Source of the DNA: an uncultured Acidobacteriota bacterium
GTDB lineage: Bacteria > Acidobacteriota > Vicinamibacteria > Vicinamibacterales > 2-12-FULL-66-21
Direction of reading: 5' to 3'
NCBI GenBank assembly: GCA_963750475.1
Contig: CAVVQQ010000003.1
Span: forward strand, 64,958-128,957
Length of the DNA stretch: 64,000 nucleotides
Shown: in pieces, positions 1-64,000 of the stretch
Layout of the letters: the number at the start of each line of letters is the position of its first letter
Numbering within the stretch: position 1 is the first letter of the stretch
Notes under the pieces: model-generated
What the model was told of the DNA's origin: nothing
What the model saw: only the letters and a program-made list of their open reading frames with translations
Database searches by the model: none
Program-made: the position numbers and the translations under genes

Positions 1-565
1 CGTGGTTGCTGCGTCCCGGGTACGGAACGAGGTCACGGTCGATCAGGATGAGGGGCATGCCGGCGGCCTCGAAGAGCCGCGCGATTCGGCCGTTGACGTC
101 GTCCTTCTTGTCGTTGAGCTCGAGGGGTGCGAAAAAGACGCCAGCAACCTTCCCGGCGATCCACTGCCGGCAGGACTCCCGCGCTTGCGCTTCCATCGCC
201 ATGGGATCCGCCGGCGATCTGCCCCAGAGGAGAACGTGGCGCTGCTCCATCTGCAGCTCCGCCATGCCGCGGCAGATGGGCTCGAAGATCTCCGTGCCGC
301 CGAGATCCGGAATCAGCAGCCCGAATGACAGATCGGGTGACGTGGACGCCGACACGTAACTGCCAGAACCGACCCGCCGCTCGATCAGGCCCTTCAGCTG
401 GAGCTCTCTCAGCGCCCGGTTGACCGTGAGCCGCGACGTCGAGAACATCTTCCCGAGCTCCGACTCGCTCGGCAGGCGCTGCCCGGTCTGATAGTTGCCG
501 GAGCCGATGGCGTCCCTCAGATTGTCGTATATCTGTCTGTACTTCGGCCCGACATCTGGACTCAT
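1..565 (-). CDS. AraR-like GntR-family transcriptional regulator (winged-HTH plus LacI/PBP1-type sugar-binding domain). The C-terminus is cut by the window edge.
   Basis: This ORF is not in the supplied track because it has no stop inside the window. Reverse-strand translation from ATG at 565 reads MSPDVGPKYRQIYDNLRDAIGSGNYQTGQRLPSESELGKMFSTSRLTVNRALRELQLKGLIERRVGSGSYV, a GntR HTH. It continues ...LSFGLLIPDLGGTEIFEPICRGM...GVFFAPLE...MPLILIDRD, which looks like a periplasmic-binding-protein fold. Confidence 0.8.
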   Translation of the reverse strand, partial: MSPDVGPKYRQIYDNLRDAIGSGNYQTGQRLPSESELGKMFSTSRLTVNRALRELQLKGLIERRVGSGSYVSASTSPDLSFGLLIPDLGGTEIFEPICRGMAELQMEQRHVLLWGRSPADPMAMEAQARESCRQWIAGKVAGVFFAPLELNDKKDDVNGRIARLFEAAGMPLILIDRDLVPYPGRSNH

Positions 566-694
566 GGTCACCGGCGAATCATATCCCAAGTCATAACGCA
601 AGTGCGGATGTTGCCTGAGTCATACACTCGTCTGCACCTACGGTTGACCCAGTTGAGCTTCCGAGATATGACATCTAATCGCAGACGTCATTGC

Positions 695-723
695 TTGATC
701 AGATAGCACTTATCTGGTATATC
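695..723 (+). promoter_or_regulatory. Candidate sigma70-type promoter with an embedded inverted repeat (possible operator) in the divergent regulator/esterase intergenic region
   Basis: TTGATC (695-700), a 17-nt spacer, then TATATC (718-723). The spacer contains the inverted repeat CAGATA-gcact-TATCTG (700-716). The region is locally AT-rich compared with its surroundings. Confidence 0.35.
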
Positions 724-751
724 ACGTCAACCGAAAAGTTGAGGTTTTGTT

Positions 752-1948
752 GTGATGAGACGAACACTGGCGTATTGCGCCGTCGTGATGGCCCTTGCGG
801 CGGGGCAGGCCGCGGCCCAGCCGCCCGGCCGAGGCGGCGGGCGCGGGCGTGGCGCGGCCAGGACGCCGGTCACGGCGCTGCGCTCGCCAGAGGTGCATGC
901 CGATCGGACAGTGACCTTGCGATTCAGTGCCCCGGCGGCCGCGCAGGTCGACGTCGTTGGCGAGATCACCAGGGGCGCCGGAGCCCTGGCCATGACCAGG
1001 AGCGACGACGGCGTGTGGACGGCGACACTCGGTCCGCTGCCTCCCGAGATTTGGAGCTACAACTTCCGCGTTCAGGGTGTGAACCTTCCGGATCCGGCCA
1101 ACCCGGCGGTCAAGCCGACCCCGCCGGGCGAGGCCATGGCGAGCTTTGTCGAGGTTCCCGGCGACGGCCCCGCCTACTACGACAGCCGGCCGGTGCCGCA
1201 CGGCGACGTCCGGATGGTGCTGTACGAATCCAAGGCCATGGGCGTGACGCGCTGGCTCTGGGTCTACACCCCTCCGGGCTACGACGGCTCCGCCGCCAGG
1301 TATCCGGTGCTCTACCTGCTTCACGGAAACGGTGAGAGCCAGTCCGGCTGGGTCATGAACGGGCGCGCCAACATCATCCTCGACAACCTCATTGCCGACC
1401 GGAAAGCGGTGCCGATGGTGGTGGTGATGCCTCAGGGACACGCGCTGCAGGGAGCGGGTGTTGGTCCACTGCAGCGGATCGCGGGCGAGACGTCGATGTT
1501 CTCGGACAAATTTCCCAGGGATCTGATCGACGACGTGATGCCGCTCATCGAGCGCAGGTACCGCGTCTACAGCGACCCCGACCATCGGGCGATTGCCGGC
1601 CTGTCGATGGGTGGCGGCCAGGCGCTGACGATTGGCCTGGCCAATCCCACCCGCTTCCATTACGTCCTTGGCTTCAGCGCCGCAGTCGGCGGCCAGTTCG
1701 TCGATCCCGGGCCGGTATTGCACCAGGTGACGGCAGCGCCAGCGGCCGTCAATGGCCGGCTCAAGCTGCTCTGGATGTCTGTCGGGCGCGAGGACTTCCT
1801 GTATCAGGCGAACCGCCAGTTCGCCGATGATCTGCAGTCCGCTGGCGTCAAGGTCACCTACCGGGAGACCGCGGGCTCGCACGTCTGGAGCGTCTGGCGC
1901 GCGAACCTCAACGAGACGGCGCCGATGTTGTTCCGGGGGCGTCGGTGA
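752..1948 (+). CDS. Secreted esterase (esterase D / CE1-type 'putative esterase' fold with an N-terminal beta-sandwich domain)
   Basis: ORF 752..1948 can start at GTG 752 or ATG 755, with GAGG upstream. The signal peptide is MMRRTLAYCAVVMALAAGQAAAQ. A beta-sandwich-like N-terminus (VTLRFSAPAAAQVDVVGE...DGVWTATLGPLPPEIWSYNF) is followed by YLLHGNGESQSGW and the nucleophile elbow GLSMGGGQA (GxSxG). Confidence 0.8.
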   Translation: MMRRTLAYCAVVMALAAGQAAAQPPGRGGGRGRGAARTPVTALRSPEVHADRTVTLRFSAPAAAQVDVVGEITRGAGALAMTRSDDGVWTATLGPLPPEIWSYNFRVQGVNLPDPANPAVKPTPPGEAMASFVEVPGDGPAYYDSRPVPHGDVRMVLYESKAMGVTRWLWVYTPPGYDGSAARYPVLYLLHGNGESQSGWVMNGRANIILDNLIADRKAVPMVVVMPQGHALQGAGVGPLQRIAGETSMFSDKFPRDLIDDVMPLIERRYRVYSDPDHRAIAGLSMGGGQALTIGLANPTRFHYVLGFSAAVGGQFVDPGPVLHQVTAAPAAVNGRLKLLWMSVGREDFLYQANRQFADDLQSAGVKVTYRETAGSHVWSVWRANLNETAPMLFRGRR

Positions 1949-2087
1949 TGCCATCTGCGAGGGGAGCCGGCGGCGGCCGCCGAGCGCGCTCGCGCGGCCA
2001 GCTGAGAGCGCTGCGTCCTGTTTGACGGCGCTCTGTCGTCACGAATCCTCAGAATTGTGCGCCTGCCAACAGTGTTGTCGAACTTTG

Positions 2088-2116
2088 TTGACCGCTGGTT
2101 GGCTTTAATGTATACC
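2088..2116 (+). promoter_or_regulatory. Candidate sigma70-type promoter upstream of the TonB-dependent receptor
   Basis: TTGACC (2088-2093), a 17-nt spacer, then TATACC (2111-2116). It lies in a locally AT-richer intergenic stretch about 105 nt upstream of ATG 2221. Confidence 0.3.
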
Positions 2117-2220
2117 TAAGCGCCGCATAGATGTATTCAGATACGTCCTGTGCGACAAGAATCTGTAATGTCAAGTTAGCAGGGCAGCCCGCGCGAGGGC
2201 TGGTACGAGGAGGCCGTGTG

Positions 2221-5200
2221 ATGCTGCGTTTGTTGGCGAGGCTACGAGGGTTGGGCCGCATAGCGGGCGCGACGGTGTGCCTGGCGATGCTGGCGGGTGC
2301 CCCCGCGGCGTGGGCCCAGAGCGACCGGGGAACCATTCAGGGGATTGTCACCGACCAGAGCGGGGCCGTCGTCCCTGATGCGAAGGTGGAGATCACCCAT
2401 ATTGCGACAGGGACGGTGACCACGCTGTCGACCAATCGTCAGGGGCTCTATACGGCCCCGAACCTGTCGGTCGGCGACTACCTCGTGTTGATCACCAAGG
2501 ACGGCTTCGCCCCGGCGACCGCCAGCGGCATCGATCTCCGCACCGGCGTCCAGATTCGCGCCGACCTCGTCCTCAATCCGTCGGGCGTCACCGAAACGGT
2601 GTCGGTCGCGGCCTCTCAGCTCGATTCCTCGACCATCACCAACACGACGGCGCTCTCCGAAAAGCTGGTCAAGGAACTACCGGTCATCGTCGGCGGCAAC
2701 AAACGCGACATCACCGGCTTCCTGCAGAACCTGCCCGGCTTCACTAGCGGCACGACGTTCAACCCGCGGGCGAACGGCGCTAATGTCGGCGACACTGAGG
2801 TCTATGTCGACGGCGGCCGCGGCAGCCAGATGATCTCGCGCGGCTCGCTGGCCGAGAACGGCCCGGTCCTGGAGCAGGTCGGCGAATTCAGCGTCGTCTC
2901 CAACGGCTTCAACGCGGAGTACGGCGGCTTCGGGATCTGGTTCAGCAACGTCACCATCAAGTCGGGCGCCAACCGCTTCTCCGGCAGCGTGTTCGACCAC
3001 TACGGCACCGATCAGCTGAACGCGCGCACGTTCTTTCAGGCGGCCAAGACCAGCTACAAGCAGCACGAGGGCGGCTTCACCGCCGGCGGTCCGGTCCTGC
3101 TGCCTGGCTACGACGGCCACAACAAGACGTTCTTCTTCTCCAGTCTCGGACTCTTCTACTCGCGCGTCGGCTCGAGCGGCAACCTGATTACGGTGCCCAC
3201 CGAAGCGTTCAAGGCCGGCGACTTCAGCGGCCTCGTCGATTCCCAGGGCCGTCAGATCCCGATCTTCGACCCGGCGACGACGCGGCCCGACGGTGCCGGC
3301 GGATTCGTCCGCGACCAGTTTCCGAACAACAAGATACCGGCCAATCGCATCAGCCCCGGCGCGTCGGCCATTCTGGGCTACCTGCCGACGCCGGATCTGT
3401 CCGGCAATATCAGCAACTTCCGGGCGCGCAATTCGCCGACCTGGCCGTACTACGACATCTACACGCCCCTTGTGAAGGTCGACCACAATCTGACCTCGTC
3501 CCAGCGGCTCTCGCTGATGTATACGGCGCAGATTCGCCATCGCGAAATCTGGTCGAACGGCATGGGACCGGACCCGCAGTGGGGCAAGCCGCAGGTCAAC
3601 CCGATCGACAACACCTTCGACCAGATCGCCAACAGCTGGAAGCTGCGGTTGAACCACGACGACGTGATCACCCCGCGGCTCATCAACCACGTCACACTGT
3701 CTCTCGACCGCTACGTCAACCGCGGCCAGAACAAGACGTGGGGGCAGAGCTGGGACACGAAGCTCGGAATCGCCGGGATTCCGAACGACGACGGGTCCTT
3801 CCCGGCGATCAATTACTCGGGCGGGGTCGCCGCGCCGGCCAACCTCGGCCGGGCGTATGACGAGGACTGGAAGGACTTCGGCTGGGGCGTCACGCAGGCC
3901 CTGACCTGGTCGCTCGGCAAACACACGATGAAGTTCGGCGGTGAGCTCGGGCGCTCCGGCGTTGACCGGTTCTTCAGCGGCGGCCGGGCCGGCACCTTCA
4001 CGTTCAGCAACTTCACCACCAGCCAGCCGAACTCGGCATCGTTCGGCTCGTATGGCAACGCCTTCGCCAGCTTCCTGCTCGGCGACGTGTTCTCGACCAC
4101 CGCCGTGATCCCCGTGGACACCAGTCTTCGCCTCGACCGCTACGCCCTGTTCGCGCAGGACGAATGGCGTCCGACCTCGAAGCTGACGCTGTCCTACGGG
4201 CTGCGGTGGGACTATCAGCCGCCATATCGCGAGGTCGACAACAAGATCAGCGCCTTCCTGCCGGACATTGCCAATCCGGGTGCTGGCGGTCTGCCCGGCG
4301 CGCTGGCGTTCGCTTCGACCGACGTCGGCCGCTACGGCCCCAGCTTCCAGGACGGCTGGTACGGCGGCTTCGGGCCACGCCTCGGCCTCGGCTACTCCAT
4401 GACGCGGCGCACCATTCTGCGCGGCTCGTGGGGCCTCTACTACAACGGGACCGGCAACCAGAACTCGGTCACCCCAATCGGCTACCAGGCCAGCCCGACG
4501 TTCTCGTCGGCGAACAACTTCACCCCGGTGTTCAACTGGAACAGCGAACAGTTTCCCGCAGACGTTCCAGTACCCGCCGAATCTCGACCCGTCGTTCGCC
4601 AACGGCCAGGCGGTGAACTACACGCCCCGCGACTCCGCACGGCTGCCGCTCGTCCAGAGCTTCATGGCCGGCGTGGCGCGGGAGGTCGGCCGCGGCCTCA
4701 CCGTCGACCTGAGCTACATCGGCAGCCGGTCGTCGCACCTGGCGCTGCCGGCCAACAACTCGGAACTGAACTACGTCCCGCTGCAGTACCTGGAACTCCG
4801 CAATCTGCTGTTCCAGCCGATCAACTCCGCCGCCGCCGGGGCCGCCGGCTTCCAGGAACCGTTCCCTGGCTTTGCCGGCCAGCGCGGCGCCAACACCGTG
4901 GCGCAGTCGCTGAAGCCCTATCCGCAATACACCTCCATCACCGCCAACTCGACGCGGCTGATGGAGGGTCGGGCGCGGTACGACTCGGTGCAGGTGAAGG
5001 CCAACCAGCGCCTCACGCGCGGGCTGTCGGTGGTGTCGTTCTACACGTGGATGCGCAACCGCAGCAACACCAACTACACCTTGCCGTATCCGGGCGCGCG
5101 ACCCCTGCTCGTTGACCCCGGCACGTCTCCGCACATCTTCTCCTTCAGCTCGTCATACGAGCTGCCGTTCGGCCCCAATCGTCAGTTCCTGTCGGGAAAT

Positions 5201-5686
5201 TCCGGAGTGGTCGCGGCGATCGTCTCCGGCTGGACCGTCGCGGGGTCGCTGCGCTATCAGGCCGGCAACGCCCTGGCCATCACGTCGTCCAATAACCTCT
5301 CGCCGCTCGGCTACGGCATCAAGTACGCCGACCGTGTCGAGGGGGTCGACGTCTACAGGGACTCCCGCAAGGACTTCGATCCGGCGGTCGACCGCTACCT
5401 GAACGCGGCGGCCTTCGCCGCGCCAGCGGCGTTCGCCCTGGGCAATACCGGCGGGCCGCTGGGCTACGTGCGCGGGTTCACGCAGAAGTCCGAGGCGCTC
5501 TCGCTGATGCGGCAGTTCCGCGTCGGCACCCACCGGATCGACCTCGGCATCGACGCCCTGAATCCGTTCAACTTCGTCCGCTGGAACGATCCCAACACCA
5601 ACATCTCGTCGGGCGGCCAGTTCGGGTCGGTGACGGGCACGCAGGGTGCGCGGACCGTGCAGCTGAACCTGTCCTACGGGTTCTAG
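2221..5686 (+). pseudogene. TonB-dependent receptor with a CarboxypepD_reg-like N-terminal domain, carrying one frame change as sequenced
   Basis: The start is ATG 2221, with GGAGG at 2208-2212. The signal peptide ends ...APAAWAQ. The N-terminus GTIQGIVTDQSGAVVPDAKVEITHIATG...GDYLVLITKDGF is followed by a long beta-barrel that ends ...VQLNLSYGF. Frame 1 reads to ...FNWNSEQFP (about 4555). The continuation FPQTFQYPPNLDPSFANGQAVNYTPRD... lies in the frame of ORF 4613..5686, implying one +1 change near 4541-4556. Confidence 0.85.
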
Positions 5687-5702
5687 GGGCACGCGCCAAT
5701 CG

Positions 5703-6545
5703 ATGCGAATCACACTCGGACTTCTCGTCACAGCGGGGCTGCTGCTGCCCGCACCCGTGCGGGCGCAGCTGCTCCCCGAGTACGAACCGGTGCGCGATGC
5801 GTGCTGCCTGTCGCTGACCATCGCGAATCTCGCCGAGCAGCTGCAGGACTGGAATCAGCTCAGTCGCTACCATACCGAGAACCTGCAGCTGCGGCAGCGG
5901 CCCGCCGAGCCGGGGCGCGTCGTCTTCATCGGTGACTCGATTACCGACTACTGGCGGCTGGCCGAGGCGTTCCCCGGCCAGCCCTATGTGAACCGCGGCA
6001 TCGCGGGACAGACGACGTCGCAGATGGTCGCGCGGATGATGGCCGATGTCGTCGCCCTGAAACCGGCGGCCGTGGTGATTCTCGCGGGAACGAACGACAT
6101 CTCCCGCGCCACCGGCGCGGTGACCGCCGAGATGGTCGAGTTCAATCTGAAAGCGATGGCGCAACTGGCGGCAGCGAACGGGATCAAGGTGGTGTTGTGC
6201 TCGATTCTGCCGACCGACGACACACCGGTGTCATCGGGTGGGACGGGCGCGGGCAGCTTCGGGCCGGCCTCGCGGGGCGGCAGCCAGCCCGGCGGCCGAC
6301 CGCCGGCGCCGCGGCGAAAGAACTCGCAGATGCGGCCGCCCGGCGACATCCTGGCGCTGAACACCTGGATGCGGGACTACGCCCGCACCGCCGGCTTGAC
6401 CTACGTCGATTACTACGCCGCCGTCGTCGATGCCGACGGGATGTTCCGCGACGGGCTGTCGGGCGATGGGGTACATCCGACGGCCGCCGGCTATGCGGTC
6501 ATGGCTCCGCTCGCGGAAGCGGGGCTCAAGGCGGCCCTTCGCTAA
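5703..6545 (+). CDS. Secreted SGNH/GDSL-family hydrolase (PAF-acetylhydrolase-like)
   Basis: A signal peptide is followed by block I VVFIGDSITDYW, block III ILAGTNDI and block V GDGVHPTAAGYAVMA. A Gly/Pro/Arg-rich insertion (SSGGTGAGSFGPASRGGSQPGGRPPAPRR) sits between blocks. Confidence 0.8.
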   Translation: MRITLGLLVTAGLLLPAPVRAQLLPEYEPVRDACCLSLTIANLAEQLQDWNQLSRYHTENLQLRQRPAEPGRVVFIGDSITDYWRLAEAFPGQPYVNRGIAGQTTSQMVARMMADVVALKPAAVVILAGTNDISRATGAVTAEMVEFNLKAMAQLAAANGIKVVLCSILPTDDTPVSSGGTGAGSFGPASRGGSQPGGRPPAPRRKNSQMRPPGDILALNTWMRDYARTAGLTYVDYYAAVVDADGMFRDGLSGDGVHPTAAGYAVMAPLAEAGLKAALR

Positions 6546-6605
6546 GCGGACGCGCGGGTTCGGCGGGACGGATCTGCGCACACAGGCGCGCGAACAGGAG
6601 GCGGA

Positions 6606-7478
6606 TTGGCTCGATTGGGGTGGCTTGGACTGGCGGGACTCTGCCTCGGCACCATGGTGATCATGCCTTCGCTCCGGCCGGCGCTGGATGGAGCGCAGGC
6701 GCCGCAGGGTGGCGGCCGGGGCGGTGCCGGCGGGCTTGGGTCGGCGTATCCGCAGCGTCCCGCGGCTGACCCGGCTGCGATCGAGCGGGGCCGGGCGCAG
6801 TTCGGGGTCCAGTGCGGATTCTGTCACGGCTCGGACGCCCGCGGCGCCACGACGGGTCCCAACCTGTGGCGGTCCTCGGTCGTGTTGATGGACAAGGAGG
6901 GGGAATCGATTGGTCAGGTCCTCCGTGAGGGACGTGTCGAGAAGGGCATGCCGGCGTTCGAGCTCACGGCGACTCAGGCGTCCGACCTCGTCGCGTTCCT
7001 GCACAGTTTTCCGGTCGGTGGTCGCGACCCGGCCCGGAAGCGCCCGGAAAGCATCGTCGTCGGCGCTGCCGCAGCGGGACGCACCTACTTCGAGCAGACC
7101 TGCGCCTCCTGCCATTCGGCGGCCGGCGATCTCAAGGGCCTGGCGACGAAGTATGCCGACCCTCGCCAGTTGCAGCAGGCCTGGCTGATGCCCGGCTCGG
7201 GACGCGGCGGCCGCGGCGCCCCCAGGGTCGAGCCGCCGCCGCTGCGCGTCGTGGTCACGCTGCCGACCGGCCAGAAGGTCGAGGGCACCCTCAACCGCAT
7301 CGACGATTTCATCGTTTCCCTGACCGACGGCAATGGCTGGGCCCGGACCTTCCCGCGCCACGGCGACACGCCCAAGGTCGAGGTCCACGACCCGTTCGAG
7401 CCGCATCGCGTCCTGGTACCGAAGTACACCGACGCCGATATTCACAACCTCACGGCCTATCTGGTGACCTTGAAATAA
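6606..7478 (+). CDS. Periplasmic dihaem c-type cytochrome
   Basis: There are two CxxCH motifs (CGFCH, CASCH) and an N-terminal hydrophobic signal. AGGAGG lies just upstream, so the exact start (TTG 6606 or 6615) is uncertain. The stop overlaps the start of the next gene (TAATG at 7476-7480). Confidence 0.85.
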   Translation: MARLGWLGLAGLCLGTMVIMPSLRPALDGAQAPQGGGRGGAGGLGSAYPQRPAADPAAIERGRAQFGVQCGFCHGSDARGATTGPNLWRSSVVLMDKEGESIGQVLREGRVEKGMPAFELTATQASDLVAFLHSFPVGGRDPARKRPESIVVGAAAAGRTYFEQTCASCHSAAGDLKGLATKYADPRQLQQAWLMPGSGRGGRGAPRVEPPPLRVVVTLPTGQKVEGTLNRIDDFIVSLTDGNGWARTFPRHGDTPKVEVHDPFEPHRVLVPKYTDADIHNLTAYLVTLK

Positions 7479-9199
7479 TGCTGACGTCAACTACGGCCGG
7501 CGTGCGCGTCCTGTGGGCAGCCGGACTGATCGCCGCCGCATCTGCCGTCTCGCTTGCCGGACAGGGCCTCGACCCAAAAGCGCTCTATCAGCCGCTCCAG
7601 GAGCGCTGGGCCACCTACGCCGGGGACTACACCAGCCGCCGCTTCAGCACGCTGAAGCAGATCGACACGTCAAACGTCGGTCGGCTGGCGCTGCGGTGGA
7701 CCACCCGAATCGCCCCAGGCATGCCGGTCGGCGGCTTCGGCGGCTTCGGCGGCCCCAGTGGTCCGGCGACCGTGATCGGCGGCTACGGCACCGGTGAACT
7801 GAATCAGTCGAGCGGCCGGTCCGCGCGCATCGTCGGATCGGTGCTCGCCGTGGACGGCATCCTCTACGCCTCGACGCTCGACAACGCCTGGGCGATCGAC
7901 GCGCGTGACGGCCGGCAGCTGTGGCACTACGTCTGGAAGACGCAGGGCGGCACCCACACCGGGAACCGCGGTCTGGGGATGTGGCGGGACCGGCTCTTCA
8001 TGGCCACCCCGGACAATTTCCTCGTCGCTCTGGACGCCCGCACCGGCAAGGAGATCTGGAACAAGAAGATCGCCGAGCTGAGCCAGCAGTACTTCACGAC
8101 GACGGCGCCATTCGTGATCGACAATCACGTGCTCGTGAGCCCGGGCAACGATCTCGACGATCCGGGCTTCCTCAAGTCGTTCGATGCCGAGACCGGCGAG
8201 GTCCAGTGGACCTGGTACGCGACGCCGCAGAATCCGGGAGACCCCGGCCTCGACTCGTGGGCCAGTCTCGAGGCGGCGCGGCATGGCGGCGGGCACATGT
8301 GGATCCCTGGATCGTTCGATCCCGAGACCCGCCTCTACATCGTCGGCACCGCCAATCCGACTCCCGCCTACACGTCGCAGCTGCGCGGTGCGGGGGACAA
8401 CCTCTACACCTGCGCGCTCGTCGGGATCAACGTCGATACCGGGAAGCTGGCCTGGCACTTCTCGACCTCCCCGCACGACACGCACGACTGGGACTCGACC
8501 CAGGCGCCTGTGCTGATCGACGCGCCGATGAAGGGCCGCGATCGAAAACTGGTGCTCCAGGCGACCCGGAACGGCTATTTCTTCGTTCTCGACCGCGTCA
8601 CCGGCGAGCACCTCCTGACGACGAAGCTGTCCGAGGCGGCGAACTGGGCGAAGGGCATCGACGAAGAGGGGCGGCCGGTGCGCGATCCGGCCAAGGACTT
8701 CGACATCGGCGGCGCGCTGGTGTCACCGCAGAATGCCGGCGCCGTGAACTGGGCGCCGCCGGCCTTCAGCCCGCAGACCGGCCTGTTCTACGTCGCCCTC
8801 AACGAGAGCTACTCGATGTACTACCTCACCGAGACCGATCCGCGCGGCGCGATGGGTCTCGGCGGCAAGGAAGAACAGAACGTCACGTCGTTCGGGACGT
8901 TCCTCGCCGCGGTCGACTACAAGACCGGCAAGCCGGTGTGGAAGCACCATTTCCCCGGCTCCAGCTGGTGGGGCGGCACCTACATCGGCCACATGTACAT
9001 GACGACAGCCGGCGGGCTGCTGTTCGGCGGAGACCCCGGCGGCAACCTCGTGGCCTACGACGCCAGGACGGGCGCGCCGCTCTGGCATGTGCGCCTCGGC
9101 GAGGTATCGAACGGGCCGCAGACGTTCCTGATCGATGGCAGGCAGCACCTGCTGGTGGCGTCGGTCGACACGCTCTACTCGTTCGCGCTGCCGGAGTGA
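7478..9199 (+). CDS. PQQ-dependent dehydrogenase, methanol/ethanol (quinoprotein) family, divergent clade
   Basis: This is a 573-aa intact ORF with a signal peptide and eight-bladed propeller hallmarks: YAGDYTSRRFSTLKQIDTSNVGRLALRWT, AIDARDGRQLWHY, ALDARTGKEIWNKK, DTGKLAWHFSTSPHDTHDWD, NGYFFVLDRVTGEHL and AYDARTGAPLWHV. It is coupled to the upstream cytochrome c. Confidence 0.85.
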   Translation: MLTSTTAGVRVLWAAGLIAAASAVSLAGQGLDPKALYQPLQERWATYAGDYTSRRFSTLKQIDTSNVGRLALRWTTRIAPGMPVGGFGGFGGPSGPATVIGGYGTGELNQSSGRSARIVGSVLAVDGILYASTLDNAWAIDARDGRQLWHYVWKTQGGTHTGNRGLGMWRDRLFMATPDNFLVALDARTGKEIWNKKIAELSQQYFTTTAPFVIDNHVLVSPGNDLDDPGFLKSFDAETGEVQWTWYATPQNPGDPGLDSWASLEAARHGGGHMWIPGSFDPETRLYIVGTANPTPAYTSQLRGAGDNLYTCALVGINVDTGKLAWHFSTSPHDTHDWDSTQAPVLIDAPMKGRDRKLVLQATRNGYFFVLDRVTGEHLLTTKLSEAANWAKGIDEEGRPVRDPAKDFDIGGALVSPQNAGAVNWAPPAFSPQTGLFYVALNESYSMYYLTETDPRGAMGLGGKEEQNVTSFGTFLAAVDYKTGKPVWKHHFPGSSWWGGTYIGHMYMTTAGGLLFGGDPGGNLVAYDARTGAPLWHVRLGEVSNGPQTFLIDGRQHLLVASVDTLYSFALPE

Positions 9200-9260
9200 C
9201 CTCGGGCGCGCGCAACACGCGATTCATGCGGTGCAAGACGTTTCAACTGAGGTGCAGGAG

Positions 9261-10719
9261 ATGAAGGTTCGTCTGAAAGTTCCCGGGGCGGCCATCGCCG
9301 TGCTGGCGGTCCTGGCCGGCGGCTCCGCCACGATCGAGGGCCGGCAGGCACCGGCCCGGCCGGCGACGTCGGCGACGCCGTCGCTGAAGCCGCTCACGCG
9401 GGCGTCGGCCGGCGAGATTCAGAAGCACGTCGACCGCCAGTGGATCCACGACACGGCAACGCGCGACATGCTCGACCACTGGGTCAAGCACTCGGTCGAG
9501 ACGAACGGCTTCATCCAGGAAAACCTCGACCGCAAGTGGCAGCCGTGGGGCGAGCAGCGCGAAGCGACCGTCAACGGGCAGGGCCGACAGCTGTACAGCA
9601 TGGCCATGGGTTACGAGATGACGCAGTCGAAGGAATACCGCGATGCACTCCACCGCGGCATGTCCTTCCTGCTGACGATGCGCGATCCCAAGTTCGGCGG
9701 GTACTACGACCGGGTGTCGTCGACGGGCGAGGTGATCAACGACAACAAGACCGGCTATAGAGCTTTGCCCTCTACTCGCTGGCCCATGCCGGACGGGTGA
9801 CGGGCGACAAGCGGTACCTGGACGCCGGGATGGAGCTGTTCCGCGTAGTGCGCGACAAGATGCGCGACGGCCCGTTCATCGGCGGGGGCAGCTACGTTCG
9901 CGACTTCAGCGAGCGCGCTGCCGGCGGTCTCTTCGGAGGCGCCGCCCGGGGAACGCCAGGCGCGAGTCCCGCCGGGGCTCCCGGACGGGGTGCGGCCGCA
10001 CCCGCCGCCGGCGCACCGGCAGGCGGCGCCGCGTCGGCGTTCGCGAACCGACGTCACGGGATCAACCTGCACATGTTCGAGGCGCTGCTCGGCCTCTACG
10101 AAGCCACCAGGTCGCCCGAGGTCTGGAAGGAAATCGATGCCGAGCTGACGGCGATCGAACGGCTGTTCGACGACAAGCTGGGCTACCTGCCGGAGTCTTA
10201 CGATGAGACTGGAAGCCGGTCGGTAACCCGAGCGCCAACCCGGGCCACCTGTTCGAGTGGGCGTCGCTGCTCAGCCGCGCCGTCGAACTTGGTGCGGACA
10301 AGAAGTTCATCGCGCTCGGCAGCCGCAATCTCGACCTCGGTCTGAAGAGCTACGACATGGCGGTCGGCGGCCTCGGTCGGCGCAATGCCGCCGGCGAGCC
10401 GGTGCGGATGCTCTGGTGGCCGCAGTGCGAGGTCATCAAGGCGACCGCGACCTACGCCATCCTCCATGGCCGCTCCGAGCTGTGGCCCTACTACCACAAG
10501 ACGCTCGACCTGCTGAAGACCCACTACCTCGACACCGAGAACGGCGGCTGGTTCGCCGACTACGTCGCCGGGCAGCCGCGCGCCGAGCGTGGCGAAAGCG
10601 CGTTCTACAAGGGCTCGGTGGACGGCCCGGAGTGGGGCGCCTATCACCCGATCTCGATGCTCAGCGACGTGTGGCGGATCAGCGACCCGAAGTACACGTT
10701 GCCAAACCGCAGCCGGTAG
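9261..10719 (+). pseudogene. N-acylglucosamine 2-epimerase (AGE) superfamily protein, secreted, with two frame changes as sequenced
   Basis: The start is ATG 9261, directly after AGGAG. Three ORF fragments (9135..9800, 9797..10345, 10357..10719) join seamlessly. The first join reads ...NDNKTGY|FALYSLAHAGRVTGDKRYLDAG (shift about 9760). The second reads ...GYLPESYDET|WKPVGNPSANPGHLFEWASLLSRAVELG... (shift about 10208). The alpha/alpha-toroid-like repeats resemble AGE/cellobiose-2-epimerase family proteins. Confidence 0.75.
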
Positions 10720-10745
10720 CCCGCGGCGCCGAAAGAGAGTTTCGC

Positions 10746-11747
10746 ATGTTGAATCGACGAGAGTTCGGAAAGACCGTGCTGGGGACGCTGGCCGTGTGCG
10801 GCCTTCCGGGCGGCGTCTCCGCCGCCGCCGTCGACTCGCGCATCCGCGGCGTGCGGATGGGGCTGCAGTCGGCATGCTTCACGTTCAGCGGCATGGGGCT
10901 GGACGACATCGTGAAGACGATGGTGACGGTGGGGCTGGGGGAGATCGACGTGATGTCCGAGCACGTCGAGGCCTATCTCGGCGCACCCGGCATCCAGCTC
11001 CCGGGTACCGGCCGGCCCGGGCCCTGGGCTCGTGGCAACACGCCGCCGGCGGCGCCCGCAGGGGCGGGCGGAGTCGGCACGCCGCCGGCTGCCGGCCGGG
11101 GACGCGCCGGCGGATTCGGCCGCGGCATGGACCCGGCGGTGCGCGAATCGCTGCGCAAATGGCGGCTCGACGTGCCCCTCGACCGCTACGCCGCCGTGGC
11201 CAGGAAATTCACCGACGCCGGCCTGAAGTTCTTCTCGTACAACCTCAGCTTCAACGACAGCTTCACCGATGAGGAGATCGAGAAGGGGCTCCTGATGACG
11301 AAGGCGCTGGGGACGCGCATCATTACCGCGTCCTCGCCCGTCTCGGTGTTCCCGCGCATCAAGCCGCTCGCCGAGAAGCACGACGTCATCGTCGCCCTGC
11401 ACAACCACATGAACGGCCCCGAGGACTTCGCCGAGGTCACGGCCCTGTCGAGGAACTTCTGGATCAACCTGGATGCCGGCCACTTCTTCGCGATGGGCCA
11501 CGATCCGGTGGCGTACATCCGCGAGCATCACCAGCGGATCACGAATATCCACGTCAAGGATCGGAAGAAGGATCAGGGGCGGGAAATGCCATTCGGTGAG
11601 GGGGACACGCCGCTTCAGGAGGTCCTGCGCCTGGTCCGCGACCGGAAGTACGACTTCCCGGTCTGCATCGAGTACGTCGGGCCGGACGGCCCCGTCGCCG
11701 AACTGACCCGGTGCTTCGACTACTGCAAGGCTGCGCTGCGCTCGTGA
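10746..11747 (+). CDS. Sugar phosphate isomerase/epimerase (xylose-isomerase-like TIM barrel) with a Tat-type signal
   Basis: The start is ATG 10746. The N-terminus MLNRREFGKTVLGTLAVCGL is a twin-arginine-like motif. The C-terminal part reads ...ITASSPVS...VIVALHNHMNGPEDF...NLDAGHFFAMGHDPVAYIREHHQRITNIHVKD...CIEY, typical of AP endonuclease 2/XylA-like TIM barrels. Confidence 0.8.
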   Translation: MLNRREFGKTVLGTLAVCGLPGGVSAAAVDSRIRGVRMGLQSACFTFSGMGLDDIVKTMVTVGLGEIDVMSEHVEAYLGAPGIQLPGTGRPGPWARGNTPPAAPAGAGGVGTPPAAGRGRAGGFGRGMDPAVRESLRKWRLDVPLDRYAAVARKFTDAGLKFFSYNLSFNDSFTDEEIEKGLLMTKALGTRIITASSPVSVFPRIKPLAEKHDVIVALHNHMNGPEDFAEVTALSRNFWINLDAGHFFAMGHDPVAYIREHHQRITNIHVKDRKKDQGREMPFGEGDTPLQEVLRLVRDRKYDFPVCIEYVGPDGPVAELTRCFDYCKAALRS

Positions 11748-11788
11748 GCGCCGCCTGTCGTCGTGACGGTCTGGGGACGGGCCACGGA

Positions 11789-13111
11789 ATGCGGGTGACG
11801 GCGGCCGTCGCCGCCCTGCTGGTGGGCGTACTGGCGTCGCCGGTGAGCACGGGCCAGAGCCGCGGCGGGACGCCCGACCATTGGGTCTCGACCTGGGCGA
11901 CGTCGCTCCAACTCGCCCCTTCGACTTTCGGCGGGCGCGGTGGACGTGGCGGGCCCGGCCGTGGCGCCGCGCCTGCCCCGGGCGGTCGCGCACAGGAGCC
12001 GCCCGTACGGCGAGTGGCGCCCGAGCCGCCCAATGTCCCACTGACGATGGAGGACCAGACCGTCCGCATGATCGTGCGGACGAGCATCGGCGGGTCCAGC
12101 CTCCGAGTGTCCCTGTCGAACATGACGGGTGCACAGCCGCTCCAGATAGGCGCCGCGCACGTCGCCGCCCATCGCGGCGGTGGGGCCATCGATCCGAAGA
12201 CCGACCGGGTGCTTCTTTTCGGTGGACAGCCCACCATCGTCGTGCCCCCGGGGGCGCTGGTGGTGAGCGACCCGGTGCGACTCGATCTTGCGCCGCTCGC
12301 CGACCTGGCCGTGTCGTTGTACCTCCCGCACGACACCGGACCCCCGACCACACACAATATCGCCCTGCGCACCGGCTACATCGCCAGCGGAAACGCTGCG
12401 GCGAGCGAGACGATCAACGCGATTCAGACGGTGGCCGCCTATCTATGGCTGTCGAGCGTCGACGTGCTCGCGCCGGCGCAGGCCTTTGCGATCGTCGCGC
12501 TCGGCGACTCGATCACGGATGGCTACGCGACGACGCACGACGCGAACCGCGCCTGGCCGGCCCTGCTGGCTACCCGCCTGAGCCGCGATCGGCGCAGTCA
12601 GACGGTCGCGGTATTGAACCAGGGGATCTCCGGGAACCAGGTGCTCCGGGACGGCGCGGGATTGAGCATGCTCGCGCGCTTCGACCGCGACGTCCTGGGG
12701 CGGCCAGGCGTCCGCTGGGTGATCCTGCTCGGCGGGATCAACGACATCAACATTCGCGGGCGCACCGACGGCCCGGCGGCACTGACGGCGGAGGAACTGA
12801 TTGCCGGCTACGGCCAGATCATCGCCCGCAGCCATATGCACGGTGTCAAGGTCATCGGCGCGACCTTGACTCCGGAGGAGGGGGTACCGACCGCCTCGGA
12901 GCGCGGTGAGGCGATCCGGCAGGCCGTCAATCGCTGGATCCGCGCCCCCGGTCACTTCGACAGCGTCGTCGACTTCGACGAAGTCCTCCGGGATGCCGGG
13001 CAGCCGACCCGGCTCCGGGCCGACTTCGACCCGGGGGACCATATCCACCCCAATGATGCCGGTAACCAGGCCATGGCCGACGCCTTCGACCTGAAGCTCG
13101 CCAGGAAATGA
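11789..13111 (+). CDS. Secreted SGNH hydrolase with an N-terminal beta-sandwich domain (paralog 1)
   Basis: The start is ATG 11789, followed by a signal peptide. Diagnostic segments are HWVSTWATSLQ..., QTVRMIVRTSIGGSSLRVSLSN, block I VALGDSITDG, NQGISGNQ, GGINDI and the C-terminal DHIHPNDAGNQAMADAF. Confidence 0.8.
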   Translation: MRVTAAVAALLVGVLASPVSTGQSRGGTPDHWVSTWATSLQLAPSTFGGRGGRGGPGRGAAPAPGGRAQEPPVRRVAPEPPNVPLTMEDQTVRMIVRTSIGGSSLRVSLSNMTGAQPLQIGAAHVAAHRGGGAIDPKTDRVLLFGGQPTIVVPPGALVVSDPVRLDLAPLADLAVSLYLPHDTGPPTTHNIALRTGYIASGNAAASETINAIQTVAAYLWLSSVDVLAPAQAFAIVALGDSITDGYATTHDANRAWPALLATRLSRDRRSQTVAVLNQGISGNQVLRDGAGLSMLARFDRDVLGRPGVRWVILLGGINDINIRGRTDGPAALTAEELIAGYGQIIARSHMHGVKVIGATLTPEEGVPTASERGEAIRQAVNRWIRAPGHFDSVVDFDEVLRDAGQPTRLRADFDPGDHIHPNDAGNQAMADAFDLKLARK

Positions 13112-13367
13112 GGGCAAGGCAGACGACATTCGCTCGGCATCGCGGCCCAGGAAGATCGTGCTGAGAAAGCACCGTTCCTGCCTGGCGGCCCAAATCGGGG
13201 GGCTCTGAGAATGGTCTCTGTCAGCCAGAGCTCGAGCTGACTGATTTCAGCGAGCTGATATTTGAATCGATGTTCACAGCCTGGCGCGATCACATGTGCG
13301 CTATGGACAGGTCAACGGCGCCCGACTGGCGTCCGCGTTCAGCCGGTTGGCTGATGAGGTGGTACTG

Positions 13368-14804
13368 ATGAAGATGCTGATTGGCGGCGAGAAAGTGGAC
13401 GCCGTTTCTGGTGAGACGTTCCCGGTGAAGAACCCCGCGACGGGGGAGATCATCGACACAGTGCCGCGCGCCGGGGTGGAGGATGTGAAAAAGGCCCTCG
13501 CGGTCGCGCGCCGGGGCCGGCCGGTGATGGCGGCGTTGCCGTCCCATCGTCGCAGCGACATTCTCAAGAAAACGGCCGATCTGATCGGCGCCGAGCTCGA
13601 CCAGCTGACCCGGCTGCTGACGAGCGAGAACGGCAAGACCATCCGGCAGTGCCGCGCCGAGCTCGTCACCACGCAGCGGCTGTTCGTCGATTTCGCGGAG
13701 GAATCCAAGCGGATCCGCGGGAACTATCTTCCGATGGACGGAGTGCCGGGGCTCGAGCACATGCTCGCTTATACCGTCCGGCAGCCGATCGGGATCGTCG
13801 TCGGGATCATCCCGTTCAATTATCCAGCCGAGCTCTTCGCCCATAAAATTCCCGGGGCGCTGGCGGCCGGCGCCGCCGTCATCGTCAAGCTGCCGGAGCA
13901 GTGCCCCCTGACGGTGCTCCGCATCGGCGAGCTGATGCTGGAGGCCGGCCTGCCGCCCGAAGGGATGCAGATGCTCACGGGGTTTCCACAGGATCTCGGC
14001 GACGAGCTGATGACCAACCCGGATGTCCGGATGATCAGCTTCACCGGCAGCGCCGGCGCGGCGAAGATCATCGCCGGCAAGGCCGCGAGCGGCCTCAAGC
14101 GCCTCGCTTTCGAGCTCGGCGGGACCGACGCGATGATCGTGCTGGACGACGCCGATTTGCCGGCGGCGGCAGAGGCGGTGGTCCAGGGCCGGCTGACCAA
14201 CGGCGCGGGCCAGATTTGCTGCGCGGTGAAGCGGGTGCTGGTGCAGGAAAGCGTGCGCGACGAGTTCATCGGCCTGCTGCTCGAGCGGATCAAGGGAATC
14301 AAGATGGGTGATCCGACGCGCGAGGACACCGACCTCGGCCCGCTGATCTCGTCCGAGGCCGCGGCCAGGGCGGACGAGCAGGTCCAGCAGTCGATCAGGA
14401 TGGGGGCGCGGTGCCTGACTGGCGGCAAGCGGGGAACCGGGTCATTCTATGAGCCAACCGTCCTGGTCGATGTGACGCGGGATATGCCCGTGATGAAGGA
14501 CGAGGTCTTCGGGCCGGTGGCTCCGGTCGCGTCGTTCAAGGACATCGACTCGGCCATCGAGATGGCCAACGACTCCGCCTACGGCCTGCAATCGACCGTG
14601 TTCTCGTCGAACATCAGCAACGCGCTGAAGATTGCTCATCGGCTCGAGGTCGGCGGCGTGGTCATCAACGGTACGGGAGCGTTCCGGCCGGGCAATGTGC
14701 CGTTCGGGGGGTCGAAGCAGAGCGGCATCGGCCGCGAGAGCATCGTCGAGACGGTCAAGGAGATGACCGAGGAGAAGACGATCGTCATCAACAACGCGAT
14801 CTAG
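13368..14804 (+). CDS. NAD(P)+-dependent aldehyde dehydrogenase
   Basis: The likely start is ATG 13368 (MKMLIGGEKVDAVSGETFPVKNPATGE). Hallmarks are FTGSAGAAKII, the catalytic Glu in FELGGTDAMIV, the catalytic Cys in GAGQICCAVKR, and EVFGPV. Confidence 0.9.
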   Translation: MKMLIGGEKVDAVSGETFPVKNPATGEIIDTVPRAGVEDVKKALAVARRGRPVMAALPSHRRSDILKKTADLIGAELDQLTRLLTSENGKTIRQCRAELVTTQRLFVDFAEESKRIRGNYLPMDGVPGLEHMLAYTVRQPIGIVVGIIPFNYPAELFAHKIPGALAAGAAVIVKLPEQCPLTVLRIGELMLEAGLPPEGMQMLTGFPQDLGDELMTNPDVRMISFTGSAGAAKIIAGKAASGLKRLAFELGGTDAMIVLDDADLPAAAEAVVQGRLTNGAGQICCAVKRVLVQESVRDEFIGLLLERIKGIKMGDPTREDTDLGPLISSEAAARADEQVQQSIRMGARCLTGGKRGTGSFYEPTVLVDVTRDMPVMKDEVFGPVAPVASFKDIDSAIEMANDSAYGLQSTVFSSNISNALKIAHRLEVGGVVINGTGAFRPGNVPFGGSKQSGIGRESIVETVKEMTEEKTIVINNAI

Positions 14805-14837
14805 GCCGCGCCTTCGGCGCACCCGACAGACAGGAGA

Positions 14838-15735
14838 GTGTGTGTGGACCCGATGGCATTGATTGCCGCGTTCGGAGGGGGAGTGTTAGGGGCGGCGATG
14901 GGAGCGGTCCCGGCCTTCATCCTGACAGGGCTGCTGGCCATTGTCGGAGTCGCGGCCGCGGCGGCGGGCGGGACGGAGCTGATCCGAGATCGCGTTCGGG
15001 CCGGTGCTCGGCCCGCATGTGTCGTTCGGGGGCGGCGTGGCGGCCGCCGCATACGCCGGCTCGCGGGGTGCCCTGCCAACCGGACGCGACATTGCCTCGG
15101 CGCTCATGGGGCTCGGCAGGATGGACGTGCTTCTGGTTGGGGGGCTCTTCGGTAGCGCCGGGTATGCCATCCACTGGCTGCTGACGGTGTCCGGTGTGGC
15201 TGCCTGGACGGATGCCGTGGCTCTTGCCGTCGTGGTCTCCGCCATCATCGCCCGCCTGGCGTTCGGAAAGACCGGGGCGTTCGGGAGCGTGACCACCCCG
15301 GAAAGCCGCCGGTTCCGCCCCAACGATTCGGCCTCGTGGCTGCCGTGGCAGCAGGAGTGGTCGCACGTCGTCGTGATCGGCACCGGCGTCGGCCTGGCGG
15401 CGGCCTACCTGACGGCGAAAAGCGGCCTCGGGGAAGGCCGGAACGTGCTCGCGTTTGGCATCTCGACCTTCGTTCTGACGTTTCTGGTGATGGACAGGAA
15501 GGTGCCCGTCACGCACCACATCTCCATGCCGGCGGCGCTCGGCGTCATGCACGGCGGCGGCGTTGTAATGGGCGCGCTGTGCGGGCTGCTGGGCGCCTGC
15601 GTCGGCGAGCTCGCTTCGCGCGTCTTCCTCATCCACGGCGACACGCATATCGATCCTCCGGCGGTCGCAATCGCCATCGTTGCCACGCTCCTGCTTCTCA
15701 TGCAGGCCGCGGGCATTGTCCTTCCCGCGGTGTGA
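14838..15735 (+). pseudogene. Polytopic membrane protein of unknown function, with one frame change as sequenced
   Basis: ORFs 14838..15155 and 15004..15735 join as ...AAAAAGGTELI|AFGPVLGPHVSFGGGVAAAAYAGS (shift about 14975-14985). The sequence is highly hydrophobic with several Gly/Ala-rich helices. AGGAG lies at 14832-14836, and the start is uncertain among GTG 14838/14844 and ATG 14853. Confidence 0.5.
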
Positions 15736-15743
15736 GACCGATC

Positions 15744-17174
15744 ATGCAGGCGCTTTCGACACGCTGGAGCAGTGCCACGGCCCGGGCGGTGGCTCTCGCC
15801 CTCGGACTGGTCGTCGCCGTCGCCGCCGCCGAGCGGGCGCCCGCCGTCGGACCGGGGTCTGCGGAGGCCGGCGCGTGGGTTGCCACCTGGGGCACAGCCC
15901 TGCAGCTGGCACGACTGACCGGCGGGCCGGGTGGGCGTGGCGCCCTGCCACCCGTCGGTCCGTCAGCTGGCTCCGGGATAGCAGGCCCGCCGCCACCACC
16001 GGCCGGCGCGCCCGCGCGCCGCTTCGACGCGCCGGTCGAAATCGCGCATCTGGGTGGACAGACCGTTCGCATGATCGTCCGGAGCAGCATCGGCGGGTCG
16101 CGGGTCCGCATCCGTCTGGCGAACGCCTTCGGCGCCGCCACGGTCCGCTTCGGGGCCGCTCATATCGCCCTGCGACAAGCCGGCTCGGCGATCGCTTCCG
16201 GATCCGATCGGACGCTGCTGTTCGGCGGCCAGCCCACCGCGCTGCTTTATGCCGGACAGACTCTTGTGTCGGATCCGGTCGACCTCCAGGTGCCGGCGCT
16301 GACCGATCTCGCGGTCAGCCTCTACCTCGACGGCGATGCTGGGATGCCGACGGCTCATCGCTTCGGGCTTCGTCCCACGTACATCTCGATGCCGGGCAAC
16401 CATGCCGGCGCGGCGTCGATCGAGCCGCTCGACAGCACGACGGAGTCATACTACTGGCTGGCCGGAGTCGATGTTCTCGCCCCGGCGGGTGCGGCCACAC
16501 TGGTGACGTTCGGGGACTCAATCACCGACGGCGACCAGTCCACGCCCGACACCGGCCGGATGTGGCCGGCTGTTCTGGCCCGACGGCTGCAGTCGAATGC
16601 CTCGACGAAGCACATCGGCGTGGTCAACGCCGGCATCGCCGGCAATCGTCTCCTCGGGGACAACAACTCCGGCGTCGTGCGATTCGTCTCCCATGCGCTG
16701 GAGGTTCCGGGGGTGCGGTGGATCTCATTGCTGGAGGGCATCAACGACATTTCGGGCGCAACCCGGCGCCGCCCGACGCCGCCGGGATCGCCCGAGCCGC
16801 CGCCGTTCGGTGCCGAGGACCTCACCGCCGCCTACCGGCAGCTGATCGACCTGGCGCACCTCCATGGCGTGCAGGCGATCGGCTGCACGCTGACTCCCTT
16901 CGGCGGATCGAGCGCATTCACTGCGCGCGGTGAGGCCATCCGGCAGGAGGTCAACGCCTGGATCCGAACGAGCAAAGCATTTGACGCCGTCGTCGATTTC
17001 GATGCCGCGACCCGCGACCCGAATGATCCCCAGCGATTCCGCCTCGAGGCCGAGTCTCCGGATCTTCTGCACCCGGGCGATGGCGGCTACCGCCTGATGG
17101 CCGAGGCGTTCGACTCGGTCCTGCTCACGCGCCCTGCGCTCCGGCCCGCCGAGCCGCGCCGCAACAAGCGCTGA
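15744..17174 (+). CDS. Secreted SGNH hydrolase with an N-terminal beta-sandwich domain (paralog 2)
   Basis: The start is ATG 15744. The architecture matches 11789..13111: AWVATWGTALQ, QTVRMIVRSSIGGSRVRIRLAN, TFGDSITDGD, NAGIAGNR, EGINDI and DLLHPGDGGYRLMAEAF. Confidence 0.8.
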   Translation: MQALSTRWSSATARAVALALGLVVAVAAAERAPAVGPGSAEAGAWVATWGTALQLARLTGGPGGRGALPPVGPSAGSGIAGPPPPPAGAPARRFDAPVEIAHLGGQTVRMIVRSSIGGSRVRIRLANAFGAATVRFGAAHIALRQAGSAIASGSDRTLLFGGQPTALLYAGQTLVSDPVDLQVPALTDLAVSLYLDGDAGMPTAHRFGLRPTYISMPGNHAGAASIEPLDSTTESYYWLAGVDVLAPAGAATLVTFGDSITDGDQSTPDTGRMWPAVLARRLQSNASTKHIGVVNAGIAGNRLLGDNNSGVVRFVSHALEVPGVRWISLLEGINDISGATRRRPTPPGSPEPPPFGAEDLTAAYRQLIDLAHLHGVQAIGCTLTPFGGSSAFTARGEAIRQEVNAWIRTSKAFDAVVDFDAATRDPNDPQRFRLEAESPDLLHPGDGGYRLMAEAFDSVLLTRPALRPAEPRRNKR

Positions 17175-17198
17175 CCAGGCTGCACCGGCAGGCCCGCG

Positions 17199-17600
17199 TC
17201 ACTCCTTGTTCTTGTCGTCCCACAGCCTCGGCTCCCACAGCTCCACCTTGTTACCGTCGGGATCGAGGATCCAGGCGAACTTGCCGTTCTCGGCTGACTC
17301 GGGTCCTTTCACGGGCTCGATTCCGTTCGCCTTCAACTGCGCGAGCATGCCGTCCAGCGAATCGACGCGGTAGTTGATCATGAAACTCGCCGAGCTCGGC
17401 TGAAACCATTGCGTGTCCGGCGCCGCCACGCTCCAGACGGTCAGGCCTTCGTCGTTGGCGGTGTCGCCGGACCATCTCAGGATCGCGCCTCCCCAACCCT
17501 CGAGGTCGAGACCCAGGTTCGAGGCGTACCACTCAGACAGCTTTCTGTGATCGCCCGTCGACTTGAAGAACACGCCACCGATGCCCGTGATTTTCGCCAT
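17199..17600 (-). CDS. VOC (glyoxalase/bleomycin-resistance) family protein
   Basis: This is a 133-aa intact ORF reading MAKITGIGGVFFKSTGDHRKLSEWYASNLGL...GKFAWILDPDGNKVELWEP, a typical VOC beta-alpha-beta-beta-beta module. Confidence 0.8.
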   Translation of the reverse strand: MAKITGIGGVFFKSTGDHRKLSEWYASNLGLDLEGWGGAILRWSGDTANDEGLTVWSVAAPDTQWFQPSSASFMINYRVDSLDGMLAQLKANGIEPVKGPESAENGKFAWILDPDGNKVELWEPRLWDDKNKE

Positions 17601-17736
17601 ACCACCTCCAAGACGTCGAACCGTGTCGGCCGATGTGCGCTCGGCGCGACGGTCGCCTTCAGTGTAGCCCCCGCTGACGTTCCGCAGATCCCCGAGGCGT
17701 TCTCGATCTTCGCGGGGCAGGCGTCTCAGCCGCCGC

Positions 17737-18879
17737 CTATTGCTGCTTCATGCCTGACGCTGTCCGTGGCGGCGCGGCAGCTGCGACGTTGTACTCGATC
17801 GCGTCAAGATCGAAACGCAGGTAGGCATAATCGCCCGCCGGCGCGTGCCAGATTCCCTCGCCCCGCGACATCAGGCGGTGCGACCCGAACCCGCGATAGT
17901 CCCGCAACGGAGTCGACCAGCGCATCCTGGTGAACGACTGTCCGTCCGCCGAAGCCGCCGCGCGTCCGTCCGCGATGAAGTTGGTCAGTTCGCCGCGTTC
18001 GTTGAACGAAAGGACCGCGCGGATGGTGTGGCTCCCATTCGTAAACAGTGCGCTGACCGTGTGCGGGTCGATCTCCTGCCACTGAATGCCGCGGCCGATG
18101 AGCGCGCCCGGAGCGAATACGCACATGTCGTTGAACAACGTCACCGTCTCGGCTTCGTCCATCTCCGGCCCCTTCGCGTCGACCATCGTCACGACCGAGG
18201 CGACTTTCACCCGCATGGTCGCGGCCGGTCCGACGAACCGATGGAACGCCTGGAACGGGACGCCGAGCATCGAGGCGTCCATCAGGAAGAGACGGGATGG
18301 CTGGTCGTAGAAGTTGTACTGCTCACCGCTGAAGGACATCCACCGTGCGTCCGGGCCGCTGCGGATCTGGCCGTGAAAGCGCGCCCGGAAGTTCTGCACC
18401 CGCGGCTGTCCGACCGCGCCGTTGAGACGGATGTATCGCTGCACCGGCGCCGGCAGCGGCCCGAGATCGGCCTCGGTGAGGAGCGGCATGGCGACCGCTC
18501 GATCCAGACCGTGCGCAATCTCGCGATCGTACTCGGCACGAAAACTGAAGGGGCCTTGCGCCAGGAAGCCAAGGGCGACGCCGACGAGCGCGACGATATT
18601 CGCAATCGTCCCGTACCGGGCATCGCTCCACGACGTGACGATCAGGGCCTGCGAAACAACGACGGCAGCGGCGCCCACCACCCACCACCGCTGAGGCCAG
18701 GTGAAGAGGAAGATCGCGGCGACCAGGAAGAGCGCCGCAGCCAGAAGCCACAGGGCGCCGAGGGGCCTGGCGATCGGCTGCGTCAGCTGGGGAATCTCTG
18801 CGATGCCGAACGCCTTCGCGGTCCCCATCAGATGGATGAGCCCGTGGAGAGCGAGAAAAATCGCGAAGAGGGGTTTCAT
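17737..18879 (-). CDS. Membrane-anchored conserved hypothetical protein (resembles the DUF6544 type)
   Basis: This is a 380-aa intact ORF. It has N-terminal hydrophobic helices (HGLIHLMGTAKAFG..., WLLAAALFLVAAIFLF) followed by a soluble domain (QRYIRLNG..., FLMDASMLGVPFQAFHRF). The family assignment is from memory only. Confidence 0.55.
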   Translation of the reverse strand: MKPLFAIFLALHGLIHLMGTAKAFGIAEIPQLTQPIARPLGALWLLAAALFLVAAIFLFTWPQRWWVVGAAAVVVSQALIVTSWSDARYGTIANIVALVGVALGFLAQGPFSFRAEYDREIAHGLDRAVAMPLLTEADLGPLPAPVQRYIRLNGAVGQPRVQNFRARFHGQIRSGPDARWMSFSGEQYNFYDQPSRLFLMDASMLGVPFQAFHRFVGPAATMRVKVASVVTMVDAKGPEMDEAETVTLFNDMCVFAPGALIGRGIQWQEIDPHTVSALFTNGSHTIRAVLSFNERGELTNFIADGRAAASADGQSFTRMRWSTPLRDYRGFGSHRLMSRGEGIWHAPAGDYAYLRFDLDAIEYNVAAAAPPRTASGMKQQ

Positions 18880-19034
18880 GAATGGGCGCCTCGCCGATCA
18901 GCGACTCGCGACGACCTCGCCTGCCGGCTCCGGCCGAGTGGTTCCTTCACCCGACGGTGCACCGCGTCGAGCGTGCGAATGGGTTACCGGGAACGGTCGG
19001 CCGAGACTCGGGGCCGAGCGCGATGGCTCGCCTC

Positions 19035-20027
19035 TTACTTGCCTGGCCGGCGAACATCGATGGTGTCGCCGATCGTGATCGCCAGCATGTCTTCGGCCCC
19101 GTGAAGCGGGCCCGAATAGGTCTTCCTCGTTTCGGTGATCACCCGCTCGGCGTTGGGCGCGTGCGTGTAGACCGCCAGCCGCGGCTTGACGCGCCCGAAG
19201 ACTTCACCGGCCTGTTCGGGAGTCGTGTGCTTCGCCAGAATCGCGGCTACCATCTGCGGACGGTCCGGGAACCAGGCGCGCACGGTCTCGGCATCCAGGA
19301 CCTCGTGCACCAGAACGTCGGTGCCCTGGGCGACGCGAATGAGGTTGTCTGAAACACGCGTGTCGCCAGAGAGCACGACCGAGTGGCCGCGGTAGTCGAC
19401 CCGATAGCCGAAGGCGGGCGCGACCGGGCTGTGATCGACGAGGAAGGCGGTGACCTTGACGCCGCCGTCCTCGAAGACGACGCCTTCGGCGACCTCGTGG
19501 CTCACGACCTTGATTCCGTCGGGAGGCGCTTTTTCATCGACGTCGCGGCGCATGTGGATGTCGAACGCAAAGGCCTGTTCCAGGTGACCCATCATCTCGC
19601 TCGTGCCCTTCGGGCCCCAGACCTCGAGCGGCACCACGCGCCCGCCGCCCACCCAGCCTGTCAGGAGCAGGTCGGGAATCTGGATCACATGATCAGAGTG
19701 AAGGTGGGTCAGGAACAGCCGCCGAATGGATCCGATCGGCACGCCGATCTGAGCCAGGCGCAGCGTCGCGCCGCGCCCGCAATCGAACAGCAGCCGCTCG
19801 CCGCCGGCCTCGATGAGCGTCGATGGCCCGTACTGCTGGAGGTCGACGCGCGGGCCGACACCACTGCCAACCAGGACCACTCTGAAAAGGTCGGAGCTGT
19901 CTCGAGCCGTTGCGGCGGCCTGAGCCGGTGGCGACTGAGGCAGGGGCGCAGTGGCCGTCTGCGTGACCTGTGCGCAGACGAGCCAGACCGCCACCATCGA
20001 CAACACGAGCAGCGCACGCTTCGTCAT
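19035..20027 (-). CDS. Secreted MBL-fold metallo-hydrolase
   Basis: The likely start is ATG at 20027 (MTKRALLVLSMVAVWLVCAQ signal, with an AGGAG-like site upstream). The metal-binding motif is HLHSDH (HxHxDH), with later HSPV and HE residues. Confidence 0.8.
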   Translation of the reverse strand: MTKRALLVLSMVAVWLVCAQVTQTATAPLPQSPPAQAAATARDSSDLFRVVLVGSGVGPRVDLQQYGPSTLIEAGGERLLFDCGRGATLRLAQIGVPIGSIRRLFLTHLHSDHVIQIPDLLLTGWVGGGRVVPLEVWGPKGTSEMMGHLEQAFAFDIHMRRDVDEKAPPDGIKVVSHEVAEGVVFEDGGVKVTAFLVDHSPVAPAFGYRVDYRGHSVVLSGDTRVSDNLIRVAQGTDVLVHEVLDAETVRAWFPDRPQMVAAILAKHTTPEQAGEVFGRVKPRLAVYTHAPNAERVITETRKTYSGPLHGAEDMLAITIGDTIDVRRPGK

Positions 20028-20230
20028 CCTCTCGCTCCTGACCTGACGGCACGACCACGCGGCCGCCGGAGGCCAACTATATGCCTTCGCCGCGCACCGC
20101 CCGCGCCACTTCCCGGCGGACGCCGGCACGTTACCGCTCGCTCGTTGCAGGTGTTCGGCGTCGCCAGAGGTCTCGAGCCTCAGTCGTCCGGGTGACGCAT
20201 GCGCGCCTCGCGCCGGCCCAAAGCCGCCCG

Positions 20231-20803
20231 CTACTTGCTCCAGGGCGGGACGATGTCGTTGCTGCGGGCGTAGGCGATCGACTGGCCGAGATGCTCGTGC
20301 TGGTCGAACAGCACCATCAGGGCGGCGCCCTGCTTGGTGGTGTCCCGGCCGAAGATTTTGACGCTGGCCTTCAGATCGTCGTCCGACAGGCCGGAGAGCG
20401 CCTGCTTCAAGGCGTCGTACGACGTCCGCAGCGCTTCCTGCATCCGGGCTGGATCGGTCACCTGAGCGCCGCGCCCGCCCATGCCGCCACCGGCCGGAGC
20501 GGCGGCGCCGGTGAGCAGGCCGGCGAGCATCCTGTTTTCCGTGACGATCAGATTGAACACCTCGCCGGCCGAGCGCACGCCCTGACTGGGCCGCCAGTCG
20601 TACTTGCCGTCCATGACGCGCGCGAGCCCGGCGAACTTGTCGGACAGCGTGCCGGCATTGCTGGCCAGCGCGGCTTGAACGGTTACCGGCTTGGCCGCCG
20701 CGGGCGCAGGCGGGCCCTGTTGAGCAGACGACGGGGCCGAGAAGAGCGCCCCGGCAAGTGCCAATGCGCAGGTCAGGGCGCGGGTTCCAGTGTGATTCAT
20801 CAT
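20231..20803 (-). CDS. Secreted DinB-family protein (paralog 1)
   Basis: The start is ATG 20803, preceded by AAGGAG. A signal peptide is followed by ...DKFAGLARVMDGKYDWRPSQGVRSAGEVFNLI...LFDQHEHLGQSIAYARSNDIVPPWSK. The rest of the 560-aa track ORF is antisense to the sigma-factor gene. Confidence 0.75.
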   Translation of the reverse strand: MMNHTGTRALTCALALAGALFSAPSSAQQGPPAPAAAKPVTVQAALASNAGTLSDKFAGLARVMDGKYDWRPSQGVRSAGEVFNLIVTENRMLAGLLTGAAAPAGGGMGGRGAQVTDPARMQEALRTSYDALKQALSGLSDDDLKASVKIFGRDTTKQGAALMVLFDQHEHLGQSIAYARSNDIVPPWSK

Positions 20804-21022
20804 GATGCTTCTCCTTGACGCCCTGGGGGCTCGGCGTGTCCCGGCGAACAACGTTTCCGCACAGTCGATTACCGGCGCCTCGGGTAGCCGCGCCGGCATG
20901 TGCTCAGGCGCAGTCAGCAGTTTACAGGGGAAGGGCGAAGCCCGGCGAACCCAGACTGTCGCACCGCGGGGCAGCGCGGGCCGCGCGTTGCACGCCGCCG
21001 CGATGCGCGGCAAGATGCGGTG

Positions 21023-21868
21023 ATGAAGGAGCCCGCCGACGTCGCGGTTGGACGCCTGTTCGAAGAGCACGCGGCGCGGCTGTACCGGCTCGGCGTGCGT
21101 TTCTGCGGCAACAAAGACGAGGCGCAGGACCTCGTGCAGGACGTCTTCCTGCAGGCCTTCCGCAAGTGGAGCCAGTTCGACGGCCGGTCGTCGCCGTCGA
21201 CCTGGCTCTACACCATCGCGGCGCGGCGCTGCCAGCGGCGCCACCGCCGGCGCGCCGGCGAGCCCGCCGCGATCCTGTCGCTGTCGGCGCCGGGCGAGCC
21301 GGCCGCCGATGCGATCGAGCAGTCCACGCCCGGCCCGAGCCCCCTTGACGCCGCGGTTCGGGAGCAGCTGCAGGACCGGGTCGCGGCGGCGGTCACCGAG
21401 CTGCCGGCAACGATGCGCCTGCCGCTTGTATTGACGGAGATTGCCGGGATTCCGCTTGCCGACGTCGCCCGCGTGCTGGGGTTGAAGCTCGGCACCGTCA
21501 AGTCGCGAGTGCATCGCGCCAGGCTGGCGGTGCGGCAGCGCGTCGCGGATCATCTGCCGCTTCGCGCCCCCTCGGCGACGGAGCACGATCGCCGCTTCTG
21601 CCGCGACCTGCTGCAGGCGAAACAGGAGGCGCTGGATCGGAGGGTGCCGTTTCCGGTCAACGACGCCGACCTCTGCGAGCAGTGCAGGAGCCTGTTTGCC
21701 ACCCTCGACCTGACCCGCGACGTGTGCCAGCTGCTGGCGAGCGGGGAAGTGCCGCCCGAGGTCGCCGCGCTGGCGCCGTCCGGCCTGGTAAACACCCCCT
21801 CTCGCCGCACGCCCGGAAAAACCGCACCCCGTCGCCACCGCCAGCTGAACGTTCCGCCGGGGCGTTAG
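21023..21868 (+). CDS. ECF (sigma-70 family, group 4) sigma factor with a roughly 90-aa Cys/His-containing C-terminal extension
   Basis: The start is ATG 21023. Region 2 reads DEAQDLVQDVFLQAFRKW. Region 4 reads LPATMRLPLVLTEIAGIPLADVARVLGLKLGTVKSRVHRARLAV. The extension contains HDRRFCRDLL...CEQC...C. Confidence 0.8.
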   Translation: MKEPADVAVGRLFEEHAARLYRLGVRFCGNKDEAQDLVQDVFLQAFRKWSQFDGRSSPSTWLYTIAARRCQRRHRRRAGEPAAILSLSAPGEPAADAIEQSTPGPSPLDAAVREQLQDRVAAAVTELPATMRLPLVLTEIAGIPLADVARVLGLKLGTVKSRVHRARLAVRQRVADHLPLRAPSATEHDRRFCRDLLQAKQEALDRRVPFPVNDADLCEQCRSLFATLDLTRDVCQLLASGEVPPEVAALAPSGLVNTPSRRTPGKTAPRRHRQLNVPPGR

Positions 21869-21993
21869 CCACCTCATCAATTGCGGTTTCTGAGTTCGGA
21901 GGGAACCTTGCACCCCACCCGTGACTCTTACTGATTGAGGCCCGATGTGCGGCCTGGAGGATGCGACGTGCGCGACAAACGTGAGGGAAGATC

Positions 21994-22074
21994 ATGCTGA
22001 CGACCCTGGCTGTCCTGGCGGCGTGGTTTGCCGTCCAATGGTTTGTACTGCCGCGGCTGGGCGTGCCCACGTGA
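21994..22074 (+). CDS. Possible 26-aa hydrophobic small protein or leader peptide
   Basis: ATG 21994 is preceded by GAGGGAAG. The product would be [26 protein letters not shown] followed by a stop. Competing GC hairpins follow at 22062-22106. There is no homology support. Confidence 0.3.
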
Positions 22075-22151
22075 GCGGTCCCGAACCCGCGCGGCGCGCG
22101 GGCACGTGAACCGGAAACTGATCAGTCGGCAGAACCTGAGCGGAAGCGTCA

Positions 22152-22715
22152 ATGATGAACCTGTTGCAAGCGCCGTGGCCGTGGTACGTCGCCGGACCTC
22201 TGATTGGATTGATGGTGCCGGCGCTGCTGCTGATTGGCGGCAAGTCGTTCGGCATCTCGTCAAATCTCAGGCACGCCTGCGCGGCGATGTTCCCGAGCGG
22301 GATTCGGCTGTTCGACTACGACTGGCGTCGTGAGGGAGGCTGGAACCTGCTCTTCGCCCTGGGGATCATGATTGGGGGGCTGCTCGCCTCGACACTGCTG
22401 CTGCCCGAGGGCTACACGGTCGCGATCTCAGACGCGACCCAGCGGGACCTGCACGCGCTCGGTATTCACGACCTGTCCGGACTGATTCCGCAGGAGCTCA
22501 TGGGGTGGAGCGCGCTCACCTCGGCCCGCGGCTGGCTGACGCTTGGCCTGGGCGGCTTGCTCGTCGGCTTCGGCTCCCGGTGGGCAGGGGGCTGCACCTC
22601 GGGCCATGCCATCTCCGGCCTGGCGACGTTCCAGCTTCCTTCACTGATTGCCGTCATCGGCTTTTTCGCCGGCGGCCTGCTGGTCACACACCTGATCCTG
22701 CCGTTCCTGTTCTGA
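22152..22715 (+). CDS. YeeE/YedE-family sulfur-compound transporter component
   Basis: This is a 187-aa intact ORF. It has hydrophobic helices, the conserved Cys motif [12 protein letters not shown], and the N-terminal [11 protein letters not shown]. Confidence 0.85.
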
Positions 22716-22720
22716 CGATC

Positions 22721-23209
22721 ATGAATACCCAGTCCACACTCGCCCCGAACCTGATGCCGGTCGCGCGCGACTCCGCCGGCAGCACGGTGCGCACACAGCT
22801 CCTCTACGTCGCCGCCGGTGCTCTCCTCGGCATCGTCTTCGTGAAATCCGAGGTGCTGACGTGGTACCGGATCCAGGAGATGTTCCGCTTCCAGTCCGCC
22901 CACATGTATCTCGTCATCGCCAGCGCGATCGCGGTTGCGTCCACCGGCGTGCAGCTGATCAAGCGCGTCGGATGGCGGGACCTCGATGGCGAGCCGATCA
23001 CGACGAGCCCGAAACAGATGACGCCGCGGGGGGCGCGGTACTGGATGGGCGGCACGGTCTTCGGCCTCGGGTGGGGCCTGCTCGGCGCGTGCCCGGGGCC
23101 GATCTTCGCGCTGATCGGCGCCGGCGCGACGTCGCTGATCGTGGCGCTGGCGAGCGCGATGGCGGGCACCTGGCTCTACGGCGCGTTGGAGTCCCGTCTG
23201 CCGCAGTAA
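22721..23209 (+). CDS. YeeE/YedE-family second half-transporter (DUF6691-like)
   Basis: The start is ATG 22721, 5 nt after the upstream stop. Diagnostic segments are GALLGIVFVKSEV, FGLGWGLLGACPGP and ALIGAG. Confidence 0.8.
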   Translation: MNTQSTLAPNLMPVARDSAGSTVRTQLLYVAAGALLGIVFVKSEVLTWYRIQEMFRFQSAHMYLVIASAIAVASTGVQLIKRVGWRDLDGEPITTSPKQMTPRGARYWMGGTVFGLGWGLLGACPGPIFALIGAGATSLIVALASAMAGTWLYGALESRLPQ

Positions 23210-23281
23210 CGGCGGCTCCCCGCAGGCGCAAACAGAACCTCCGCGCGAGCGCGCGGCGAACCGACACGGAGAAGAGAAATC

Positions 23282-23695
23282 ATGGCTGACACGCATTCGG
23301 ATCCGGCATACGGCTACACCGCCCACCTGCCCAACGTGGCCTTCGAAGACGCGCGGCAGCGGGTCACGGACGCGCTGAAGCAGGAAGGGTTCGGCGTCCT
23401 CACCGAAATCGACGTGCAGGCGACACTGAAGGCCAAGCTCAATCAGGAGTTCCGCAAGTACGTCATCCTCGGCGCCTGCAACCCGCAGCTGGCCCACCGC
23501 GCGCTGGAAACGGAGCTTGGCATCGGCCTCATGCTCCCGTGCAACGTGTGCGTCTGGGAAGAGGACGGCGGCAGCGCCGTCTCGATGGTTCGCCCCCAGG
23601 TGATGTTCGACGTCGTCCAGAACGCGTCGCTGCAGGCCGTTGCCGCCGACGCCGATCAGCGCCTGCGCCGGGCGCTCGAATCCGCCGTGCGGTGA
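23282..23695 (+). CDS. DUF302 domain protein
   Basis: This is a 137-aa intact ORF reading FEDARQRVTDALKQEGFGVLTEIDVQATLKAKL...YVILGACNP...LPCNVCVWEE, a typical DUF302 sequence. Confidence 0.8.
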   Translation: MADTHSDPAYGYTAHLPNVAFEDARQRVTDALKQEGFGVLTEIDVQATLKAKLNQEFRKYVILGACNPQLAHRALETELGIGLMLPCNVCVWEEDGGSAVSMVRPQVMFDVVQNASLQAVAADADQRLRRALESAVR

Positions 23696-23701
23696 CGCGT
23701 C

Positions 23702-24209
23702 GTGAGGGACGTGACAACGCTCGACCGCTTCCGGCACGGACTTGCACGGCTGCGCACCTGGACCGCCGGGCACGAGCGACTGTGGTGGATCGCCCTGCTC
23801 CTCCTCGTCCTGTTCGTCCAGTGGCCGATGGCGAAGGGCCTGTACCTACCGGGCCGCCGACGTCGCGCCTCCGCCAAGCTCGATTGCGTGGCGCACCGAT
23901 CTGCCCGCGGCGCTTGCCGAGGCACGCCGCACCAACAAGGCGGTGCTGGTCGATTTCAGCGCAGCCTGGTGCCCCCCTTGCATCGTCATGCAGCACGACG
24001 TCTGGCCAGATGCGGCTGTCGAGCGTGAGGTGGCGAGGGTGTACGTCCCGGTGCTGATCGATGTCGACAGCGATACCGTGGTGTCCGAGCGCTACGGCGT
24101 GCGCAGCATCCCGACGATTCTGGTGCTCGACAGCGGCGGGCAGATGGTCCGCGAGGGCACCTTCCTCTCTGCGTCCGGTATGGCGAAATTTCTGAGCCAG
24201 GCCGAGTGA
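23702..24209 (+). pseudogene. Membrane-anchored thioredoxin-fold protein, with one frame change as sequenced
   Basis: The N-terminal anchor (WWIALLLLVLFVQWPMAKGLY) is in the frame of ORF 23702..24028. The thioredoxin domain (KAVLVDFSAAWCPPCIVM...YGVRSIPTILVLD) is in the frame of ORF 23742..24209. They join near 23848. Confidence 0.75.
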
Positions 24210-24258
24210 CACGCGGCCGCGCCGCGACGAGGCGAATCTCCATGCCTACCGGAGGACT

Positions 24259-25692
24259 GTGAAGAATCTCACGCTGCTGCAGGTCAACGATCTTCACGGC
24301 TATCTCGCGCCGCACGCCGAGATATTCGATTTGAACCGCGTCGAGGAGGTGCGTTCCGGCGGCGGCATCGAGCGGATCGCCGCGTTGTTCGGCGCCGTCC
24401 GGCGCGAGGCCGACGTGATCGCGCTCGACAACGGCGATACGTTCCACGGCACGATGGCGGCTGTCCAGACCCGCGGCAGCGCCCTGATGGCCCCGCTCGG
24501 CTGTCTGGGTCTCGACGCCATGACCGCCCACTGGGAGTTCGCCTACGGCCTGGACCGTCTCCGCGACATCTCGGCCGAACTGGCCTATCCGCTCCTGGCC
24601 GCCAACTGCCACGTTCAGGCCCCCGATTCGGGCGGGTTTCGTCCATTCACGCTGATCGAGCGCGGCGGGGTGAAAGTCGGCGTGGTCGGCCTGGCCGCTG
24701 TCGTGGCCGGGCATCTCCTGCCTCCCGACGCGCGCCAGGCGGTAGAGCTCACGGTTGGCGACGTCGAGCTGCGCAGGTTGATCCCGCTGCTCCGGCGCGA
24801 CCACGCGGCGGAACTCGTCGTGGTGTTGTCCCACCTCGGGTTCCCCCAGGACTGCAAGCTCGCGGCAGCCGTTCCCGGCATCGACGTCATCCTGAGCGGC
24901 CATACCCACAACCGGCTGGTTCGTCCCGCGGTCGTCGGCGATACGCTGATCATGCAGTCGGGCGCCCACGGCTCGTTCGTCGGACGGCTCGATCTGCGCG
25001 TCGCGCCTGACGGCATCGCCGACTGGAGCCACGCGCTGTTGCCGGTGGACGACGCCGTCGAACCGGATGGTGAGGCGAAGATGCTGGTTGACGAGGCGCT
25101 CCAGTCTTTCGCCGCCGCGCGCGCGAACGTGATCGGGGAGACCACCTGCACGCTTCACCGCTACTCGATGTTCGAGTCGACGATGGACAACCTGCTGCTG
25201 GATGCCACGGCGGCGGCCGCCGGAACGACCGTGGCGCTGTCGAACGGCTGGCGCTACGGCGCGCCGATTCCGCAGGGGCCGCTGACCGAATGGGATCTCT
25301 GGAACATCGTCCCGGCAAATCCCGCGGTCTCGGTGGTGACGCTGACGGGCCGCCAGCTTCGGGAGTTGTTCGAGAAGAACGTCGAGGCGACGTTCGCGTG
25401 CGATCCCTGGCAGCAGCGCGGCGGCTACCTGAAGCGCTGCCGGGGAATCGAGATGCTCCTCAAGCTCGAGAACGCCGCCGGGTACCGCGTGCAGGAGCTG
25501 ACCATAGGAGGGGAGCGTCTCGGCGACGACGATACGGTCGAAGCCGCCTTTCTTGGCGAGCAGGCGGTTCCGGCCAACGCCGGCAGCAGGCGTCGGACGC
25601 TGGGAATCGCCGCCGTCGCCGCGCTCGAGCAGTACGTTCGACAGCAGAAGACCGTCACCCCGGCCCTGCGCGGCGACATCAAGGTGGTGTGA
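24259..25692 (+). CDS. Calcineurin-like metallophosphatase / 5'-nucleotidase-family protein (no signal peptide seen)
   Basis: The start is GTG 24259. Motifs are LLQVNDLHGY, LDNGDTFHG and LSGHTHN, plus a C-terminal 5'-nucleotidase-like substrate domain. Confidence 0.8.
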   Translation: MKNLTLLQVNDLHGYLAPHAEIFDLNRVEEVRSGGGIERIAALFGAVRREADVIALDNGDTFHGTMAAVQTRGSALMAPLGCLGLDAMTAHWEFAYGLDRLRDISAELAYPLLAANCHVQAPDSGGFRPFTLIERGGVKVGVVGLAAVVAGHLLPPDARQAVELTVGDVELRRLIPLLRRDHAAELVVVLSHLGFPQDCKLAAAVPGIDVILSGHTHNRLVRPAVVGDTLIMQSGAHGSFVGRLDLRVAPDGIADWSHALLPVDDAVEPDGEAKMLVDEALQSFAAARANVIGETTCTLHRYSMFESTMDNLLLDATAAAAGTTVALSNGWRYGAPIPQGPLTEWDLWNIVPANPAVSVVTLTGRQLRELFEKNVEATFACDPWQQRGGYLKRCRGIEMLLKLENAAGYRVQELTIGGERLGDDDTVEAAFLGEQAVPANAGSRRRTLGIAAVAALEQYVRQQKTVTPALRGDIKVV

Positions 25693-25707
25693 CGGGCTGA
25701 CTCGGGC

Positions 25708-26637
25708 TCAGATCGGTCCGCGATCCCGCCGCAGCCGCACTGCCGCGAACAGGAATGCGGCGGCGACGGCCAGGCCAACCCACAGGCCCGGACCGGTGAG
25801 GTAGTCTCCGACGGAATGCGGTCCGATCATGTCCATCGTCATCCCGCCGGCGGATGCTGCGGCGCCCGGGTCCCCCATGAAGCGGTACCGCACCATCGTC
25901 GCGAAATGCGAAGTGTTGAAAGCTACTTTCTCGGCGATGCCGATCGCGAGAGGCGGGAGCGTGGCCCAGAGAAAGGGGGCGCGTTTCGCCCAGGCCGAGA
26001 CCATCAGCAGCCAGCCATAGAACGGCGCGTACCAGAGGCCGTGGTAAACGACGAGGTGGCCGAAATTGAGGAGGGACGTCGTGAAGAACGGCACGTGGGC
26101 CGACAGCAGCCCGGGGCTGATGCCGCTCCCTGCGAGCACGGCGCTGCTCGCCAGCAGCATGATCGACTGGACGGCGACGGTGACGGCGAACGCCACCAGC
26201 GGAATCACCAGGACCGGAATGCTCGCCTTGGCGAGGACGGTCGTGAGGTCGGAGACCGGCAGCGACTTCCAGAAGAGAATGCTGCGGTCGCGGCGCTCCC
26301 CGTAGAACGCGTCGAGACAGTAGACCGCCGCGACGATCAGCTCGATCGCCATGAGCATGAGGGCCGCGACCACATACGGCTGCTCGATCGCCTGGCGCGC
26401 AGCGATCGGACCGAGCGCCAGGCCGGCCCGCGTTCGGCCCGGCAGACCGATCAGCCCGACGAAAAAGCCGGCCAGGAAGAGCGCCGCGACCGCCAGCGGC
26501 GCGAGATAAATGGAACGGTTCTCCCAGAGCTCGCGCCGGATCGACCAGAGCAGGCGCCGCACAGCCGGGATCTCGACCGCCGCCGCCGCGCCTGACTGCA
26601 ACGGCGAATCCGCCATCACGTGGGCAGGAGTGTTCAT
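25708..26637 (-). CDS. ABC-2-type transporter permease-like membrane protein
   Basis: This is a 309-aa intact ORF with six or more hydrophobic segments. Its start overlaps the upstream ATPase stop (ATGA at 26634-26637). Confidence 0.6.
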   Translation of the reverse strand: MNTPAHVMADSPLQSGAAAAVEIPAVRRLLWSIRRELWENRSIYLAPLAVAALFLAGFFVGLIGLPGRTRAGLALGPIAARQAIEQPYVVAALMLMAIELIVAAVYCLDAFYGERRDRSILFWKSLPVSDLTTVLAKASIPVLVIPLVAFAVTVAVQSIMLLASSAVLAGSGISPGLLSAHVPFFTTSLLNFGHLVVYHGLWYAPFYGWLLMVSAWAKRAPFLWATLPPLAIGIAEKVAFNTSHFATMVRYRFMGDPGAAASAGGMTMDMIGPHSVGDYLTGPGLWVGLAVAAAFLFAAVRLRRDRGPI

Positions 26638-27509
26638 CGGGTCGCTCCTTGTGACCGTCCGCTGCCAGTGCTCATGACGGCGACGAACAGATCGGACAGG
26701 CTCGGCGTGCGCACATCGCCGAGCGCCGCCAGTTGCTCCGGCTCCAGCCCCTCGAACAGCAGGACGCTGCGGGCGATGCCCTGCCGCTCGTGAATCGGGT
26801 TGAGGGCCCGCGCGGCGGCGAGCCTGTCGGGGTGCACCTGCACCTCCCGATACCGCGCCTCGACGTCGGCCATGCTCCGGCTGAACACGACCCGGCCGCG
26901 GTCCATGAACATGACGTCGGTGAGAATGTGCTCGACTTCATCGACCTGGTGCGTGGCGACGACGACGGTGCGGCTTTTCTCGAAGTAGTCGGTGAGCAGC
27001 GAGTCGTAGAACTGCTTCCGATACAGGATGTCGAGCCCGAGCGTCGGCTCGTCGAGCACCAGCAGCCGCGCGTCGATCGCCATGACCAGCGCGAGGTGAA
27101 GCTGGGTCACCATTCCCTTCGACAGCTCGCTGACCTTGCGCGCCGGCTGGATGGTCGTTGTCGCCAGGAACGCGTCCGCCTTGGCACGATCGAACCGGGG
27201 GTGGACGCCGCCGAGGTAGTCGAGCGCCTGCGCCACCCGCAGCCAGCGCGGCAGCACGGCGACGTCGGCGATGAAGCACACGTCACGCATGAGGCGATCG
27301 CGCTCGGTCCAGGGGTTGCGCCCGACGACCGACAGGCGGCCCTCGTAGGGTGAGAGCCCGACGATGGCGTTCAGCGCGGTGGTCTTGCCGGCGCCGTTGG
27401 GTCCGATGAGACCGACGATGCGGCCCTCCTCGATCTGGAGGTCGATGCCGTCGAGGGCGACGGTCGAGCCGTACGCCTTGCGGAGGCCGCGGGCTTCAAT
27501 GCAGGCCAT
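26634..27509 (-). CDS. ABC transporter ATP-binding protein
   Basis: Walker A is GPNGAGKTT, the signature is LSKGM, and Walker B is LLVLDEPTLGLD. Confidence 0.9.
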   Translation of the reverse strand: MACIEARGLRKAYGSTVALDGIDLQIEEGRIVGLIGPNGAGKTTALNAIVGLSPYEGRLSVVGRNPWTERDRLMRDVCFIADVAVLPRWLRVAQALDYLGGVHPRFDRAKADAFLATTTIQPARKVSELSKGMVTQLHLALVMAIDARLLVLDEPTLGLDILYRKQFYDSLLTDYFEKSRTVVVATHQVDEVEHILTDVMFMDRGRVVFSRSMADVEARYREVQVHPDRLAAARALNPIHERQGIARSVLLFEGLEPEQLAALGDVRTPSLSDLFVAVMSTGSGRSQGATR

Positions 27510-27512
27510 GGT

Positions 27513-27965
27513 TCAACGATCCTTCCGGGAACGGGGCTCGTCGGATGCTGTCGCGTCGCCGTCCGGAACGGCCTCGGCCGGTGCAGCCGGCGCGCCGGGT
27601 GCAGGCGGCGTGCCGGGCGCGGCGCGCAGCAGGTCTTCCGCAGTCAGCCCGAGCCGTCTGATGGTCTCCGAGATCCTCGGCCACTCGTCGCCCAGAAACC
27701 GCTCCCGCTCGGTCTGCAGCAACAGCTTGCGGGCGCCGGCATTGATGAACATGCCGCGGCCGCGCCGCGTCTCGACCAGCCCATCGTCCGCCAGCTGCTG
27801 GTAGCTCTTGAGAACCGTGAGCGGATTGACCCGATATTCGGCCGCCACCGTCCGCACCGAGGGCAGCGGGTCCCCTTCCTTGAGACCGCCGTCGAGAATC
27901 ATCGCGATGACGAGATCCCGAAGCTGCCGGTAGATCGGCTGGCTGTCGTTCCACTCACGGCCCAT
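27513..27965 (-). CDS. GntR-family (YtrA-like) transcriptional regulator
   Basis: The HTH reads PIYRQLRDLVIAMILDGGLKEGDPLPSVRTVAAEYRVNPLTVLKSYQQLADDGLVETRRGRGMF. The short effector domain and position directly upstream of an ABC ATPase/permease pair give a YtrA-type arrangement. Confidence 0.85.
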   Translation of the reverse strand: MGREWNDSQPIYRQLRDLVIAMILDGGLKEGDPLPSVRTVAAEYRVNPLTVLKSYQQLADDGLVETRRGRGMFINAGARKLLLQTERERFLGDEWPRISETIRRLGLTAEDLLRAAPGTPPAPGAPAAPAEAVPDGDATASDEPRSRKDR

Positions 27966-27984
27966 CAGCGGTTCCAGACCATCG

Positions 27985-28566
27985 TCAGTTGGCCGGCGTG
28001 GCGCCGGCGTTGGTGCGCTGCAGCTCGAAGTGCGCGCGGACCGGTTTATCGCCGGGGACCATGTAGGTCCAGTCCTCGGTGTGGTGGTTCTCGTCGATGA
28101 AGGTGAAAGTGGCGTGATGCATGTGCCCGTGCGTGTTGCCGCCGGCGAGATCGAGAAACTCGAAGTCCAGGACCGTGCCGTCCGGCGACAGCGTGGCGAC
28201 CATGCGCGGCCGGTTGCCGGCGTCGCAATAATGGGTCAGGAGCAGGCGGTCCTCGTCGCGATAGAACATCGTGACCGGATGGTCGGCGCGTCCCGAGATC
28301 GACATCTCGTGAACGAACGCATTGCCGAGCGAGGTCACGCGCAGTGAGAACTGAGCGAAGTTGCCGCTGACGTTCGGGTCCACCGGGACCGTTGTCAGGC
28401 GGCCGACCCACGAACCGGCCAGCGTTTTCAACTTGTCGAAAGCCCTCTGCGCATCCGAAGGGAGGACGGCCGTGCCGGCGGCGGCCGCGTGCGTATGCGA
28501 TTGCGCATCCGCCATCGTCGAGAGCGACATCAAGAGAACGAACAGCACCGGGTGAAAGGGTTTCAT
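27985..28566 (-). CDS. Secreted conserved hypothetical protein (DUF1579-like by resemblance)
   Basis: This is a 193-aa intact ORF with signal peptide MKPFHPVLFVLLMSLSTMADA. It contains LAGSWVGR... and HYCDAGNRPRM. It is the first gene of the ytrA-like operon. Confidence 0.5.
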   Translation of the reverse strand: MKPFHPVLFVLLMSLSTMADAQSHTHAAAAGTAVLPSDAQRAFDKLKTLAGSWVGRLTTVPVDPNVSGNFAQFSLRVTSLGNAFVHEMSISGRADHPVTMFYRDEDRLLLTHYCDAGNRPRMVATLSPDGTVLDFEFLDLAGGNTHGHMHHATFTFIDENHHTEDWTYMVPGDKPVRAHFELQRTNAGATPAN

Positions 28567-28599
28567 GGTCCGCTCCTTACTCGATCGCGAAATGCGATG

Positions 28600-28619
28600 T
28601 GTTGTAGTTAACTATAACA
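28600..28619. promoter_or_regulatory. 20-bp near-perfect palindrome, a candidate operator for the adjacent YtrA-like GntR regulator
   Basis: The sequence is TGTTGTAGTTAACTATAACA. Its reverse complement, TGTTATAGTTAACTACAACA, differs at one symmetric position pair. It lies 34 nt upstream of the operon's first start codon (28566) in a conspicuously AT-rich patch. Confidence 0.45.
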
Positions 28620-28925
28620 CCATATCGCTGTCAAGTCTGGCTCGCGAACTTTTCCTACGATGGCTGTAAATTATTGAATCTATGACTATTTATTCCTTCA
28701 GTCCCTGGGACGGCCGGATCCTGGCAGCGTCCGACTCCATCCGTAAGCTCGACTCCGCGGGGGGTGAGAAGGCTTGAGCCGGTGGCGATGCCGAGCCGAT
28801 TTACCGACCGGCCGCAGGCTCGTGAAGAGGGCAAGGGCGATCGCGTCCGCCATCATCCGGTAGCCGGCGTCGCCCGCCAGCATGTGCGGTACACTTCGCC
28901 CAGCCGACCCTGAGGAGAATCAACC

Positions 28926-29462
28926 ATGTCGCTCCTGGACTCCGACCGCACGACGATACAGGCCATTCCGATACCGCTCGAGCGCGACGTCTTTCTTCGC
29001 ACGATGTTGCGGCACCTGGCGGGCACGCTCCAGGAGGTTGTCGGTCTCGAGGAAGCGGCGGGATTCGTCAGCGTCGTCGGCCAGAAAATCGGCGACGAAA
29101 TCAATGCCGCCTACACGTCAGCGCTCGCCGTTGAGCGGCTGTCGCGGGAGCAGGTCGCGGAAGTGCTCGTCGACCTCAAGCGGCGCATCCAGGGGGACTT
29201 CTTCGTCATCGAAGCAGATGACGAGAAGATCGTTCTCGGCAACCGCGCCTGCCCGTTCGCCGAGAAGGTCGTCGGCCGGCCGGCACTCTGCATGATGACG
29301 TCGAACGTGTTCGGCAGCATCGCCGCCGAGAACCTCGGCTACGCGAAAGTGGCTCTGGAGCAGACCATCGCACGAGGCGATCGCGGCTGCCGGGTCGTCG
29401 TCTATCTGAAACCGTCCGAGACGGCGCAGCAGGCGAACGGCCGGGAATACTTCAAGGGCTGA
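28926..29462 (+). CDS. Small MOD1/V4R-like (methanogen output domain 1-type) protein
   Basis: This is a 178-aa intact ORF with GGAG upstream. It contains ...[36 protein letters not shown]...[11 protein letters not shown]. It lies 15 nt upstream of a histidine kinase. The family assignment is from memory. Confidence 0.55.
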
Positions 29463-29477
29463 CGAGTCCCCCCATCA

Positions 29478-31487
29478 GTGGCACCGACGTTTGCAACGCT
29501 AGCCGACCTCCTGCCGGAACCGATGGCGCTCGTCTCGACATCCGGGATCCTTCGCGCTGTCAATCCGGCGTTTGCCGCACTCGTCGGCGCCGACAGGACC
29601 CTGCTCGGCGGCCGGTCGCTGCTCGAGGTCGGCTGGTCGGCCGATGACTGGCCGGACTACCTGAGGCGCTGCGCGAGGACACGTTCGATGCTGCTCGGCG
29701 CCGCCACCTGTCATCGCCGGGACGGCGCCGAAATTCATTGCCGGCTTGAAGGGGCGCGATACGAGGCTCCCACCGCCAACACCGATGCCGTCGTCATGGT
29801 TCGCTTCTTCCCGCGGGAGTCGTCCTCTTCCTCGCGATTCATCACCCTCACCCAGAAGATCGACGAGCTGAACGGCGAAGTCCTGCGACGCCGGCGCGCC
29901 GAAGAGGAGGCCCGCGCTCAACGTGAGCTGCTCCACGTCACCCTGTCGAGTATCGGGGATGGCGTCATCGCCACCGATCTCGCCGGCGGCGTCACCTTCA
30001 TGAACAAGGTCGCGGAACAACTGACCGGCTGGAGCGCGGCTGAAGCCGTGCGGATGCCCGTCGGCGACGTCTTCAGGATCATCAACGAGAACTCCCGCGA
30101 GCCGGTCGAAAACCCCGTCGCCAAGGTGCTCGTCTCGGGTCACACCGTCGGCCTGGCGAACCACACGCTGCTGGTGTCCCGCGACGGCAGCGAGCGCCCG
30201 ATCGACGACAGCGGTGCGCCGATCGTCGATGCCTCGGGCCGCCTCCATGGGGTGGTGCTGGCCTTTCGCGACGTCACGGAGCTGCGAGACGTGCAGCGGC
30301 AGGAGCGCGCGGCGCGAACGGCGGCGGAGGCGGCGAGCCGCGCCAAGGACGATTTCCTGGCGACGTTGTCCCACGAGTTGCGCACGCCACTGAACGCGAT
30401 TCTCGGCTGGGCCCGCATGCTGCGGCGAGGCCTTCTCGACGACTCGCGCAAACCGCACGCGCTCGACGTGATCGAACGGAATGCCGAGATGCAGGCCCGA
30501 TTGATCGAAGACCTGCTCGATGTCTCCCGCATCGTGGTCGGACAATTGCGGCTCCACGTCGAGCCGCTCAATCTGCACGGCGTCATCGAGGCGGCCATCG
30601 ACGCCATCCGCCCGGCCGCGGAGAACAAGTCGCTACAGATATCGTCGTCGGTGCGGGTGACCTCCCCTGTGTACGGCGACGCGGCGCGGCTGCAGCAGGT
30701 GCTGTGGAATCTGCTGACGAACGCCGTCAAGTTCACCCCGGCCGGCGGTACGGTCTCACTCGACGCCGCCGAAGTGGACGATACTGTCCGCATCGTCGTG
30801 GCGGATTCGGGCGAGGGCATTCCCGCCCACTTCACCCCCCGGCTGTTCGAAATGTTCACCCAGGCCGATGCGACGTTCTCGCGGTCGCAGGGCGGTTTGG
30901 GGCTGGGCCTGGCGATCGTCAGGCGTCTCGTGGAAGCGCACGGCGGCCACGTCGCGGCCGCGAGCCGCGGGCCCGATCAGGGAGCGACCTTCACCGTGAC
31001 CTTGCCAGCCGGCCGAGGAGCTCCTGCCGAAGCGCTTCCGGCACCGGTCGGCGACGCCGCCGGCTGCCGGGGCTGCCAGGTCGTGGTGGTCGAGGATGAC
31101 CCGGATTCGGCCGAGCTCACGAAGACCCTGTTGGAGGGAGCTGGCGCCAACGTGGTCGTGTGCACGCGCGCCCGGGAAGCGCTCGCCGTGGTCGAAGGCG
31201 GCGACTTCGAGGTGCTCGTGGCCGATATCGGGCTGCCGCGTGAAGACGGCGTCTGGCTCATTCAGCAGGTTCGCAGCCTGCCGCGCGAGAGTCAGCGGAC
31301 TCTCCCTGCCGTCGCCCTGACGGCCTTCGCGAGCCCTCGGGACCGGCAGAACGCATTGGCCGCGGGCTACGACGAGCACGTGCCGAAGCCTCTCGAACTC
31401 GACACGCTCCTTCGCGCCGTCGCCCGAGTGCGAAAAAGACCGTTCGCCGAGCCCATCTCGGAAACTGGTCCTGCCCCTGGTCCGTGA
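29478..31487 (+). CDS. PAS-domain hybrid sensor histidine kinase (HisKA-HATPase-REC)
   Basis: PAS-like regions include SIGDGVIATDLAGGVTFMN. The H-box is FLATLSHELRTPLNAILGW. The N and G boxes are NLLTNAVKFTP and DSGEGI...GGLGLGLAIV. The receiver reads VVVVEDDPDSA...VLVADIGLPREDG...ALTAFA...KP. Confidence 0.9.
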   Translation: MAPTFATLADLLPEPMALVSTSGILRAVNPAFAALVGADRTLLGGRSLLEVGWSADDWPDYLRRCARTRSMLLGAATCHRRDGAEIHCRLEGARYEAPTANTDAVVMVRFFPRESSSSSRFITLTQKIDELNGEVLRRRRAEEEARAQRELLHVTLSSIGDGVIATDLAGGVTFMNKVAEQLTGWSAAEAVRMPVGDVFRIINENSREPVENPVAKVLVSGHTVGLANHTLLVSRDGSERPIDDSGAPIVDASGRLHGVVLAFRDVTELRDVQRQERAARTAAEAASRAKDDFLATLSHELRTPLNAILGWARMLRRGLLDDSRKPHALDVIERNAEMQARLIEDLLDVSRIVVGQLRLHVEPLNLHGVIEAAIDAIRPAAENKSLQISSSVRVTSPVYGDAARLQQVLWNLLTNAVKFTPAGGTVSLDAAEVDDTVRIVVADSGEGIPAHFTPRLFEMFTQADATFSRSQGGLGLGLAIVRRLVEAHGGHVAAASRGPDQGATFTVTLPAGRGAPAEALPAPVGDAAGCRGCQVVVVEDDPDSAELTKTLLEGAGANVVVCTRAREALAVVEGGDFEVLVADIGLPREDGVWLIQQVRSLPRESQRTLPAVALTAFASPRDRQNALAAGYDEHVPKPLELDTLLRAVARVRKRPFAEPISETGPAPGP

Positions 31488-31490
31488 CGC

Positions 31491-32993
31491 TCAGCGCTTG
31501 ATTGGCGTGTCGTCGGCCTTCAGGTCTCCGAGCACGTACTGCATCCCGGCGAGGATGTGCTCGAGTATCGGCCGCACGGCGTAGATCCGCTCGCTGTGGC
31601 CGAGCGCCTCGTAGAACACGCGCCCCTGTCCTTCGCGGCGAATCCAGCTCAGTCCGAAGTCGTGATCGGGGCGCGGATGCTCTTCGAGCGCCCGGTCCGC
31701 GGGGCTCATCTTCGCGTAGTCGATGCTCGTCAGCACGCGGACGTTGTCCCGCGACCACGACTGGACGCCCATCGTGTAGATCTCGTCGCGGATGTCGAAG
31801 GCTCCGCTCTTGAACATCGCGGTCAGCGGGCTCGCCGGATCGTCGATCTTCACCGTGATCTTCTGCGGGTCGAGCCAGTGGAACTTGAAGTAGCCGCCGA
31901 TCATCCGGTTGAAGTCGGGCCACGTGCCTGTCTGGGTGTCCGGCCCCTGCGCGACCGCCGGCGCCGCGGCCCCAGCCGGCTGGGGAATCATCAGCGCGAA
32001 CAGCGCGAAATCAGCCTGCGTGAGCCGGCCGGTGCGGGCGGTGTCGAGCGCCTGGAACCATGCGTCGCTGATCGCGTCGAGCTCGGCGCGATCGAGCCGC
32101 TGGTCGTGGTTGCGATCGCCCTGGGTCATCATCACCGGGGCGATCGAGGCGCCGGCGGAGAACGAGCCCAGGAGGGCCGCGATACCGCCGCCCGCCGCCG
32201 GCGGCGCGCTGTCCTGGTGATACGAATCGCTGGCCGCGTGGATGCCGGCCAGTCCCTTGCCGCCGCGCACGAACTCGAGCAGCGCCTGGCGGCGCGCCGC
32301 CGTGGCGGCGGCGTCGTTCGGGTCGTCCAGGAACGCGCCGGTGGTGCTGGCCAGAAACACCGCGTCGTACTGTTTGAGATTGGCGGCGTTGATGTCGGCC
32401 GCATCGAACGAAATCGTCGTCGACCAGGCGCCGGTCTTGGCGCCGAGCGCCTCGATCGTTTTCGCCGCGAGCGGAATGGAGGAGTGCACGAAGCCGGCGG
32501 CTTTGGCCAGGACCAGGACCTTGCGCGGGTGCAGCGGACGGGCGGGAGCGCGGTCGGGCAGCGCTGCGCGCATGGCCTCGACCGTCGCCGGCTGCGGCGT
32601 CTGCGGCTGGCCGCCCCGCCCGCCCATGTTGAACGCGGCGGCGAGGCCGGAAGCCGGCATCGCGGCGGAGAGCGCGGTGGTGAGCTGTTCCTGCGTGACC
32701 GAGCCGGTCGCGGCCGCATCGGCGGCGGTGAACCACCGGCCGGCGGCGGCCTTGAGCTCGCCGCGCGAGAGGACCCCGTCCTTGTCGGCATCAGCCGCCA
32801 GGAAGACGAGCGTCGACGACAGCAGTCCGTTGAGGCTCGCGCTGCTGGCGAGCGCCGGGGGCGCGGTGCGCGCTCCGCCCGGAGCACCCGCCGGCGCCGG
32901 TGTCGCGTTCCGCTCCTGGGAGACGGCAACCGCCGCCGTGGCCGCGAACATCGCGGCAGCGCCGCCGCAGAGAAACCAGCGAGTGAGGGTCAT
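31491..32993 (-). CDS. Secreted ThuA-domain protein carrying EF-hand-like calcium-binding motifs
   Basis: The likely start is ATG 32993 (MTLTRWFLCGGAAAMFAATAAVA). The ThuA-like core includes KVLVLAKAAGFVHSSIP, YDAVFLASTTG, GKGLAGIHAASDSY and GRVFYEALGHSE. The EF-hand loops are DADKDGVLSRGEL and DRNHDQRLDRAEL. Confidence 0.75.
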   Translation of the reverse strand: MTLTRWFLCGGAAAMFAATAAVAVSQERNATPAPAGAPGGARTAPPALASSASLNGLLSSTLVFLAADADKDGVLSRGELKAAAGRWFTAADAAATGSVTQEQLTTALSAAMPASGLAAAFNMGGRGGQPQTPQPATVEAMRAALPDRAPARPLHPRKVLVLAKAAGFVHSSIPLAAKTIEALGAKTGAWSTTISFDAADINAANLKQYDAVFLASTTGAFLDDPNDAAATAARRQALLEFVRGGKGLAGIHAASDSYHQDSAPPAAGGGIAALLGSFSAGASIAPVMMTQGDRNHDQRLDRAELDAISDAWFQALDTARTGRLTQADFALFALMIPQPAGAAAPAVAQGPDTQTGTWPDFNRMIGGYFKFHWLDPQKITVKIDDPASPLTAMFKSGAFDIRDEIYTMGVQSWSRDNVRVLTSIDYAKMSPADRALEEHPRPDHDFGLSWIRREGQGRVFYEALGHSERIYAVRPILEHILAGMQYVLGDLKADDTPIKR

Positions 32994-33071
32994 GGTTCTT
33001 TTCCAGTCGGAGAAGACTTCAGACGTCCTCACCGTCGCCAGCAGCAACCGCCGCGCCGGCTTCACTGCCGC

Positions 33072-33953
33072 TCAGGACATCCGCTCGGCCTGACCGAGCC
33101 CCTGGCCGAACCCGGCGCCCGGCTCGCCGGCCATCATCCCCGGATCCGGGACCACGTCCGTGTAGTGCGCGGACGCGCACAGCCATCGATCGCCAGCGCG
33201 ATGCACGACGAACGAGGCGAGCGTCGTTCGTGGACCGGATGATCCGGCGCCCTTCGGATCGTCTCCGGACAGCGTCATCCGCGCATGGACGACGGCCACC
33301 TCGGGCGACAGCAGTCTGACTTTGGTCTCGCTGGCCGCCATGGTCGACGTCGCGCCGGCCTGCCCGAAGCGGGCGGCATGGGCGTTCCGGATCGACTCCC
33401 GGTCGTGCCAGCACAGTCCCGTGCCGTTCACGAACTCGGCATTCTCCTCGAACAGCGCCGCGAGCGTCGCGGCGTTGCGATCGTTCCACGCCTTCGCGAG
33501 CAGCGCCGGGACGTCTTCCGGCGTGGTGTGCGGGGTGGCCGGCAGGTCCTCCCACGCCCATCGGCCGTAGAACGCCACGAACTGGGCGCCGTGCTCGTGC
33601 AGGATATCGGCGGCGATGATCCGCGTCGGGCGGCGCCTGGTCAGCACCGTGATCACGAAGCGGCCGGCGCGGAGATCCTCGGCGTGATGCGTCAGGTGCT
33701 TGAATTCGTCGAGCTCGAACTTCCGGATCAGCGTCCGTTGGAACTGCGCCAGGAAGCCATGGTCGGCGCCGGTCAGGTCGAGCCGCCGGAGGTCCTCCTC
33801 CCCGTGCAGGATATCGATGTGCTCCTGCTCGAATCCCGCCCGGAGCAGCGCGTCGACCGCGGCGCGTGCCTTCTCGGCATCGCCAACGGTGCCGACGACG
33901 CGATTGGTGGTGACGAAATCCCGTCGGTCGGTGCTCGCTGCTTTCATGGCCAT
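33072..33953 (-). CDS. Two-domain protein: an N-terminal general-stress-like domain plus a C-terminal SgcJ/EcaC (SnoaL-like, NTF2 fold) domain
   Basis: This is a 293-aa intact ORF. The C-terminal half reads VPALLAKAWNDRNAATLAALFEENAEFVNGTGLCWHDRESIRNAH...VVHARMTLSG...FVVHRAGDRWLCASAHYT, typical of the SgcJ/EcaC family. Confidence 0.6.
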   Translation of the reverse strand: MAMKAASTDRRDFVTTNRVVGTVGDAEKARAAVDALLRAGFEQEHIDILHGEEDLRRLDLTGADHGFLAQFQRTLIRKFELDEFKHLTHHAEDLRAGRFVITVLTRRRPTRIIAADILHEHGAQFVAFYGRWAWEDLPATPHTTPEDVPALLAKAWNDRNAATLAALFEENAEFVNGTGLCWHDRESIRNAHAARFGQAGATSTMAASETKVRLLSPEVAVVHARMTLSGDDPKGAGSSGPRTTLASFVVHRAGDRWLCASAHYTDVVPDPGMMAGEPGAGFGQGLGQAERMS

Positions 33954-34081
33954 GCCCTGTTCAACGGTTCGCGAATTGACGGCGCCGTGGACGTCCCGAC
34001 ATGAGTGGCCGCGCGGAGACGGACGATGAGGGTCCTTTCATACGCCCAGCGCCTGCCGCTGTCAAGAACTTCGCCGTGCGC

Positions 34082-34111
34082 TTGACGGTCATGCAAGTTC
34101 GTGGTTATATC
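34082..34111 (+). promoter_or_regulatory. Candidate sigma70-type promoter upstream of the CydA-like oxidase locus
   Basis: TTGACG (34082-34087), a 17/18-nt spacer, then TTATAT/TATATC (34105-34111). This would give an untranslated leader of about 330 nt before ATG 34444. Confidence 0.3.
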
Positions 34112-34443
34112 GCGCCGCAACCCGAAGAGTCTTCGTTCGTCCCCCTGCGCCGAAAGTCTGGAGAGGCGAGGATGTGGCGTGACCGTTCCATCGCGGACTC
34201 GCGTTCCGGGCAGCTGTTCGCCAGCGCCCCGGAGCCCTCGCCATTGGGCTTCTGTCTGTCCAATCGACGTGGCTACCGGTTCGCGCCGCCTCCTGTCGCG
34301 GCGAAGCCATCCCACCGCTGCCCGTCACCAGGACCGAATCCCGGATCATCCCGACGGGCAGATCGTCGACGACGTCTCGATCACGCCTGGACTGGTGCAC
34401 GGGTCCCGGTGGCCGATCCTTCCCGCGGACAGGAACCGACGCG

Positions 34444-36337
34444 ATGAACCGCAAACCGCTGATCCTTCTTGGCGTCGCCGCCGCACTGCTCACGTTCGCC
34501 GGCACCGCGCTGACCGCCGCGCGGCCGCCGGCCGGCGACTATCTCGAGAGCGATCAAACGGCGGCCGCCGCCCCGGCGCCGGCCGCGGCCGCGCCGGCCC
34601 AGCCCGCCGCCGCCACGCCGGCCCAGCCCGCCGCCGCCACGCCGGCCGCGGACAAGCCGTATGTCGAGGCCGAGTACCCGGCGCTTCCCCGTCGTCGGCA
34701 GCCGCGTCGCCATCTGGATGGTCGCGCAGCTCCATCTGCTGTTCGCGGCGTTCGTTCTCGCGGTGCCGATCTTCGCCTTCATCGTCGAGGCGATCGGCTA
34801 CAAGACCGGCGACATGCGCTACGACCGGCTCGCCCATGAGTTCACGAAGCTGCTGTCGGTCTCCTTCTCGCTGACCGCGACCTTCGGGGCGGCGCTGACG
34901 TTCATGCTGATCATCCTGTACCCGAAGTTCACCAACTACATGATGAGCGTGTTCTCGCCGACCTTCCTGCCCTACGTCCTGCTCTTCTTCGCCGAGGCGT
35001 TCTTCCTCTACACCTACTACTACGGCTGGGGGAAGTTCCATCCGCTGGTCCATCTCGGACTCGGGCTCGGCCTCAACATCGTCGGCACCAGCATCATGCT
35101 GATCGCCAACGCCTGGCTGACCTTCATGATGTCGCCGCGCGGCGTGTCGAGCACCGGGCGCCGTCCTCTCGGTGCGGGAGGCGGTCTACAACTACACCTG
35201 GATGCCGATCAACGTGCACCGCATCATCGCCAACGTCGCCTTCGGGGGATCGATCGCGGCCGCGTACGCGGCGTTCAAGTTCCTCCAGGCGACCACCGAC
35301 GAGGAGCGCGCGCACTACGACTGGATGGGCTACATCGGCAACTTCGTCGCGATCAGCGCCTTCCTGCCGCTGCCGTTTGCCGGCTACTGGCTCGCCAAGG
35401 AGATCTACGCCTACTCGCAGACGCTCGGCCTGCACGATGATGGGCGGGGCGTTCTCGTGGCTGTTCATCATCCAGGCCGTGCTGATTGGCAATCTGTTCC
35501 TCGCCGCCAACTACTATCTCTGGCTCGGCATGGGGCGCGTCGACGGGGTCGCAGCCGCTGCAGCGCTTCATCAAGTATCTGCTCGCCGGGATCACGCTCT
35601 GCTTCATGGTCTGGGCGACGCCGCGATCGATCATCGCGACCGTGTCCGAGCTCCGGGCGATGGGCGGGTCGTCGCACCCGGTCCTCGGCTACCTCGGCGT
35701 CATGTCGGCGAAGAACACCGCCGTGAACATCCTGATCCTCACGACCTTCATGAGCTTTCTCCTCTATCGCCGGACCGGCAAGGTCGCCGCCGTGGCGTGG
35801 GCGAAGAAGGGGCACGCGGCGCAGCTCGCGATCTTCGCCGGCGTCGCCGTCTTCGTCGTCTTTCTCGGCGTCTACGGCTACTTCGTCGAGGCGACGGTCC
35901 GCATCAAGCTGTCGGTGCCGCAGGTCCTCTCGGTCCTGTTCGCGATGGTGGCGATCACCGCCATCGACCTGTTCCTGTTCCGCGGCGCGCGCAAGACCGG
36001 CGAAGTGCGCTGGGGCCGGATTCCGGCGATCTCGCAGTACGTGCTGATCTTCATCGCCGTCACCTTCACCTGGCTGATGGGGCTGATGGGCTACGTCCGC
36101 TCCGGGCTGCGCCAGCACTGGCACGTCTACGGCGTGATCCGCGACAAGTCCGCCGACGCCTTCACGCCGACGCTCGGCTTCGCGACGAAAGTCGTCTCGG
36201 TGACCGTGCTGCTGTTCTTCCTGCTGATCGCCGTCGTGTTCTGGATCGCGAGCCTGCACGACCGGCCCGACTTCGACCGGGGACAGACCGCTCGTGACGC
36301 CGCTCGTCCCTGGACCGCGGCGCAGCGAGCATCATGA
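34444..36337 (+). pseudogene. Cytochrome bd-family subunit I (CydA)-like membrane protein with about 13-14 hydrophobic helices, carrying four frame changes as sequenced
   Basis: Fragments from ORFs 34444.., 34661.., 35172.., 35377.. and 35486..36337 join into one protein. The first join reads ...KPYVEAEYPA|FPVVGSRVAIWMVAQLHLLFAAFVLAVPIF. This is followed by ...ANAWLTFMMSPRG..|GAVLSVREAVYNYTWMPINVHRIIANVAFGG. Next comes ...YAYSQTLGL|TMMGGAFSWLFIIQAVLIGNLF...LWLGMGR|..SQPLQRFIKYLLAGITL... The shifts lie at about 34685, 35155, 35433 and 35545. The helix-1 His motif (QLHLLF) resembles CydA. The stop overlaps the next start (ATGA at 36334). Confidence 0.75.
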
Positions 36338-36879
36338 GGATCCCGCACATCGTCCGCATCGCCGCGCTCGTCTTCGCGACGACCGGGTTCTATGCCTACG
36401 TCGGCCAGATGGTGCCGCAGAAGGAAGTCCAGCCTCCGCAGGAGACCGGCCATGGGCGGCGACCTGAGCCACCGCCGAGCTGGCCAAGATCGGCCGCGAG
36501 ATCATGGAGGGCAAAGGCTTCTGCCTGACCTGCCACACCATCGGCAAGACCGGCGCGCTCCGGTTTCCCGACCTCGCCGGGGTCGATGTCCGCGCCAAGA
36601 CCCGCGTCCCGGGGCTGAGCGATGTCGAGTACTTCGCCCAGTCGATGTACGAACCGACCGCCTACATCGTGCGAAGGCTTTCCCCCGGCGATGCCGCCCA
36701 TCAACAAGCCGCCGATTGGTCTGACCGACGAGGAGATCCTCTCCGTGATCGCGTACCTGCAGACGCTTGGCGGCACCGCGACCGTCACCCTGCAGACGAA
36801 ACATCACTACAACAGCGGACCCGCCGCGGGCGGGACGCCGCCGCCGGCCGCCGCGCCGCCGAAGGGGACGCAGCCATGA
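36334..36879 (+). pseudogene. Membrane-anchored monohaem c-type cytochrome, with two or more frame changes as sequenced
   Basis: The N-terminal anchor is MRIPHIVRIAALVFATTGFYAYVGQMVP. It is followed by ...TAELAKIGREIMEGKGFCLTCHTIGKTGALRFPDL...SDVEYFAQSMYEPTAYIV|EGFPPAMPPINKPPIGLTDEEILSVIAYLQTLGG. The haem motif is CLTCH, and MPP provides a distal Met. The shifts lie at about 36440-36470 and about 36672. The stop overlaps the next start (ATGA at 36876). Confidence 0.7.
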
Positions 36880-37695
36880 AGATCGCCGTCCTCGTCGCCA
36901 TCCTCGCAGTCTTCGCGCTGCTGCGGTTCCGGCGCGCGAACCTGCTGCTGTGGGCCGGCGCCTGGTGGATCGGGATCTACGTGCTGCTCCGCTTCGGCTT
37001 CACCGCGCCGATTCCCTCCTCCGTCGTCACGCTCTACATGGGCATCATTTCGATTGCCCTGCTCGCCTACGTCTCCTCCAGCGAGGTACGCCGCGACGAG
37101 GTCTCGGGTCCGCTGGTCAGGTTCATGACCGACAAGCGCTACACGGTCCTCCTCGGCGTCGCCATCGTCGCCATCCCGGCGCTCGCCGCCGCCAATGTCT
37201 ACGTCCAGATGAGCGTCCCGCTGCAGCCGCCGCTGTTCTCGCGCACGGTCCATCCCGCGTCGCCGTCCGAGATCACGGTCCACGACAAGAAGGTCGAGCT
37301 CGACGCCGGCGAGAACCCGTTCCGCCGCCTCGAGACGTCGAACCCGGCCGAGTTCCGCACCCACGTCGAGAACGGACGCCGCGTCTTCTACCGGAACTGC
37401 GTGTTCTGCCACGGCGACAATCTCTCCGGCAACGGCATGTTCGTCCACGGACTCGATCCGATCCCGACCAACTTCACCGACAAAGGGACGATCGCGATGC
37501 TGCGCGAGACCTACCTGTTCTGGCGGATTTCCAAGGGGGGACCCGGGCTGCCGGAGGAGGGCGGGCCGTGGGCTTCGGCGATGCCGGCCTGGGAGAAGTT
37601 CCTGAAGGAAGACGAGATCTGGGATGTCGTCCTCTTTCTCTACGACTATACCGGCCAGCGGCCCCGCGCGAAGGAGGAGGGGGCGAAGCCGATGA
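36876..37695 (+). CDS. Polytopic membrane-anchored monohaem c-type cytochrome (3' boundary unresolved)
   Basis: The start is ATG 36876. About four hydrophobic helices begin MKIAVLVAILAVFALL.... The soluble domain carries CVFCHGDNLSGNG...MPAWEKFLKEDEIWDVVLFLYDY. No stop exists in this frame before 38078. A TGA in the adjacent frame at 37693 overlaps a well-placed ATG 37692 (GGAGGAGGGGG upstream). I therefore place the end near 37695, assuming one more indel. Confidence 0.6.
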
Positions 37696-39414
37696 CGATC
37701 CCCTGGACGCCTGGTGGTCATGGTGGCGGCGCTCTGGGCCGCGCCGGGAGGATCGATGCGCGTGGCGGCGCAGGACGTCGGCACCGAGGCCCAGCGCGAG
37801 TCGGGCCGGAAGCTGTATCTCAAATCCTGCTCGCAGTGCCACGGCGAAAAAGGGGACGGCGAAGGATACGCCGCCCCGCATCTGCGTCCGCGGCCGCGGA
37901 ATTTCACGACCGGCAAGTTCAAGATCCGGACCACGGCAAACGGCGCGCTGCCGACGCATCAGGACCTGGTCAACATCATCAGACGGGGAATGCCGTACAC
38001 CTCGATGCCAGCCTGGCCGAGCCTTGCCGATCAGGAAGTGTCGGATCTCGCGTACTTCATCACCACTTTCTCACCTGACTTCGCCAAGCCCGAGAACGCT
38101 CCCAAGCCGGTGCCGCTTCCCGGCGCGCCGAAGGCGACGACGGAGTCTGTAGCGCTCGGAAAGAAGCTCTACGAGGAGAGCGGCTGCGTGAAGTGCCACG
38201 GCGCGCTCGGCCGCGGTGACGGGCCGTCGGCGCCGACCCTGATGGACGACTGGGGGCACCCGATCCGCGCCGCCGATCTGGCGCAGAGCTGGACCCTGCG
38301 GGGCGGATCTTCCCGCGAAGACATTTTCCGGACGATGAGCACGGGGCTGAACGGCACGCCGATGCCGTCGTTTCTCGAAGCGCTGACGCCGGAGCAGCGC
38401 TGGGCGATCACCGATTTCATCGTCTCGCTCTCGGGCGGCGACGGCCCTGGCTACGCCAATCTGGTCATCGCCAGGCACGTGAAGACGCCGATCGATCTCG
38501 GCAAAGGCGCCGCGAGCTTTGCTGACGCGCCGGTCGCACGGTTTCCGGTCGTCGGCCAGATCATGGAGCCGGGACGATCGTTCCATCCGCCGGCGACGAG
38601 CGTCGCCGTCCAGGCGGTCTACGACGCCGACTCGATCGCCCTGCTGGTGCGCTGGCACGACATGAGCGCGGAAAAGTCCGGGAAGAACGGGCCGTCGCTG
38701 CCGGTGCCGGCAGAGGAAGAGGAGGAGCCGGCGGCGGCCGCGGCGGCGGGCGAGGGGAGCAGTGCGGGCGGCTTCGGCGACGCGGAGGTCGCGGCGACGC
38801 CGGCCGGACAGGCGCCGGCGCCCGCCGCGGACCCCTTCGCCGAGGCCGTCCGCGCCAGCTGCGCCGCCATCCGAGTTCTCCGACGCTGTCGCGATCCAGG
38901 TGCCTTCGCAGGCCCTCGACCGGTGCGCGCAAGCCGTACTTCCTCTTCGGCGACGGCGAGAACCCGGTCGATCTCTGGTTCTTCGATCTGGCCGGCGCGG
39001 CGCCGCTGCAGTTCACCGGGCGGGGCAGCGGGGCCGTCGACAGCCGCCGCCGCGACCGATGTCACCGGAACCGCGAGCTACGACCAGGGGGAATGGTCGG
39101 TCATTTTCAAGCGGCCCCTGCGCGCCGGCGCGCGGCGCTCCGTTCTCGCCCGGGAGAGTTCGTGCCGATCGCCTTCTCGGTGTGGGACGGCTTCTCGCGC
39201 GAGCGCGGCAACAGGCGCGGCCTCACGACCTGGTACTCCCTCTATGTCGAGCCGGCAGTGGTGCCCTCGCCCGATCGGCCCGATGGTGAGGACGGCGGTG
39301 ATCATTCTGGTCATCGAGCTGGCGGTGATCGGCTGGGTGCGCAGGCGCTACGGATCGCGCGACCAAGGAAAGCTCGGCGCGGCGCCGAGCCACCCGGCAG
39401 CGACCGGCGCGTGA
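37692..39414 (+). pseudogene. Dihaem c-type cytochrome fused to an EB_dh (ethylbenzene-dehydrogenase gamma / DOMON-like haem-binding) domain with a C-terminal membrane anchor, carrying about seven frame changes as sequenced
   Basis: The haem motifs are CSQCH and CVKCH (ORF 37714..). The EB_dh-like segment is spread over all three frames. It reads ...SVAVQAVYDADSIALLVRWHD... / PSEFSDAVAIQVPSQAL / KPYFLFGDGENPVDLWFFDLAG..LQFTGRGSGAV / TGTASYDQGEWSVIFKRPLRAG / APFSPG / EFVPIAFSVWDGFSRERGNRRGLTTWYSLYVEPAVVPSP / IGPMVRTAVIILVIELAVIGWV. The shifts lie at about 37705, 38860, 38928, 39040, 39130, 39155 and 39260. Confidence 0.7.
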
Positions 39415-39510
39415 GCGCGCCGGGAGCGAGCGACGTGAACCGCCGCCGCCCCAGGGCGGCCGGGGCCGGCCAGGGCGGCGGGACGAAGTCCGCCGATGAA
39501 AAGAGGACCC

Positions 39511-41620
39511 ATGTACAAGAGCATCTACGTTCCCGTCGATAACTCAGACCACTCCAACCGCGCCGTCGCCTGCGCCGTCGGGCTGGGCAAGGCGTATTCG
39601 GCGAAGCTGGTCGGCTGCCATGTCTACGCCGCCAAGCTGCACGACTACCGCTTCAGGCAGATGGAGTACACGCTGCCCGAGGAGTACATCGACGAGGTCG
39701 AGCTCGAGCGGCAGCGGAAGATCCACGACAGCCTGATCACGATGGGCCTCAAGCTGATCTCCGACAGCTATCTCGACGGCATGTCGCGGCTGTGCGGAGA
39801 GTCGGGCCTCGAGTTCGAGCCGCGGATGATGGACGGGAAACATCACATCGAGATCCTCAAGGACCTCGCCGGCTCGGCGCACGATCTGGTGGTGCTCGGC
39901 GCGCTGGGAATCGGCCGCGCCCGCGACAGCGTGATCGGCTCGGTCTGCGAACGGGTCGCCCGCGAGGCCGATCGCGATGTCTGGGTCGTCAAGCACGTCC
40001 CGGAGCCGGGCGAGGCGGACCGGGACACCATCCTGGTCGGCGTCGACGGCAGCCCGCAGTCGTTCGGCGCGCTGATGACGGCCTCGATCTGGCCCGCACC
40101 TTCGGCAAGAAGGTCGAAGCGATCGCCGTCTACGATCCCTACCTGCATTACTCGGTCTTCAACGGCATCGTCGGCGTCCTCACCGAGCAGGCGGCGAAGG
40201 TCTTCCGCTTCGAGGAGCAGAACCAGCTCCACGAGGAGATCATCGACACCGGGCTGGCGCAGATCTACCAGTCGCACCTCGAAGTGGGCGAGCGGATGGC
40301 GAGCGAGGCGGGCGTCGAGATCAAGAAGACGCTTCTCGACGGCAAGCCTTTCCAGAAAATTCTCGACCACGCGCGCAAGACCAACCCGTGGCTGATCGTC
40401 GTCGGGCGGATCGGCGTGCACAGCCCGAAGGACGAGACCGGGCTGGGGAGCAACACGGAGAACATTCTCCGCGCCGCGCCCTGCGATGTCCTCCTGTCGA
40501 CGCGCCTCGAGGTGCCGCGCCTCGACGTGCGCGCCGAGGAGACGGTGCGGTGGACGCCCGAAGCCGAGGAGCGGATGACGCACGTGCCCGAGCAGGTCAA
40601 GGGGATCGCCCGCACCGGCGTCCTCCGGCTGGCGCTCGAGAAGGGGCATTCGGTGGTCACGAGCGCGGTGATTGACGAAGCGATGGATCGGTTCATGCCG
40701 AAGAGCGCTTCGGCGGCGACCAAGGCGCTGGCCGAGGCGGTCGCGCTCGAGCGGGCGAAGGCGGGCCCGGTCTCGATGTGCCGGGCCTGCGGCGTCACTG
40801 CCACGCAGAGCGGCGCCGGTGCGGTGCATCGTCTGCGGCGCCGACCGACTTCGAAGTGATCTCGCGCGAGATGATCGAGAAGATCGCCGAGGTCGAGGGC
40901 GGGCTCCAGGAGGAGACGACCTACGACGGGCGCAAGCTGCGGTGGTCGGAGGACGCCCGGAAGGGCCTGTGGACGATGAAGAACGCCTATCAGCGGCGCC
41001 GCACCAAGGCGCGCGTCGAGAAGCGCGCGCGCATGAAGAAGCTCGACGCGATCACGCTCGATTTCGCCCGCGAGGTGATCGAGGAGGAGACGGGCACGCC
41101 GCTCGACATCGTGGCTCAGGGGGCCTTGACCTCGTCGGCCGCCACATCGGCGTCGCCCGCCGGGACGCCCGCGTCGGGCTCCGCGCCGGCGCCAGCGGCC
41201 TCTGACGGCGTGAAGCTGGTGGCCCGCGACGAGCGGAAGAACCCGCTGATCTCGATCTTCGACTGGACCGACGAGGCGACGCAGCGGATCTTCCGCGTCC
41301 CGGCCGGCTTCATGCGCAGCCAGACGCAGGAGCGGATCGAGGCGCTCGCGCACGAACGCGCCGCGGCTGGCGGCACTGGCGAAGCCGGAGTGGTGATCGA
41401 TCTGGCGCTCGTCGAGGACGGGATCGAGATCGGCAAACGGATGATGGCCGAGATGATCGCGAACTACCCGTCAGCGGGCCAGGGGCACGAGAAGGCGGCG
41501 CCCGCTGCAGCGGGTCACTCCTCCTCGGCGTCGACCGCGCCCGCACAGGAAGCGCCGGCCGTGAACGGGAGCGGCTACCTCAACGAAGTGAGCGCGCTCT
41601 CGGCGCGGCGCGTCGAGTGA
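39511..41620 (+). pseudogene. Multidomain protein: tandem universal-stress (Usp) domains, a CxxC...CxxC zinc-ribbon and three PCP_red-like domains, with three frame changes as sequenced
   Basis: The start is probably ATG 39511 (MYKSIYVPVDNSDHS). Usp1 is ...LVVLGALGIGR...SVCERVAREADRDVWVV. Usp2 is ILVGVDGSPQSFGALMT|GLDLARTFGKKVEAIAVYDP...LIVVGRIGVHS...GSNTENILRAAPCDVLL. The PCP_red-like units are VRWTPEAEERMTHVPEQVKGIARTGVLRLALEKGH, LRWSEDARKGLWTMKNAYQRRRTKARVEKRARMK and FDWTDEATQRIFRVPAGFMRSQTQERIEALAHER. The zinc ribbon is MCRACG...RCIVCGA. The shifts lie at about 40080, 40815 and 40838. Confidence 0.7.
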
Positions 41621-41742
41621 CTTCATCAGCGCGTAGCAAGCGTCCGTGGAGCGAACCACGTCGGCAGGGTCAGGCTGGCGCGCCAGCGGCGCGCCGCGCC
41701 GGAGCGGAGCGGGGCGCAGGGGCCCCCGCGAGCGACGGCGAG

Positions 41743-41768
41743 GGGGGGCCGGCGGGGCGAAGCCCCCC
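41743..41768 (+). terminator. GC-rich hairpin followed by an A/T-rich tract (weak terminator candidate)
   Basis: The stem GGGGGGC pairs with GCCCCCC across a 12-nt loop (cggcggggcgaa), and the hairpin is followed by GGTAAATAAAT. It sits between the Usp/PCP_red gene and the GNAT gene. There is no canonical U-tract. Confidence 0.25.
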
Positions 41769-41777
41769 GGTAAATAA

Positions 41778-42654
41778 ATGTCCGCCTACCGGTTCTGTCG
41801 CTCGGACGACATCGGCCTGCTCGTCGATGCGCTGAATCGCTGCTGGTCGCCGTCTTTTCCCGACGAGCCGGCGATGACGCCGGCCGCGTTCAAGCGATCG
41901 ATCCGCGACCTTCAGGTCTGGTGCAGCAGCTGCATGGTCGCCTTCGCGGGCTCCGATCCGATCGGCGTCCTGATCGGCGCCAAGCGGCCGTCCGGAACCC
42001 TCGTCCACAAGATCGCCGTTCATCCGGAGCATCAGCGCCAGGGCCATGCTCGCCACATGCTCGATTCGCTCGGCGTCGAAGCTCGCGATTCTCGGCCCGC
42101 CGCGAATCAGCGCCGAAGTGCCGGAAGCCCTCGTGCCTGCCTGCGGCGGGCTGTTGCGCGCCAGCGGATTCGTCCAGGAAGCGCGCCTGACCGACTACGT
42201 ACTGCAGCATGACAATCGCGGCGATGATGAGGCCGCAGGCATTCCCGCCGGCCGGTTCGTCATCCCGGTGACCCTTGACGATCTCGCCGCCAATGGCCTC
42301 TCCGCCGAGGCTGATACCCAGGTCTGCTGGGAGCGCGCGGTCGACACCCTCATCGCGCGGAAGGAGGAGATTGCCGGGCTCGCCGTCGCCTCGGACGAGC
42401 GAATCGAGGCCTGCCTGCTGTACGTGACGCACGGGGCGGCGGCGGAGATTGTCTCGCTGCGTACCTTCATCGACGATGGCGGAGCTCGTGTGAAGCAGCT
42501 GCTCTCACGACTCGGCGCCCGGGGAATCGGCACGTTCCGCTTCCCGAAAGTGCGCCCGCCGGAAATCTCCGAGGACTGGCTCGAGACGCTCGGCTTCCGC
42601 CCCGCTGGCGGGCATCGACTTTACGCGACGACGGCGCGATCGGACCATGCGTAA
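41778..42654 (+). pseudogene. GNAT-family N-acetyltransferase (two-lobed), with one frame change as sequenced
   Basis: ORF 41778.. and ORF 42046..42654 join at ...VHKIAVHPEHQRQGHARHMLDSL|..SKLAILGPPRISAEV... (shift about 42065-42075). HQRQGHARHM fits GNAT motif A (Q/R-x-x-G-x-A/G). Confidence 0.6.
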
Positions 42655-42693
42655 GCTGGCGATTGTTCGAACGACGGCAGTCCCGGGCAGGAA

Positions 42694-43658
42694 ATGAAAA
42701 CCTACAGCGACATCGTTGGCGACGGCGGGTCCAGGGTGCTCGAGCAGGTGGCCGAGCAGCGCGCCCGCATCACGGACGGGCTCGCCGGAGTGCGCCATCT
42801 CGTTGCCGTCGGCTCCGGCAAGGGGGGCGTCGGCAAGAGCACCCTGACGCTCCATCTCGCCGGTGCCCTGCGCGCCCGGGGACTGCGCGTCGGGATCCTC
42901 GACGCCGACTTCAACGGTCCGTCGCAGGCGCGCATGGCCGGCGTCCAGGAAGGGCTGTTCGTTCCAGGCCGCGACAAGGTGGCGCTGCCGCGAACGAAGA
43001 ACGGCATCCCGGTCTTCTCGATGGGCTCGATGATCCCGGAGTCGGAGGCGCTCGAGTTCGAGAGCACGGCGCCCGGCGAGTCGCAGACCTGGCGCGCCAC
43101 CCGGGAGTTCGCGCTCCTCGGCGAAATCCTCGGGGCCTTCGAGTGGGGCGCGCTCGATCTGCTGATGTTCGATCTGCCGCCCGGGAGCCGAGCGGACCGT
43201 CCAGTACGCCGACTTTCTCGGGCCGCGGACCTCGTTCCTGCTCGTCACCATCCCCTCGGAGGTATCGCGAGGCGTGGTCGCGCGCTCGGTGGCGGCGCTG
43301 GCGAAGGGACCCAACCGGGTCCTCGGCTACGTCGAGAACATGAGCGGCTACTACTGCCGCGACTGTAACGCCGTCAAGCCGCTGTTTGCCTCGGCTGGAT
43401 CCGAGGATGCGGCAGGCGGCGCCGTCCCGCCGACCTCGCGCCAATCCCGGCTCGAGATTCCCTGCCTCGGAACCGTCCCTTTCGATCCCGAGCTGGCACG
43501 GTCACTGCGATACAGGGCTGCCGCTCGCGGACGTCCCCGACAGCCCGGTTGGCCGGGCCCTGGAGCGCGTCGCGCAGCAGCTTCTGGACAGCCTCGAATC
43601 TCCTCCGCCTCCGCTCCCGCTCCGCGCGAGCTTCGGCTCGGCAAGGAGCTCGCGATGA
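42694..43658 (+). pseudogene. Mrp/NBP35 (ApbC)-family iron-sulfur cluster carrier ATPase, with two frame changes as sequenced
   Basis: The deviant Walker A is VAVGSGKGGVGKSTLT. Further segments are ILDADFNGPS, DLLMFDLPPG|AERTVQYADFLGPRTSFLLVTIPSEVS, and the CxxC motif in ENMSGYYCRDCN. The protein continues ...GTVPFDPELAR|..CDTGLPLADVPDSPVGRALERVAQQL. The shifts lie at about 43185 and 43500. The stop overlaps the next start (ATGA at 43655). Confidence 0.85.
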
Positions 43659-44144
43659 AGTTCCTCTGTGTCCCCTGCGACAGTCCGATGAAGCTGCAGA
43701 CCGTCGAGCCCGCCCGAGGGCGGCTCGCTGTCGGTCGTCTATGCCTGTCCCGAGTGCGGCTACGAGATGGCGATGCTGACCAACGCCGTACGAGACGCAG
43801 CTCGTTCAGTCGCTCGGCGTGCGCATCGGGCCCGACATCGCCGGCGGAGCGCTGGCCGGGGCAGCGGCCGAGCCTGGCAAGTGTCCGTTCCCCGGGATGA
43901 TCTCGTCCGCGGCCCCGCAGCCCACAGGCGCCAACGGGGCGACGGAGGAAGGGCGCCCCGGGCCAGACCGACGATCCGAGCCCGGTCCGCTGGACCGACG
44001 CCGCCGAGGCCCGGCTCGCGAACATTCCCGCCTTCGTGCGGCCGATGGCGCGGACCGGCATCGAGAGGTACGCGCGCGAGAGAGGGGTCGCAGGAAGTGG
44101 ACGAGACCATCCTCGACGCGGCCCGCGACTTCTTCGGCATGTAG
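43655..44144 (+). pseudogene. Small zinc-ribbon plus PCP_red-domain protein, with four frame changes as sequenced
   Basis: The sequence reads MKFLCVPCDSPMKLQTVEP|..GGSLSVVYACPECGYEMAMLTN|..YETQLVQSLGVRIGPDIAGG...KCPFPGM...|VRWTDAAEARLANIPAFVRPMARTGIERYARERGV|.EVDETILDAARDFFGM. Successive pieces lie in frames 2, 0, 1, 2, 0 (position mod 3). All four shifts are +1, at about 43712, 43788, 43955 and 44092. Confidence 0.6.
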
Positions 44145-44207
44145 GCTGCGTTCCTGCGCGAGTCCACACGGATCTGCGCGGATTTGCACGGATTGACACC
44201 GGTCTGA

Positions 44208-45671
44208 ATGGCTGCACCGATGAACGCGACCCCGTTCGCCCGACCGTACGTCATCTCCTGGAACCTCACCTACCGCTGCAACCTTGCCTGCGAGCACTGC
44301 TATCTCGACGCCGGCGGCGCGCCACAGGTCGGCACCGAGAACTTCGCCGATCGGAGCGAGCTCGGCACCGAGGAATGCTTCAGGGTGATCGACGACATCG
44401 CCGCGTTCGCGCCCGAATGCGTGACGATCCTGACCGGCGGCGAGCCGCTCCTGCGCCGCGACATCCTCGAGATCGTCCAGCGCGCCGCGGAGCGCGGGCT
44501 CTGGGTCGTCGTCGGCACCAACGGCGTGCGCATCACGGAGAACCGTGGCGAAGCGACTGGCCGATGCCGGCGCGCGCGGCCTCTCGCTCTCTCTCGACGC
44601 GCTCGATCCCGATCGCCACGACCGGTTCAGGAACGTGCGCGGCGCCTGGCGGAACACGGTCGAGGGTGCGGAGATCCTCAACCGGACCGGGCTCCCCTTC
44701 ATCGTCCAGACGACCGCGGGCTCGCACAATCTCGGCGAGCTCGACGCCATCGCCGACTTCGCGCACGACCGCCTTGCCGCGAAGGTCTGGAACCTCTACT
44801 TCCTCGTACCGACCGGGCGCGGCCAGTTCGTCTCCGACATCACCCCGGCGCAGTACGACGACGTGCTGGCGTCGCTCTACCGGATCCAGCGGAAGTACGA
44901 CCGCCGGATGCTGGTCAACGCGAAGTGCGCACCGCACTACATCAAGACCGTACTCGAGCGCGCCCGCGGCCTGGGCGAGGGGCCGGAGGGTAGTCCCGCG
45001 GAGCGGGACCCCCGAGCGAGCGGCGGTGGCACCCGCGAGCACCGGAGGATGCCGGGCAGGCTCCCGGCCCGCCCTCGATCAGGACCTACTCCGGAGGGGC
45101 CGGTGGATGCCCGGCGGGAACGCACTACATGGGGATACGGCCGAACGGCGATGTCACCCCCTGCCCGTATCTGCCGGTCTTCGCGGGTACCCTTCGCAGC
45201 GCCAGTCTGCGGACCTGTGGACATCATCGGCGCTGTTTGCCGACATCCGCCGCCGCACCGCGCTCGGCGGCCGCTGCGGGGCGTGCGAGATGAACGGCCA
45301 CTGCGGCGGCTGCCGCGCCCGGGCGTACGGGATGACCGGCGATGTGATGGCCGAGGATCCACTCTGCACCCACATCCCCGGCACGTTCGCCGGCTCGCCG
45401 CTGCTGGCAGTCCGCGGCGCGTCCCCGGCGCCGGTCGGGCGGGACGAAGCGCCGGCCAGTGCGGGAGATCCAGTACGGTCCCGAATCGCCTCGGGCGATT
45501 GCGTGGGACGATGCCGCGGCGGCGCGCATGAAGAGGATCCCGGTGTTCGTCAGGGGCATGGTCACCACGGCCGTAGAGGAGTCCTGCCGCAAGAGCGGCC
45601 TCGACCGCGTCACCGTCGAGGAGCTCGACCGCATCCGCGCGCGGATGCCGACCCCGAAGATTTTCGGGTGA
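44208..45671 (+). pseudogene. Radical SAM / SPASM-domain enzyme (AhbD/NirJ-like tetrapyrrole-modifying type) with a C-terminal PCP_red domain, carrying five or more frame changes as sequenced
   Basis: The radical SAM cluster motif is NLTYRCNLACEHCY. Further segments are ILTGGEPLLRRDI, VVVGTNGVRITEN|.AKRLADAGARGLSLSLDALDPDRHDRFRN and ...VWNLYFLVPTGRG...NAKCAPHY. The SPASM-like part is GCPAGTHYMGIRPNGDVTPCPYLP...LWTSSALFADIRRR...GRCGACEMNGHCGGCRARAY...DPLC. The final domain is IAWDDAAAARMKRIPVFVRGMVTTAVEESCRKSGLDRVTVEELD (ORF 45459..45671). The shifts lie at about 44540, 44960-45100, 45198 and 45455. Confidence 0.8.
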
Positions 45672-45688
45672 GGCTGGATCTGAAGGGG

Positions 45689-47240
45689 ATGACTGCAATC
45701 CTGCAAAGCGCCCGAAGCGCGACAGCCCTGACGCTGATCGTGCTGGTGTGCACGGCGACAGTTGCCAGGTCGCACGGTCCGGCGGATTCCGATGCCTCGG
45801 GCGCGTCAGACAGCGCCACCGTGCCACTCGCCCCGGGCGGGGCGATCGACTCACCCGGGCCGGGCAGCGTCGTTGGCCCGTATTTCACGGTCACCGGGTG
45901 GGCGATTGAGGCTGCCGCGTCGACCGGGACAGGCGTCGACGGCGTCTATCTTTGGGCGTACCCGGCGTCCGGCGGATCAGGCATACCTCTCGGGTGGGCC
46001 GACTACGGCCGCACCCGACCCGATGTTGCCGACCAGTCCGGCCTCCGGTTCAGCAATTCGGGCTATTCGCTCGCCACCGGCATCGTCAATCCCTCGGGCT
46101 CGTACACCATCGTTGCCTACGTTCACGACACAGCGGCCGGGGGCTTCCATCAGCAGCAGGTTGTGACGGTCACGACCCAGCAGGACGCCCGGGGCGCCAT
46201 CGACCCGCCGGCGGGCGGTTTCACCGTCCCGCCGGCGTTCGCGCTGACTGGATGGGCGATCGACACCGGCGGTTTCGGGTCAGGCGTCGACGGCGTGTAC
46301 TTGTGGGCGTTCCCCTTCTCCGGCGGGGCGCCTTTTCCCGTCGACACAGCGGCCACGTATGGGCTGGCGCGGCCGGATGTGGCGTCGCAGGTACGGCAGC
46401 CGGTTCAGGAATTCGGGCTACAGCATCAACGTGGCGAGCCTGGCGCCCGGCAGGTACGTTCTCGTTCCGTTCGCCCATCCGACCGTCGGCGGTTTCGTTC
46501 AGACGCAAAGTGTCGTGGTGGAAGTGCAACTCCGTCCGCACGGGGCGATCGATTCACCCGGCCCGGACAGCGTGATCGGCCCGTGGTTCACGGTTACCGG
46601 ATGGGCGATCGAGTCCGGCGCGTCATCGGGCACGGGCGTGGACGGCGTTTACATCTGGGCGTATCCGTCCGGGGGTGGAGCCGGCATACCACTCGGGTGG
46701 GCCGACTACGGAAAGACACGACAGGATGTGGCCGGCCGGTACGGCAGCCGCTTTCTCAACTCGGGCTATTCGCTCGCCACCGGCATCGTCAATTCCTCTG
46801 GCTCGTATACCATCGTTGCGTACGTTCACGACGCACTCGCCGGAGGCTTCCATCAACAGCAGGCCGTGACGGTCAGGAAACAGCAGGATCCCCGGGGAGC
46901 GATCGATCCGCCGGCCGGCGGTTTTGCGGTCTCACCGTCTTTCACGCTTACTGGATGGGCGATCGACGCCAACAACCAACTCCCGGGTCCGGGCGTCGAC
47001 GGGGTCTATCTGTGGGCGTTTCCAGTTTCGGGCGAGCCACCTTTCGCGGTCAATTCATCCGCCGCGTATGGACTGGCCCGTTCGGACGTGGAGTCGCAGT
47101 ATGGCCCGTTCTTCAGGAATTCCGGCTACAGCGTCACTGTCTGGAACCTGCCCGCGGGCGTCTACGTCCTCGTTCCGTTCGTCCATGAGAGTCCGGGCGG
47201 CTTCTTCCGGACCCAGAGCGCCGTCGTCACGGTGCGATAG
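45689..47240 (+). pseudogene. Secreted protein made of four tandem ~115-aa beta-sandwich-like domains (A-B-A'-B'), with one frame change as sequenced
   Basis: The start is ATG 45689, followed by a signal peptide (MTAILQSARSATALTLIVLVCTATVA). The repeating pattern is GAIDxPxxGxxVxxxFTxTGWAI...GVDGVYLWAxP...YGxxRxDVxxxxGxxFxNSGYS...GxYxxVxxxH. The frame of ORF 44036.. joins ORF 46359..47240 near 46390 (...RPDVASQ|YGSRFRNSGYS). Confidence 0.7.
45838..47240 (+). repeat. Coding tandem duplication, two units of about 705 bp
   Basis: Unit 1 starts near 45838 (GGGGCGATCGACTCACCCGGGCCGGGCAGCGTC...). Unit 2 starts near 46543 (GGGGCGATCGATTCACCCGGCCCGGACAGCGTG...). By eye the units show long runs of identity, for example GGGTGGGCCGACTACGG and TCGGGCTATTCGCTCGCCACCGGCATCGTCAAT, interspersed with substitutions. 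Confidence 0.8.
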
Positions 47241-47261
47241 CGAGGAGGCGTCTGGCGCCTC

Positions 47262-47296
47262 GCCGACGCCGAGCAAGCGCTTCGGTTGGCGTCGGC
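47262..47296. terminator. Long GC hairpin between convergent genes (candidate bidirectional terminator)
   Basis: GCCGACGCC (47262-47270) pairs with GGCGTCGGC (47288-47296). The inner sequence contains the palindrome AAGCGCTT. A second short hairpin, GAGGCG-tctgg-CGCCTC, lies just upstream. There is no clear U-tract. Confidence 0.35.
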
Positions 47297-47399
47297 GGCG
47301 GAACGGCAGGGGCGGCGGGCCGCTGCGAGTGCAGCGAGCCGAGGGGGCCCGGGAACGCGCTGAGTCTTTTGAGCGATCCCCCACGAAATCAGGCCGAGA

Positions 47400-48527
47400 T
47401 CACCACCAGCGCTGGGCCCACACCAGCGAGACCGCGACCTGGCGCTCCCACTCCTCGTTGGCGAAGGACGTGTACGCCTCGTACCCGCCTCGCACCGTGA
47501 AGTTCGGCGTGACTCGATAGCCGAGGGTGGCTTCGGCGCTTGTCGCGGTGCGCCGGCCCGGAAACGGGCCGGTCAGGACGGGGGACGACGCGTGGACGGC
47601 GCGTCCGGCTGCGAACCACCGGGGTGTCAGGGTGCGGACCGCCTGCAGATTGAAGCCGCGCGCGACGGCAGGCGTTCCGGTCGTGTCGAACCGATCGATG
47701 ATCCACTCACCGGCAAGCCGGGTGTAGCCGATCGCGTATTCCCCCTCGAGGTTGACGACCGTGGCGCTCTCGTCAGGCAACGGAGTGCCGACCGACGAGC
47801 TGTTCACGCCGTACCCGTCGCTGTCGTAGGGAAGCGAGGCGGGTGCCAGAGCATTGTGCCGGTATCGCCCTCGCGCCACCCCCGCGCCGAACCTCAGGCC
47901 GGGCAGCGGCGTGACGCCGCCGCCCAGGACCAGCTGCGCCGCTGCCGGCTTCCGCGATCGGCTCAGCACGCTCCGCGTCTGTGCCGGCGTCGCGTCGGTC
48001 ACGCCGCCGCGCAGATCCCATCGTGCGCCCGAGGCGGTCACGATCGCGCCGAGCGGATACCCGCCCGACATCAGCCGCACGCCGTCGAAGTGCCCGTCGA
48101 ACGCCGGCAGCGGCGCGTAGTAGTAGAAAGGCGCGCCGATCGTCGGGTTGCGATCCGGCCGAAGTTCGAGAGTCGCCAGGCCGAGCGGCGACGAAATGAT
48201 TCCGGCGTCGAGCCGGACGGGCACCCGCGTCGACGATACGTAGCGCAGCTGGAGCTGATACATTTCGGCGCCCCAGTCGCCGCCAGGCAGCCGCCGCGCC
48301 CAGGGACGAATCACGACGTCCCAGCCGCGGCCGGCGCGGATCGTGCTCACCGCGTCGAAGATCAGAAACGGGTCGTTGTTCGCCTCGGATGTGACGCTCG
48401 CCGAAACGACCGCCTCCATGGCCACCCGGCCGGTCACATCCTGCGCGGCTGCCTCGGGCGCCGCGGCGGCCCCCAGCGTCAGGGCGCAGCCGAGCGCGAA
48501 GGCCGGGATGCGGGTCAACAGTCTCAT
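47400..48527 (-). CDS. Outer-membrane beta-barrel (porin-like) protein
   Basis: The start is ATG 48527 (MRLLTRIPAFALGCALTLGAAAAPEAAAQ signal). Alternating amphipathic strands end in aromatic residues (...QVAVSLVWAQRWW). The start overlaps the stop of the upstream HD-GYP gene (ATGA at 48524-48527). Confidence 0.65.
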   Translation of the reverse strand: MRLLTRIPAFALGCALTLGAAAAPEAAAQDVTGRVAMEAVVSASVTSEANNDPFLIFDAVSTIRAGRGWDVVIRPWARRLPGGDWGAEMYQLQLRYVSSTRVPVRLDAGIISSPLGLATLELRPDRNPTIGAPFYYYAPLPAFDGHFDGVRLMSGGYPLGAIVTASGARWDLRGGVTDATPAQTRSVLSRSRKPAAAQLVLGGGVTPLPGLRFGAGVARGRYRHNALAPASLPYDSDGYGVNSSSVGTPLPDESATVVNLEGEYAIGYTRLAGEWIIDRFDTTGTPAVARGFNLQAVRTLTPRWFAAGRAVHASSPVLTGPFPGRRTATSAEATLGYRVTPNFTVRGGYEAYTSFANEEWERQVAVSLVWAQRWW

Positions 48528-50219
48528 GCCCGGCGGACCCTCACCAGCACGGGAACGGCCGGAGAGTGCAGCGGTGTCGAGGCCGACAGGTCGATGTCCG
48601 GAAGCGCCGTCGCCAGCGCCTGCACCACCTCGGCGTCGAACTGCGTGCCGGCGCAGCGCCACAGTTCACGCAGGCCTTCCGCGCTCGGCCGCGCCGGCCG
48701 GTAGGAGCGGGCGCTGGTCATCGCGTCGAAGGCATCCGCGACATGGACGATGCGCGCAACCAGCGGGATCGAAGTGCCGCGCAGCCCGTGCGGGTAGCCG
48801 CGGCCGTCCGGCTGCTCGTGGTGCAGCTCGACGATCGGCAGGTGCGGCTCGAGGAACGGCACGCTGCGCAGGATGCGCGCCCCGACCTCGGGATGCTGCT
48901 TGATCATCTCGTACTCGGCGGCGGTCAGCGGCCCCGGCTTCATCAGCACCTGATCGCTGATGCCGATCTTGCCGATATCGTGCAGCAGCGCTCCGAGCCG
49001 CAGCACCTCGAGCTGCGGCTCGTCGAGCCGCAGCGATCGGCCGATCGCCAGCGACACGGCGCTGACGCGCTCGGAGTGGCCGGCGGTGTACGGATCGCGC
49101 GCGTCGAGCGCCAGCGCCAGCGCCCGAATCGTTCCGAGATAGGCGCTGAGCGTTTCCGCCTCGGCTGCCTTGACCGACTGGATCATGCTGTTGAAGGCCG
49201 CGGTGAGCGTGTCGACTTCCAGGCTGTCGCCGGTGGCAATCAACGGATGGTCGAAGTCCCGGGTTCGCGTCATGCCGGACAGCGATGCCGACAGCGTGTC
49301 GATCGGCCGCGCAATCGTCCGCGACAGCCAGATACTCGCCAGTCCGGCCAGCGCGAACGCCCCCAGCGCGATGACGCCCATCGTCCGCAAGGCGCTCCGC
49401 ACCGCCGGCCGCGACGAGGCGTCAATCGAATCGAGCACGTAGACCTGCGCGACCCCATGGTCGGCCAGCCGGCGGACGGCATACTGCGCCGCGTCGAGCG
49501 TCACCGTCTCCTGGTCGGCCATGGTCCTGAGCTTCGCGGGTGTGATCGCCATGCCCGGCGCCGACGGCAGCGTCGACGCGACGACGCGGTCGCCGGCGAC
49601 GATCAGCGCCCGGGCCCCCGACAGGTCCGACAGTTCGCGGGCATAGCGATCGTCGAACGCGCTGGCGAGGCGCAGCGTGCCGATCTCGGTGCCCTGCAGC
49701 ATCACCGGCACCGAGGCGATCTGGAAGACCCCCGAAGGGGTCGTGACGACGGCGTTGTGGCTGCCGGGAGGCGCGTCGGCGGCGGCGTCGAGCCAGCCGT
49801 CAGCGAGGCGCCCGGCGACCGCCAGTGGACGCCCGTACCTGATCGCGCACTTCGAGCACGTCGGGATGAATGCCGGCGGCGAGCTTGTCCAGTTCACGCG
49901 TGATGGTCTTGACGAGATCGTCCCGCGCGGCGTCGGTCGTCTGCAGCTCGGTCTGGTACGTGTCCAGCGCCGCCTTCAGCGTGGAGTTCTCCGCGAGCAT
50001 GGCGACCTGCGCCCGCAGCTCCCGGCCGCGCCGTTCTTCGAGCGCGCCGAGCAGCCGCTGGCCGGTCTCGAGCTTGTCGACCACGCCGGCCCGCACCCGG
50101 TCGCTGACGTTGAGGGTCGCGACGAGGAGGACCGCCGACAGCACGAACGCCACCGTCGCCAGCGTCGCCACCAGCGTGCGGGTGACGAAACGGGGAGGCG
50201 TGTGCGTGCCGCGCGCCAT
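48524..50219 (-). pseudogene. Membrane-bound HD-GYP-domain c-di-GMP phosphodiesterase with a periplasmic sensor and a HAMP-like linker, with one frame change as sequenced
   Basis: ORF 49800..50219 holds the N-terminal TM helix and sensor. It joins ORF 48524..49897 at ...IHPDVLEVRDQ|YGRPLAVAGRLADGW (shift about 49840). A second TM helix (VIALGAFALAGLASIWL) is followed by the HD-GYP signature GHSERV...LHDIGKIG...HHEQPDGRGYP. Confidence 0.85.
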
Positions 50220-50918
50220 CTACCGCTCCATCACCGGCAGGGAAAATTCGACCCGCGCCTCTTCCCCGGCGGCAACCGTCACGGAGCGAGTCGTCTCGCC
50301 GATCCGCTCGTGCCATGCGCTCAACCGGTAGGTGCCGGCGGGGACGGCCTCGATCGCGAAGCGCCCATCGCCGCCCGGCGTCGCGTAGAGGCGGTGGTCG
50401 AACACCATGATCGTGGCGGCCATCTCCGAGTGGATGTGGCAGTAGACTTTGATGACCCCGGCGCGCGGAAACGTCCGTTCGCGCTTGTCGCCGCTCCGGA
50501 ACCGCCCGAGGTCGAAGGTGGCGCCGCGCGACAGCGAGAACACGTTGTGGAAGTAGGGGTCGAAGTTCGGGAACTCGATGGTGGAGTCGCGGGTGATGGC
50601 GGTGACCCGCGGCACGAACGCCTCGTCGCGCTGGCTGATCGAGGCACGGGTCGCCGGAAGGTTCGTCTGGCGTGGCGCGTCCTTGACGAACACCACGACG
50701 TTCGCGATCTCGGCTGCCGCCGGCGTCGTGCGGTTGACCTGCCGCGAGGGGTAGGCCCCCGAGCGCAGCGGTGTGCCGGACAGTGCCGTCAGGTGCACGA
50801 GGCCGGTGATGCGTCCGTAGGGCTGAGCCACGCGGCCCACCGCCGGCTGCGCCACGGCGAGCGTGCAGGTGACGGCCACCAGGGCCAGCACCGGTCGAAA
50901 TGACACACGGAAAAACAT
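50220..50918 (-). CDS. Secreted cupredoxin-like (amicyanin-type ligand pattern) protein with a C-terminal beta-sandwich (paralog 1)
   Basis: The start is ATG 50918, followed by a signal peptide. The type-1-copper-like ligand pattern is FHNVF...YCHIHSEM (H...C-x2-H-x2-M). The C-terminal segment is DGRFAIEAVPAGTYRLSAWHERIGE. The stop abuts the HD-GYP start with a 0-nt gap. Confidence 0.6.
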   Translation of the reverse strand: MFFRVSFRPVLALVAVTCTLAVAQPAVGRVAQPYGRITGLVHLTALSGTPLRSGAYPSRQVNRTTPAAAEIANVVVFVKDAPRQTNLPATRASISQRDEAFVPRVTAITRDSTIEFPNFDPYFHNVFSLSRGATFDLGRFRSGDKRERTFPRAGVIKVYCHIHSEMAATIMVFDHRLYATPGGDGRFAIEAVPAGTYRLSAWHERIGETTRSVTVAAGEEARVEFSLPVMER

Positions 50919-51169
50919 AATCGTAATTACTTCCCCTGATCCAGGGGGTTCCGGCGGCCGTGGTGCCGATTGCGTGCCAGGGGGAGCCCGGCACGCGCCA
51001 CGGCCCGCACACACACGCCGCGGACATCGTTCGGGCAGTCGAGGGATCGAGGGCGGGCGGCGGGAGAATCAATACGGGTCGACGGTCGGCTGCACGGCTT
51101 GGTGATCGCCCCCGGGCCGGGTCGGCGCGGGTGAACCCCTGGACCGGGGACGGTCCCAGGGGAACGAGG

Positions 51170-51715
51170 TCACTTCGACCAGGGGGGGACGACGCCGTTC
51201 ATCCGCGCGTATGCGATGGACTGTCCCATGTGCTCGTTGTCGTGCAGCAGGATCCGCAGGAAGATGCCTTCGGCGGTGGTTTCCGTTCCGAAGAACTGCA
51301 CCGTCCTCTGCCGGTCCGCGCTTGGGTAGCCCTGGGCGACGGCGTCCAGCGACTTCCTGAGCCAGCCGATTACCTCCGGCTTGCTGGAGACGCTTTTCTC
51401 GGGATTCTTCGGCAGCGTCGACATGTCCACTGCCGGCTTGACGCCGGCCTGTTCGAGCAGCCAGAAATTCCCGAGCGCCAGGTGCATGTAGACCTCGCTG
51501 ATCGAGCGGACGCCGGGCGCGGGGCGCCAGCTGAATTTCCCGGCCGGCGTGGCCTCCGCGAGTGCCAGTAGCTGACGTGAGGTCACGGTGAATTCCGGCA
51601 GCCACCCGTGTCCGAGTTCCGGCGGCTGCGTCTGTGCGACCGCCGGGCCGGGCGCGAGCAGGAGTCCGCAGGCGAGCAGGACGACGACCGCCAGCGGGAA
51701 TGTCGGTTTCTGCAT
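51170..51715 (-). CDS. Secreted DinB-family protein (paralog 2)
   Basis: The likely start is ATG 51715 (MQKPTFPLAVVVLLACGLLLA signal). The sequence reads ...KFSWRPAPGVRSISEVYMHL...LLHDNEHMGQSIAYARMNGVVPPWSK. It shares the same C-terminal motif as 20231..20803. Confidence 0.75.
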   Translation of the reverse strand: MQKPTFPLAVVVLLACGLLLAPGPAVAQTQPPELGHGWLPEFTVTSRQLLALAEATPAGKFSWRPAPGVRSISEVYMHLALGNFWLLEQAGVKPAVDMSTLPKNPEKSVSSKPEVIGWLRKSLDAVAQGYPSADRQRTVQFFGTETTAEGIFLRILLHDNEHMGQSIAYARMNGVVPPWSK

Positions 51716-51913
51716 GGATGTGCTCTCCGTGATGGATTCTGTCGGCGTCATCCGGCCAGCGCTTCGAGCAGATCCGGCGGGGATCCGCGTCACGCTGGCG
51801 ACGCCAGACGCGCTCTATCGTCTGAAGCGGAAGACCGTCCGGCCCCTCGATCGGCAGGACGCCGCGGCGCTGCGGGAGCGCTTCGGACTCGACGGAGGAG
51901 ACTGACCGGCTGA

Positions 51914-51939
51914 CCGTCCGCGGTTGACCCGCGGGACGG
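51914..51939 (-). terminator. Strong GC hairpin just downstream of the oxidase subunit II gene (terminator candidate)
   Basis: CCGTCCGCGG (51914-51923) pairs with CCGCGGGACGG (51929-51939). This gives 10 bp with one bulge and a 5-nt loop. It lies 19 nt past the ctaC stop codon. There is no U-tract. Confidence 0.35.
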
Positions 51940-51957
51940 GAACGAAGCAGGCGCGGG

Positions 51958-52759
51958 CTATCGGAAGATGTCCGATTCTCCCTTGAGCTTCTCTTCTTCG
52001 TCCGCCATCCATTTCTGGAACTCCTCGGCGGTCTGGACGGTGACGAAGCCGCGCATCCGGTAGTGGCCGAGGCCGCAGAGCTGGGCGCAGGCGATCTCGT
52101 ACTGGAACTCGGCGTTCCCCGTCCGGGCCCGCATCTCCTCGGTCGTGACGTCGGGAACGAACCAGATGGGGATCGTCAACCCGGGGACGGCGTCCTGCTT
52201 GACGCGAAACTCCGGCACGCCGAAGCTGTGGATGACATCCTTGCTCCGCAGCCTGACGATCACCGGCTGGTTGACGGGCAGATAGAGCTGATTGAGCGTC
52301 GTGATGTCGTCCTTCGCCGGCGGGATCCGAGCGGTCGAGCCCGAGCGGGTTGGTCTGGAGGTCGATCAGGCTGATGTCCGTCCGGCCGAACGTCCCGTCC
52401 GGCCCGGCATAGTGGACGTTCCAGGCGAACTGCTCGGCGGTGACCCGAACGACCAGCGCCTCGCTCTCCGGCGGCATGCGGTCGACGCGCGCCGCCCAGA
52501 GCGGGACCGAGAACGCGAACAGGAGAATCGCTTCGATCACGGCGACGCCAATCTCCGAATAGCTCGAAGCGTGCGACTTGACGCCGGTGTAGTCCGCCAC
52601 CGGGTGGCGCGATCGGCGGAAGCGGAACAGGATGTAGGCGAGGAACGCTCCCCAGCCGACGAACAGGATCAGCATGAACACGTGCATCCAGCCGATCAGG
52701 CTGTCGATCTGCGCGCCGTGAGCCGAGGCGAGCGGCGGGAGTCCGAGCCATTCAGTCAT
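51958..52759 (-). pseudogene. ctaC: Haem-copper (aa3-type) cytochrome c oxidase subunit II with a CuA site, with one frame change as sequenced
   Basis: ORF 51815..52897 and ORF 51958..52263 join at ...LGLDRSDPAG|KDDITTLNQLYLPVNQPVIVRLRSKDVIHSFGVPEF (shift about 52320). There are two TM helices. The CuA ligands are in HSF...CAQLCGLGHYRM. The start is taken at ATG 52759 (MTEWLGLPPLASAHG), but the frame stays open upstream. Confidence 0.85.
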
Positions 52760-53043
52760 GATGTCCTCGGCGACCTCTGGAGCTTCGACCATTCGGTCGT
52801 CGAGCTCGATGTCCGCGAGGCGCTTGGCGCGCCTGCGCAGATAGAGAAAGAAGCCCGCGAACCCGCCCTGCACCGCCAGCGTGATGGCCAGCATCACCAG
52901 CGACGCCGAGCTTCGTGCCGTCGATCATCGACGTCTCTTCCGCGCCGAAGCACACCGGGCAGGCGAGAAGCGTCGAACCGCCGCCAATCGCGACGGCTGC
53001 GGCGGTGGCGGCCAGCCGGATCCAGCCCCGTGCGGCGGCTCAT
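52760..53043 (-). pseudogene. Small two-helix membrane protein with a CPVCFG motif. It is frame-disrupted and shows no stop before ctaC, so the boundary is unresolved.
   Basis: From ATG 53043 the sequence reads MSRRT|GWIRLAATAAAVAIGGGSTLLACPVCFGAEETSMIDGTKLGV|.VMLAITLAVQGGFAGFFLYLRRRAKR..., spread over three frames. It then runs in frame into the ctaC N-terminus. Its start overlaps the upstream stop (ATGA at 53040-53043). Confidence 0.4.
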
Positions 53044-53242
53044 CGCAGCGTCCTCGTCTTGCGCAGGAACCACGAGTCGTAGACGAGCAGCCCGACCGAC
53101 AGCGGCGAACGCCGCGATCGCCGCGAGCAGCGGCCCGCACCCCGTGCCCCGGCCGTAGACCGCCCAGGCACCAGACCCCGAACAGCACCGCGAGCGCCGC
53201 GGAGAGGAGGATCAGCAGCGCGTGGAACCACCTGAGGTTCAT
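53040..53242 (-). pseudogene. Small two-helix membrane protein of unknown function, with two frame changes as sequenced
   Basis: The sequence reads MNLRWFHALLILLSAALAVLFGVWCLG|..YGRGTGCGPLLAAIAAFAAVG|LLVYDSWFLRKTRTLR. The start overlaps the subunit IV stop (TGATG at 53240-53244). Confidence 0.35.
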
Positions 53243-53562
53243 CAGTGGATCCAGAAGCCGTTGTGAACGGTGACCACGGGAAGGGCCAGCAGCGCGACGA
53301 AGAAGGCGGCGGTCAGCGAGCAGGACCGCGTAGATCAGCTTCTTCTCGGAGATCAGGTGCATGAAGTAGCACGCCACCAGCGATCCCTTGACGGTCGCGA
53401 CGAGCAGCGCCACGCGTGATCGCCGACGTGCACGGGCAGATGGACGCGTGAAATCGCCACGGTGATGATCGTCAGCGCCATCAGCGCGACGAAGACGGTG
53501 ACGTAGACCCTGACGTGCCTGTCGATGTCGGCGGCGTGGTCGCGTCTGTCATGGCGTGGCAT
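53242..53562 (-). pseudogene. Cytochrome c oxidase subunit IV-like small membrane protein, with two frame changes as sequenced
   Basis: The sequence reads MPRHDRRDHAADIDRHVRVYVTVFVALMALTIITVAISRVHLP...|ALLVATVKGSLVACYFMHLISEKKLIYAVLL|LTAAFFVALLALPVVTVHNGFWIH. The motif KxxLVxxxFMHL is typical of bacterial caa3/aa3 subunit IV (CoxD/CtaF-like). Confidence 0.6.
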
Positions 53563-53567
53563 GCCGC

Positions 53568-54164
53568 CTACAGAAGGTAGAGGATCGGGAACAGGAAGAT
53601 CCAGACCAGATCCACGAAGTGCCAGAACAGGCCGGCGTGCTCGACCCGGTTGGTGAACCACTCCGGGTTGGTCTTCCACAGCTTCGCGCCGGGCCCCCAG
53701 AAATAGGCGTTCACCGCCATCCCGCCGAGGACGTGCAGCATGTGCAGGCCGGTCAGGGTGAAGTAGATGCGCCAGGAAGTTGCTGGTGCTGGGATACAGG
53801 CCGTCGTGGAACTTGTGGCTGTACTCGAAGTACTTGACGCACGAGGAAGACGAACCCGAGCAGGATCGTCGTGCCCATGTAGATCCGGAACGTGCCGAAG
53901 CGGCGCCGCACCAGCGACGCCCAGGCCATGACCATCGTGACCGACGATGAAATCAGGACGAGCGTGTTGAACGTCGCCAGCGGGACATTCAGAATCGTGT
54001 CCCCCCGCGGCCAGCTCGGCGCCCCGGTCCGGATCAGGATGTAGCTGGCGAACAGGGCGCCAAACAGCATCACCTCCGAGGCCAGGAAGAGCCAGATGCC
54101 GATCTTGCCGTTGGTCAGGCCGGTGTCGGGGCGCGACCTCGACGGTGTAGGGAATGTCCATCAT
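53568..54164 (-). pseudogene. ctaE: Cytochrome c oxidase subunit III, with three frame changes as sequenced
   Basis: The sequence reads MMDIPYTVEVAPR|.DTGLTNGKIGIWLFLASEVMLFGALFASYILIR...TILLGFVFLV|.VKYFEYSHKFHDGLYPSTSNFLA|IYFTLTGLHMLHVLGG...GLFWHFVDLVWIFLFPILYLL. The shifts lie at about 54125, 53838 and 53772. Confidence 0.85.
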
Positions 54165-54236
54165 TCACCGAGGGGCTGTGCCCCTCGGACTCCCCGGCAC
54201 GCGCCCGCGCTCGCTGACGGTTTCTGCATAAGCTCC

Positions 54237-56014
54237 TCAGGCCTCGAACTGCGGCGAGAAGTCCTTCGCCGCGCCGGGAACGCTGTACTCGTAGGGCCCG
54301 CGGTAGCGCTTCCGGCGGCGACGAGCGAAATTGCCGTGCGGCGGCGGCGACGGCGCCGCCCACTCGAGCGTGGTCGCCTGCCACGGGTTGGCGCCGACCT
54401 TCTCTCCCTTCCGGATGCTCCAGAAGAAATTGAAGATGAACGGAAGCTGGAACAGCGCCATGATCCACGCGCCCCACGACGACACGACGTTCAGGTGGCA
54501 GCACCGGCTGCGCGAACGCGTAGCTGCGCGCCGCCGTCGTACAGCCGCCGCGAGATGCCGGCCAGCCCGACGATGAACATCGGCATGAAGATGACGTTCA
54601 TGCAGACGAGCGAGCCGCAGAAATGGATCTTGCCGAGCGTCTCGTTCATCATCCGGCCGGTGGCCTTCGGGAACCAGTAGTAGATCGCCGGCGAACAGCG
54701 CGAAGATCGTCCCCGGCGCGACGACGTAGTGGAAGTGGGCGATGACGTAGTAGGTGTCGTGCAGCGTGGATGTCGGCGACGTTCAGGCCGAGCGGCAGCC
54801 CGGTCAGCCCGCCGATGCCGAACATCGGCAGGAACGCCAGCGCGAACAGCATCGGCGTGTTGAAGCGGATCGACCCGCCCCACAGCGAGATGATCAGCGC
54901 CGTCAGGATCACGACCGACGGGATCGAGATGATCATCGTCGTCGTCTGGAAGAACGCCGCCATCGCCGTGCCCATGCCGGTCATGAACATGTGGTGCGCC
55001 CAGACGATGAACGACATGAAGCCGAGGAAGACGACCGAGTAGACCATCGAGCGGTAGCCCCACAGCGGCTTGCGCGTGTTGTTGGCGATGATCTCGGCGA
55101 CGATGCCCATCGCCGGCAGGATCAGGACGTAGACCTCGGGGTGCGCGAGGAACCAGAACAGGTGCTGCCAGAGCAGCGGGTTGCCGCCGCCGGCGCGCGG
55201 TCAGGACCTGGCCGCTGACGACCAGGCCGCTCGGCAGGAAGAAGCTGGTGCCGGCGAGCCGATCCATCAGCTGCATGATCGCCGCCGCTTCGAGCGGCGG
55301 GAAGGCCAGCAGCAGCAGGAACGCGGTGACGAACTGCGCCCAGACGAAGAACGGCAACCGCATGAACGTCAGCCCCTTGGCGCGCAGCTGGACGATCGTG
55401 ACGATGAAGTTGACCGCGCCGAGCAGCGACGAGGTGATCAGGAAGACCATGCCGACGAGCCAGATCGTCTGGCCCGGCGCCGGCGATGATCGACGAGCGG
55501 CGGATACGAGGTCCAGCCGCGACTGCGCCGCGCCGCCGGGCGACGACGAAGCTGGCCAGCATCATCACGCCGCCGAGGAAGATAGAACCAGTAGCTCGCC
55601 ATGTTCAGCCGCGGGAACGCCATGTCCGGGGCGCCGATCTGGAGCGGCAGGACGAAGTTGCCGAAGCCGCCGACGGCGAGCGGCACGACGCCGAGGAACA
55701 CCATGATCGTGCCGTGCATCGCCCCGAGCTGGTTGTAGAACTCGGGCAGCATCATGCCGCCCGGCATGCGCGCCTCGCCGAGGAGCCTGCCGAGCAGCGG
55801 CAGCGGCGCACCCGGATAGGCGAGCTGCCAGCGCATCAGCATCATCAGCGAGAAGCCGAAGAGCAGGAACAGCAGCCCGGTGACGGCGTACTGGATGCCG
55901 ATGACCTTGTGGTCGGTGGAGAAGACGTAGCTGCCACCAGAAGCCCAGCGGCTCATGGGTGGCGTCGTGCGCGACGTGCGGCCTGGGTACGGCGACAGCA
56001 GCGGGGTCACTCAT
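54237..56014 (-). pseudogene. ctaD: Cytochrome c oxidase subunit I (A-family haem-copper oxidase), with about ten frame changes as sequenced
   Basis: The protein is assembled from ORFs 55565..56014, 55438..56010, 55122..55568, 54491..55450, 54649..55110 and 54237..54485. Segments are MSDPAAVAVPRPHVAHDATHEPLGFWW|.YVFSTDHKVIGIQY, then ...MHGTIMVFLGVVP and ...GWTSYPPL.... These are followed by [26 protein letters not shown] and ...FIVWAHHMF. The series ends with ...[15 protein letters not shown], ...[10 protein letters not shown] and ...[21 protein letters not shown]. All six canonical His ligand contexts are recognisable. Confidence 0.9.
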
Positions 56015-56045
56015 GCAGCTGTTCTCCCGACGTCTGGTTCGAGGG

Positions 56046-56789
56046 CTATTTCGCGGGTACGGCGAACTTCCAATCCTGGGTCTTCGTATCGTTGGCGCCG
56101 ACCGTGACCGAAGCCGTCTGCGTTCCCAGCCGTTCGTGCCAGGCCGTGATCGTGTAGGTGCCGGGGTCGAGGCCGGAGATCGTGTACTTGCCGTCGGTGC
56201 CGGTCACCGAGAAGAAGGGATGAGTGAAGACGCCGATGTAGGCGCTCATCCACGGGTGGACGTCGCACTTGACGTGGAAGATCGCCTCTTCCTTCTCGAA
56301 CGACGTCGTCACTTCCTTGACCGTCGCCGGCATCGCCCGGTTGAAGGCCCGGTTCAGCGTCGGCAGCGTATGGATGTTGTGGAGGATGCCGTCGGAGTTG
56401 AGGATCTTGTAGGGCTGGCCGACCATGATGCCCATGACGTGCGGCTTGTACTGGCAGCCATTCTGGTCGACGACGACCGGAGTCTTGGGCGCCGGCCAGG
56501 TCTTGCCGGCGGGCAGCCCCTTCGAGACCCACACCATGATGTTGCCCATCGTCTGGCCGCTGCCGAGCACCAGCATGTCGTTGGCGACCGGTCCGGTGTG
56601 CTTCTTGGCGCAGGCGGGGTCGGCGTCCATGGCCAGCGGCCTGAGCGTGGGCGCGCTGCCGGTGAAGGTGACGGTGCCGGTGATGGTGGAAGCCGCCAGG
56701 GCGACGCCCGGCGAGAAGGACGCCGCGGCCAGCCACGCCGCCAGCCACAACCTGTTCCCGGTCGCGCGCATACTCGGCCCCTTGGTCAT
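56046..56789 (-). CDS. Secreted cupredoxin-like protein (paralog 2), first gene of the oxidase cluster
   Basis: The likely start is ATG 56789, with GAGG upstream. The signal peptide is ...WLAAWLAAASFSPGVALA. The ligand pattern is LHNIH...KCDVHPWM (H...C-x2-H-x2-M). The C-terminal segment is DGKYTISGLDPGTYTITAWHERLGT. There is a 31-nt gap to the ctaD start. Confidence 0.6.
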   Translation of the reverse strand: MTKGPSMRATGNRLWLAAWLAAASFSPGVALAASTITGTVTFTGSAPTLRPLAMDADPACAKKHTGPVANDMLVLGSGQTMGNIMVWVSKGLPAGKTWPAPKTPVVVDQNGCQYKPHVMGIMVGQPYKILNSDGILHNIHTLPTLNRAFNRAMPATVKEVTTSFEKEEAIFHVKCDVHPWMSAYIGVFTHPFFSVTGTDGKYTISGLDPGTYTITAWHERLGTQTASVTVGANDTKTQDWKFAVPAK

Positions 56790-56979
56790 CGCAAACCTCG
56801 TTTCCGTCGTGACGGGTGAACGCAGCGTCGGCTCAGTCTGGAGTGGGCCGACTCTACACCGGCCCCGTCGTCCGCGCAACCCCCTTGGTCGCCGGGGCCG
56901 TCGATGGTCGCCTGTCGCATCGCGGACGCCCTCCCAATCGAGTCTTGTCGAAACCCCGCCTCGAGCCTAAGATGGCGCC

Positions 56980-58588
56980 GTGATGCACACGAGCGGTCGG
57001 ACCGGCTGGCGTGTCGCGACGGTGGCCGCGCTCCTGGCGGGCGCGGGCATGACCGCGCTGGCCTCGGACTTCCTCACCGAGGGAGTCGACAACGCGCGCA
57101 CCGGCTGGGTCCGCGACGAGAAGATCTTCACCACGGCGAACGTCGCGCAGACGACGCTGCTCTGGAAGGTGAAGCTCGACAGCACGCCGCGGGCGATGCA
57201 CAACCTGTTCGCGCCGCTCGTCGCCGAACGCGTCACCACCGCCCAGGGGCCGCGCGAGCTCGCCGTCGTCGCCGGCGTGTCGGACGACCTCTTCGGTATC
57301 GACGTCGCCACCGGCCGGCAGATCTGGCACCGCCGCTTCGACAGCACTCTCGAGAATCCGGGCGGCACCACCGACACGCTCTGCCCGGGCGGCCAGACCG
57401 CCGTGCCGACGATGGCGCAGACCTCGCCGGGCACGCTACACCATCTATGCGGTGTCGTGGGACGGCCGGCTGCGCCAGGTGAACCTCGCCGACGGCCAGG
57501 ACGCCGCGCCGCCCGAGAAATTCATCCCCGGCGGCGGCAAGCCGTACGCGCTGAACCTGCACAACGGGCGTGATCTACACCGCCACGGCGCAGGGCTGCG
57601 GCGGGCTGACGAACGCCTTCTACTCGTTCGACCTCGCGTCGCGCCGCGCCAGCGCCTTCATCCCGGCCGGCGGCGGCCTGTGGGGACGCCGCGGCGCATC
57701 GATCGATCCGGAGGGCCGGGTCTACCTCGGCACCGGCGACGCCCAGTTCGATCCCGCGACGCGGCGCCTCGGCAACGCCATCGTCGGCGTCAAGCTCGAC
57801 GCCAGCAAGCAGCTCCAGCTCGTCGATTTCTTCGGCGCGCCGAACGCCAACTGGCTGTGGCGCCGCGACCTCGACGTCAACACGACGCCGGTGGCCTTCG
57901 ACGCGCACGGCCGCAAGTTCCTCGTCGGCACCAGCAAGGAATGCCGGCTGTGGCTGCTCGATCGCGAGGCGCTCGGCGGCGAGGATCATCGGACCACGCT
58001 GCAGACGACGCCGCTGCTCTGCAACGACGCGCAGGCGTTCGACGCCAGGGGCGATCTGGGGCGCGCTCAGCGCCTGGCAGGACCAGGCCGGCACGTCAGT
58101 GGGTGCTGGCGCCGTTCTGGGGACCGGTGAGCAGGGACTTCAAGGCGCCGATCGAGCACGCGCGCCCGGCCGGCGGCGGCGTCGCCGCCTTCAAGCTGCA
58201 GCAGACGCCGGCGGCAAGCTGGCAGCTCGACGCCGGCCTGGCTGTCGCGCGACATGGACCTCGCCGAAGAGGCGATCATCGCCAACGGCGTCGTGTTCGC
58301 CTACGCCGCCGGCGAGGACGCGTCGCAGACGATGCCGGACAAGGCGTGGGACGAGCCGGGCGGCCCGGTCTACGGCGGCGGCCTCAGCTCGGGCCCGGCG
58401 CGGCGCGTGCCGACCTCGCGGCGCGGCCGCGCTCTACGCGCTCGACGCGCAGACCGGCAAGGAGCTGTGGTCGAGCGGCAGCACAGATCGAATCGTGGAA
58501 TCACTTCAGCGGGTTGACCGTCGCCAACGGCCGCGCCTACCTCGCGACGTTCGACGGCGTCCTCTACTGCTTCGGCATTGCCCGGTAA
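56980..58588 (+). pseudogene. Secreted PQQ-like / BamB-like beta-propeller repeat protein (paralog 1), with seven frame changes as sequenced
   Basis: The start is GTG 56980 or ATG 56983, followed by a signal peptide. The sequence begins [31 protein letters not shown]... and [16 protein letters not shown]...SPG|[21 protein letters not shown]...LHNG|[12 protein letters not shown]. It continues ...[13 protein letters not shown]...[15 protein letters not shown]...|[14 protein letters not shown]|[11 protein letters not shown]...|[23 protein letters not shown]...|[18 protein letters not shown]|[32 protein letters not shown]. The shifts lie at about 57432, 57566, 58045, 58093, 58225, 58420 and 58478, all +1. 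Confidence 0.7.
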
Positions 58589-58602
58589 GGGCGGAGACAC
58601 TG

Positions 58603-60447
58603 ATGCGCGCGAACTTCGCTTGACGATCGTTCGTCCTCGCGGCCGCGCTGGCGGCGAGCGCCGCCTTCGCCGCAGGTCGGCCGCGGCGGCACCGCAGTGG
58701 CTGACGGCGCTCGGGCGACGCGCAGCGCACGTCCTGGGTCCGGAGCGACGACCGCATTTCCGTGCCGAGCGATGTCGAAGCCGGGCTTCGCAGCTGCAGT
58801 GGAAGGCAAAGCTCGACAACCGTCCCGCGCGGCCCGCACGGCCCCGGCCAGGGAGTGACGGCGACCGGCGTGACGCTGTTCGTGCCGATGTCGCTCGTCA
58901 CCGGCAGCTCGAACACCGTCTTCGGCATCGACAACGACATCGGCCACATCGTCTGGCAGCGGCAGTTCCCTGGGACGCTCCCGGCGCCGGGCGCAGGCTG
59001 CCCCGGCGGTACCCTCGCCAGCGCGACCCGCATCGTCCCGCTCAACGACACCACCACCATCCGGCCGGTATCCGACGCCGGCCGCGGCGTCGTCGGCTAT
59101 CGCAGCGTGATCGGGCAGCCCGGCGAGGGGGTGCCGGTTGAAGGCCGGGCCGGCGGACCCGCTGCCGCGAGTCCCGCGCCACCGGCAAATGAGGGGCGGG
59201 GCGGCCGCGGGTCAGCGGCGGCCGCAGCCGCGCCGCCACCTCCGCCCCCCCCACCCGCGTCGGGCGGCCAGGAGGCGGACCGCATTCCCGGTTCGTCCCG
59301 GGGCGGCGAGAAGACCGAAGCCGAACGCATGGCGGACGCCTACGGGTACGGCTTCCTGTTCAAGCCTTCCGGTGTCGTCTACGTCATCGCCAGCGACGGC
59401 ACGCTCCACGTGCTCGGCCTGCCCTCGGGGAAGGACATGCAGCGGCCGGCGCCCTTCCTGCCCGCCAACGCGCGATGGTCGTCGCCAATCGCGATCGGCA
59501 CGACGCTGTATGCCGCCACGGCGGGGGGTTGCGGCGGTGCGCCGCATGGCATCTGGGCGATCGATCTCGACAGCGACACGAAACCGGTGGTGTCGTGGAA
59601 GACGGGGGGCGGACCGGTCGTCGGCGCCGTGGCATTCACACCGGACGGCACCCTGATTGCCGCAATCGGGGCGGGGACGGCCACCGGCGACGGCAAAGCC
59701 AACGCGATTGTCGCGCTCGATCCGCGGACCCTCGAGGTCAAGGACTGGTTTTCACAGCCGGCCGCGGACTTCGTCACCGGGCCGACGATTCTCAGGCACA
59801 ACGGTCAGGATATCGTCGCCGCGGCGACCAGGGATGGACGGGTGTGGCTGCTCGATGCGAAATCGCTGGGCGGGGCCGGGCACGGCACGCCGCTGCACGT
59901 GTCGAAGACGATTCTTGGAACGGGCGCGGTCGTCAGCGCCGACGCGCTCGCGGCGTGGTCCTCTGCGCCCCCAGCCGCCGCGCCAGCCCCTGGGGCACAA
60001 GCATCGCCTGGAGACTCGGCCACGTGGATCCTGCTGCCGGCCCGCGGCCGGCTGGCGAGCGGAATGCCGACGACGAACGGAGCGATTGCGACCGGCGCCG
60101 TCGTCGCGCTGAAGCTGACCGGTAACGGCAGCGGGCTGGCGCTCGAGCCGGGCTGGGTGTCCCACGACCTGGCCGCCCCGGCGACTCCCATCATCGTCAA
60201 TGGCGTGATCTTCGCGCTGGCGACGGGTGCGCCGGCGGCGGCCGGCGGCCGCGGCACCCCGGCAGTGCTTCATGCCTATGACGGCGCGACCGGGGCGGAA
60301 CTGTGGACCAGCGGCAACGCGATGGCGACGTTCGCGTCGCCAGGCAGCCTGTGGGTCGGCTACGGCCAGGTCTATGTCGGCGGCCAGGACGGAACGATCC
60401 ACGCCTTCGGCTTCAACGACGAGCGCCGCCCGACCAGCGCGCCGTGA
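58603..60447 (+). pseudogene. Secreted PQQ-like / BamB-like beta-propeller repeat protein (paralog 2) with a Pro/Ala/Gly-rich insertion. The 5' 250 nt are disrupted and the rest is intact.
   Basis: ATG 58603 has GGAG upstream. The N-terminus reads MRANFA-TGA-RSFVLAAALAASAAFAAG, with an in-frame stop at 58621. The following pieces lie in successive frames: PQWLTALG / DAQRTSWVRSDDRISVPS / MSKPGFA / LQWKAKLDN / PRGPHGPGQGVTATGVTLFVPMSLVTGSSNTVFGIDNDIGHIVWQRQF. There is then one clean frame from about 58850 to 60447, including AIDLDSDTKPVVSW, ALDPRTLEVKDWF, RDGRVWLLDAKSLGG, LHAYDGATGAELWTSG and GQDGTIHAFGF. Confidence 0.7.
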
Positions 60448-60450
60448 AGC

Positions 60451-60468
60451 CCGGCGCGGCGGCGCCGG
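60451..60468. terminator. Short GC hairpin between convergent genes
   Basis: The hairpin CCGGCGC-ggcg-GCGCCGG is followed by TTCC. It lies 4 nt after the propeller-2 stop. Confidence 0.25.
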
Positions 60469-60492
60469 TTCCGACCCCGGAGTGAGTTGCCC

Positions 60493-61848
60493 TCAGCGGT
60501 CCGGTTGACGGCCCGGAGCCGGCGGCGTGTACGGCGTGCCGCCGACGATCCCGCCGAGGATTTCGTTGACCCGCGCCGTGCAGGCGTGAGCCTGGATCGG
60601 CGTCAGGTTGTCGTGCTCGGACTCGATCATCGGCAGCGTTTCGACCGGCGCCGCGACCTGATTCAGCATCGTGTAGATCCCCGCCGGCGGCGAGATCGTG
60701 TCGATGAATCCCATTCCCGCGAACAGCGGCGCCTTGATGCGCGGCGCGAAGTTGACCGGATCGAAATAGAGCGCCGTCGCCATCACCTCGGGGTTGTCCG
60801 ACGGCCAGTTCGGGTAGCCCGCCTTGCGGCCGTGGAGATCGCCGTTGGTGTCGGCGCCGGCCGGCACGCAGACCAGCACGGCGCTGATGTTCGCGGGCCG
60901 CAGCCCGGCGAGGGCAACGCTCTGCTGGCCGCCCATGCTGCCGCCGGTGACGACGATCGTCTTGCCGTCCCAGTCGGGCCGCGTCACCAGATAGTCGAGC
61001 GCCCGCGAGTCGCGCAGGTACATATTGAGGAAGTAGGACTGTTCACGATTGGTGTTGCCGAGCGCCTGGTAAGTGCGCGGCACGCCGCCCGAGGGATCCG
61101 AGGGGAGCTTGTCGTGCGAGTCGACATTGACGACGAGCCAGCCTTCGGCGGCGCGGCGCGCCGCGGCGGCGGCATTCAGGGCGTAGACGCCGGCATACTG
61201 CAGCTGGATGAGGGCCGGGAACTTCCCCTCGCGGGCCGGCTTCGCCAGGTAGCCATGTGCTTTCGAGCCGAGCGCGTTCAGCTCGAAGATGTTCAGTTCG
61301 ACGCCGGGTACTTCGGTCGTTACCGGCGTCAGGGTCGCGTTGACCGGGATCGCAGCCTGGGCGGCGAGCTTGGCGTCCCAGAAGGCGTCGAAGTCGGCGG
61401 GTCGAGGAACCGAGACGCCAATCTTCGCCGGTGCGACAGCGGCACCGATCGCATAGAGTCCGCTGTTGCGTCCGGTGTTCCCGCCGATGAAGTGCGCCGG
61501 TTCGCCCGGCGCCGCGGCGGCCGCCAGATCGAGATTGCGGACGGCTTCCACCGCGACGTAGATCATGCCGGGCGTATCAGCGGTCACCTCGATGGTGTCG
61601 TGGCCGCTGGACAGGTTCAGCGTGCCTTCCTTGAGCACCACCGCGTTGTTGCGGCGCGCCGTCCATTTGTAGGCATACGCCGGCGGCGCCGGATCGAGCG
61701 TGACCGTCCAGCCCACCGTCTCGCCGATCTCATAGATGCCGCTCGCGTGATAGGGCGCAAAGGCGAGCCGCTGTGGCGTCGTCGCATCGCGTTGGGCGAG
61801 GGCGGACGGAGTGAATGAGAAGACCAGCGTCAGCAGCAGGTGGATCAC
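60493..61848 (-). CDS. Secreted acetylxylan esterase / cephalosporin-C deacetylase-like (CE7, AXE1-type) alpha/beta hydrolase
   Basis: The ORF is 60493..61989. The start is probably GTG 61848, which gives the signal peptide IHLLLTLVFSFTPSALAQ. An N-terminal beta-sandwich is followed by DFDAFWDAKL, ...HGYLAKPAREGKFPALIQLQYAG and the nucleophile elbow VTGGSMGGQQS. The start choice is uncertain. Confidence 0.7.
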   Translation of the reverse strand: MIHLLLTLVFSFTPSALAQRDATTPQRLAFAPYHASGIYEIGETVGWTVTLDPAPPAYAYKWTARRNNAVVLKEGTLNLSSGHDTIEVTADTPGMIYVAVEAVRNLDLAAAAAPGEPAHFIGGNTGRNSGLYAIGAAVAPAKIGVSVPRPADFDAFWDAKLAAQAAIPVNATLTPVTTEVPGVELNIFELNALGSKAHGYLAKPAREGKFPALIQLQYAGVYALNAAAAARRAAEGWLVVNVDSHDKLPSDPSGGVPRTYQALGNTNREQSYFLNMYLRDSRALDYLVTRPDWDGKTIVVTGGSMGGQQSVALAGLRPANISAVLVCVPAGADTNGDLHGRKAGYPNWPSDNPEVMATALYFDPVNFAPRIKAPLFAGMGFIDTISPPAGIYTMLNQVAAPVETLPMIESEHDNLTPIQAHACTARVNEILGGIVGGTPYTPPAPGRQPDR

Positions 61849-62054
61849 GGCGGAATTATGCCCGATCCGGACCGCTCTGGCGGTCTGGTCCGCCTCGAGA
61901 TGCACAATGCGGCCAGCGGGGTGTGGGAACATCAGCGCTCGGACGTGACGATCGCCGAAGAAGAAGAGGCCATGGAGGCAGCAGGTCATGTGGTCCGGGG
62001 CCGCTTACTCTGATGGCCGCCGAGCGACACGGTTCGTTACACGAGGATAGACCT

Positions 62055-64000
62055 ATGAGTGTGAACAGGCGCTCGATGCTCGGCGGTGTGCTGGCCGTGA
62101 GCCTCCTCGCTGGCGCGAGTGTAGCGGCCAGGCAGGCGCCGCGGAATGCGGCGGCCGCCGCGGTGCAGAATCCGGTGCCGGCGACCTCCGAATCGGTCGC
62201 CGCCGGGAAAAAGGCCTACGACCTGAACTGCGCCGGCTGCCACGGCAACATGGCGCAGGGAGCGGAGAAGGCTGGCGTCGTCATCTCGATCATCCAGGAG
62301 CAGGGAGGGAGGCAGCCGCCCGATCTCACCGACGACAAGTGGGACTTCGGCTCGAGCGACGGGGAGATCTATACCGTCATCAGGAAGGGCGTTCCACCGA
62401 CGATGATGGCCGGCTGGGAGGGACGAATCCCGGACACCGACATCTGGAACATCGTCCACTACCTTCGCGCCCTGGCGGCGCACGAGAAGGTGGCAGAGGC
62501 GCCGGCGGCGGCAGCGTCGACCGCGCCACGGCGGACGCTGGAGCTGGCCGACTACGTCCAGATGCCGATCACCGGGGACCCCGCCGGGGAGAACACCCGC
62601 GGCGAACTGGCGCGCGTGAACTTCATGCGGGACGAGCCGGGCGGCCGGCGCTTCTTCATCGCCGACCTCAACGGCCCGCTGTACATCCTGGACAAGCAGA
62701 CCAAGAGGTTCGCGATCTACCTTGATTTCAACGGCCTTGCCGGCCGCCCCGGCCTGTTCCAGAAGTTGACCTTCGAACGCAACCTCGCCACCGGCCTGAT
62801 CGACGTCGTCTTCGATCCCGACTACGCGCGGAACGGCGTCTTCTACACGATTCACATGGAGGATCCGACCACCGAAGGGTCCGCCAGTCCGAAGCCCGGC
62901 GTCGTTCCGGGCCTCGACCTGTCGGGCTACGAGACGACCACGGCGATCGTGACGCCGACACTGCCCGGGGCGGTCATCGACCGTGAGGCGGTCGTCATCG
63001 AGTGGACCGATCGCAATACCGCCGACGCGACGTTCGAGGGCACGGCGCGCGAGCTGCTGCGGCTGCAGCTGCCGTCGCCGATTCACCCGCTCGGCGATAT
63101 CACCTTCAACCCGACCGCGCGGCGTGGCGACCCCGAATGGCGCGTGATGTATGTCGGCGTCGGCGATTCCGGGACCGGCGAGCAGCGCGACATCCGGCAC
63201 CTGACCCCGCAGCGGCTCGACAACATCAGCGGGAAGATTTTGCGGATCGTTCCGGATCTCCGCGAGCATACGGCGACCAGCACGGTCAGCGAGAACGGGC
63301 GATACCGGGTTCCGAACGACAACCCCTTCGTCTCCGTCGAGGGCGCGCGCAAGGAGATCTGGGCGGTCGGGCTGCGCAATCCGCACCGGCTGGTCTGGGA
63401 CGTGGATCCCGCCGCGCCCGGCGCGCCGCGGCTGCTGGCGTTCAGCATCGGCCTGACCTCGTGGGAAACCGTCGTCATCGTCCGGAAGGGGGCGAACTAC
63501 GGCTACCCACTGCGCGAGGGACCGCAGGCGATGAGTGCCGAGGGCATGGGCCGGGTCCCGGCAGACGACACGATTCCGCTGCAGATTACCGACACAATCA
63601 CCCGCGGCACGGTGCATCCGATCTATCCGGTGATTGCCTATCCGCACACTGCGGCCGGCGGCGACGCGATCGCGGGGGGCTTCGTCTATCGCGGCAGCAG
63701 GATTCCCGCGCTGAAGGACAAGCTGGTCTTCGGCGACATTACGACCGGCCACATCTGGTACGCGGACAGGGCCGACGTGCTCCGAGCGGACGACGGGAAT
63801 CCGGAGACGCTGGCGCCGATGCACGAGCTCGACGCGGGGCTGCGCCGCCTCGTCGAGGACACTTTCCGGGCGCGCGGCGGCCAGGGGGACGCGCTGCCGG
63901 GGGCCGCGGCGGTGGCGGGGCGCGGGCGTGTCGATCTCCGGTTCGCCGAGGACAGCGCCGGCGAGCTCTACCTGCTGACCAAGAGCGACGGCATGATCCG
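62055..64000 (+). CDS. Cytochrome c domain fused to a soluble glucose/sorbosone dehydrogenase-like (SGDH, PQQ-dependent) beta-propeller. The 3' end is cut by the window.
   Basis: This ORF is not in the track because it has no stop in the window. ATG 62055 has GAGGA upstream. The translation reads MSVNRRSMLGGVLAVSLLAG...AAGKKAYDLNCAGCHGNMAQG...MMAGWEGRIPDTDIWNIVHYLRAL. It continues RFFIADLNGPLYILDK, FYTIHMED, GVGDSG, LDNISGKILRIVPD, NPFVS...EIWAVGLRNPHRLVWD, NYGYPLREG and GGFVYRGSRIPALKDKLVFGDI. Confidence 0.8.
   Translation, partial: MSVNRRSMLGGVLAVSLLAGASVAARQAPRNAAAAAVQNPVPATSESVAAGKKAYDLNCAGCHGNMAQGAEKAGVVISIIQEQGGRQPPDLTDDKWDFGSSDGEIYTVIRKGVPPTMMAGWEGRIPDTDIWNIVHYLRALAAHEKVAEAPAAAASTAPRRTLELADYVQMPITGDPAGENTRGELARVNFMRDEPGGRRFFIADLNGPLYILDKQTKRFAIYLDFNGLAGRPGLFQKLTFERNLATGLIDVVFDPDYARNGVFYTIHMEDPTTEGSASPKPGVVPGLDLSGYETTTAIVTPTLPGAVIDREAVVIEWTDRNTADATFEGTARELLRLQLPSPIHPLGDITFNPTARRGDPEWRVMYVGVGDSGTGEQRDIRHLTPQRLDNISGKILRIVPDLREHTATSTVSENGRYRVPNDNPFVSVEGARKEIWAVGLRNPHRLVWDVDPAAPGAPRLLAFSIGLTSWETVVIVRKGANYGYPLREGPQAMSAEGMGRVPADDTIPLQITDTITRGTVHPIYPVIAYPHTAAGGDAIAGGFVYRGSRIPALKDKLVFGDITTGHIWYADRADVLRADDGNPETLAPMHELDAGLRRLVEDTFRARGGQGDALPGAAAVAGRGRVDLRFAEDSAGELYLLTKSDGMI

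Follow-up and report, generated by a model that had tools for sequence, protein, structure and literature searches.

The window, by which we mean the whole 64,000-nt stretch of DNA analysed here, carries genes for an outer-membrane barrel and a GlcNAc 2-epimerase-like protein in its first part, followed by a cytochrome bd-like subunit with c-type cytochromes, a haem-copper oxidase cluster and a PQQ beta-propeller gene (Table 1). Many of these genes are interrupted by frame breaks of a single base, which are concentrated in three blocks.

Distribution and direction of the frame breaks

Frame changes were counted by frameshift-aware protein-to-DNA alignment against the intact ORFs of relatives, and by MAFFT DNA alignments with 2-7 relatives. 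In this way 70 frame-changing events were located between 34.6 and 58.85 kb. Together with five isolated earlier sites, this agrees with the approximately 60-70 frame changes proposed in a sequence-only reading of the window, and the spacings measured in the three blocks likewise match its one shift per 100-400 nt. Nearly all shifts in 34.6-46.4 and 57.4-58.5 kb had been described as +1, a direction that was borne out at the DNA level, where single-base insertions private to the window sequence outnumbered deletions by 50 to 2. The short run at 58.68-58.83 kb, previously read as -1, is in fact also +1, as the frame order relative to the proteins of relatives is 2→0→1→2→0→1 (58.63-58.83 kb).

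At the five early sites, the Viterbi path of a codon-usage hidden Markov model (HMM) switches frame at exactly the places that had been named, and three of them are backed by split Pfam domains: OMP_b-brl_4 profile positions 1-508 and 473-838 fall in two frames around 4552, and on the two flanks of 9759 and 10205, GlcNAc_2-epim positions 1-82 are in another frame than positions 209-327. The stretches said to read cleanly do so: there are zero frame breaks in 24-34 kb, where the HMM calls (24207, 26668 and 27987) are gene boundaries, and no HMM events in 58.85-64 kb. Alignment with a G003 protein gave two -1 calls (62584 and 63789), but these are without HMM support, and the G003 loci give frameshift-like calls too.

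Except for stops that terminate the stop-to-stop reference ORFs, the alignments cross no in-frame stop, again as claimed. The TGA that had been singled out is indeed present, but it is probably out of the true frame owing to two nearby indels, because the N-terminus of the relatives matches another frame across these positions. The coding capacity of COX1 is recovered when 11 bases are skipped, giving an open frame of 588 aa that covers 100% of the database relatives (~585-600 aa); three additional insertions in this gene (54306, 54316 and 54326), spaced exactly 10 nt, are jointly frame-restoring. No independent assembly of the same species or intact copy was found, the best database match of the read-through COX1 being 90% identical. 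An Rfam scan of the window gave no match.

Table 1. Frame breaks, affected genes and clean stretches in the window (gene identities in block 1 from Pfam matches of intact orthologues).
Feature	Position	Strand	Events and remarks
TonB-dependent-receptor-like outer-membrane barrel gene (~2263-5683)	4552	+	isolated +1 break (HMM)
GlcNAc 2-epimerase-like gene (~9288-10698)	9759 and 10205	+	two isolated breaks, both -1 (HMM)
Gene without family match	14985	+	isolated frame switch; coding signal alone, no Pfam evidence either way
Upstream of thioredoxin-like domain	23846	+	isolated frame switch; coding signal alone
Clean stretch	24300-34400		G016 orthologues align without frame change; HMM calls are gene boundaries
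Stretch with block 1	34.6-46.4 kb		30 events (conservative), ~1 per 390 nt
Dirty block 1	34678-46391	+	at least 30 frame-changing events: ~28 single-base insertions, 2-3 deletions
Deletions in block 1	40083, ~45015, 45208
Cytochrome bd-like subunit I	34444-36352		insertions ~34677-34684, 35159, 35433, 35544
c-type cytochromes (block 1)	36325-39411
USP/PCP_red protein (block 1)	39348-41617
GNAT (block 1)	41772-42651
Mrp/ParA NTPase (block 1)	42658-43734
Small PCP_red protein (block 1)	43630-44141
Radical SAM/SPASM enzyme (block 1)	44150-45668
Intermediate stretch	46.4-52.3 kb		1 event, at 49835
HD-GYP/HAMP gene (48527-50219)	49835	-	isolated single-base insertion (G); rest of 46.4-52.3 kb clean
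Stretch with block 2	52.3-56.0 kb		25 events, ~1 per 150 nt
Dirty block 2, haem-copper oxidase cluster	52315-55931	-	25 single-base insertions
COX2-like gene	51961-53205		5-6 insertions
Small ORFs	53.3-53.43 kb		3 insertions
COX3	53571-54161		insertions 53770, 53839, 54135
COX1	54240-56044		insertions 54499, 54526, 54687, 54767, 55198, 55477, 55494, 55519, 55541, 55583, 55931
Intermediate stretch	56.0-57.4 kb		0 events
Stretch with block 3	57.4-58.85 kb		14 events, ~1 per 100 nt
Dirty block 3	57436-58824	+	14 single-base insertions, every one +1
PQQ beta-propeller gene	56946-58585		insertions 57436, 57566, 58053, 58096, 58229, 58425, 58483
Gene after the PQQ gene	~58603-60444		insertions in its N-terminal part, ~58632, 58672, 58694, 58713, 58765, 58790, 58824
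TGA	58621-58623	+	7 codons past the ATG of the gene that follows the PQQ gene
Clean stretch	58851-64000 (58.85-64 kb)		0 events; HMM events none

Frame breaks across the genome and in essential genes

The phenomenon is not confined to the window. The HMM detected 4,796 frameshift-like events in the 5.24-Mb genome (~0.9 per kb), and they occur on all three of its contigs (1.32, 0.96 and 0.49 per kb in C1, C2 and C3, respectively) rather than in a particular pathway. Control loci of G016, a 100%-complete relative, gave 0-0.14 events per kb; the dirty blocks of the window have 3-10 per kb, against ~0.1 per kb in the G016 loci. Despite there being only three contigs, marker completeness is 57.3% (contamination 0.05%), a pairing of high contiguity with low completeness that is typical of long-read indel artefacts. 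Few contigs and low completeness are likewise combined in further genomes of high contiguity within the genus.

Event counts per 5 kb are bimodal, and approximately 276 patches (median 3 kb, 90th percentile ~9 kb) that make up 22% of the genome contain 88% of the events. Event density climbs weakly and monotonically with GC content, reaching 2.0 per kb at >76% GC compared with 0.77 per kb at 66% (Spearman 0.17), a trend insufficient to account for such sharp patches by GC-biased short-read dropout. Unpolished repeats were rejected as well, since the window has no near-identical copy in the genome, and the one repeat within it is a tandem pair of 76% identity (45.8-47.2 kb). The single rRNA operon lies outside any patch and is clean against Rfam where the alignment is shown, with 16S and 23S scores near the maximum. 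As regards genus conservation, the dirty loci include the conserved rpoB/rpoC, purine operon and oxidase genes, and the first 22 kb, which are accessory, count as clean. Two conserved stretches (47.4-50.9 kb and 25-28.6 kb) are nevertheless clean, contrary to an equation of dirty with genus-conserved DNA, and three random 20-kb samples were mixed.

Single-copy essential genes are broken too. The rpoB family model was matched as 9 pieces over three frames, with 13 insertion events placed by the HMM, whereas rpoB of G016 is a single ORF of 1,439 aa. A further 14 own-specific insertions were found in rpoC, which lies with rpoB in C2:1871170-1881000, and ~55 in purB/Q/L/F/M/N. As RNA polymerase and the purine operon are equally riddled, the breaks are most unlikely to be part of the DNA of a living organism.

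Character and probable origin of the extra bases

Comparison with orthologous loci, which had been suggested as a check, showed that none of the 2-7 relatives aligned has the extra bases. Isolated insertions exceeded deletions by 134 to 8, and the inserted letters were mostly C (61) or G (49), with 13 T and 11 A (~80% G/C). A coincidence of shift sites with homopolymers or GC runs, also put forward for checking, was not observed: the run length was 1 at 29 of 36 insertions (first set), and the inserted base equalled its neighbour in 21-24% of cases versus 48% for simulated random insertions. Such contexts were therefore rejected as the cause, and the errors in runs that mark the homopolymer subtype (nanopore, 454, Ion Torrent) are not seen. 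There is no sharp sequence motif at the insertion sites, position-specific composition being flat besides the G/C richness. Alternating GC contexts (GCGC, CGCG, ACGC) are mildly favoured, ~2.6-2.9 fold, which could instead reflect context-specific basecalling or consensus error.

The position of the extra bases relative to sequence variation is more informative. With the alleles of relatives used as a proxy for polymorphism, the column adjoining an insertion was variable in 73% of cases versus 43-47% in the nulls (n=140; p ~1e-6 to 2e-8), an association that is statistical and not per-site. The inserted letter equalled the relatives' alternative at that column in 46% of cases versus 17-22% in simulations (p ~4e-9 to 1e-6). 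Both trends had the same direction in all three regions tested.

Based on these observations, we consider it very probable, judging from the sequence, that the frame breaks are consensus-building errors in a long-read metagenome-assembled genome and not mutations of the organism. The preference for uncorrected indel errors over gene decay expressed in the sequence-only reading is thereby supported. Since the extra bases cluster at positions variable among relatives, the pattern speaks for a consensus of mixed genotypes and less for low coverage as such, although both the mixed reads as the cause and the long-read sequencing are inferred. In the putative mechanism, single extra bases, chiefly C or G, would have entered the contig in patches of ~1-9 kb, within which the organism's own reads were stacked with those of another, closely related genotype. 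A substitution between the genotypes would then be turned by the aligner or consensus program into an insertion plus a deletion, with both letters kept adjacent, so that the sequence grows by one base and the frame shifts. The excess of insertions over deletions and their patchy distribution are also what collapsed strains would leave. If the breaks are artefacts, we rate this doubled-allele route as somewhat better than an even chance. Three observations count against it: roughly half of the insertions differ from the relatives' alternative letter, several rpoB insertions are at columns invariant in both relatives, and slots adjoining third codon positions are not enriched (17 of 24 insertions versus 16 expected).

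The same artefact might also stem from plain noise, that is, low long-read depth or failed polishing through which random insertion errors survive with no second genotype involved. The patch lengths of 1-9 kb are comparable to those of reads, an in-patch density of 0.3-1% is plausible for a consensus of very few noisy reads, and the weak, steady rise of density with GC would fit, as would the sites that lack the alternative-allele pattern. Frameshift correction, moreover, lifts the completeness of metagenome-assembled genomes most in low-coverage contigs (PMC8103633). However, agreement with a neighbouring base should be about twice as frequent among random insertions as seen here, such insertions have no reason to favour variable columns or to carry the alternative letter, and the homopolymer signature is absent. 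We therefore regard plain noise as possible, but the less likely origin.

The breaks resemble the indel errors known from long-read assemblies (nanopore MAG frameshift correction, PMC8103633; Kastor, PMC12007338) in that conserved genes are interrupted by single bases, fragment counts are inflated, essential genes are affected and completeness is depressed in a highly contiguous assembly. The classic nanopore signature consists of homopolymer-length errors in which deletions are common, whereas here nearly all events are insertions, outside homopolymers and in patches covering about one fifth of the genome. A parallel to a mixed-genotype consensus is the allele-specific assembly of Trypanosoma brucei, as collapsed allelic variants bring indel errors and apparent frameshifts into long-read assemblies (PMC8445201). 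In that case nearby allelic variants cause misaligned reads and hence indels in the collapsed consensus; here, similarly, extra bases adjoin variable positions and are often the alternative letter. That system is, however, a diploid eukaryote with known haplotypes, while in our bacterial metagenome bin the second genotype is inferred from the alleles of relatives, and about half of the sites are without the pattern.

A very different possibility is that the insertions are real, and that hundreds to thousands of genes, both terminal-oxidase loci included, were recently inactivated. The bases are, after all, present in the deposited sequence. In genome decay of the Mycobacterium leprae type, nonsense mutations, deletions and relaxed selection are seen and essential genes are spared. 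Although many broken genes with still recognizable remnants are common to both cases, that signature is missing here and essential genes are not spared. Dirty genes are as similar to G016 as clean ones (85-92% amino-acid identity), dN/dS of COX1 (0.25) is within the range of its clean neighbours (0.11-0.27), and no nonsense mutations accompany the frameshifts save the TGA discussed above. Real insertions would also leave rpoB, rpoC and the de novo purine pathway dead through some 4,800 events strongly biased towards insertion. They would avoid the homopolymers and simple repeats in which slippage takes place in living cells, and would form kilobase-scale patches abutting perfectly clean DNA, with no mutational rationale for the link to the relatives' alternative letters. 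We consider this explanation highly improbable.

A still fainter prospect is recoding, i.e. bypass of the extra bases by programmed +1 ribosomal frameshifting or by transcript editing that deletes nucleotides, which has only the uniform +1 direction in its favour, given that the sites are not conserved in any relative or orthologue, lack a common slippery or stop-codon motif, are patchy genome-wide rather than gene-specific, and mostly leave the old frame open for tens to hundreds of nt beyond the shift. The chance that the extra bases are truly in the living population, either by a very recent genome-wide burst of templated single-base insertion or by an unknown bacterial recoding or editing bypass, is in our view very small.

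Implications for the genome and for its oxidase genes

The significance of the consensus errors is that of a data-quality warning only. Around one fifth of the genome would contain 3-10 insertion errors per kb, and until this species representative is re-polished, its gene calls, pseudogene counts, completeness and metabolic inference should be regarded as unreliable. Non-homopolymer G/C insertions beside variable sites, in kilobase-scale patches, can serve as a useful diagnostic, applicable without reads, that distinguishes mixed-genotype from homopolymer errors. The metabolic inferences that should not be relied on include the seeming loss of the cytochrome bd-like and haem-copper oxidases. 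As the breaks appear to be assembly insertions, ~4,800 genome-wide and present even in RNA polymerase, these oxidase genes are almost certainly not dead.

Frame breaks in the window

Intact open reading frames of related genomes, chiefly of G016 (a relative that is 100% complete), were compared with the window using a frameshift-aware protein-to-DNA aligner, and MAFFT alignments with 2-7 relatives served to place each event at the base level. The union of both alignments yielded 70 frame-changing events in 34.6-58.85 kb, in line with the approximately 60-70 frame changes estimated in the sequence-only reading, and none in 56.0-57.4 kb or past 58.85 kb.

Distribution of the frame-changing events in the window
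Position in the window	Number of events
34.6-46.4 kb	30
49835	1
52.3-56.0 kb	25
57.4-58.85 kb	14

The five earlier sites proposed in the same reading were recovered by a homologue-blind codon-usage Viterbi model (hereafter HMM), which switches frame at 4552, 9759, 10205, 14985 and 23846; three of the five are backed by Pfam domains split across frames. The TGA reported at 58621 is indeed present and, as stated before, there are no other in-frame stops crossed by the alignments, save the ends of stop-to-stop reference ORFs. The run near 58.63-58.83 kb, previously described as -1, is actually +1, as are nearly all other breaks. Near the 3' end of COX1, single-base insertions of G, C and C (54306, 54316 and 54326) are spaced by exactly 10 nt and jointly restore the frame, leaving about 7 garbled codons.

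Genome-wide scale and essential genes

The source genome (5.24 Mb, 69% G+C), in which the window occupies C3:64958-128957, consists of only three contigs, with a marker completeness of 57.3% and a contamination of 0.05%. After dropping gene-boundary-like switches, the HMM called 4,796 frameshift-like events in it, i.e. 1.32, 0.96 and 0.49 per kb on contigs C1, C2 and C3, respectively; the rate obtained with the same model on four G016 loci was 0-0.14 per kb. Event counts per 5 kb are bimodal across the genome, and 88% of the events fall into approximately 276 patches (median length 3 kb, 90th percentile about 9 kb), which make up 22% of the sequence. The insertion-rich blocks of the window are ordinary members of this patch set.

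Essential genes are also affected. The rpoB family model was matched in nine pieces in three frames, with 13 insertion events called by the HMM, while the G016 gene is a single ORF of 1,439 aa. Insertions specific to the source genome number 14 in rpoC and about 55 in the purB/Q/L/F/M/N operon. As an organism with broken rpoB, rpoC and purine operon would not be viable, the breaks must be absent from its DNA. Moreover, signs of decay are lacking: the affected genes share 85-92% identity with G016, the same as the clean genes, the dN/dS of COX1 is 0.25 versus 0.11-0.27 in its clean neighbours, and essentially no nonsense mutations were seen. The earlier preference for indel errors over gene decay is thus upheld, and the frame breaks, judged from sequence comparison, are almost certainly an assembly artefact and not a biological feature.

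The single rRNA operon (C2:1049113-1054850; 16S, two tRNAs, 23S, 5S) lies outside the patches, has near-maximal Rfam scores, and shows no scattered single-base insertions in the part of the 23S alignment displayed; heavily disrupted DNA stops about 7 kb upstream. In the short-read assembly of G016, contig C107 stops where rpoC starts, about 1 kb downstream of rpoB; the next contig, C134, begins inside rpoC and overlaps C107 by about 260 bp of the query. This suggests that, in these communities, the conserved region is difficult to resolve, as would be consistent with interference between genotypes.

Relatives from the same genus are for the most part fragmented metagenome bins. The contiguous genomes tend to be less complete (G001: 20 contigs, 67%; G014: 10 contigs, 64%; G012: 60 contigs, 70%) than the fragmented short-read bins (84-100%), and HMM calls reach 0.3-0.75 per kb in two loci each of G003 and G015 versus about 0.1 in G016. 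Sibling assemblies probably carry the same error syndrome, which makes them imperfect references. Low completeness of long-read MAGs, rising once frameshifts are corrected, has been documented (PMC8103633).

Origin of the extra bases

The isolated events comprise 134 insertions that no aligned relative shares (C 61, G 49, T 13, A 11) and only 8 deletions. Coincidence with homopolymers, which the sequence-only reading had proposed to check, was rarer than expected by chance: the inserted base equals a neighbour in only 21-24% of cases versus 48% for simulated random insertions, and both homopolymer errors and slippage mutations were rejected on this ground.

The insertions show a mild preference for alternating G/C, and in many alignments the window has GC or CG where relatives show a G/C-variable column. 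Two nulls, i.e. random insertions and non-homopolymer insertions of equal base make-up, were re-aligned by MAFFT. Of the real insertions, 73% adjoin a column varying among relatives (43-47% in the nulls) and 46% match an alternative letter at that column (17-22% in the nulls), with p-values of about 1e-6 to 4e-9 (n=140). The window, the purine operon and the rpoB/C region are all biased in the same direction. This is consistent with a consensus in which reads from two related genotypes would have been blended and both alleles of a SNP written in tandem, so that an extra base arises, though not all sites are accounted for. Errors of this type have been described for collapsed alleles (PMC8445201). 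Since about half of the insertions lack the alternative-letter pattern, some of those in rpoB occupy invariant columns, and no skew in codon phase was found in a small sample, plain low-depth noise is likely to contribute alongside the blended consensus.

The terminal-oxidase loci

Pfam analysis of intact orthologues bore out the presence of two terminal-oxidase loci. In the second, a PQQ propeller protein is encoded next to the COX2-like, COX3 and COX1 genes, which precede it. Removal of 11 single bases from COX1 gives an open frame of 588 aa, which covers 100% of database relatives sized about 585-600 aa; no same-species assembly was found among these, and a relative with 85% identity is labelled Candidatus Eisenbacteria in a public source. 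A 47-nt GC-rich palindromic element between COX3 and COX1 (54168-54214) is found dozens of times in G015 and G018 (85-92% identity), whereas the source genome has a few weak copies.

The first locus (34444-45668) encodes a cytochrome bd-like subunit I without a cydB partner beside three c-type cytochromes, one of them bearing an EB_dh-like domain, together with PCP_red-domain proteins (including a USP/PCP_red protein), GNAT, an Mrp/ParA NTPase and a radical SAM/SPASM enzyme. A tandem duplication in head-to-tail arrangement, about 705 bp long (45821-46519 and 46524-47227, 76% identity), closes the locus. A GC-rich element of about 95 nt between the USP/PCP_red and GNAT genes (41677-41771) resembles REP or MITE-like sequences and has no Rfam match; many copies occur in relatives at 85-93% identity (G007, G018, G011 and others), with a single good second copy in the source genome (C3:47940-48013). 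The gene order of this cluster is kept across the genus. It may constitute an uncharacterised respiratory module, and merits study in a relative whose sequence is free of errors, for instance G016.

Follow-up and report, generated by a model that had tools for sequence, protein, structure and literature searches.

An AhbD-like radical SAM/PCP_red gene set beside an OR-N2 cytochrome bd-like operon in an acidobacterial genome

The array studied here occupies positions 34444-47240 of the + strand, inside the 64-kb stretch of soil acidobacterial DNA that was analysed (the window). A GC3 frame plot, a codon-usage Viterbi path and tblastn of clean homologues revealed that shifts of 1-2 nt break every gene of the array, with ~25 breaks in total. 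The broken genes retain high GC3 throughout and are devoid of in-frame stops and, since the COX genes downstream carry similar breaks, these represent sequence or assembly noise rather than decay. Following frame repair, ten same-strand genes (G1-G10) were obtained; the first-pass annotation had counted eleven, but the last (45689-47240) is a single frame-shifted gene. The ATGA overlaps that it listed at 36334, 36876 and 43655, where the starts of G2, G3 and G8 overlap the stops of G1, G2 and G7, respectively, and the gaps at 39415-39510, 41621-41777 and 44145-44207 were confirmed directly on the sequence. Pfam searches, on which the domain assignments below rest, were run on the frame-stitched proteins and recovered all of the domains assigned earlier. 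The features are as follows:

34278..34433, +, cytc0 remnant: monohaem cytochrome c gene, ~52 C-terminal codons left
34444..36337, +, G1: OR-N2-type cytochrome bd-like (CydA-like) subunit; four frame breaks
36334..36879, +, G2: membrane-anchored monohaem cytochrome c (Cytochrom_C, 2.7e-6)
36876..~37700 (to 37709), +, G3: four TM helices and a C-terminal monohaem cytochrome c (Cytochrome_CBB3, 4.4e-9)
37714..39414, +, G4: dihaem cytochrome c, EbdC-like (EB_dh) haem-b domain and C-terminal TM anchor; five frame breaks
39511..41620, +, G5: Usp pair, Zn ribbon and, connected through Ala/Pro-rich linkers, three PCP_red units
41778..42654, +, G6: GNAT acetyltransferase (Acetyltransf_1, 1.7e-7); C-terminal half uncharacterised
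42694..43658, +, G7: Mrp/NBP35/ApbC-type P-loop Fe-S carrier (ParA (NUBPL), 9.1e-51)
43655..44144, +, G8: small Zn-ribbon and PCP_red protein (PCP_red, 3.9e-17)
44208..45671, +, G9: radical SAM/SPASM enzyme, disordered linker, C-terminal PCP_red
45689..47240, +, G10: secreted protein with four ~117-aa repeats; one frame-shifted gene

The cytc0 remnant sits just upstream of the array start, and in relatives cytc0 precedes the CydA-like gene; the cytochromes c of three related loci (L001, L005, L017) matched it by tblastn at 46-50% identity, over residues ~73-185 only. ActA-like and ActB-like proteins gave no tblastn match in the window, and in relatives their genes lie farther upstream. At the other end, G10 (repeats starting at residues 51, 169, 285 and 403) gave no significant Pfam match and no tblastn match in 160 related loci and, while adjacent and on the same strand, it lies outside the conserved system.

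In G1, an N-terminal anchor and a linker rich in Ala and Pro precede ~14 helices, a number proposed in the first-pass annotation and on which hydropathy and the DSSP string of a low-confidence AF2 model agree. The protein has no CxxCH motif. Its Pfam match to Cyt_bd_oxida_I (3.7e-24) covers only profile positions 2-241 of 418, and PDB matches to CydA are confined to the N-terminal helices. It carries the OR-N2 signature residues (H97, Y177, E184, Y191, Y193, H258, M419/N423, S552 and W558; taken from Murali et al. Table S6), and clean Vicinamibacterales homologues align at 84-94% identity across its four frames (tblastn). G1 retains the CydA haem ligands together with some of the proton channel, but lacks the quinol-binding Q-loop and a CydB partner; neither CydB nor a second CydA-like gene is present in the array, and the absence of CydB and CydX noted earlier holds for this region.

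G2, which is kept after G1 in other phyla, and G3 contain one CxxCH each (CLTCH and CVFCH, respectively), and the four helices of G3 were identified by hydropathy. The stop of G3 has been lost through a frame break; its 272-aa homologues span 36876-37682 (tblastn) and terminate at ~37690. G4 possesses two CxxCH motifs, two Cytochrom_C domains and an EB_dh domain (5.6e-15) of the DMSO-reductase type II gamma kind, a clean homologue matching the NCBIfam models DMSO_red_II_gam (1.2e-20) and EbdC (1.4e-8). Since signature residues, N-terminal-only CydA matches, ~14 helices, c cytochromes and an EbdC homologue all point the same way, G1-G4 can be assigned by sequence to the OR-N2 "cytochrome bd-like" operon, which has been described earlier (Luecker 2013; Murali, Gennis and Hemp 2021). 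This operon is known from genomes as a 14-TM CydA-like protein accompanied by an EbdC homologue and multiple c cytochromes (bioRxiv 10.1101/2021.01.16.426971 supplement; PMC3578206; PMC12342949). Hence, the putative oxidase half of what had been put forward as an undescribed respiratory module is already published.

The genes that follow contain, as was first noted, five PCP_red domains in three proteins (local HMM: three in G5, one in G8 and one in G9), and these domains match the C-terminus of BchB (Pfam, NCBIfam; in G8 by NCBIfam). In G5 (Usp 4.1e-38, PCP_red 4e-15), the units lie at residues 340-396, 473-524 and 581-616, and the Usp motif is of the ATP-binding type (G-x2-G-x9-G-S); homologues number >4000, the best at 80-88% identity. 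G7 contains a CxxC motif (CRDC, residue 221) and scores 147 bits against MrpORP and 109 bits against ApbC, both under the cut-off, while the Zn-ribbon motif of G8 reads CVPC...CPEC. The GNAT, G6, is lineage-specific, its cluster (C14) being confined to Vicinamibacteria and the L008 MAG (L001, L002, L005, L008 and L017).

G9 matches Radical_SAM (3.3e-24), SPASM and PCP_red (6.6e-13), with the radical SAM motif CNLACEHC. Its family keeps the CX3CX2C motif and the Cys-rich SPASM domain, and PCP_red is retained in 26 of 30 diverse representatives. The top NCBIfam matches of G9, AhbD (289 bits), NirJ2 (278) and TIGR04053 (272), are in line with the AhbD/NirJ-like enzyme first suggested, all of them below cut-offs (500 for AhbD and NirJ2). 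Against AhbD and NirJ2 (AhbD-type), family members of four phyla reach 289-343 bits, more than against any other radical SAM family, and a neighbour-joining tree places the family as sister group of Desulfovibrio-type AhbD. By sequence, then, G9 belongs to a family sister to the haem synthase AhbD, and the set beside OR-N2 is an uncharacterised one that resembles this O2-independent enzyme.

The key prediction of the first-pass annotation was that the oxidase genes would be syntenic with the PCP_red/radical SAM block elsewhere. Both the expected families and this synteny were found: the two are neighbours across four to five phyla, with radical SAM-PCP_red genes adjoining G1-G4 in Acidobacteriota, Gemmatimonadota, Bacteroidota and Myxococcota, in at least four distinct gene orders. 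The linkage is conserved and reciprocal. In a survey anchored on G1, G5 and/or the radical SAM gene were present in 13 of the 16 OR-N2 metagenome loci that were informative. A survey anchored on the radical SAM gene compared 44 radical SAM-PCP_red loci with 37 plain AhbD-like loci: G5, the most constant partner, occurs in 32/44, Mrp in 19/44 and G1-G4 in 9-10/44 of the former, as against 0/37 of the latter for each (Fisher p: 9e-13, 1e-6 and 3e-3, respectively). Radical SAM and G1 genes share overlapping stop/start codons in L028 and L034, the G1 start being overlapped by the radical SAM stop in Gemmatimonadota, and such overlaps join radical SAM, C47 and G5 in L053. As the arrangement recurs in many genomes, the juxtaposition is not due to chance. 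The phyletic spread gives a further hint: all 11 phyla with radical SAM-PCP_red fall among the 27 OR-N-positive phyla, of ~150. In Vicinamibacteria, the distance between G1-G6 and G7-G9, which form separate units, varies and exceeds 10 kb in L003 and L004.

The radical SAM/Usp-PCP_red core also has other neighbours. In Methylomirabilota it adjoins haem-copper oxidase and CtaA/CtaB genes, and CtaB, CtaA and COX1-3 lie near it in several phyla. HemY (TIGR00562, 237 bits; cut-off 98) adjoins the core in alphaproteobacterial MAGs and in L008, where it lies between G4 and G5; it overlaps or abuts the radical SAM gene in L035 and L040, and its family (cluster C15) has further members in L037 and L039. 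In the window itself, tblastn of L004 and L005 proteins identified an aa3-type operon, which also holds a C3 paralogue and small subunits:

50232..56813, -, aa3-type haem-copper oxidase operon
51961-52792, -, COX2
53571-54151, -, COX3
54240-56098, -, COX1
56052-56813, -, CarboxypepD_reg-like C3 protein

Operons of this type recur near OR-N2/radical SAM genes of other phyla, the same families adjoining G1-G4 and the radical SAM gene in L028, L034, L041, L101 and L119. 14-TM bd-like proteins are known from Nitrospira, Nitrospina and anammox bacteria (PMC3578206), and the radical SAM gene is present in these alike; in these groups and in Poribacteria, no CydA-like gene lies within 10 kb of the core.

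We lean, by a small margin, towards reading the array as two coupled units, an OR-N2 complex and an O2-independent module that would make or handle haem for haem-rich respiratory complexes. The first unit (G1-G4, 34444-39414) would form a membrane complex in which a CydA-like haem protein of 14 helices is joined by two monohaem c cytochromes with membrane anchors and a dihaem-c/EbdC-like haem-b protein, trading electrons with periplasmic c-type haems. The direction of electron flow may be that of an O2 reductase or that of a connection to the quinone pool resembling alternative complex III, the kind of role suggested by Luecker et al. The second, cytoplasmic unit (G5-G9, 39511-45671) would centre on G9, for which we infer, as the most likely reaction, O2-independent oxidative decarboxylation of the propionate side chains of an iron-tetrapyrrole. 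AhbD converts coproheme to haem b, and the C-terminal segment of BchB covers protochlorophyllide in DPOR structures. By analogy, the PCP_red units of G5, G8 and G9 may hold or hand on the tetrapyrrole, while G7 would load the [4Fe-4S] clusters of G9 and the Usp domains of G5 would give nucleotide-dependent control. Haem from the module would feed the neighbouring OR-N2 complex, with its seven or more haems, and the aa3 oxidase, and would matter most where O2-dependent haem synthesis is limited. AhbD has been found in coproporphyrin-pathway organisms without other Ahb enzymes (reviews; PMC13564367).

It is possible that the set instead tailors the haem of the bd-like complex specifically, as was first supposed. 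The linkage to OR-N2 upholds that proposal in part, but it is only one reading, as the core also adjoins haem-copper oxidase/CtaAB genes, HemY or no CydA-like gene at all, the GNAT is lineage-specific and the units are separable. Several points count against the two-unit reading. A haem synthase for general housekeeping would be a surprising find inside OR-N2 operons. The 289 bits of G9, against a curated cut-off of 500, place it outside the AhbD equivalogs, and it may act on a different tetrapyrrole. The modules of Nitrospira, Poribacteria, anammox bacteria and Nitrospina lie away from CydA-like genes, and G7-G9 are separable from G1-G6 in Vicinamibacteria. One Vicinamibacterales locus, L017, holds a second paralogue, which hints at more specialised or two-step chemistry. 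The recurring pairing across phyla offers a testable lead to the haem source of bd-like complexes.

The window has a G+C content of 68%, and a GC3 frame plot revealed that its coding frame shifts every few hundred bases inside clear proteins. Plain ORF calling gave fragments only, and the gene models were stitched along a codon-usage Viterbi path and checked against clean homologues. This path, together with tblastn using clean homologues, placed approximately 25 frame breaks of 1-2 nt in the 12.8 kb between 34444 and 47240 (19 of +1 nt, 6 of +2 nt), while tblastn revealed further breaks of a like kind in COX1 and COX2 (51961-56100). Since GC3 periodicity is high and intact across the breaks, in-frame stops are absent from the frame-broken genes of 34444-47240, and both flanks of each break are 75-95% identical to intact homologues, the breaks are taken as sequencing or assembly noise and not as decay. 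The contig looks like an unpolished, noisy assembly, and ORF-based annotation of the window will therefore fragment most of its genes.

After stitching, the region holds ten plus-strand genes, G1 to G10, rather than the eleven counted in the first-pass annotation, which had correctly put them all on the same strand. The ATGA overlaps that it read at 36334, 36876 and 43655 and its three gaps exceeding 50 nt agree with our reading of the sequence, and all the domains it named were recovered by Pfam on the stitched proteins.

Genes of the region and the neighbouring oxidase operon (domains of G1 to G9 by Pfam, those of G4 also by NCBIfam)
34444-39414, + strand: unit 1, G1 to G4
G1: Cyt_bd_oxida_I, N-terminal part only (CydA-like)
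G2: cytochrome c with one CxxCH
G3: 4-TM cytochrome c with one CxxCH
G4: two CxxCH, an EB_dh/EbdC domain and a TM anchor
39511-45671, + strand: unit 2, G5 to G9
G5: two Usp domains and PCP_red
G6: GNAT
G7: NUBPL/Mrp ATPase
G8: PCP_red
G9: Radical_SAM, SPASM and PCP_red (the radical SAM gene, rSAM)
45689-47240, + strand: G10, no family; four repeats of ~117 aa and a signal peptide
50232-56813, - strand: aa3-type haem-copper oxidase operon (COX2, small subunits, COX3, COX1)

The flanking minus-strand genes are unrelated, with ThuA/EF-hand and DUF4440 genes upstream and an unknown gene and an HD-GYP gene downstream. An Rfam scan of the region gave no match and a promoter scan no promoter-like sites, and terminator-like sites occurred only at the frequency of shuffled sequence, with none on the plus strand in the intergenic gaps.

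The family tests place G1-G4 with a complex of known kind. The Pfam match of G1 covers profile positions 2-241 of 418, the CydA chains of the PDB align with its N-terminal helices only, ending at approximately residue 320, and its NCBIfam bd-II score is 22.7 bits, where the cut-off lies at 1025; G1 is not a full-length CydA with a Q-loop and quinol site. No Cyt_bd_oxida_II domain was found by Pfam in any of the ten genes, which bears out the absence of CydB claimed from the sequence alone; related loci possess one CydA-like gene each, and no second such gene lies beside G1. CydA homologues without a quinol site constitute the OR-N family, in which OR-N2 has 14 helices, signature residues listed in Table S6, and an operon in which several c cytochromes accompany an EbdC homologue, described in the supplement (bioRxiv 10.1101/2021.01.16.426971). 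At the spacing of the OR-N2 reference, G1 presents (CydA equivalents in brackets) H97 (H19), Y177 (E99), E184 (E107), H258 (H186), M419/N423 (M393), S552 (E445), W558 (W441) and Y191/Y193 (F114/F116). These positions are near-invariant in 11 sequences from four phyla except for N423 and S552, serine not being among the residue types scored in the count. G2, G3 and G4 carry one, one and two CxxCH motifs, respectively, together with the EB_dh/EbdC domain in G4, matching the content of the OR-N2 operon. Hydropathy analysis of G1 gives 12-13 segments at a strict threshold, and the DSSP string of a low-confidence AF2 model (pLDDT 40) suggests 14 long helices after an N-terminal anchor; of the AF2 models of G1 and G9 homologues (26 close sequences; pLDDT 40 and 45), the DSSP strings alone were used, and those with caution.

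On the strength of the signature residues, the N-terminal-only CydA match, the lack of CydB and the operon content, G1-G4 thus belong to the described OR-N2 family, and the respiratory half of what had been proposed as an undescribed module is of a kind already on record. Like the published NIDE0901-like proteins (Luecker 2010/2013; Murali, Gennis and Hemp 2021), they include a CydA-like subunit, probably of 14 helices, that has neither a Q-loop nor a CydB partner; the signature residues agree as well, and the operon likewise has several c cytochromes with an EbdC homologue. Unlike the published proteins, the window genes come from Vicinamibacterales (Acidobacteriota) and not from Nitrospirota, no OR-N1 partner is present in the window, and the published descriptions do not mention downstream Usp-PCP_red, radical SAM and Mrp genes. 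Homologues of G1, G5 and G9 that are 80-93% identical occur by the thousand in soil metagenomes, and those carrying a label are from Vicinamibacterales/Acidobacteriota. The database name 'cytochrome ubiquinol oxidase subunit I', given to G1 in thousands of entries, is unsupported by the family tests.

In the second unit, a local HMM located five PCP_red domains in three proteins, the number first reported: three in G5 and one each in G8 and G9. G5 additionally displays ATP-binding-type Usp motifs and a Zn ribbon, and G8 a CVPC...CPEC motif, both read on the sequence. G7 combines a deviant Walker A P-loop (GKGGVGKS) with a CRDC (CxxC) motif, the pair expected of Mrp/NBP35/ApbC proteins, and scores 173 bits with Pfam ParA (NUBPL), the ApbC and MrpORP equivalog cut-offs of NCBIfam being unreached; the GNAT gene, G6, is lineage-specific. 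The helical PCP_red domain, of ~45 residues, is homologous to the C-terminal domain of BchB/ChlB (Pfam 1e-13 to 1e-17; NCBIfam positions 457-535) and its match to the BchB models is confined to their last ~55 positions, with 35-39 bits against cut-offs of 490-912. Unlike BchB/ChlB of DPOR, the proteins described here have neither the nitrogenase-like core nor the BchN/BchL partners; their PCP_red occurs in non-phototrophs, joined to radical SAM, Usp or Zn-ribbon modules, and a single protein may have as many as three copies.

G9 carries the radical SAM motif CNLACEHC at residue 23 (CX3CX2C) and, according to Pfam, a SPASM domain, as AhbD does. Its NCBIfam scores of 289 bits for AhbD (TIGR04545; equivalog cut-off 500), 278 for NirJ2 (AhbD-type) and 272 for TIGR04053 (cut-off 395) all fall short of the cut-offs yet clearly exceed those of the peptide maturases, and other members of the family (a Vicinamibacterales paralogue, Bacteroidota, Nitrospira) likewise remain below cut-off at 311-343 bits, those of other phyla at 311-322. 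The AhbD/NirJ-like nature first suggested for this enzyme therefore holds in the sense that AhbD is its best-scoring curated family, though below cut-off. A search of 1.84 billion representatives showed that the rSAM-SPASM-PCP_red architecture is kept down to ~40% identity, with PCP_red in 26 of 30 sampled members and invariant cysteines at 298, 316, 354, 357, 363, 366 and 384 (P0131 numbering). In a neighbour-joining tree these proteins form a group distinct from Desulfovibrio-type AhbD-like proteins and their archaeal counterparts, both of which are devoid of PCP_red. A PDB search returned no solved structure closer to G9 than PqqE.

The G9 family resembles AhbD (NirJ2; the siroheme-dependent haem b synthase) in joining a CX3CX2C radical SAM core to a Cys-rich SPASM and in lacking other Ahb genes, with a HemY neighbour in some loci; AhbD without the other Ahb enzymes has been reported in coproporphyrin-pathway organisms (reviews, PMC13564367). 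It differs from AhbD in scoring 289-343 bits against the cut-off of 500, in forming a separate clade, in its extra linker and C-terminal PCP_red, in the company of Usp-PCP_red (32 of 44 loci) and often of Zn-ribbon-PCP_red and Mrp, in its respiratory-operon setting in phyla that are mostly aerobic or microaerobic, and in the presence of a paralogue in one locus, L017. In this Vicinamibacterales locus, the second rSAM-PCP_red gene (10004-11299), 41% identical to the G9 type, lies between G4 and G5 and is followed by the usual G5-GNAT-Mrp-G8, where the contig ends. A NirJ/haem d1 role for G9 was rejected, the NirJ score being 161 bits against a cut-off of 515 and nir genes being absent from the recurrent neighbour clusters. 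The name 'AdoMet-dependent heme synthase', which databases give to some G9 homologues, is not justified by the family tests.

The association of the two units was examined from both ends. A first rSAM alignment (A1, 30 sequences) was too diverse for a locus scan and was reduced to A3; one genome per GTDB species was then scanned with the rSAM-PCP_red alignment, and the window genes were mapped onto 80 loci, a neighbour being a gene within 10 kb and the controls being plain AhbD-like loci from Desulfobacterota, archaea and other groups. G5 was a neighbour in 32 of 44 rSAM-PCP_red loci versus none of 37 plain AhbD-like loci (Fisher p 9e-13), Mrp in 19 versus none (p 1e-6), and G1-G4 in nine versus none (p 3e-3), or in ten with L008, whose contig starts in G3. 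The radical SAM gene and G1-G4 occur together in Vicinamibacteria, a 'Deltaproteobacteria' MAG, Gemmatimonadota (L028, L033, L034), Rhodothermales (L029), Bacteroidota (L041) and Nannocystaceae (L053), in orders that include G1-G4-G5-GNAT-Mrp-G8-rSAM, Mrp-G8-ABC-G5-rSAM-G1-G4-C3-COX and COX-G1-G4-rSAM-C47-G5-Mrp-G8, where C3 and C47 are recurrent neighbour protein clusters. The stop codon of rSAM overlaps the start of G1 in the gemmatimonadotal L028 and L034, and in L053 the C3, rSAM, C47 and G5 genes abut or overlap.

Scanning metagenomes with a G1 alignment yielded 80 OR-N2 loci, 16 of them informative in having at least 3 kb of contig beyond G4. Thirteen of the 16 possess G5 and/or rSAM and seven possess both; in one of the thirteen the module lies on the opposite strand. 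Since it emerges from both scans, the linkage is reciprocal and independent of gene order. The first-pass annotation had held that its proposal fails if the oxidase genes and the PCP_red/radical SAM block are syntenic in no related genome, and the synteny is in fact found in these 13 of 16 OR-N2 loci and in several phyla. Literature searches found no published description of this linkage between OR-N2 and the rSAM/PCP_red module, the latter an uncharacterised AhbD-family variant. The 11 phyla in which rSAM-PCP_red occurs all lie among the 27 OR-N-positive phyla of ~150 (Murali Table S3), as do Poribacteria, Nitrospinota and Methylomirabilota, which lack qOR1 and OR-C; at the level of phyla, where large ones contain everything, this overlap is suggestive only.

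The linkage also has its limits. In Vicinamibacteria, G1-G6 and G7-G9 constitute separate units, which are adjacent in the window, L005 and L008; in L001 and L163 inserted genes part them by 2.7-3.7 kb, and in L003 and L004 the distance exceeds 10 kb. HMM searches revealed no CydA-like gene within 10 kb of the G5 and rSAM core in Nitrospira, Nitrospina, anammox bacteria, Poribacteria, Methylomirabilota and several proteobacterial MAGs. In Methylomirabilota, this core stands beside COX1-CtaA-CtaB-COX3, and the idea that rSAM replaces the O2-dependent haem A synthase CtaA was rejected because CtaA adjoins it there. A HemY-type proto/coproporphyrinogen oxidase (TIGR00562, 237 bits, cut-off 98) overlaps rSAM in alphaproteobacterial MAGs, HemY lies between G4 and G5 in L008, and the other partners of the core include an AioA-like molybdoenzyme and CopD-like membrane proteins.

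Taken together, the observed domain and family placements and the observed gene linkage best fit a tetrapyrrole (haem) module coupled to haem-rich respiratory complexes. We infer that G9 would perform AhbD-type, O2-independent side-chain chemistry on an iron tetrapyrrole, in the simplest case the conversion of coproheme to haem b, and that the PCP_red units, carried on long disordered linkers, may hold the tetrapyrrole or hand it over, while Mrp would load [4Fe-4S] clusters and the Usp domains would add nucleotide-dependent control. In a strict form, the proposal of the first-pass annotation would mean that rSAM, PCP_red and Mrp provide dedicated maturation of a modified haem or cofactor for the OR-N2 CydA-like protein, for example its high-spin active-site haem, instead of a general supply of haem b. 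We regard this as rather unlikely, although rSAM is embedded in the G1-G4 operon with overlapping stop and start codons in Gemmatimonadota and elsewhere, PCP_red genes are found in 13 of 16 OR-N2 loci, G9 falls under the AhbD cut-off and has its second paralogue in L017, and rSAM-PCP_red is found in all lineages known to have 14-TM bd-like proteins and is confined to OR-N-positive phyla. Furthermore, the haem d of bd oxidases is not known to have a biosynthetic enzyme, a point that we count on the same side. Yet G1-G4 lie within 10 kb in only 9-10 of 44 rSAM loci and no finding points to an unusual haem in OR-N2, while in Methylomirabilota G5 and rSAM stand, without a CydA-like gene, between Mrp and a cluster of aa3 oxidase, CtaA and CtaB genes, in alphaproteobacterial MAGs beside HemY and an AioA-like molybdoenzyme, and in Nitrospira and Poribacteria among unrelated genes; the loci pairing the module with other haem enzymes argue against exclusivity to OR-N2. 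A related proposal, in which the AhbD-like rSAM, the PCP_red proteins, the tandem-Usp protein and Mrp form an unrecognised cofactor pathway that makes or inserts a non-standard active-site haem for the 14-helix OR-N proteins, seems unlikely to us; the missed AhbD cut-off, the L017 paralogue, the operon embedding and the phyletic overlap favour such a haem. If true, it would explain why the module follows OR-N in Acidobacteriota, Gemmatimonadota, Bacteroidota and Myxococcota, and would account for its presence in Nitrospira, Nitrospina and anammox bacteria.

Two further explanations depart from the haem module altogether. Many SPASM enzymes are peptide or protein maturases, and PqqE is the best PDB match of G9; the enzyme might mature a target that is not a tetrapyrrole, such as a peptide, a protein residue or the Fe-S/molybdopterin-like subunits of the ActB/AioA type, with Mrp, linked in 19 of 44 loci, as Fe-S donor, and molybdopterin-type proteins do occur near some loci (ActB-like in Vicinamibacteria, AioA-like in alphaproteobacteria). 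This is very unlikely in our estimate: in all four members tested the AhbD/NirJ2 models score more than 130 bits above every peptide-maturase model, the fused or accompanying PCP_red domain is otherwise known from a tetrapyrrole enzyme, HemY, CtaA and CtaB are among the neighbours, no conserved small precursor ORF was seen, and ActB-like genes are missing from most rSAM loci. That two or three unrelated operons were juxtaposed by chance, or that the locus is decaying through real pseudogenisation, has hardly any likelihood left and is largely refuted. The split between G1-G6 and G7-G9 in some relatives, the ~25 frame breaks and the truncated gene upstream of G1 would suit it; set against these are a reciprocal linkage seen in several gene orders across four to five phyla and in none of 37 control loci, and breaks that run window-wide, COX1 and COX2 included, through sequence with intact GC3, no in-frame stops and clean homologues 75-95% identical across them.

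A separate alternative concerns unit 1 and can be combined with either view of unit 2. Relatives with an intact locus (L001, L002, L017, L163 and numerous metagenome loci) have three further genes ahead of G1: one for a multihaem cytochrome of the ActA-like (QrcA-like) type, one for an ActB-like (QrcB+QrcC-like) protein of 1031 aa, and one, cytc0, for a monohaem cytochrome c. The window keeps only the last ~52 codons of cytc0 (34278-34433), and tblastn found no match to the ActA-like and ActB-like genes anywhere in it; the 5' operon edge (34038-34443) points to deletion, rearrangement or misassembly. The layout of the relatives is akin to alternative complex III (ActABCDEF beside caa3/aa3), with an ActA-like pentahaem protein, an ActB-like Fe-S/molybdopterin-like protein and a monohaem cytochrome c upstream and an aa3-type oxidase operon adjoining, and canonical ActCD and ActF are found beyond the oxidase operon in L005. 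It departs from alternative complex III in having the CydA-like G1 in place of the NrfD-type ActC/ActF, and the window itself lacks the ActA-like and ActB-like subunits.

It is possible, if less than probable, that G1-G4 together with the ActA/ActB-like proteins of relatives act as a quinone:cytochrome c oxidoreductase resembling alternative complex III and do not reduce oxygen, feeding the neighbouring aa3 oxidase or running in reverse. The ActA-like and ActB-like genes lie directly before cytc0-G1 in L001, L002, L017, L163 and ~10 metagenome loci, and ~15 more loci, cut by the contig start, show ActB-like and cytc0. These neighbours, and the single same-strand arrays of G1-G4 with COX2/COX1/COX3 in L028, L034, L041, L101 and L119, favour such a role, as do the missing Q-loop of G1 and its tyrosine in place of E99. 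Indeed, a 14-TM 'bd-like oxidase' has been described in the NXR clusters of Nitrospina, Nitrospira and Kuenenia, where its function was called enigmatic and an action like that of alternative complex III was suggested (Luecker et al., PMC3578206). In the other direction, the sequence of G1 retains the equivalents of H19, H186, M393 and E107 as in oxygen-reducing CydA, and these haem ligands and the E107 equivalent favour O2 reduction by G1-G4. There is, moreover, no recognisable quinone site, the ActA-like and ActB-like genes are absent from the window, and a 2025 survey treats OR-N2 as the presumed terminal oxidase of Nitrospirales, of unknown O2 affinity (PMC12342949).

The link between OR-N2 and the haem module is of interest because it provides a handle on a long-standing question, the nature and assembly of bd-like OR-N complexes. 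OR-N bd-like proteins are presumed terminal oxidases of Nitrospira, are encoded within the clusters for nitrite oxidoreductase in Nitrospina and anammox bacteria, and abound in soil Acidobacteria; their reciprocal link to an AhbD-like enzyme and putative PCP_red carriers opens them to experiment through co-expression, haem analysis and knock-outs. It also draws attention to a sister family of the haem synthase AhbD that is large and uncharacterised, offers a function to test for PCP_red outside photosynthesis, and may mean that widespread aerobic and microaerobic phyla can carry out the last step of haem synthesis without O2.

Several of the related loci contain additional genes. The alphaproteobacterial MAG loci L035 and L040 display, at ~1400-12700, an AioA-like molybdoenzyme (Rieske_3 and Molybdopterin), a 750-aa HEAT-repeat protein, C3 (and an FGE-sulfatase-like protein), Usp-PCP_red, rSAM-PCP_red and HemY in this order, the last two genes overlapping. 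In L023, L024, L026 and L044 (Nitrospira/Nitrospirales), a UbiE-type methyltransferase and a B12-binding radical SAM protein precede the Usp-PCP_red/rSAM pair, a quinone-methylation-like couple that may be unrelated to the haem module, and in L021-L024 and L026 the gene after the pair encodes a CopD-like 4-TM protein. The 4-TM neighbours of Nitrospira and Poribacteria were rejected as HemJ, having weak CopD-like matches only (UPF0093 22 bits, below cut-off; NCBIfam CopD 40 versus 195). In the Gemmatimonadota, an ABC ATPase and an ABC-2 permease lie inside the module, between G8 and G5 (L028, 5466-7282; L034, 5867-7761), in a layout reminiscent of haem export of the CcmAB/CydDC type. Common to both, as an analogy only, would be the idea of dedicated cytoplasmic or membrane delivery of haem to a bd-type or c-type cytochrome; unlike those systems, the window has no CydDC/Ccm homologue, and the proposed carriers are soluble PCP_red proteins.

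C47, a protein of 245-311 aa with no Pfam or NCBIfam match, directly follows rSAM in every locus of the Bacteroidota, Rhodothermales and Nannocystaceae type (L029, 6477-7214; L041, 11268-12044; L053, 10023-10958; also L084, L101 and L150), and is a candidate for a further component of the module. The L005 contig (CAYNUO010000021.1), titled 'uncultured Bifidobacteriaceae bacterium', is gene by gene 66-81% identical to the Vicinamibacteria cluster in the same order, and is probably mis-binned. G10, inserted between the radical SAM gene and the oxidase operon, has repeats in an ABAB pattern (GAID[SP]P...GWAI...GVDGVY.WA.P) and no Pfam family, and was ruled out as a member of the system by the lack of any homologue in 160 related loci. 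Finally, the aa3 operon is flanked by two paralogues of C3, a CarboxypepD_reg-like periplasmic protein with His/Cys motifs that is found beside COX genes or G4 in 14 related loci and may handle copper.

Follow-up and report, generated by a model that had tools for sequence, protein, structure and literature searches.

The canonical subunit I of cytochrome bd oxidases, CydA, has nine helices, with a periplasmic Q-loop containing Lys252 and Glu257 between helices 6 and 7. In CydA, His19, Glu107 and His126 serve the O2 site and the proton path, and Glu445 is a ligand of haem b595 in the E. coli protein. Related bd-like oxidases have been described in Nitrospira, Nitrospina and anammox bacteria, the last represented by the Kuenenia cluster (Lucker et al. 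2013, PMC3578206; Mundinger 2019, PMC6606698). As described by Lucker et al. (PMC3578206), the protein has 14 helices and an N-terminal part that can be aligned with CydA, in which the haem b ligands are conserved; membrane helices replace the Q-loop and the quinol-binding residues are missing. The same cluster was reported in strictly anaerobic anammox bacteria (PMC3578206). According to the cited literature, the family is highly transcribed in Nitrospira, where it was proposed to be a terminal oxidase. A related protein is TO_1 of Ca. Manganitrophus (PMC9040806). In the classification of Murali, Gennis & Hemp (2021, doi 10.1101/2021.01.16.426971), OR-N2 proteins have 14 predicted helices. 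Their operon encodes several cytochromes c together with an EbdC homologue, in many cases with no second cydA-like gene, and their row in Supplementary Table 6 reads H, Y, E, Y, Y, H, H, M/N, S, W. No OR-N member has been purified (doi 10.1101/2021.01.16.426971), and our literature search turned up no structural or biochemical studies of bd-like oxidases.

Here we analyse a gene of this kind in a 64,000-nucleotide stretch of DNA (the window, whose positions are used throughout; all features discussed lie on the forward strand). The gene occupies 34444–36337 and encodes a protein of 629 aa once corrected. Very probably, this protein is the membrane subunit that binds haem in an OR-N2-type 'cytochrome bd-like' complex of a Vicinamibacteria-like acidobacterium, and the frameshifts in its gene are errors of the record.

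Reading frame of the bd-like gene

The ORF list and the three-frame translation contained no single ORF over the interval 34444–36337; the frame changes four times, each time by +1. In agreement, tblastn searches with intact homologues against the locus returned pieces in frames 1/2/3/1/2. Alignment to a syntenic locus (L001) located four single-nucleotide insertions, each an extra C, at positions 34677, 35159, 35435 and 35550, and the best relatives, when aligned to the locus, gave exactly four gaps in each alignment. Deletion of the four C residues produced one ORF of 629 aa, 89% identical to an intact homologue (P0001). Intact homologues of 590–645 aa span 97–100% of the corrected protein, and therefore the stitching of frames did not fuse two genes. 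A junction of CydA with CydB by frame stitching, a concern raised at the outset, was likewise not found, with a single gene present in all 84 related loci.

Homology to CydA and conserved residues

The corrected protein matched Pfam family PF01654 with E = 4e-21 (75.5 bits against a gathering score of 26.2, profile positions 2–240 of 418). Searches with phmmer against solved CydA structures gave E-values down to 1.5e-12 with the ligand histidines aligned, and hhalign against E. coli CydA residues 8–212 gave a probability of 94.5%, homology ending at residue 284. When a structural model (described below) was compared with the PDB using Foldseek, the top ten matches were all CydA chains (E 6.5e-9 to 3.9e-6, TM-score per target 0.44–0.65). 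These data show that helices 1–5 are homologous to those of CydA, and the reading of the gene as a bd-family subunit I homologue is sound.

Residue positions were compared using phmmer, hhalign and an alignment, A4, of Acidobacteriota and Nitrospirota homologues that are 33–46% identical to the acidobacterial reference P0001. The histidine of the QLHLLF segment, noted previously as kept, is H97 (codon 34733–34735) and aligns with E. coli His19, an axial haem ligand. H258 (35217–35219) corresponds to His186, the ligand of haem b558, so that equivalents of both histidine ligands are retained. The alignments further place E184 (34994–34996) at Glu107 and H203 (35051–35053) at His126. Not every position was kept: Y177 (34973–34975) stands in place of Glu99. 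Towards the C-terminus, in the stretch S552...R555-Q-H-W558-H559 (36101–36124), LRQHW lines up with the GRQPW motif of CydA, and hence Ser552 falls at the place of Glu445. Scoring against the CydA ligands therefore gave a divided result, with His19 and His186 kept and Glu99 and Glu445 replaced by Tyr and Ser, respectively.

The probable equivalent of Met393 is M419 (35702–35704), together with N423. This residue is invariant in A4 and its spacing fits M430/N434 of the OR-N2 reference, although our own profile alignment at this place was not significant. From its position, M419 would probably be the second ligand, with H258, of a low-spin b558-like haem. Residues H97, Y177, E184, Y191, H203, H258, H410, M419, K422, N423, S552, R555 and H559 are all invariant in A4. 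The protein has a single cysteine (C385) and no CxxCH motif. The part after helix 5 was also compared by profile with three references, namely the C-terminal half of E. coli CydA, CydB and the N-terminal half of the family itself; probabilities were all below 3%, with only the LRQHW/GRQPW motif aligned. The sequence thus gives no indication of a fused CydB-like part or of a duplication within the protein.

Membrane topology

The protein begins with a signal-anchor or signal peptide (MNRKPLILLGVAAALLTFAGTALTAA, 34444–34521; hydropathy 2.13), which is a helix in the model. It is followed at 34522–34676 by the low-complexity, Ala/Pro-rich linker that had been reported from the sequence, and which is evident in the translation, recurs in homologues and has pLDDT below 50. 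The linker contains a 24-nt tandem duplication (34594–34641) and ends in a conserved KPYxEAEYR motif. A survey of 120 close homologues showed a similar layout in all 109 that could be analysed, with a hydrophobic N-terminal stretch and then a linker of 6–61 aa (median 44). In some homologues (P0063, P0155), a cytochrome c domain is found at the linker position. The linker is inferred to be periplasmic; with the linker held outside the membrane by the signal-anchor, helix 1 would therefore enter from the periplasm, as in CydA.

Hydropathy and an AlphaFold2 model both gave 13 transmembrane helices after the linker. With the anchor, this makes 14 in all; the earlier count had been about 13–14 hydrophobic segments beyond the anchor. 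The model is of the intact homologue P0001, 89% identical to the corrected window protein, and had pLDDT 82.9 and pTM 0.84. It was obtained with a homologue set seeded with a Nitrospirota relative; a set of 72 close homologues (82–95% identical to P0001) gave pLDDT 47 and pTM 0.34. Periplasmic loops in the model do not exceed about 30 residues, consistent with the annotated absence of a Q-loop-like region.

Assignment to OR-N2

Comparison with the published table supported an OR-N2 assignment, as judged from the residue pattern, the helix count and the gene neighbourhood. Residues H97, Y177, E184, Y191, Y193, H203, H258, M419/N423, S552 and W558 track the OR-N2 reference numbering with offsets of 2, 6, 10 and 11. 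The window protein and OR-N2 share 14 helices, the lack of a Q-loop or quinol site, the lack of a second cydA-like gene nearby and an operon of cytochromes c with EbdC. They also share the retained His19, Glu107, His126 and His186 positions, the changes of Glu99 to Tyr and Glu445 to Ser, Met/Asn at Met393 and a Trp six residues on. They differ in host, which is here an acidobacterium rather than a member of the Nitrospirota; the Nitrospirota homologues retrieved are 33–46% identical to P0001. The suggestion that the protein resembles the Nitrospira-type 'cyt bd-like' oxidases is therefore well founded. Two other groups were considered and rejected. The published OR-N1 row, with Gly at the Glu107 position and other spacing, does not fit, and OR-C proteins are fused to cytochrome c and have CxxCH in a subunit I of about 8 helices, whereas the present protein has no CxxCH and 13+1 helices.

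The likeness to the Nitrospira, Nitrospina and Kuenenia cluster extends beyond the protein type to a partner of about 60 kDa resembling EbdC/NxrC and to c-type cytochromes, and for both systems an oxidase role is debated against ACIII-like reverse electron flow. There are also differences. The present host belongs to a heterotrophic soil group, the EbdC-like domain is here fused to a dihaem cytochrome c, and in relatives of the window locus an ActAB/Qrc-like module is frequently added. Among the genes annotated in the window, none was recognised as encoding a nitrite oxidoreductase. Relative to canonical CydA from E. coli, Geobacillus and Mycobacterium, the best structural match overall, the protein keeps helices 1–5, the four positions His19, Glu107, His126 and His186 and the GRQPW-like motif. 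It differs in having 13+1 rather than 9 helices, replaced Glu99 and Glu445, no Q-loop, CydB or CydX, and cytochromes c as its partners.

Gene neighbourhood

The next genes had been described as cytochromes c, and three were found, with 1, 1 and 2 CxxCH motifs. The first, cytc1 (36334–36879), encodes a membrane-anchored monohaem cytochrome c. Its start overlaps the stop codon of the bd-like gene (ATGA), it contains three 1-nt insertions near 36457, 36468 and 36671, and in P0121, P0124 and P0137 its product forms a C-terminal extension of the bd-like protein. ORF and domain annotation identified the second, cytc2 (36876–37695), as a cytochrome c with a hydrophobic N-terminal region, which by eye comprises about four membrane helices. 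Its stop codon is probably the TGA at 37693–37695, hidden because the run at 37679–37683 has one G too many. The third, cytc3 (37692–39414), combines a dihaem cytochrome c with an EbdC/NxrC-like haem b domain (PF09459, EB_dh) and a C-terminal membrane anchor, and carries about seven 1-nt insertions.

The order bd-like, cytc1, cytc2, cytc3/EB_dh was observed in all related loci, from several phyla, whose sequence reaches far enough downstream. The same four-gene module occurs in at least 593 species genomes, mostly of Acidobacteriota, and in thousands of metagenome proteins. The Nitrospirota genes for P0373 and P0294 are solitary in their available contexts, which are uninformative on the cytochrome c cluster.

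Further downstream are conserved neighbours, most of which also contain frame changes. These encode a protein with tandem Usp domains and PCP_red domains (39511–41620, frameshifted), a GNAT acetyltransferase (41778–42654, one frame change), an Fe-S cluster carrier ATPase of the Mrp/NUBPL type (42694–43650, one frame change), a small PCP_red-domain protein (43655–44144) and an AhbD/NirJ-like radical SAM/SPASM protein with a PCP_red domain (44193–45671, several frame changes). The radical SAM enzyme, the three PCP_red proteins and the Mrp carrier might supply the complex with a modified haem, either by making or by inserting it.

Upstream, tblastn with a 228-aa cytochrome c from a relative (L002) revealed a relic of the corresponding gene at 34278–34433. 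The relic is 52% identical over residues 151–202 (E = 2e-12), and the CxxCH part and both ends are gone. In 53 of 82 related loci this cytochrome c gene lies directly 5′ of the bd-like gene and behind genes for a QrcA/ActA-like multihaem cytochrome and a 1040-aa QrcB+QrcC/ActB-like protein with a TAT-variant signal. These clusters contain no NrfD-like gene, and an aa3 oxidase operon is often found just upstream. Neither ActA nor ActB had a match in the window; L001 and the loci of other phyla likewise keep the four-gene module without ActAB. A literature search for the acidobacterial arrangement of ActAB with a bd-like gene found nothing.

Possible activity of the complex

Taken as a whole, the best explanation is an OR-N2-type subunit in a cytochrome c-fed oxidase, to which we assign a probability of roughly 0.5. 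For the mechanism itself, a cytochrome c-dependent, CydB-less bd-type oxidase, the odds appear close to even. The c haems and the EbdC-type b haem would take up electrons at the periplasmic face and deliver them to the His/Met haem, from which they would reach the H97-ligated haem. O2 would be reduced at the latter, with protons supplied along a path through the conserved E184 and H203. Reduction of O2 is inferred here from conserved CydA residues. The proposal of a non-quinol electron donor probably fits, as the Q-loop and quinol residues are gone and cytochromes c are the partners. Observations that run against an oxidase mechanism include the replacement of the Glu445 ligand and of Glu99, and the occurrence of the same cluster in strictly anaerobic anammox bacteria.

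The bd-like subunit might instead reduce no O2, and serve as the membrane quinone-interacting part of an ACIII/Qrc-like complex. It would there replace the NrfD-type subunit (ActC/QrcD), and the activity of the complex would be that of a quinol:cytochrome c or cytochrome c:quinone oxidoreductase. Such a role is possible, though on present evidence rather unlikely. The same role has already been suggested for the cluster of Nitrospina, Nitrospira and Kuenenia, with its conservation in anaerobic anammox bacteria, and is favoured by the loss of the Glu445 haem ligand. The arrangement in 53 of 82 loci, where the bd-like gene occupies the slot of the NrfD-type subunit behind an ActAB/QrcABC-like module, would suit an oxidase no better, and perhaps less well, than a quinone-coupled role like that of complex III. 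The adjoining aa3 oxidase operon is reminiscent of ACIII–caa3 clusters, and the window itself retains the cytochrome c relic. On the other hand, the bd-like protein is not NrfD-like, and no quinone site could be identified by hhalign or in the model, in which the Q-loop and the Lys252/Glu257 region are absent. The equivalents of His19, Glu107 and His126 are invariant in A4. In addition, the window, where the relic is all that remains of the upstream genes, keeps the module without ActAB and with the bd-like gene under purifying selection, as L001 and the loci of other phyla keep theirs without ActAB.

Origin of the frameshifts and the search for CydB

The four frameshifts are most likely sequence errors in the record and not features of the gene. 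The bd-like gene and the operon around it could alternatively be a genuine pseudogene, inactivated by frameshifts in the source organism. The number of events would agree with this, with about 17 more 1-nt insertions in nearby genes besides the four in the bd-like gene, as would the intact state of the gene in 84 of 84 related loci, other long-read bins included. The distribution of the events is also uneven. Frameshift-like junctions form blocks, dense at 34.4–45.7 kb and 52–59.3 kb, sparse elsewhere and rare over 1–34 kb, and they gather in two blocks of respiratory genes. Bacterial pseudogenes, however, have an established bias towards deletions, and almost all events here are +1 insertions, mostly of C or G, with one deletion among those in the nearby genes. 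Unrelated genes at 57–59 kb were hit too, and a COX1 gene about 18 kb downstream is also split over frames. The bd-like gene of the window has no in-frame stops and no surplus of amino-acid changes, and dN/dS for the window lineage was 0.09–0.135, as in intact relatives (0.07–0.19). The gene is under purifying selection, and inactivation in the organism is very improbable. Programmed frameshifting was also considered, and was rejected on finding four sites in one gene, none of them conserved among the 84 relatives.

As annotated, the gene has no CydB partner in the window, in which tblastn with E. coli CydB gave no match at E < 3 and which holds only one CydA-like locus. No Cyt_bd_oxida_II gene was found within 10 kb in L001 or L002, two relatives with Pfam annotation, and hhalign probabilities for CydB homology in the bd-like protein were 0.2–0.3%. 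An ordinary quinol-oxidising CydA with cydB elsewhere, or a CydA–CydB fusion, can be dismissed with near certainty on these absences together with the helix number, the missing Q-loop and the replaced Glu99 and Glu445, despite the PF01654 match, the routine annotation as 'cytochrome bd ubiquinol oxidase subunit I' and the CydB chains among weak Foldseek matches (E ~1e-2), as the common fold of CydA and CydB would lead one to expect.

Implications

The protein family is already described, named and very common, and the locus adds no new kind of system. In this record, the four frameshifts would make gene callers miss or split the bd-like gene. The conserved module, joined in most Acidobacteriota to the NrfD-less ActAB/Qrc-like arm, may conceivably be a never-characterised type of respiratory enzyme, but this is unlikely. 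Such an enzyme could take either of two forms, a CydB-less bd-type oxidase fed by cytochrome c or a CydA-like protein replacing the NrfD-type quinone subunit of ACIII/Qrc.

In nitrite oxidisers, OR-N bd-like proteins are regarded as the principal terminal oxidases. Given how widespread the four-gene module is among soil Acidobacteriota and several other phyla, cultured heterotrophs from these groups may be easier experimental systems than Nitrospira. The NrfD-less ActAB/Qrc-like arm and the haem-type radical SAM neighbours provide concrete hypotheses to test.

Frameshifts in the bd-like gene

No single open reading frame covers window positions 34444–36337 (plus strand), as judged from the ORF list and three-frame translation of the window. 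The coding signal passes through frames 0, 1, 2, 0 and 1, and each intact homologue was aligned by tblastn in five pieces, in frames matching that signal. Nucleotide alignment with the syntenic reference locus, L001, identified four 1-nt insertions, all C, at 34677, 35159, 35435 and 35550. Each closest relative aligned with exactly four gaps, and a GC-phase hidden Markov model placed the four frame changes within about 10 nt. Deletion of the four C produced one ORF of 629 aa, 89% identical to the intact acidobacterial homologue P0001. The bd-family subunit I homologue proposed in the initial annotation is therefore present, though in a gene frameshifted four times. Among 5.8 billion proteins searched there were 6983 matches, the best being 80–91% identical, 590–645 aa long and covering 97–100% of the query. 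These intact homologues indicate that the initial stitching of frames had recovered one real gene, and not a CydA and a CydB artificially fused.

None of the 84 related loci carried a frame change in this gene. Comparison of the downstream genes with L001 revealed about 17 more 1-nt insertions, mostly C or G, and one deletion, and the COX1 gene at 54324–55932 was split over at least three frames. The GC-phase model called about 4 frameshift-like junctions at 1–34 kb, at least 11 at 34.4–45 kb (block 34400–45700) and about 13 at 52–59.3 kb (block 52000–59300), with none at 47.4–51.7 kb or 59.3–64 kb. The two dense blocks are the site of the respiratory gene clusters. Wherever a reference allowed comparison, nearly every event proved to be a +1 insertion of C or G. 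After correction, dN/dS was 0.09–0.135 for the window lineage and 0.07–0.19 for intact relatives. A real inactivation, which would have to be very recent, is very unlikely: a pseudogene old enough for four indels would have excess amino-acid changes and some deletions, and neither was seen. We conclude that the four frameshifts are errors of sequence. At 37679–37695, the second downstream gene, cytc2, remains open in its own frame until 38078; removal of an extra G from the GGGGG run (37679–37683) would restore a TGA at 37693–37695, overlapping the next ATG as in L001.

Assignment within the cytochrome bd superfamily

Pfam PF01654 matched residues 88–317 of the first stitched version of the protein (E = 4e-21), and phmmer against PDB sequences returned CydA chains only. 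The family profile (residues 86–284) matched E. coli CydA 8–212 with a probability of 94.5%, as against 0.2% for CydB. A first AlphaFold2 model, from close homologues only, was poor. Addition of Nitrospirota homologues, 33–46% identical to P0001, gave a model with pLDDT 82.9 and pTM 0.84, whose ten best PDB matches were CydA chains, CydB chains following at about E = 1e-2. Helices 1–5 are homologous to CydA; profile comparison of the C-terminal half gave nothing significant, whether against the CydA C-terminal half, CydB or the N-terminal half of the family itself.

Several ligand and channel residues are kept. E. coli CydA His19, the histidine of the QLHLLF context noticed initially, corresponds to H97, Glu107 to E184, His126 to H203 and His186 to H258, while Met393 is probably represented by M419 (with N423). 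The haem ligands have thus not all been lost, and of the positions initially proposed for scoring Glu99 is replaced, by Y177. Phe114/Phe116 are replaced by Y191/Y193, as in OR-N2, and Glu445 by S552, with W558 six residues further on; LRQHW aligns with the CydA motif GRQPW. The listed residues from H97 to S552 are all invariant across Acidobacteriota and Nitrospirota homologues, as are H410 and H559, in periplasmic loops. The pattern equals the OR-N2 row in Supplementary Table 6 of Murali, Gennis & Hemp (10.1101/2021.01.16.426971; H99, Y183, E190, Y197, Y199, H213, H269, M430/N434, S563, W569), with stepwise offsets of 2, 6, 10 and 11. The OR-N1 row does not match it.

OR-N2 was defined there as a CydA homologue of 14 helices that lacks a quinol site; it is often the sole cydA-like gene of its operon, accompanied by an EbdC homologue and several cytochromes c, with cytochrome c as a possible electron donor. 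The same protein type occurs in Nitrospina, Nitrospira and Kuenenia, where an ACIII-like role was suggested (Lucker et al. 2013, PMC3578206). In N. moscoviensis, the cluster of bd-like_3, alt_NxrC_2 and cytochrome c is within the 40 most transcribed genes (Mundinger et al. 2019, PMC6606698). A literature search found no structural or biochemical study of bd-like oxidases, and a 2025 survey still called the oxygen affinity of OR-N oxidases unknown. The residue row and the cluster match bear out the suspected resemblance to Nitrospira 'cyt bd-like' proteins. We consider the product an OR-N2-type bd-like subunit, with a probability of about 0.9.

Topology and the N-terminal linker

Hydropathy and the AlphaFold2 model agree that an N-terminal anchor and a disordered linker precede 13 membrane helices, narrowing the initial count of 13–14 segments after the anchor to the lower figure. 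CydA helix 1 must begin on the outside. Positive charges, read from the sequence, fall in alternate loops, which fits both termini being cytoplasmic and the linker periplasmic. The Ala/Pro-rich linker noted initially recurs in close homologues: all 109 that were analysable, out of 120, have a hydrophobic N-terminal segment and then a linker of 6–61 residues (median 44; Ala 28%, Pro 12%) with KPYxEAEYR at its end. In the window, the linker contains a perfect 24-nt tandem duplication (34594–34641; ccggcccagcccgccgccgccacg twice), encoding PAQPAAAT twice.

The corrected protein has no CxxCH motif. A cytochrome c domain is fused C-terminally in homologues P0121, P0124 and P0137, and N-terminally, at the linker position, in P0155 and P0063. 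These fusions support a periplasmic linker in physical contact with cytochrome c, and suggest that the neighbouring cytochromes c bind the membrane subunit.

Gene context

As first noted, cytochromes c follow the gene in place of CydB, which is lost. The first is a membrane-anchored monohaem protein; cytc2 is monohaem with a hydrophobic N-terminal region of about four membrane helices by eye; the third joins a dihaem cytochrome c to a C-terminally anchored EB_dh (EbdC/NxrC-like haem b) domain. Wherever a related locus extended far enough downstream, the four-gene order was present. Linkage to three periplasm-facing haem proteins is obligate. At least 593 species genomes were matched. Hosts were Vicinamibacterales, Thermoanaerobaculia and Polarisedimenticolia among Acidobacteriota, and Rhodothermales and other Bacteroidota, Fibrobacteria, Calditrichia, Myxococcota and Spirochaetaceae. 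Unlike the acidobacterial module, the Nitrospirota homologues closest to P0146, at L084 and L085, are solitary genes, with no adjoining cytochromes c.

An accessory set at 39511–45671 (14941–20887 in L001), common to many relatives across phyla, encodes Usp+PCP_red, GNAT, an Mrp/NUBPL-type Fe-S carrier, a small PCP_red protein and an AhbD/NirJ-like radical SAM/SPASM protein also bearing a PCP_red domain. In several phyla the last is found again close to the module; its score against the model for haem b synthase, 294 bits, falls short of the cut-off of 500. Speculatively, the set could serve tetrapyrrole tailoring.

In 53 of 82 loci the bd-like gene is directly preceded by genes for a QrcA/ActA-like multihaem cytochrome, a QrcBC/ActB-like protein and a 228-aa cytochrome c, with no NrfD-type gene in the set; an aa3 oxidase operon often precedes them. 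The window is without these three genes, and 34278–34433 holds a relic of the 228-aa cytochrome c (52 residues, 52% identity, CxxCH part missing). Its lineage appears to have lost the ActAB/Qrc-like arm. Further upstream (28926–33953) are seemingly intact genes for a MetOD1-domain protein, a PAS/histidine kinase/receiver hybrid sensor, a ThuA-like protein with EF-hand motifs and a DUF4440/SnoaL-like protein, the last syntenic with L001. Haem-copper oxidase subunit II and I homologues (51961–52741 and 54324–55932, minus strand) share 28–61% identity, depending on the aligned piece, with the aa3 genes of the related locus L002. Another terminal oxidase is therefore encoded nearby.

Possible function

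A quinone-coupled, ACIII/Qrc-like role is favoured by the ActAB neighbours seen in relatives and by the occurrence of the cluster in anammox bacteria; it is the main rival to the oxidase reading, though we regard it as rather unlikely. The Q-loop is lost. An oxidase mechanism has close to an even chance: electrons would pass from the c haems and EbdC-type b haem to the His258/Met419 haem and on to the H97 haem, where O2 would be reduced with protons delivered via E184 and H203. Whether or not it acts as an oxidase, the gene is a new member of a family that is already known and common.

Follow-up and report, generated by a model that had tools for sequence, protein, structure and literature searches.

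The window (the whole stretch of DNA analysed, 64,000 nucleotides) derives from a soil acidobacterium of the Vicinamibacterales and carries a cytochrome gene set on the plus strand at 36334-39414. This region codes for two monohaem cytochromes c and one protein in which a dihaem cytochrome c is joined to an EB_dh-fold domain that ends in a C-terminal anchor, and a CydA-like gene lies immediately 5' of the three cytochrome genes. Intact syntenic orthologues are plentiful in Vicinamibacterales; one such operon with overlapping genes, locus L002, served as the reference for the features listed here.

34444-36337, plus strand: CydA-like (cytochrome bd-like, OR-N2 type) membrane protein of ~630 aa, assigned from PF01654, the L002 orthologue and OR-N2 residues
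36334-36879, plus strand: cyt c1, a membrane-anchored monohaem class I cytochrome c (CLTCH 36522-36536; anchor 36349-36405; 3 insertions)
36876-37695, plus strand: cyt c2, four N-terminal hydrophobic helices and a C-terminal monohaem cytochrome c domain (CVFCH 37398-37412)
37692-39414, plus strand: fusion protein of the alt_NxrC type, with signal peptide, dihaem cytochrome c, EB_dh-fold domain and C-terminal transmembrane helix (at least 7 single-base insertions)
37783-38436, plus strand: dihaem cytochrome c module of the fusion (CSQCH 37828-37842; CVKCH 38185-38199)
38449-39254, plus strand: EB_dh-fold (EbdC/NxrC-like, DOMON-related) beta-sandwich domain, assigned from PF09459 and matches to 2IVF_C and 7B04_C
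38707-38844, plus strand: acidic Glu/Ala/Pro-rich low-complexity insertion within the EB_dh-fold domain, predicted disordered
39283-39339, plus strand: C-terminal transmembrane anchor of the fusion (hydropathy 2.35; AF2 helix at residues 514-543)
39511-41655, plus strand: Usp-PCP_red protein of ~720 aa (4 frameshifts; 80% identity to a 724-aa L002 protein), a conserved downstream neighbour of the module

Inspection of the sequence revealed ATGA start/stop overlaps at 36334-36337, where the start of cyt c1 overlaps the stop of the CydA-like gene, at 36876-36879 and at 37692-37695. The three cytochrome genes contain exactly four CxxCH motifs, all within Pfam-significant Cytochrom_C/CBB3 domains, and 3' of each lies a Met-Pro motif (starting at 36688, 37575, 37996 and 38353) that is a candidate source of the distal ligand. 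Met-Pro motifs of this kind are the usual source of the distal haem ligand.

The genes are not open as written. About 10 single-base G/C insertions fall within 36334-39414, at least 4 more break the frame of the CydA-like gene, and ~20 frame breaks occur over 7.2 kb of the window, nearly every one of them a single extra G or C. Frames were placed by frameshift-aware alignment to the L002 proteins, which called for 3 insertions in cyt c1 and another 6 in the fusion; where cyt c2 meets the fusion, two further insertions are inferred, one in a GGGGG and one in a CCCC run. Between 36876 and 37691 cyt c2 is free of frameshifts, and its true stop would be TGA 37693-37695, read past one extra G in the GGGGG run at ~37679-37683. 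Because of the extra bases at this junction, the GTG at 37714 that begins the listed ORF is probably not the start of the fusion, which we place at ATG 37692. The frame-breaking insertions are most likely assembly errors; hence, we treat the operon as functional in the organism.

Pfam scores were taken on sequences stitched across the frameshifts, and membrane segments of the window proteins were called from hydropathy only. Cyt c1 (PF00034, 29.1 bits) has a single N-terminal hydrophobic segment and is 80% identical to a 171-aa L002 protein. The latter in turn matches Kuenenia Kustd1711 (7ZS0_A, E 2e-27) in the N-terminal haem domain; the haems of Kustd1711 titrate at ~+350 mV (PMC11791136). 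Cyt c2 (PF13442, 37.1 bits) is 83% identical to a 271-aa L002 protein.

The fusion is 78% identical to the intact 559-aa orthologue P0084 of locus L002. The stitched protein matches PF00034 (92.7 bits in two stretches), PF13442 (73.9 bits) and PF09459 (EB_dh, 64.2 bits against a gathering threshold of 33.3, over HMM positions 7-234 of 236), and the EB_dh match reaches 35.1 bits even in an unstitched six-frame search. The dihaem module is closely related to Kuenenia Kustc0457 (6H5L_B) both by sequence (phmmer E 4.9e-51) and by structure (Foldseek TM 0.93, rmsd 1.2 Å, 40% identity). The EB_dh-fold domain matches the ethylbenzene dehydrogenase subunit EbdC (2IVF_C, E 5.6e-9) and Kuenenia NXR-C (7B04_C) by sequence, and an AF2 model of P0084 (pLDDT 87.5) returned the same two chains in Foldseek (2IVF_C, E 8e-16, TM 0.79; 7B04_C, TM 0.64). 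The acidic insertion varies in length between the aligned homologues, and P0084 residues 331-380 have a pLDDT of ~49-64 as 10-residue block means, with stretches below 50. Among the 120 homologues listed of more than 4000, single ORFs carry all three domains, mostly at 535-600 aa with two of ~850 aa; thus, the EB_dh stretch is not a separate ORF. Taken together, these results bear out the original prediction of three overlapping cytochrome c genes, each with membrane anchors (one segment in cyt c1, four N-terminal segments in cyt c2, and the signal peptide and C-terminal helix of the fusion), and of a genuine dihaem cytochrome c-EB_dh fusion in the last.

The same prediction had called the EB_dh-fold domain haem-b-type, and here the ligand residues disagree. 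EbdC and NXR-C, both soluble subunits of Mo-bisMGD enzymes, bind haem b through a Met and a Lys (PMC8840923). We read the ligand columns from pairwise and profile alignments to both proteins: the EbdC Met108 column holds Phe (codon 38946-38948) and the Lys201 column holds Arg (codon 39216-39218). Across 118 close homologues, Arg495 is invariant and Phe406 is at least 90% conserved. This replacement of Met/Lys by Phe/Arg leaves the haem-b label unsupported, and the two alignment columns, from which the absence is read, suggest that the domain probably has no haem b or holds it via other ligands. The EB_dh-fold domain is strongly conserved, and it could hold a cofactor in another way.

The CydA-like protein consists of an N-terminal anchor, an Ala/Pro-rich linker and ~13 further helices, and it is 81% identical to an intact 640-aa L002 orthologue that has 14 hydrophobic segments by hydropathy. 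PF01654 scores 78 bits over its N-terminal third only (HMM positions 2-241 of 418), and the CydA chains in the PDB align over residues 83-287 only. No Q-loop was found in the protein, and no cydB in the operon. The OR-N2 signature is present as His98, Tyr178-x6-Glu185-x6-Tyr192-x-Tyr194 and His259; compared to the reference residues H99, Y183, E190, Y197, Y199 and H269 (Suppl. Table 6, 10.1101/2021.01.16.426971), the Tyr-Glu-Tyr-x-Tyr block has exactly the same spacing and the two His are a few residues off through indels. These signature residues are invariant across four distant clades, as are the bd active-site His and the equivalents of His186 and Glu107. The equivalent of the proton-channel Glu99 is a Tyr, which counts against an oxidase. 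The locus almost certainly belongs to the known OR-N2/alt_NxrC module.

Linkage of the cytochromes to the CydA-like gene is strict. Synteny is kept, with conserved gene order, in all 76 close loci with enough flank, and a CydA-like gene lies within 5 kb in 10/10 diverse contexts. In a sample of 401 Acidobacteriota genomes, the OR-N2 C-terminal region has 32 carriers, each with an EB_dh-type match no more than ~5 kb away on that contig, and no genome has the CydA-like gene alone. The Usp-PCP_red gene is syntenic in nearly all of 80 loci and recurs in the distant contexts L083, L084, L085, L088 and L091. The module is widespread in MAGs of Acidobacteriota, Gemmatimonadota, Myxococcota and Chloroflexota. 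The association with a bd-like CydA homologue, first noted at this one locus, is tight, and the "periplasmic electron wire" proposed along with it is a reasonable functional reading.

From the observed gene content, domain identities, folds, conserved residues and strict co-occurrence, together with the absence of an NXR-type partner and of the Met/Lys pair, we infer that the four proteins may assemble into a complex. The best reading, which we hold with modest confidence, is a putative four-subunit terminal oxidase complex, bd-like and fed by cytochrome c. The three genes would supply periplasm-facing, membrane-anchored cytochrome c subunits around a core formed by the upstream 14-helix OR-N2-type CydA-like protein. 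Electrons from a high-potential periplasmic donor would enter at the four c-haems, of which the fusion contributes two and cyt c1 and cyt c2 one each, and would then reach b-type haems bound by conserved histidines (His98 and His259) in the CydA-like subunit, which lacks the quinol-binding Q-loop and would reduce O2. The EB_dh-fold domain, held by its own C-terminal helix, may act as a docking or scaffold element on the periplasmic side and not as a Met/Lys haem-b carrier of the canonical kind.

[quoted passage not shown] The CydA-like subunit would exchange electrons with the quinone pool via a new site in its extra helices, and the cytochrome c trio would relay them to a neighbouring haem-copper oxidase or, in reverse, bring electrons from periplasmic donors to quinone. 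A-type haem-copper oxidase operons, often with SCO1, adjoin the module within 7 kb in six of the ten diverse contexts (L083, L086, L087, L088, L089 and L091). In L086 and L091, two loci of one lineage, the EB_dh protein continues at its C-terminus into a COX3 domain, and 3 of the 120 homologues listed contain such a domain. Given this adjacency and these fusions, a complex that feeds another oxidase fits at least as well. Foldseek also finds QcrC, a dihaem cytochrome cc linking complexes III and IV in the supercomplexes of actinobacteria; the same idea has been put forward in the literature for Nitrospina and Nitrospira; and the genome already carries four COX1 genes, which counts against the bd-like oxidase reading. 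On the other hand, all known quinol-binding residues are missing along with the Q-loop, in a protein that PF01654 matches over its N-terminal third alone, whereas the active-site His and Glu of the bd oxidase are still invariant. Moreover, no haem-copper oxidase lies within 8 kb in the window or in L002 (the nearest COX1 fragments are ~15 kb off), and the genome already has cytochrome b and an ACIII ActD/NrfD set beside a COX1, leaving no gap for the module to fill. We regard this alternative as rather doubtful, though well ahead of pseudogene decay and of a role as alternative gamma subunit.

The COX3 fusions and the conserved COX/SCO1 neighbourhoods suggest a physical supercomplex with haem-copper oxidase. 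We tentatively propose, as a possibility below the bd-like oxidase reading in likelihood, that in this acidobacterial lineage haem b has been lost from the EbdC-like domain, which now serves for docking in a haem-free form, and that the trio and the bd-like protein sit in such a supercomplex. If so, abundant soil bacteria would possess a widespread respiratory adaptor that is independent of NXR and works either as a bd-type O2 reductase fed by cytochrome c or as a complex III of a new kind.

Decay of the cluster into pseudogenes, with real frameshifts, is very unlikely. The density of frame breaks would fit it, as would the two upstream neighbour ORFs (669 and 524 aa), which are open. However, nearly all the breaks are of the single extra G/C type, with no in-frame stop and no deletion bias, identity to orthologues holds steady at 78-83% over every fragment, and fragmentation of the same sort affects further genes of the contig, COX1 among them. 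The assembly itself (5.2 Mb in 3 contigs with only 57% completeness) shows a pattern typical of an indel-rich long-read consensus.

Least probable, and for this organism close to refuted, is that the fusion serves as an alternative gamma subunit that ties a periplasmic type II molybdoenzyme (for example nitrite oxidoreductase) to the membrane and accepts its electrons on haem b, the role suggested for alt_NxrC in nitrite oxidisers: its architecture is that of alt_NxrC_2 of Nitrospira moscoviensis and its EB_dh fold is nearest to EbdC and NXR-C, but the genome has no type II DMSO-reductase alpha subunit (best TIGR03479 match 53 bits against a cut-off of 985), no nitrite oxidoreductase, so that co-occurrence with NxrAB is not seen, and no second EB_dh gene, the Met/Lys pair that takes electrons from the beta subunit in EbdC is Phe/Arg, and the module is spread over the four phyla named above.

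The gene set is already known, contrary to the novelty that had been implied. The cluster of a bd-like oxidase, two cytochromes c and alt_NxrC of Nitrospira, Nitrospina and Kuenenia, including the dihaem-EB_dh-TM protein alt_NxrC, is described in PMC6606698 and PMC3578206. The same cluster is TO_1 in Ca. Manganitrophus, where it is the highest-expressed terminal-oxidase candidate (bioRxiv 10.1101/2021.11.15.468770), and the OR-N2 operon of Murali, Gennis & Hemp 2021 (supplement of 10.1101/2021.01.16.426971), which combines several cytochromes c with an EbdC homologue and lacks cydB, as here. Nitrospira (bd-like_3/alt_NxrC_2, with proteins compared by description), Nitrospina and Kuenenia (nxr cluster) share the four gene types: a CydA homologue of 14 helices that has neither Q-loop nor CydB, a pair of membrane cytochromes c, and a protein composed of signal peptide, dihaem c, EB_dh and TM helix. 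Cyt c1 is homologous to Kuenenia Kustd1711, which gives indirect support for orthology with the Nitrospira and Nitrospina proteins, and alt_NxrC_2 of N. moscoviensis has a signal peptide, two CxxCH, EB_dh and one TM helix (PMC6606698 Table 2), as does the fusion. Our locus differs in its host, a Vicinamibacterales acidobacterium without NXR; in its first cytochrome, monohaem (171 aa) instead of dihaem; in the Phe/Arg at the EB_dh ligand columns; and in its downstream partners, Usp-PCP_red and GNAT rather than nxr genes.

[quoted passage not shown] In contrast to both, it shares a polypeptide with two c-haem domains and a TM anchor, contains the predicted disordered acidic insertion besides the altered ligand columns, and lacks a molybdoenzyme partner, its neighbours in every context seen being the CydA-like protein and cytochromes c. 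The N-terminal 210 residues of the fusion, with both CxxCH, correspond to Kustc0457, the dihaem protein that pairs with the HAO-like Kustc0458. Within that octahaem reductase complex Kustc0457 is a soluble, free-standing subunit, whereas here the module heads a membrane-anchored fusion beside a bd-like protein. Compared to the canonical cytochrome bd quinol oxidase (CydAB; 6RKO, 5DOQ), the CydA-like protein aligns with the first four to five CydA helices and retains the haem-ligand histidines and one channel glutamate, but it has neither Q-loop nor CydB, has five extra helices, and presumably takes electrons from cytochromes c in place of quinol. Finally, ActE of ACIII and the dihaem QcrC of actinobacterial III2IV2 supercomplexes, both weak structural and sequence matches to the module, are membrane-tethered class I c-haem domains that wire a membrane complex to a haem-copper oxidase, and the module often adjoins COX operons; unlike those systems, the operon has no NrfD/ActB/ActC or Rieske/cytochrome b, and the genome encodes ACIII and cytochrome b separately.

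The window carries a co-directional gene block at 34444-41655, entirely on the + strand, in which a CydA-like gene of the OR-N2 type precedes three c-type cytochrome genes and a Usp-PCP_red gene.

Features of the gene block (window coordinates)
34444-36337, + strand: CydA-like gene, upstream of the cytochrome trio
36334-36879, + strand: cyt c1, monohaem, motif at 36522
36876 to about 37695, + strand: cyt c2, motif at 37398
about 37692-39414, + strand: fusion of a dihaem cytochrome c and an EB_dh-fold domain, motifs at 37828 and 38185
38707-38844, + strand: Glu/Ala/Pro-rich insertion in the fusion, predicted disordered
38946-38948, + strand: codon of the Phe in the Met ligand column, present in the window
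39216-39218, + strand: codon of the Arg in the Lys ligand column, present in the window
39283-39339, + strand: C-terminal helix anchoring the fusion protein
39511-41655, + strand: Usp-PCP_red gene, downstream end of the block

Exactly four CxxCH motifs occur across the three cytochrome genes (36522, 37398, 37828 and 38185); all lie inside Pfam-significant cytochrome c domains, and each is followed by a Met-Pro motif. Hydropathy analysis placed a single N-terminal anchor in cyt c1 and four helices at the N-terminus of cyt c2, while the fusion is held by its C-terminal helix. The C-terminal half of the corrected fusion matched nearly the whole PF09459 (EB_dh) model in Pfam, scoring 64.2 bits where the gathering score is 33.3. 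The original prediction had named these four haem motifs, with membrane anchors on all three cytochromes and an EB_dh-like domain on the last; its observation of three c-type cytochrome genes with an EB_dh fusion is confirmed.

As written, no gene of the block is open except most of cyt c2. We used a frameshift-aware dynamic programme to fit the proteins of L002, a syntenic operon that is intact, to the window; no in-frame stops were found in the block genes. The CydA-like gene needs four corrections in its body (plus two uncertain ones in an unaligned C-terminal tail), cyt c1 three, the fusion six and the Usp gene four; two extra breaks probably lie at the cyt c2/fusion junction, in a GGGGG run and a CCCC run. 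Nearly every break is one surplus G or C, and every fragment is 78-83% identical to its orthologues. Once the extra bases are taken out, ATGA overlaps appear at all three junctions, as in L002 (overlaps of 4, 1 and 4 nt), in agreement with the predicted translational coupling. We infer that the breaks are consensus errors of a long-read assembly, because the source genome (5.24 Mb) is in three contigs yet has a completeness score of only 57%, and because a COX1 gene on the same contig is shattered alike. This haem-copper oxidase subunit I gene, ~15 kb downstream (window 54533-55902, - strand; G000:C3:119490-120859 in the source genome), is in five fragments, one of which holds two TGA codons, and suffers from indels of the same kind as the operon. 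Errors are spread very unevenly along the contig: two long open ORFs at window 29478-33065, encoding a 669 aa hybrid histidine kinase and a 524 aa ThuA/EF-hand protein, adjoin a 7-kb stretch with about 20 frameshifts; mixed strains, or poor coverage of the conserved operon, may be the cause. A long-ORF coverage statistic for per-contig frameshift density was uninformative at 69% GC.

The dihaem cytochrome c-EB_dh fusion is real. A database search with the stitched protein returned more than 4000 homologues; the 120 matches listed share 73-81% identity, all contain PF09459, PF13442 and PF00034, and with few exceptions, two of them about 850 aa long, they consist of a single 535-600 aa ORF, which places the EB_dh stretch and the cytochrome in one protein, as originally read. 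The best 80 genomic loci come almost entirely from Vicinamibacterales or Acidobacteriota MAGs. We modeled the intact 559-aa orthologue encoded in L002 (P0084) with AlphaFold2; an alignment of 118 close homologues only gave an unusable model (pLDDT 61), and we adopted a diverse alignment (pLDDT 87.5, pTM 0.83). By Foldseek matches, this model falls cleanly into two parts. Residues about 35-250 resemble Kuenenia Kustc0457 (6H5L_B; TM 0.93, rmsd 1.2 Å, 40% identity), and residues about 255-510 resemble the ethylbenzene dehydrogenase gamma subunit EbdC (2IVF_C, TM 0.79) and Kuenenia NXR-C (7B04_C, TM 0.64), with haem-free CBM9 modules as the next matches.

In EbdC, haem b is ligated by Met and Lys (PMC8840923). 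Pairwise phmmer alignments to 2IVF_C and 7B04_C, as well as a profile built from 128 diverse fusions, place a Phe of the fusion in the Met column, within the motif P-Y-F-[IL]-F-G-D and with a six-residue spacing to a conserved Pro-Val as in EbdC and NXR-C; the second Arg of G-N-R-R-G-L sits in the Lys column. Among the 118 close homologues, Arg495 is invariant and Phe406 is conserved at 90% or more. In the Met column of 120 diverse dihaem-EB_dh fusions, 73 have Met, 24 Leu and about 15 Phe, and Lys occurs in the Lys column of none (0/120). The commonest Met-column/Lys-column pairs are Met/Gly (27), Met/Arg (20), Leu/Arg (12), Phe/Arg (11), Met/Met (10) and Leu/Met (10), with His, Ala, Ser and Cys also found in the Lys column. 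On this unrooted comparison, the Phe would most simply be a derived loss, since both outgroups and most clades have Met. A clade-specific Met327 was considered as a substitute ligand and rejected, as independent Phe-type lineages have Arg there. We conclude from these columns that canonical Met/Lys haem-b ligation is absent, and the haem-b-type label originally attached to the domain fails its ligand test. The EB_dh-fold domain is probably haem-free; non-canonical haem binding is a distinct possibility, and canonical binding is highly improbable.

The CydA-like protein matches PF01654 only in its first third, aligns with solved CydA chains over helices 1-5 only, and has about 14 hydrophobic segments with no accompanying CydB. 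Its conserved residues (His98, Tyr178-x6-Glu185-x6-Tyr192-x-Tyr194 and His259) are those of the OR-N2 row in Supplementary Table 6 of Murali, Gennis & Hemp 2021; we mapped the reference residues by motif spacing, a fixed numbering offset being unsuitable. These signature residues, together with His204, His411 and His560, are invariant across four distant clades. In one clade (L084:273-2672), a cytochrome c domain forms the C-terminus of the 799 aa CydA-like protein itself, and Usp-PCP_red is encoded between the CydA-like gene and the cytochrome trio. Copper-chaperone-type genes (NosL, SCO1/SenC) recur beside the module in other homologous loci (L090:6264-7502, L085:8494-9084, L087:2223-3146 and L089:757-1407). 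A copper site in some bd-like oxidases is an old proposal, which these neighbours and the invariant His411/His560 recall.

Linkage of the CydA-like gene to the fusion is strict. The CydA-like gene, cyt c1 and cyt c2 stand in the same order in 76/76 loci with enough upstream flank among the best 80, and Usp-PCP_red and GNAT-like genes lie downstream in nearly all of those with downstream flank. We then searched 401 evenly drawn Acidobacteriota genomes, whose counts are descriptive rather than a test because the genomes are related: the OR-N2-specific C-terminal region of the CydA-like protein was found in 32 and an EB_dh-like match in 50. In all 32 carriers the EB_dh match shares a contig with the CydA-like region and lies no more than about 5 kb from it, none of the 401 has the CydA-like gene without an EB_dh match, and the 18 EB_dh-only genomes have weak matches (E between 1e-6 and 1e-11). 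In other clades and phyla, a CydA-like gene lies within 5 kb in 10/10 diverse contexts. These counts answer the original prediction's call for co-occurrence statistics with CydA-like genes. The module is patchily distributed even inside the order: it is missing from several complete genomes that belong there and from one that belongs to the same family.

Two of the diverse loci, L086 and L091, were considered as a cytochrome trio with a haem-copper oxidase and no CydA-like gene. This was ruled out: their divergent 757-aa gene, which has no precomputed Pfam hit, is CydA-like (BLASTP E 7e-103; PF01654 44 bits). The dihaem-EB_dh protein of these loci (L086:7001-9400, L091:7001-9388) ends in a COX3 domain instead of a single TM anchor and is followed by COX4, COX2, COX1, cytochrome c and a second COX3, with the divergent CydA-like gene upstream. 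Usp-PCP_red and radical SAM-SPASM-PCP_red genes accompany the module in the window (39511-45531) and in distant clades, where PCP_red-type companions lie at L083:1-3658, L085:9094-11753, L088:15215- and L091:14343-; they may form a set for cofactor maturation or regulation that is linked to the oxidase-like complex.

The source genome has one EB_dh locus and one CydA-like gene, and canonical CydA was not found in it. We lean towards a cytochrome c-dependent bd-type oxidase, in which the c-haems would relay periplasmic electrons to the b-haems of the CydA-like subunit for reduction of O2. This reading draws on the strict CydA-like linkage, the presence of membrane anchors on each of the three cytochromes, the missing Q-loop alongside a retained active-site His and Glu, and the high potential of a Kuenenia homologue: the cyt c1 orthologue in L002 matches the N-terminal haem domain of Kustd1711 (E 2e-27), a dihaem cytochrome of the Kuenenia nxr cluster whose haems titrate near +350 mV (PMC11791136).

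A complex-III-like role, with electrons handed to a haem-copper oxidase or a supercomplex formed with it, seems rather unlikely. In favour of such a role, and against the oxidase reading, 6/10 diverse contexts have an A-type haem-copper oxidase operon no more than 7 kb away, frequently accompanied by SCO1, and COX3 is joined to the EB_dh protein in two loci of one lineage and occurs in 3 of the 120 homologues listed; however, the source genome already has complex III/ACIII. It encodes four COX1 genes, cytochrome b and an ACIII ActD/NrfD set beside a COX1, and replacement of an absent complex III by the module is unsupported. The ACIII genes (ActD, NrfD-like) adjoin COX1 at G000:C2:867755-875212, separate from the module, in a classical ACIII-caa3 arrangement. 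For this organism, the role of NXR anchor put forward in nitrifiers is very unlikely; no type II DMSO-reductase alpha subunit was found in its genome (best match 53 bits against a cut-off of 985).

The periplasmic electron wire of the original prediction is plausible; the prediction's overall interpretation stands in part, without the haem-b-type label or the implied novelty of the architecture. The alt_NxrC_2 of Nitrospira moscoviensis has a signal peptide, one TM helix and a dihaem cytochrome c (66.8 kDa), and its cluster is conserved in Nitrospina and anammox bacteria and ranks within the top 40 genes by transcription (Mundinger et al. 2019, PMC6606698); the same cluster, with its 14-helix bd-like protein without quinol-binding residues, was described by Lücker et al. 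2013 (PMC3578206). The architecture is therefore not new, and the module belongs to an already described, biochemically uncharacterised kind. Among respiratory gene sets of nitrite oxidisers, anammox bacteria and manganese oxidisers that lack biochemical characterisation, such modules rank with the most highly expressed, and their role has so far been argued mostly through nitrite oxidation. Soil Acidobacteriota without NXR commonly carry this module too, always linked to a CydA-like protein. These hosts and this linkage, with haem-copper oxidase proximity and poor ligand conservation, move the question away from an NXR anchor, and the label "DMSO reductase family type II haem b subunit" is unsuited to these fusion proteins.

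Like alt_NxrC_2 of N. moscoviensis, the window fusion is a dihaem cytochrome c with a single TM helix. The cyt c1 orthologue resembles one haem domain of Kustd1711, whereas Kustd1711 itself is dihaem. EbdC and NXR-C share with the fusion the EB_dh-type fold and the spacing from ligand column to Pro-Val, while the Met/Lys haem-b ligands of EbdC are replaced in the fusion by Phe/Arg.
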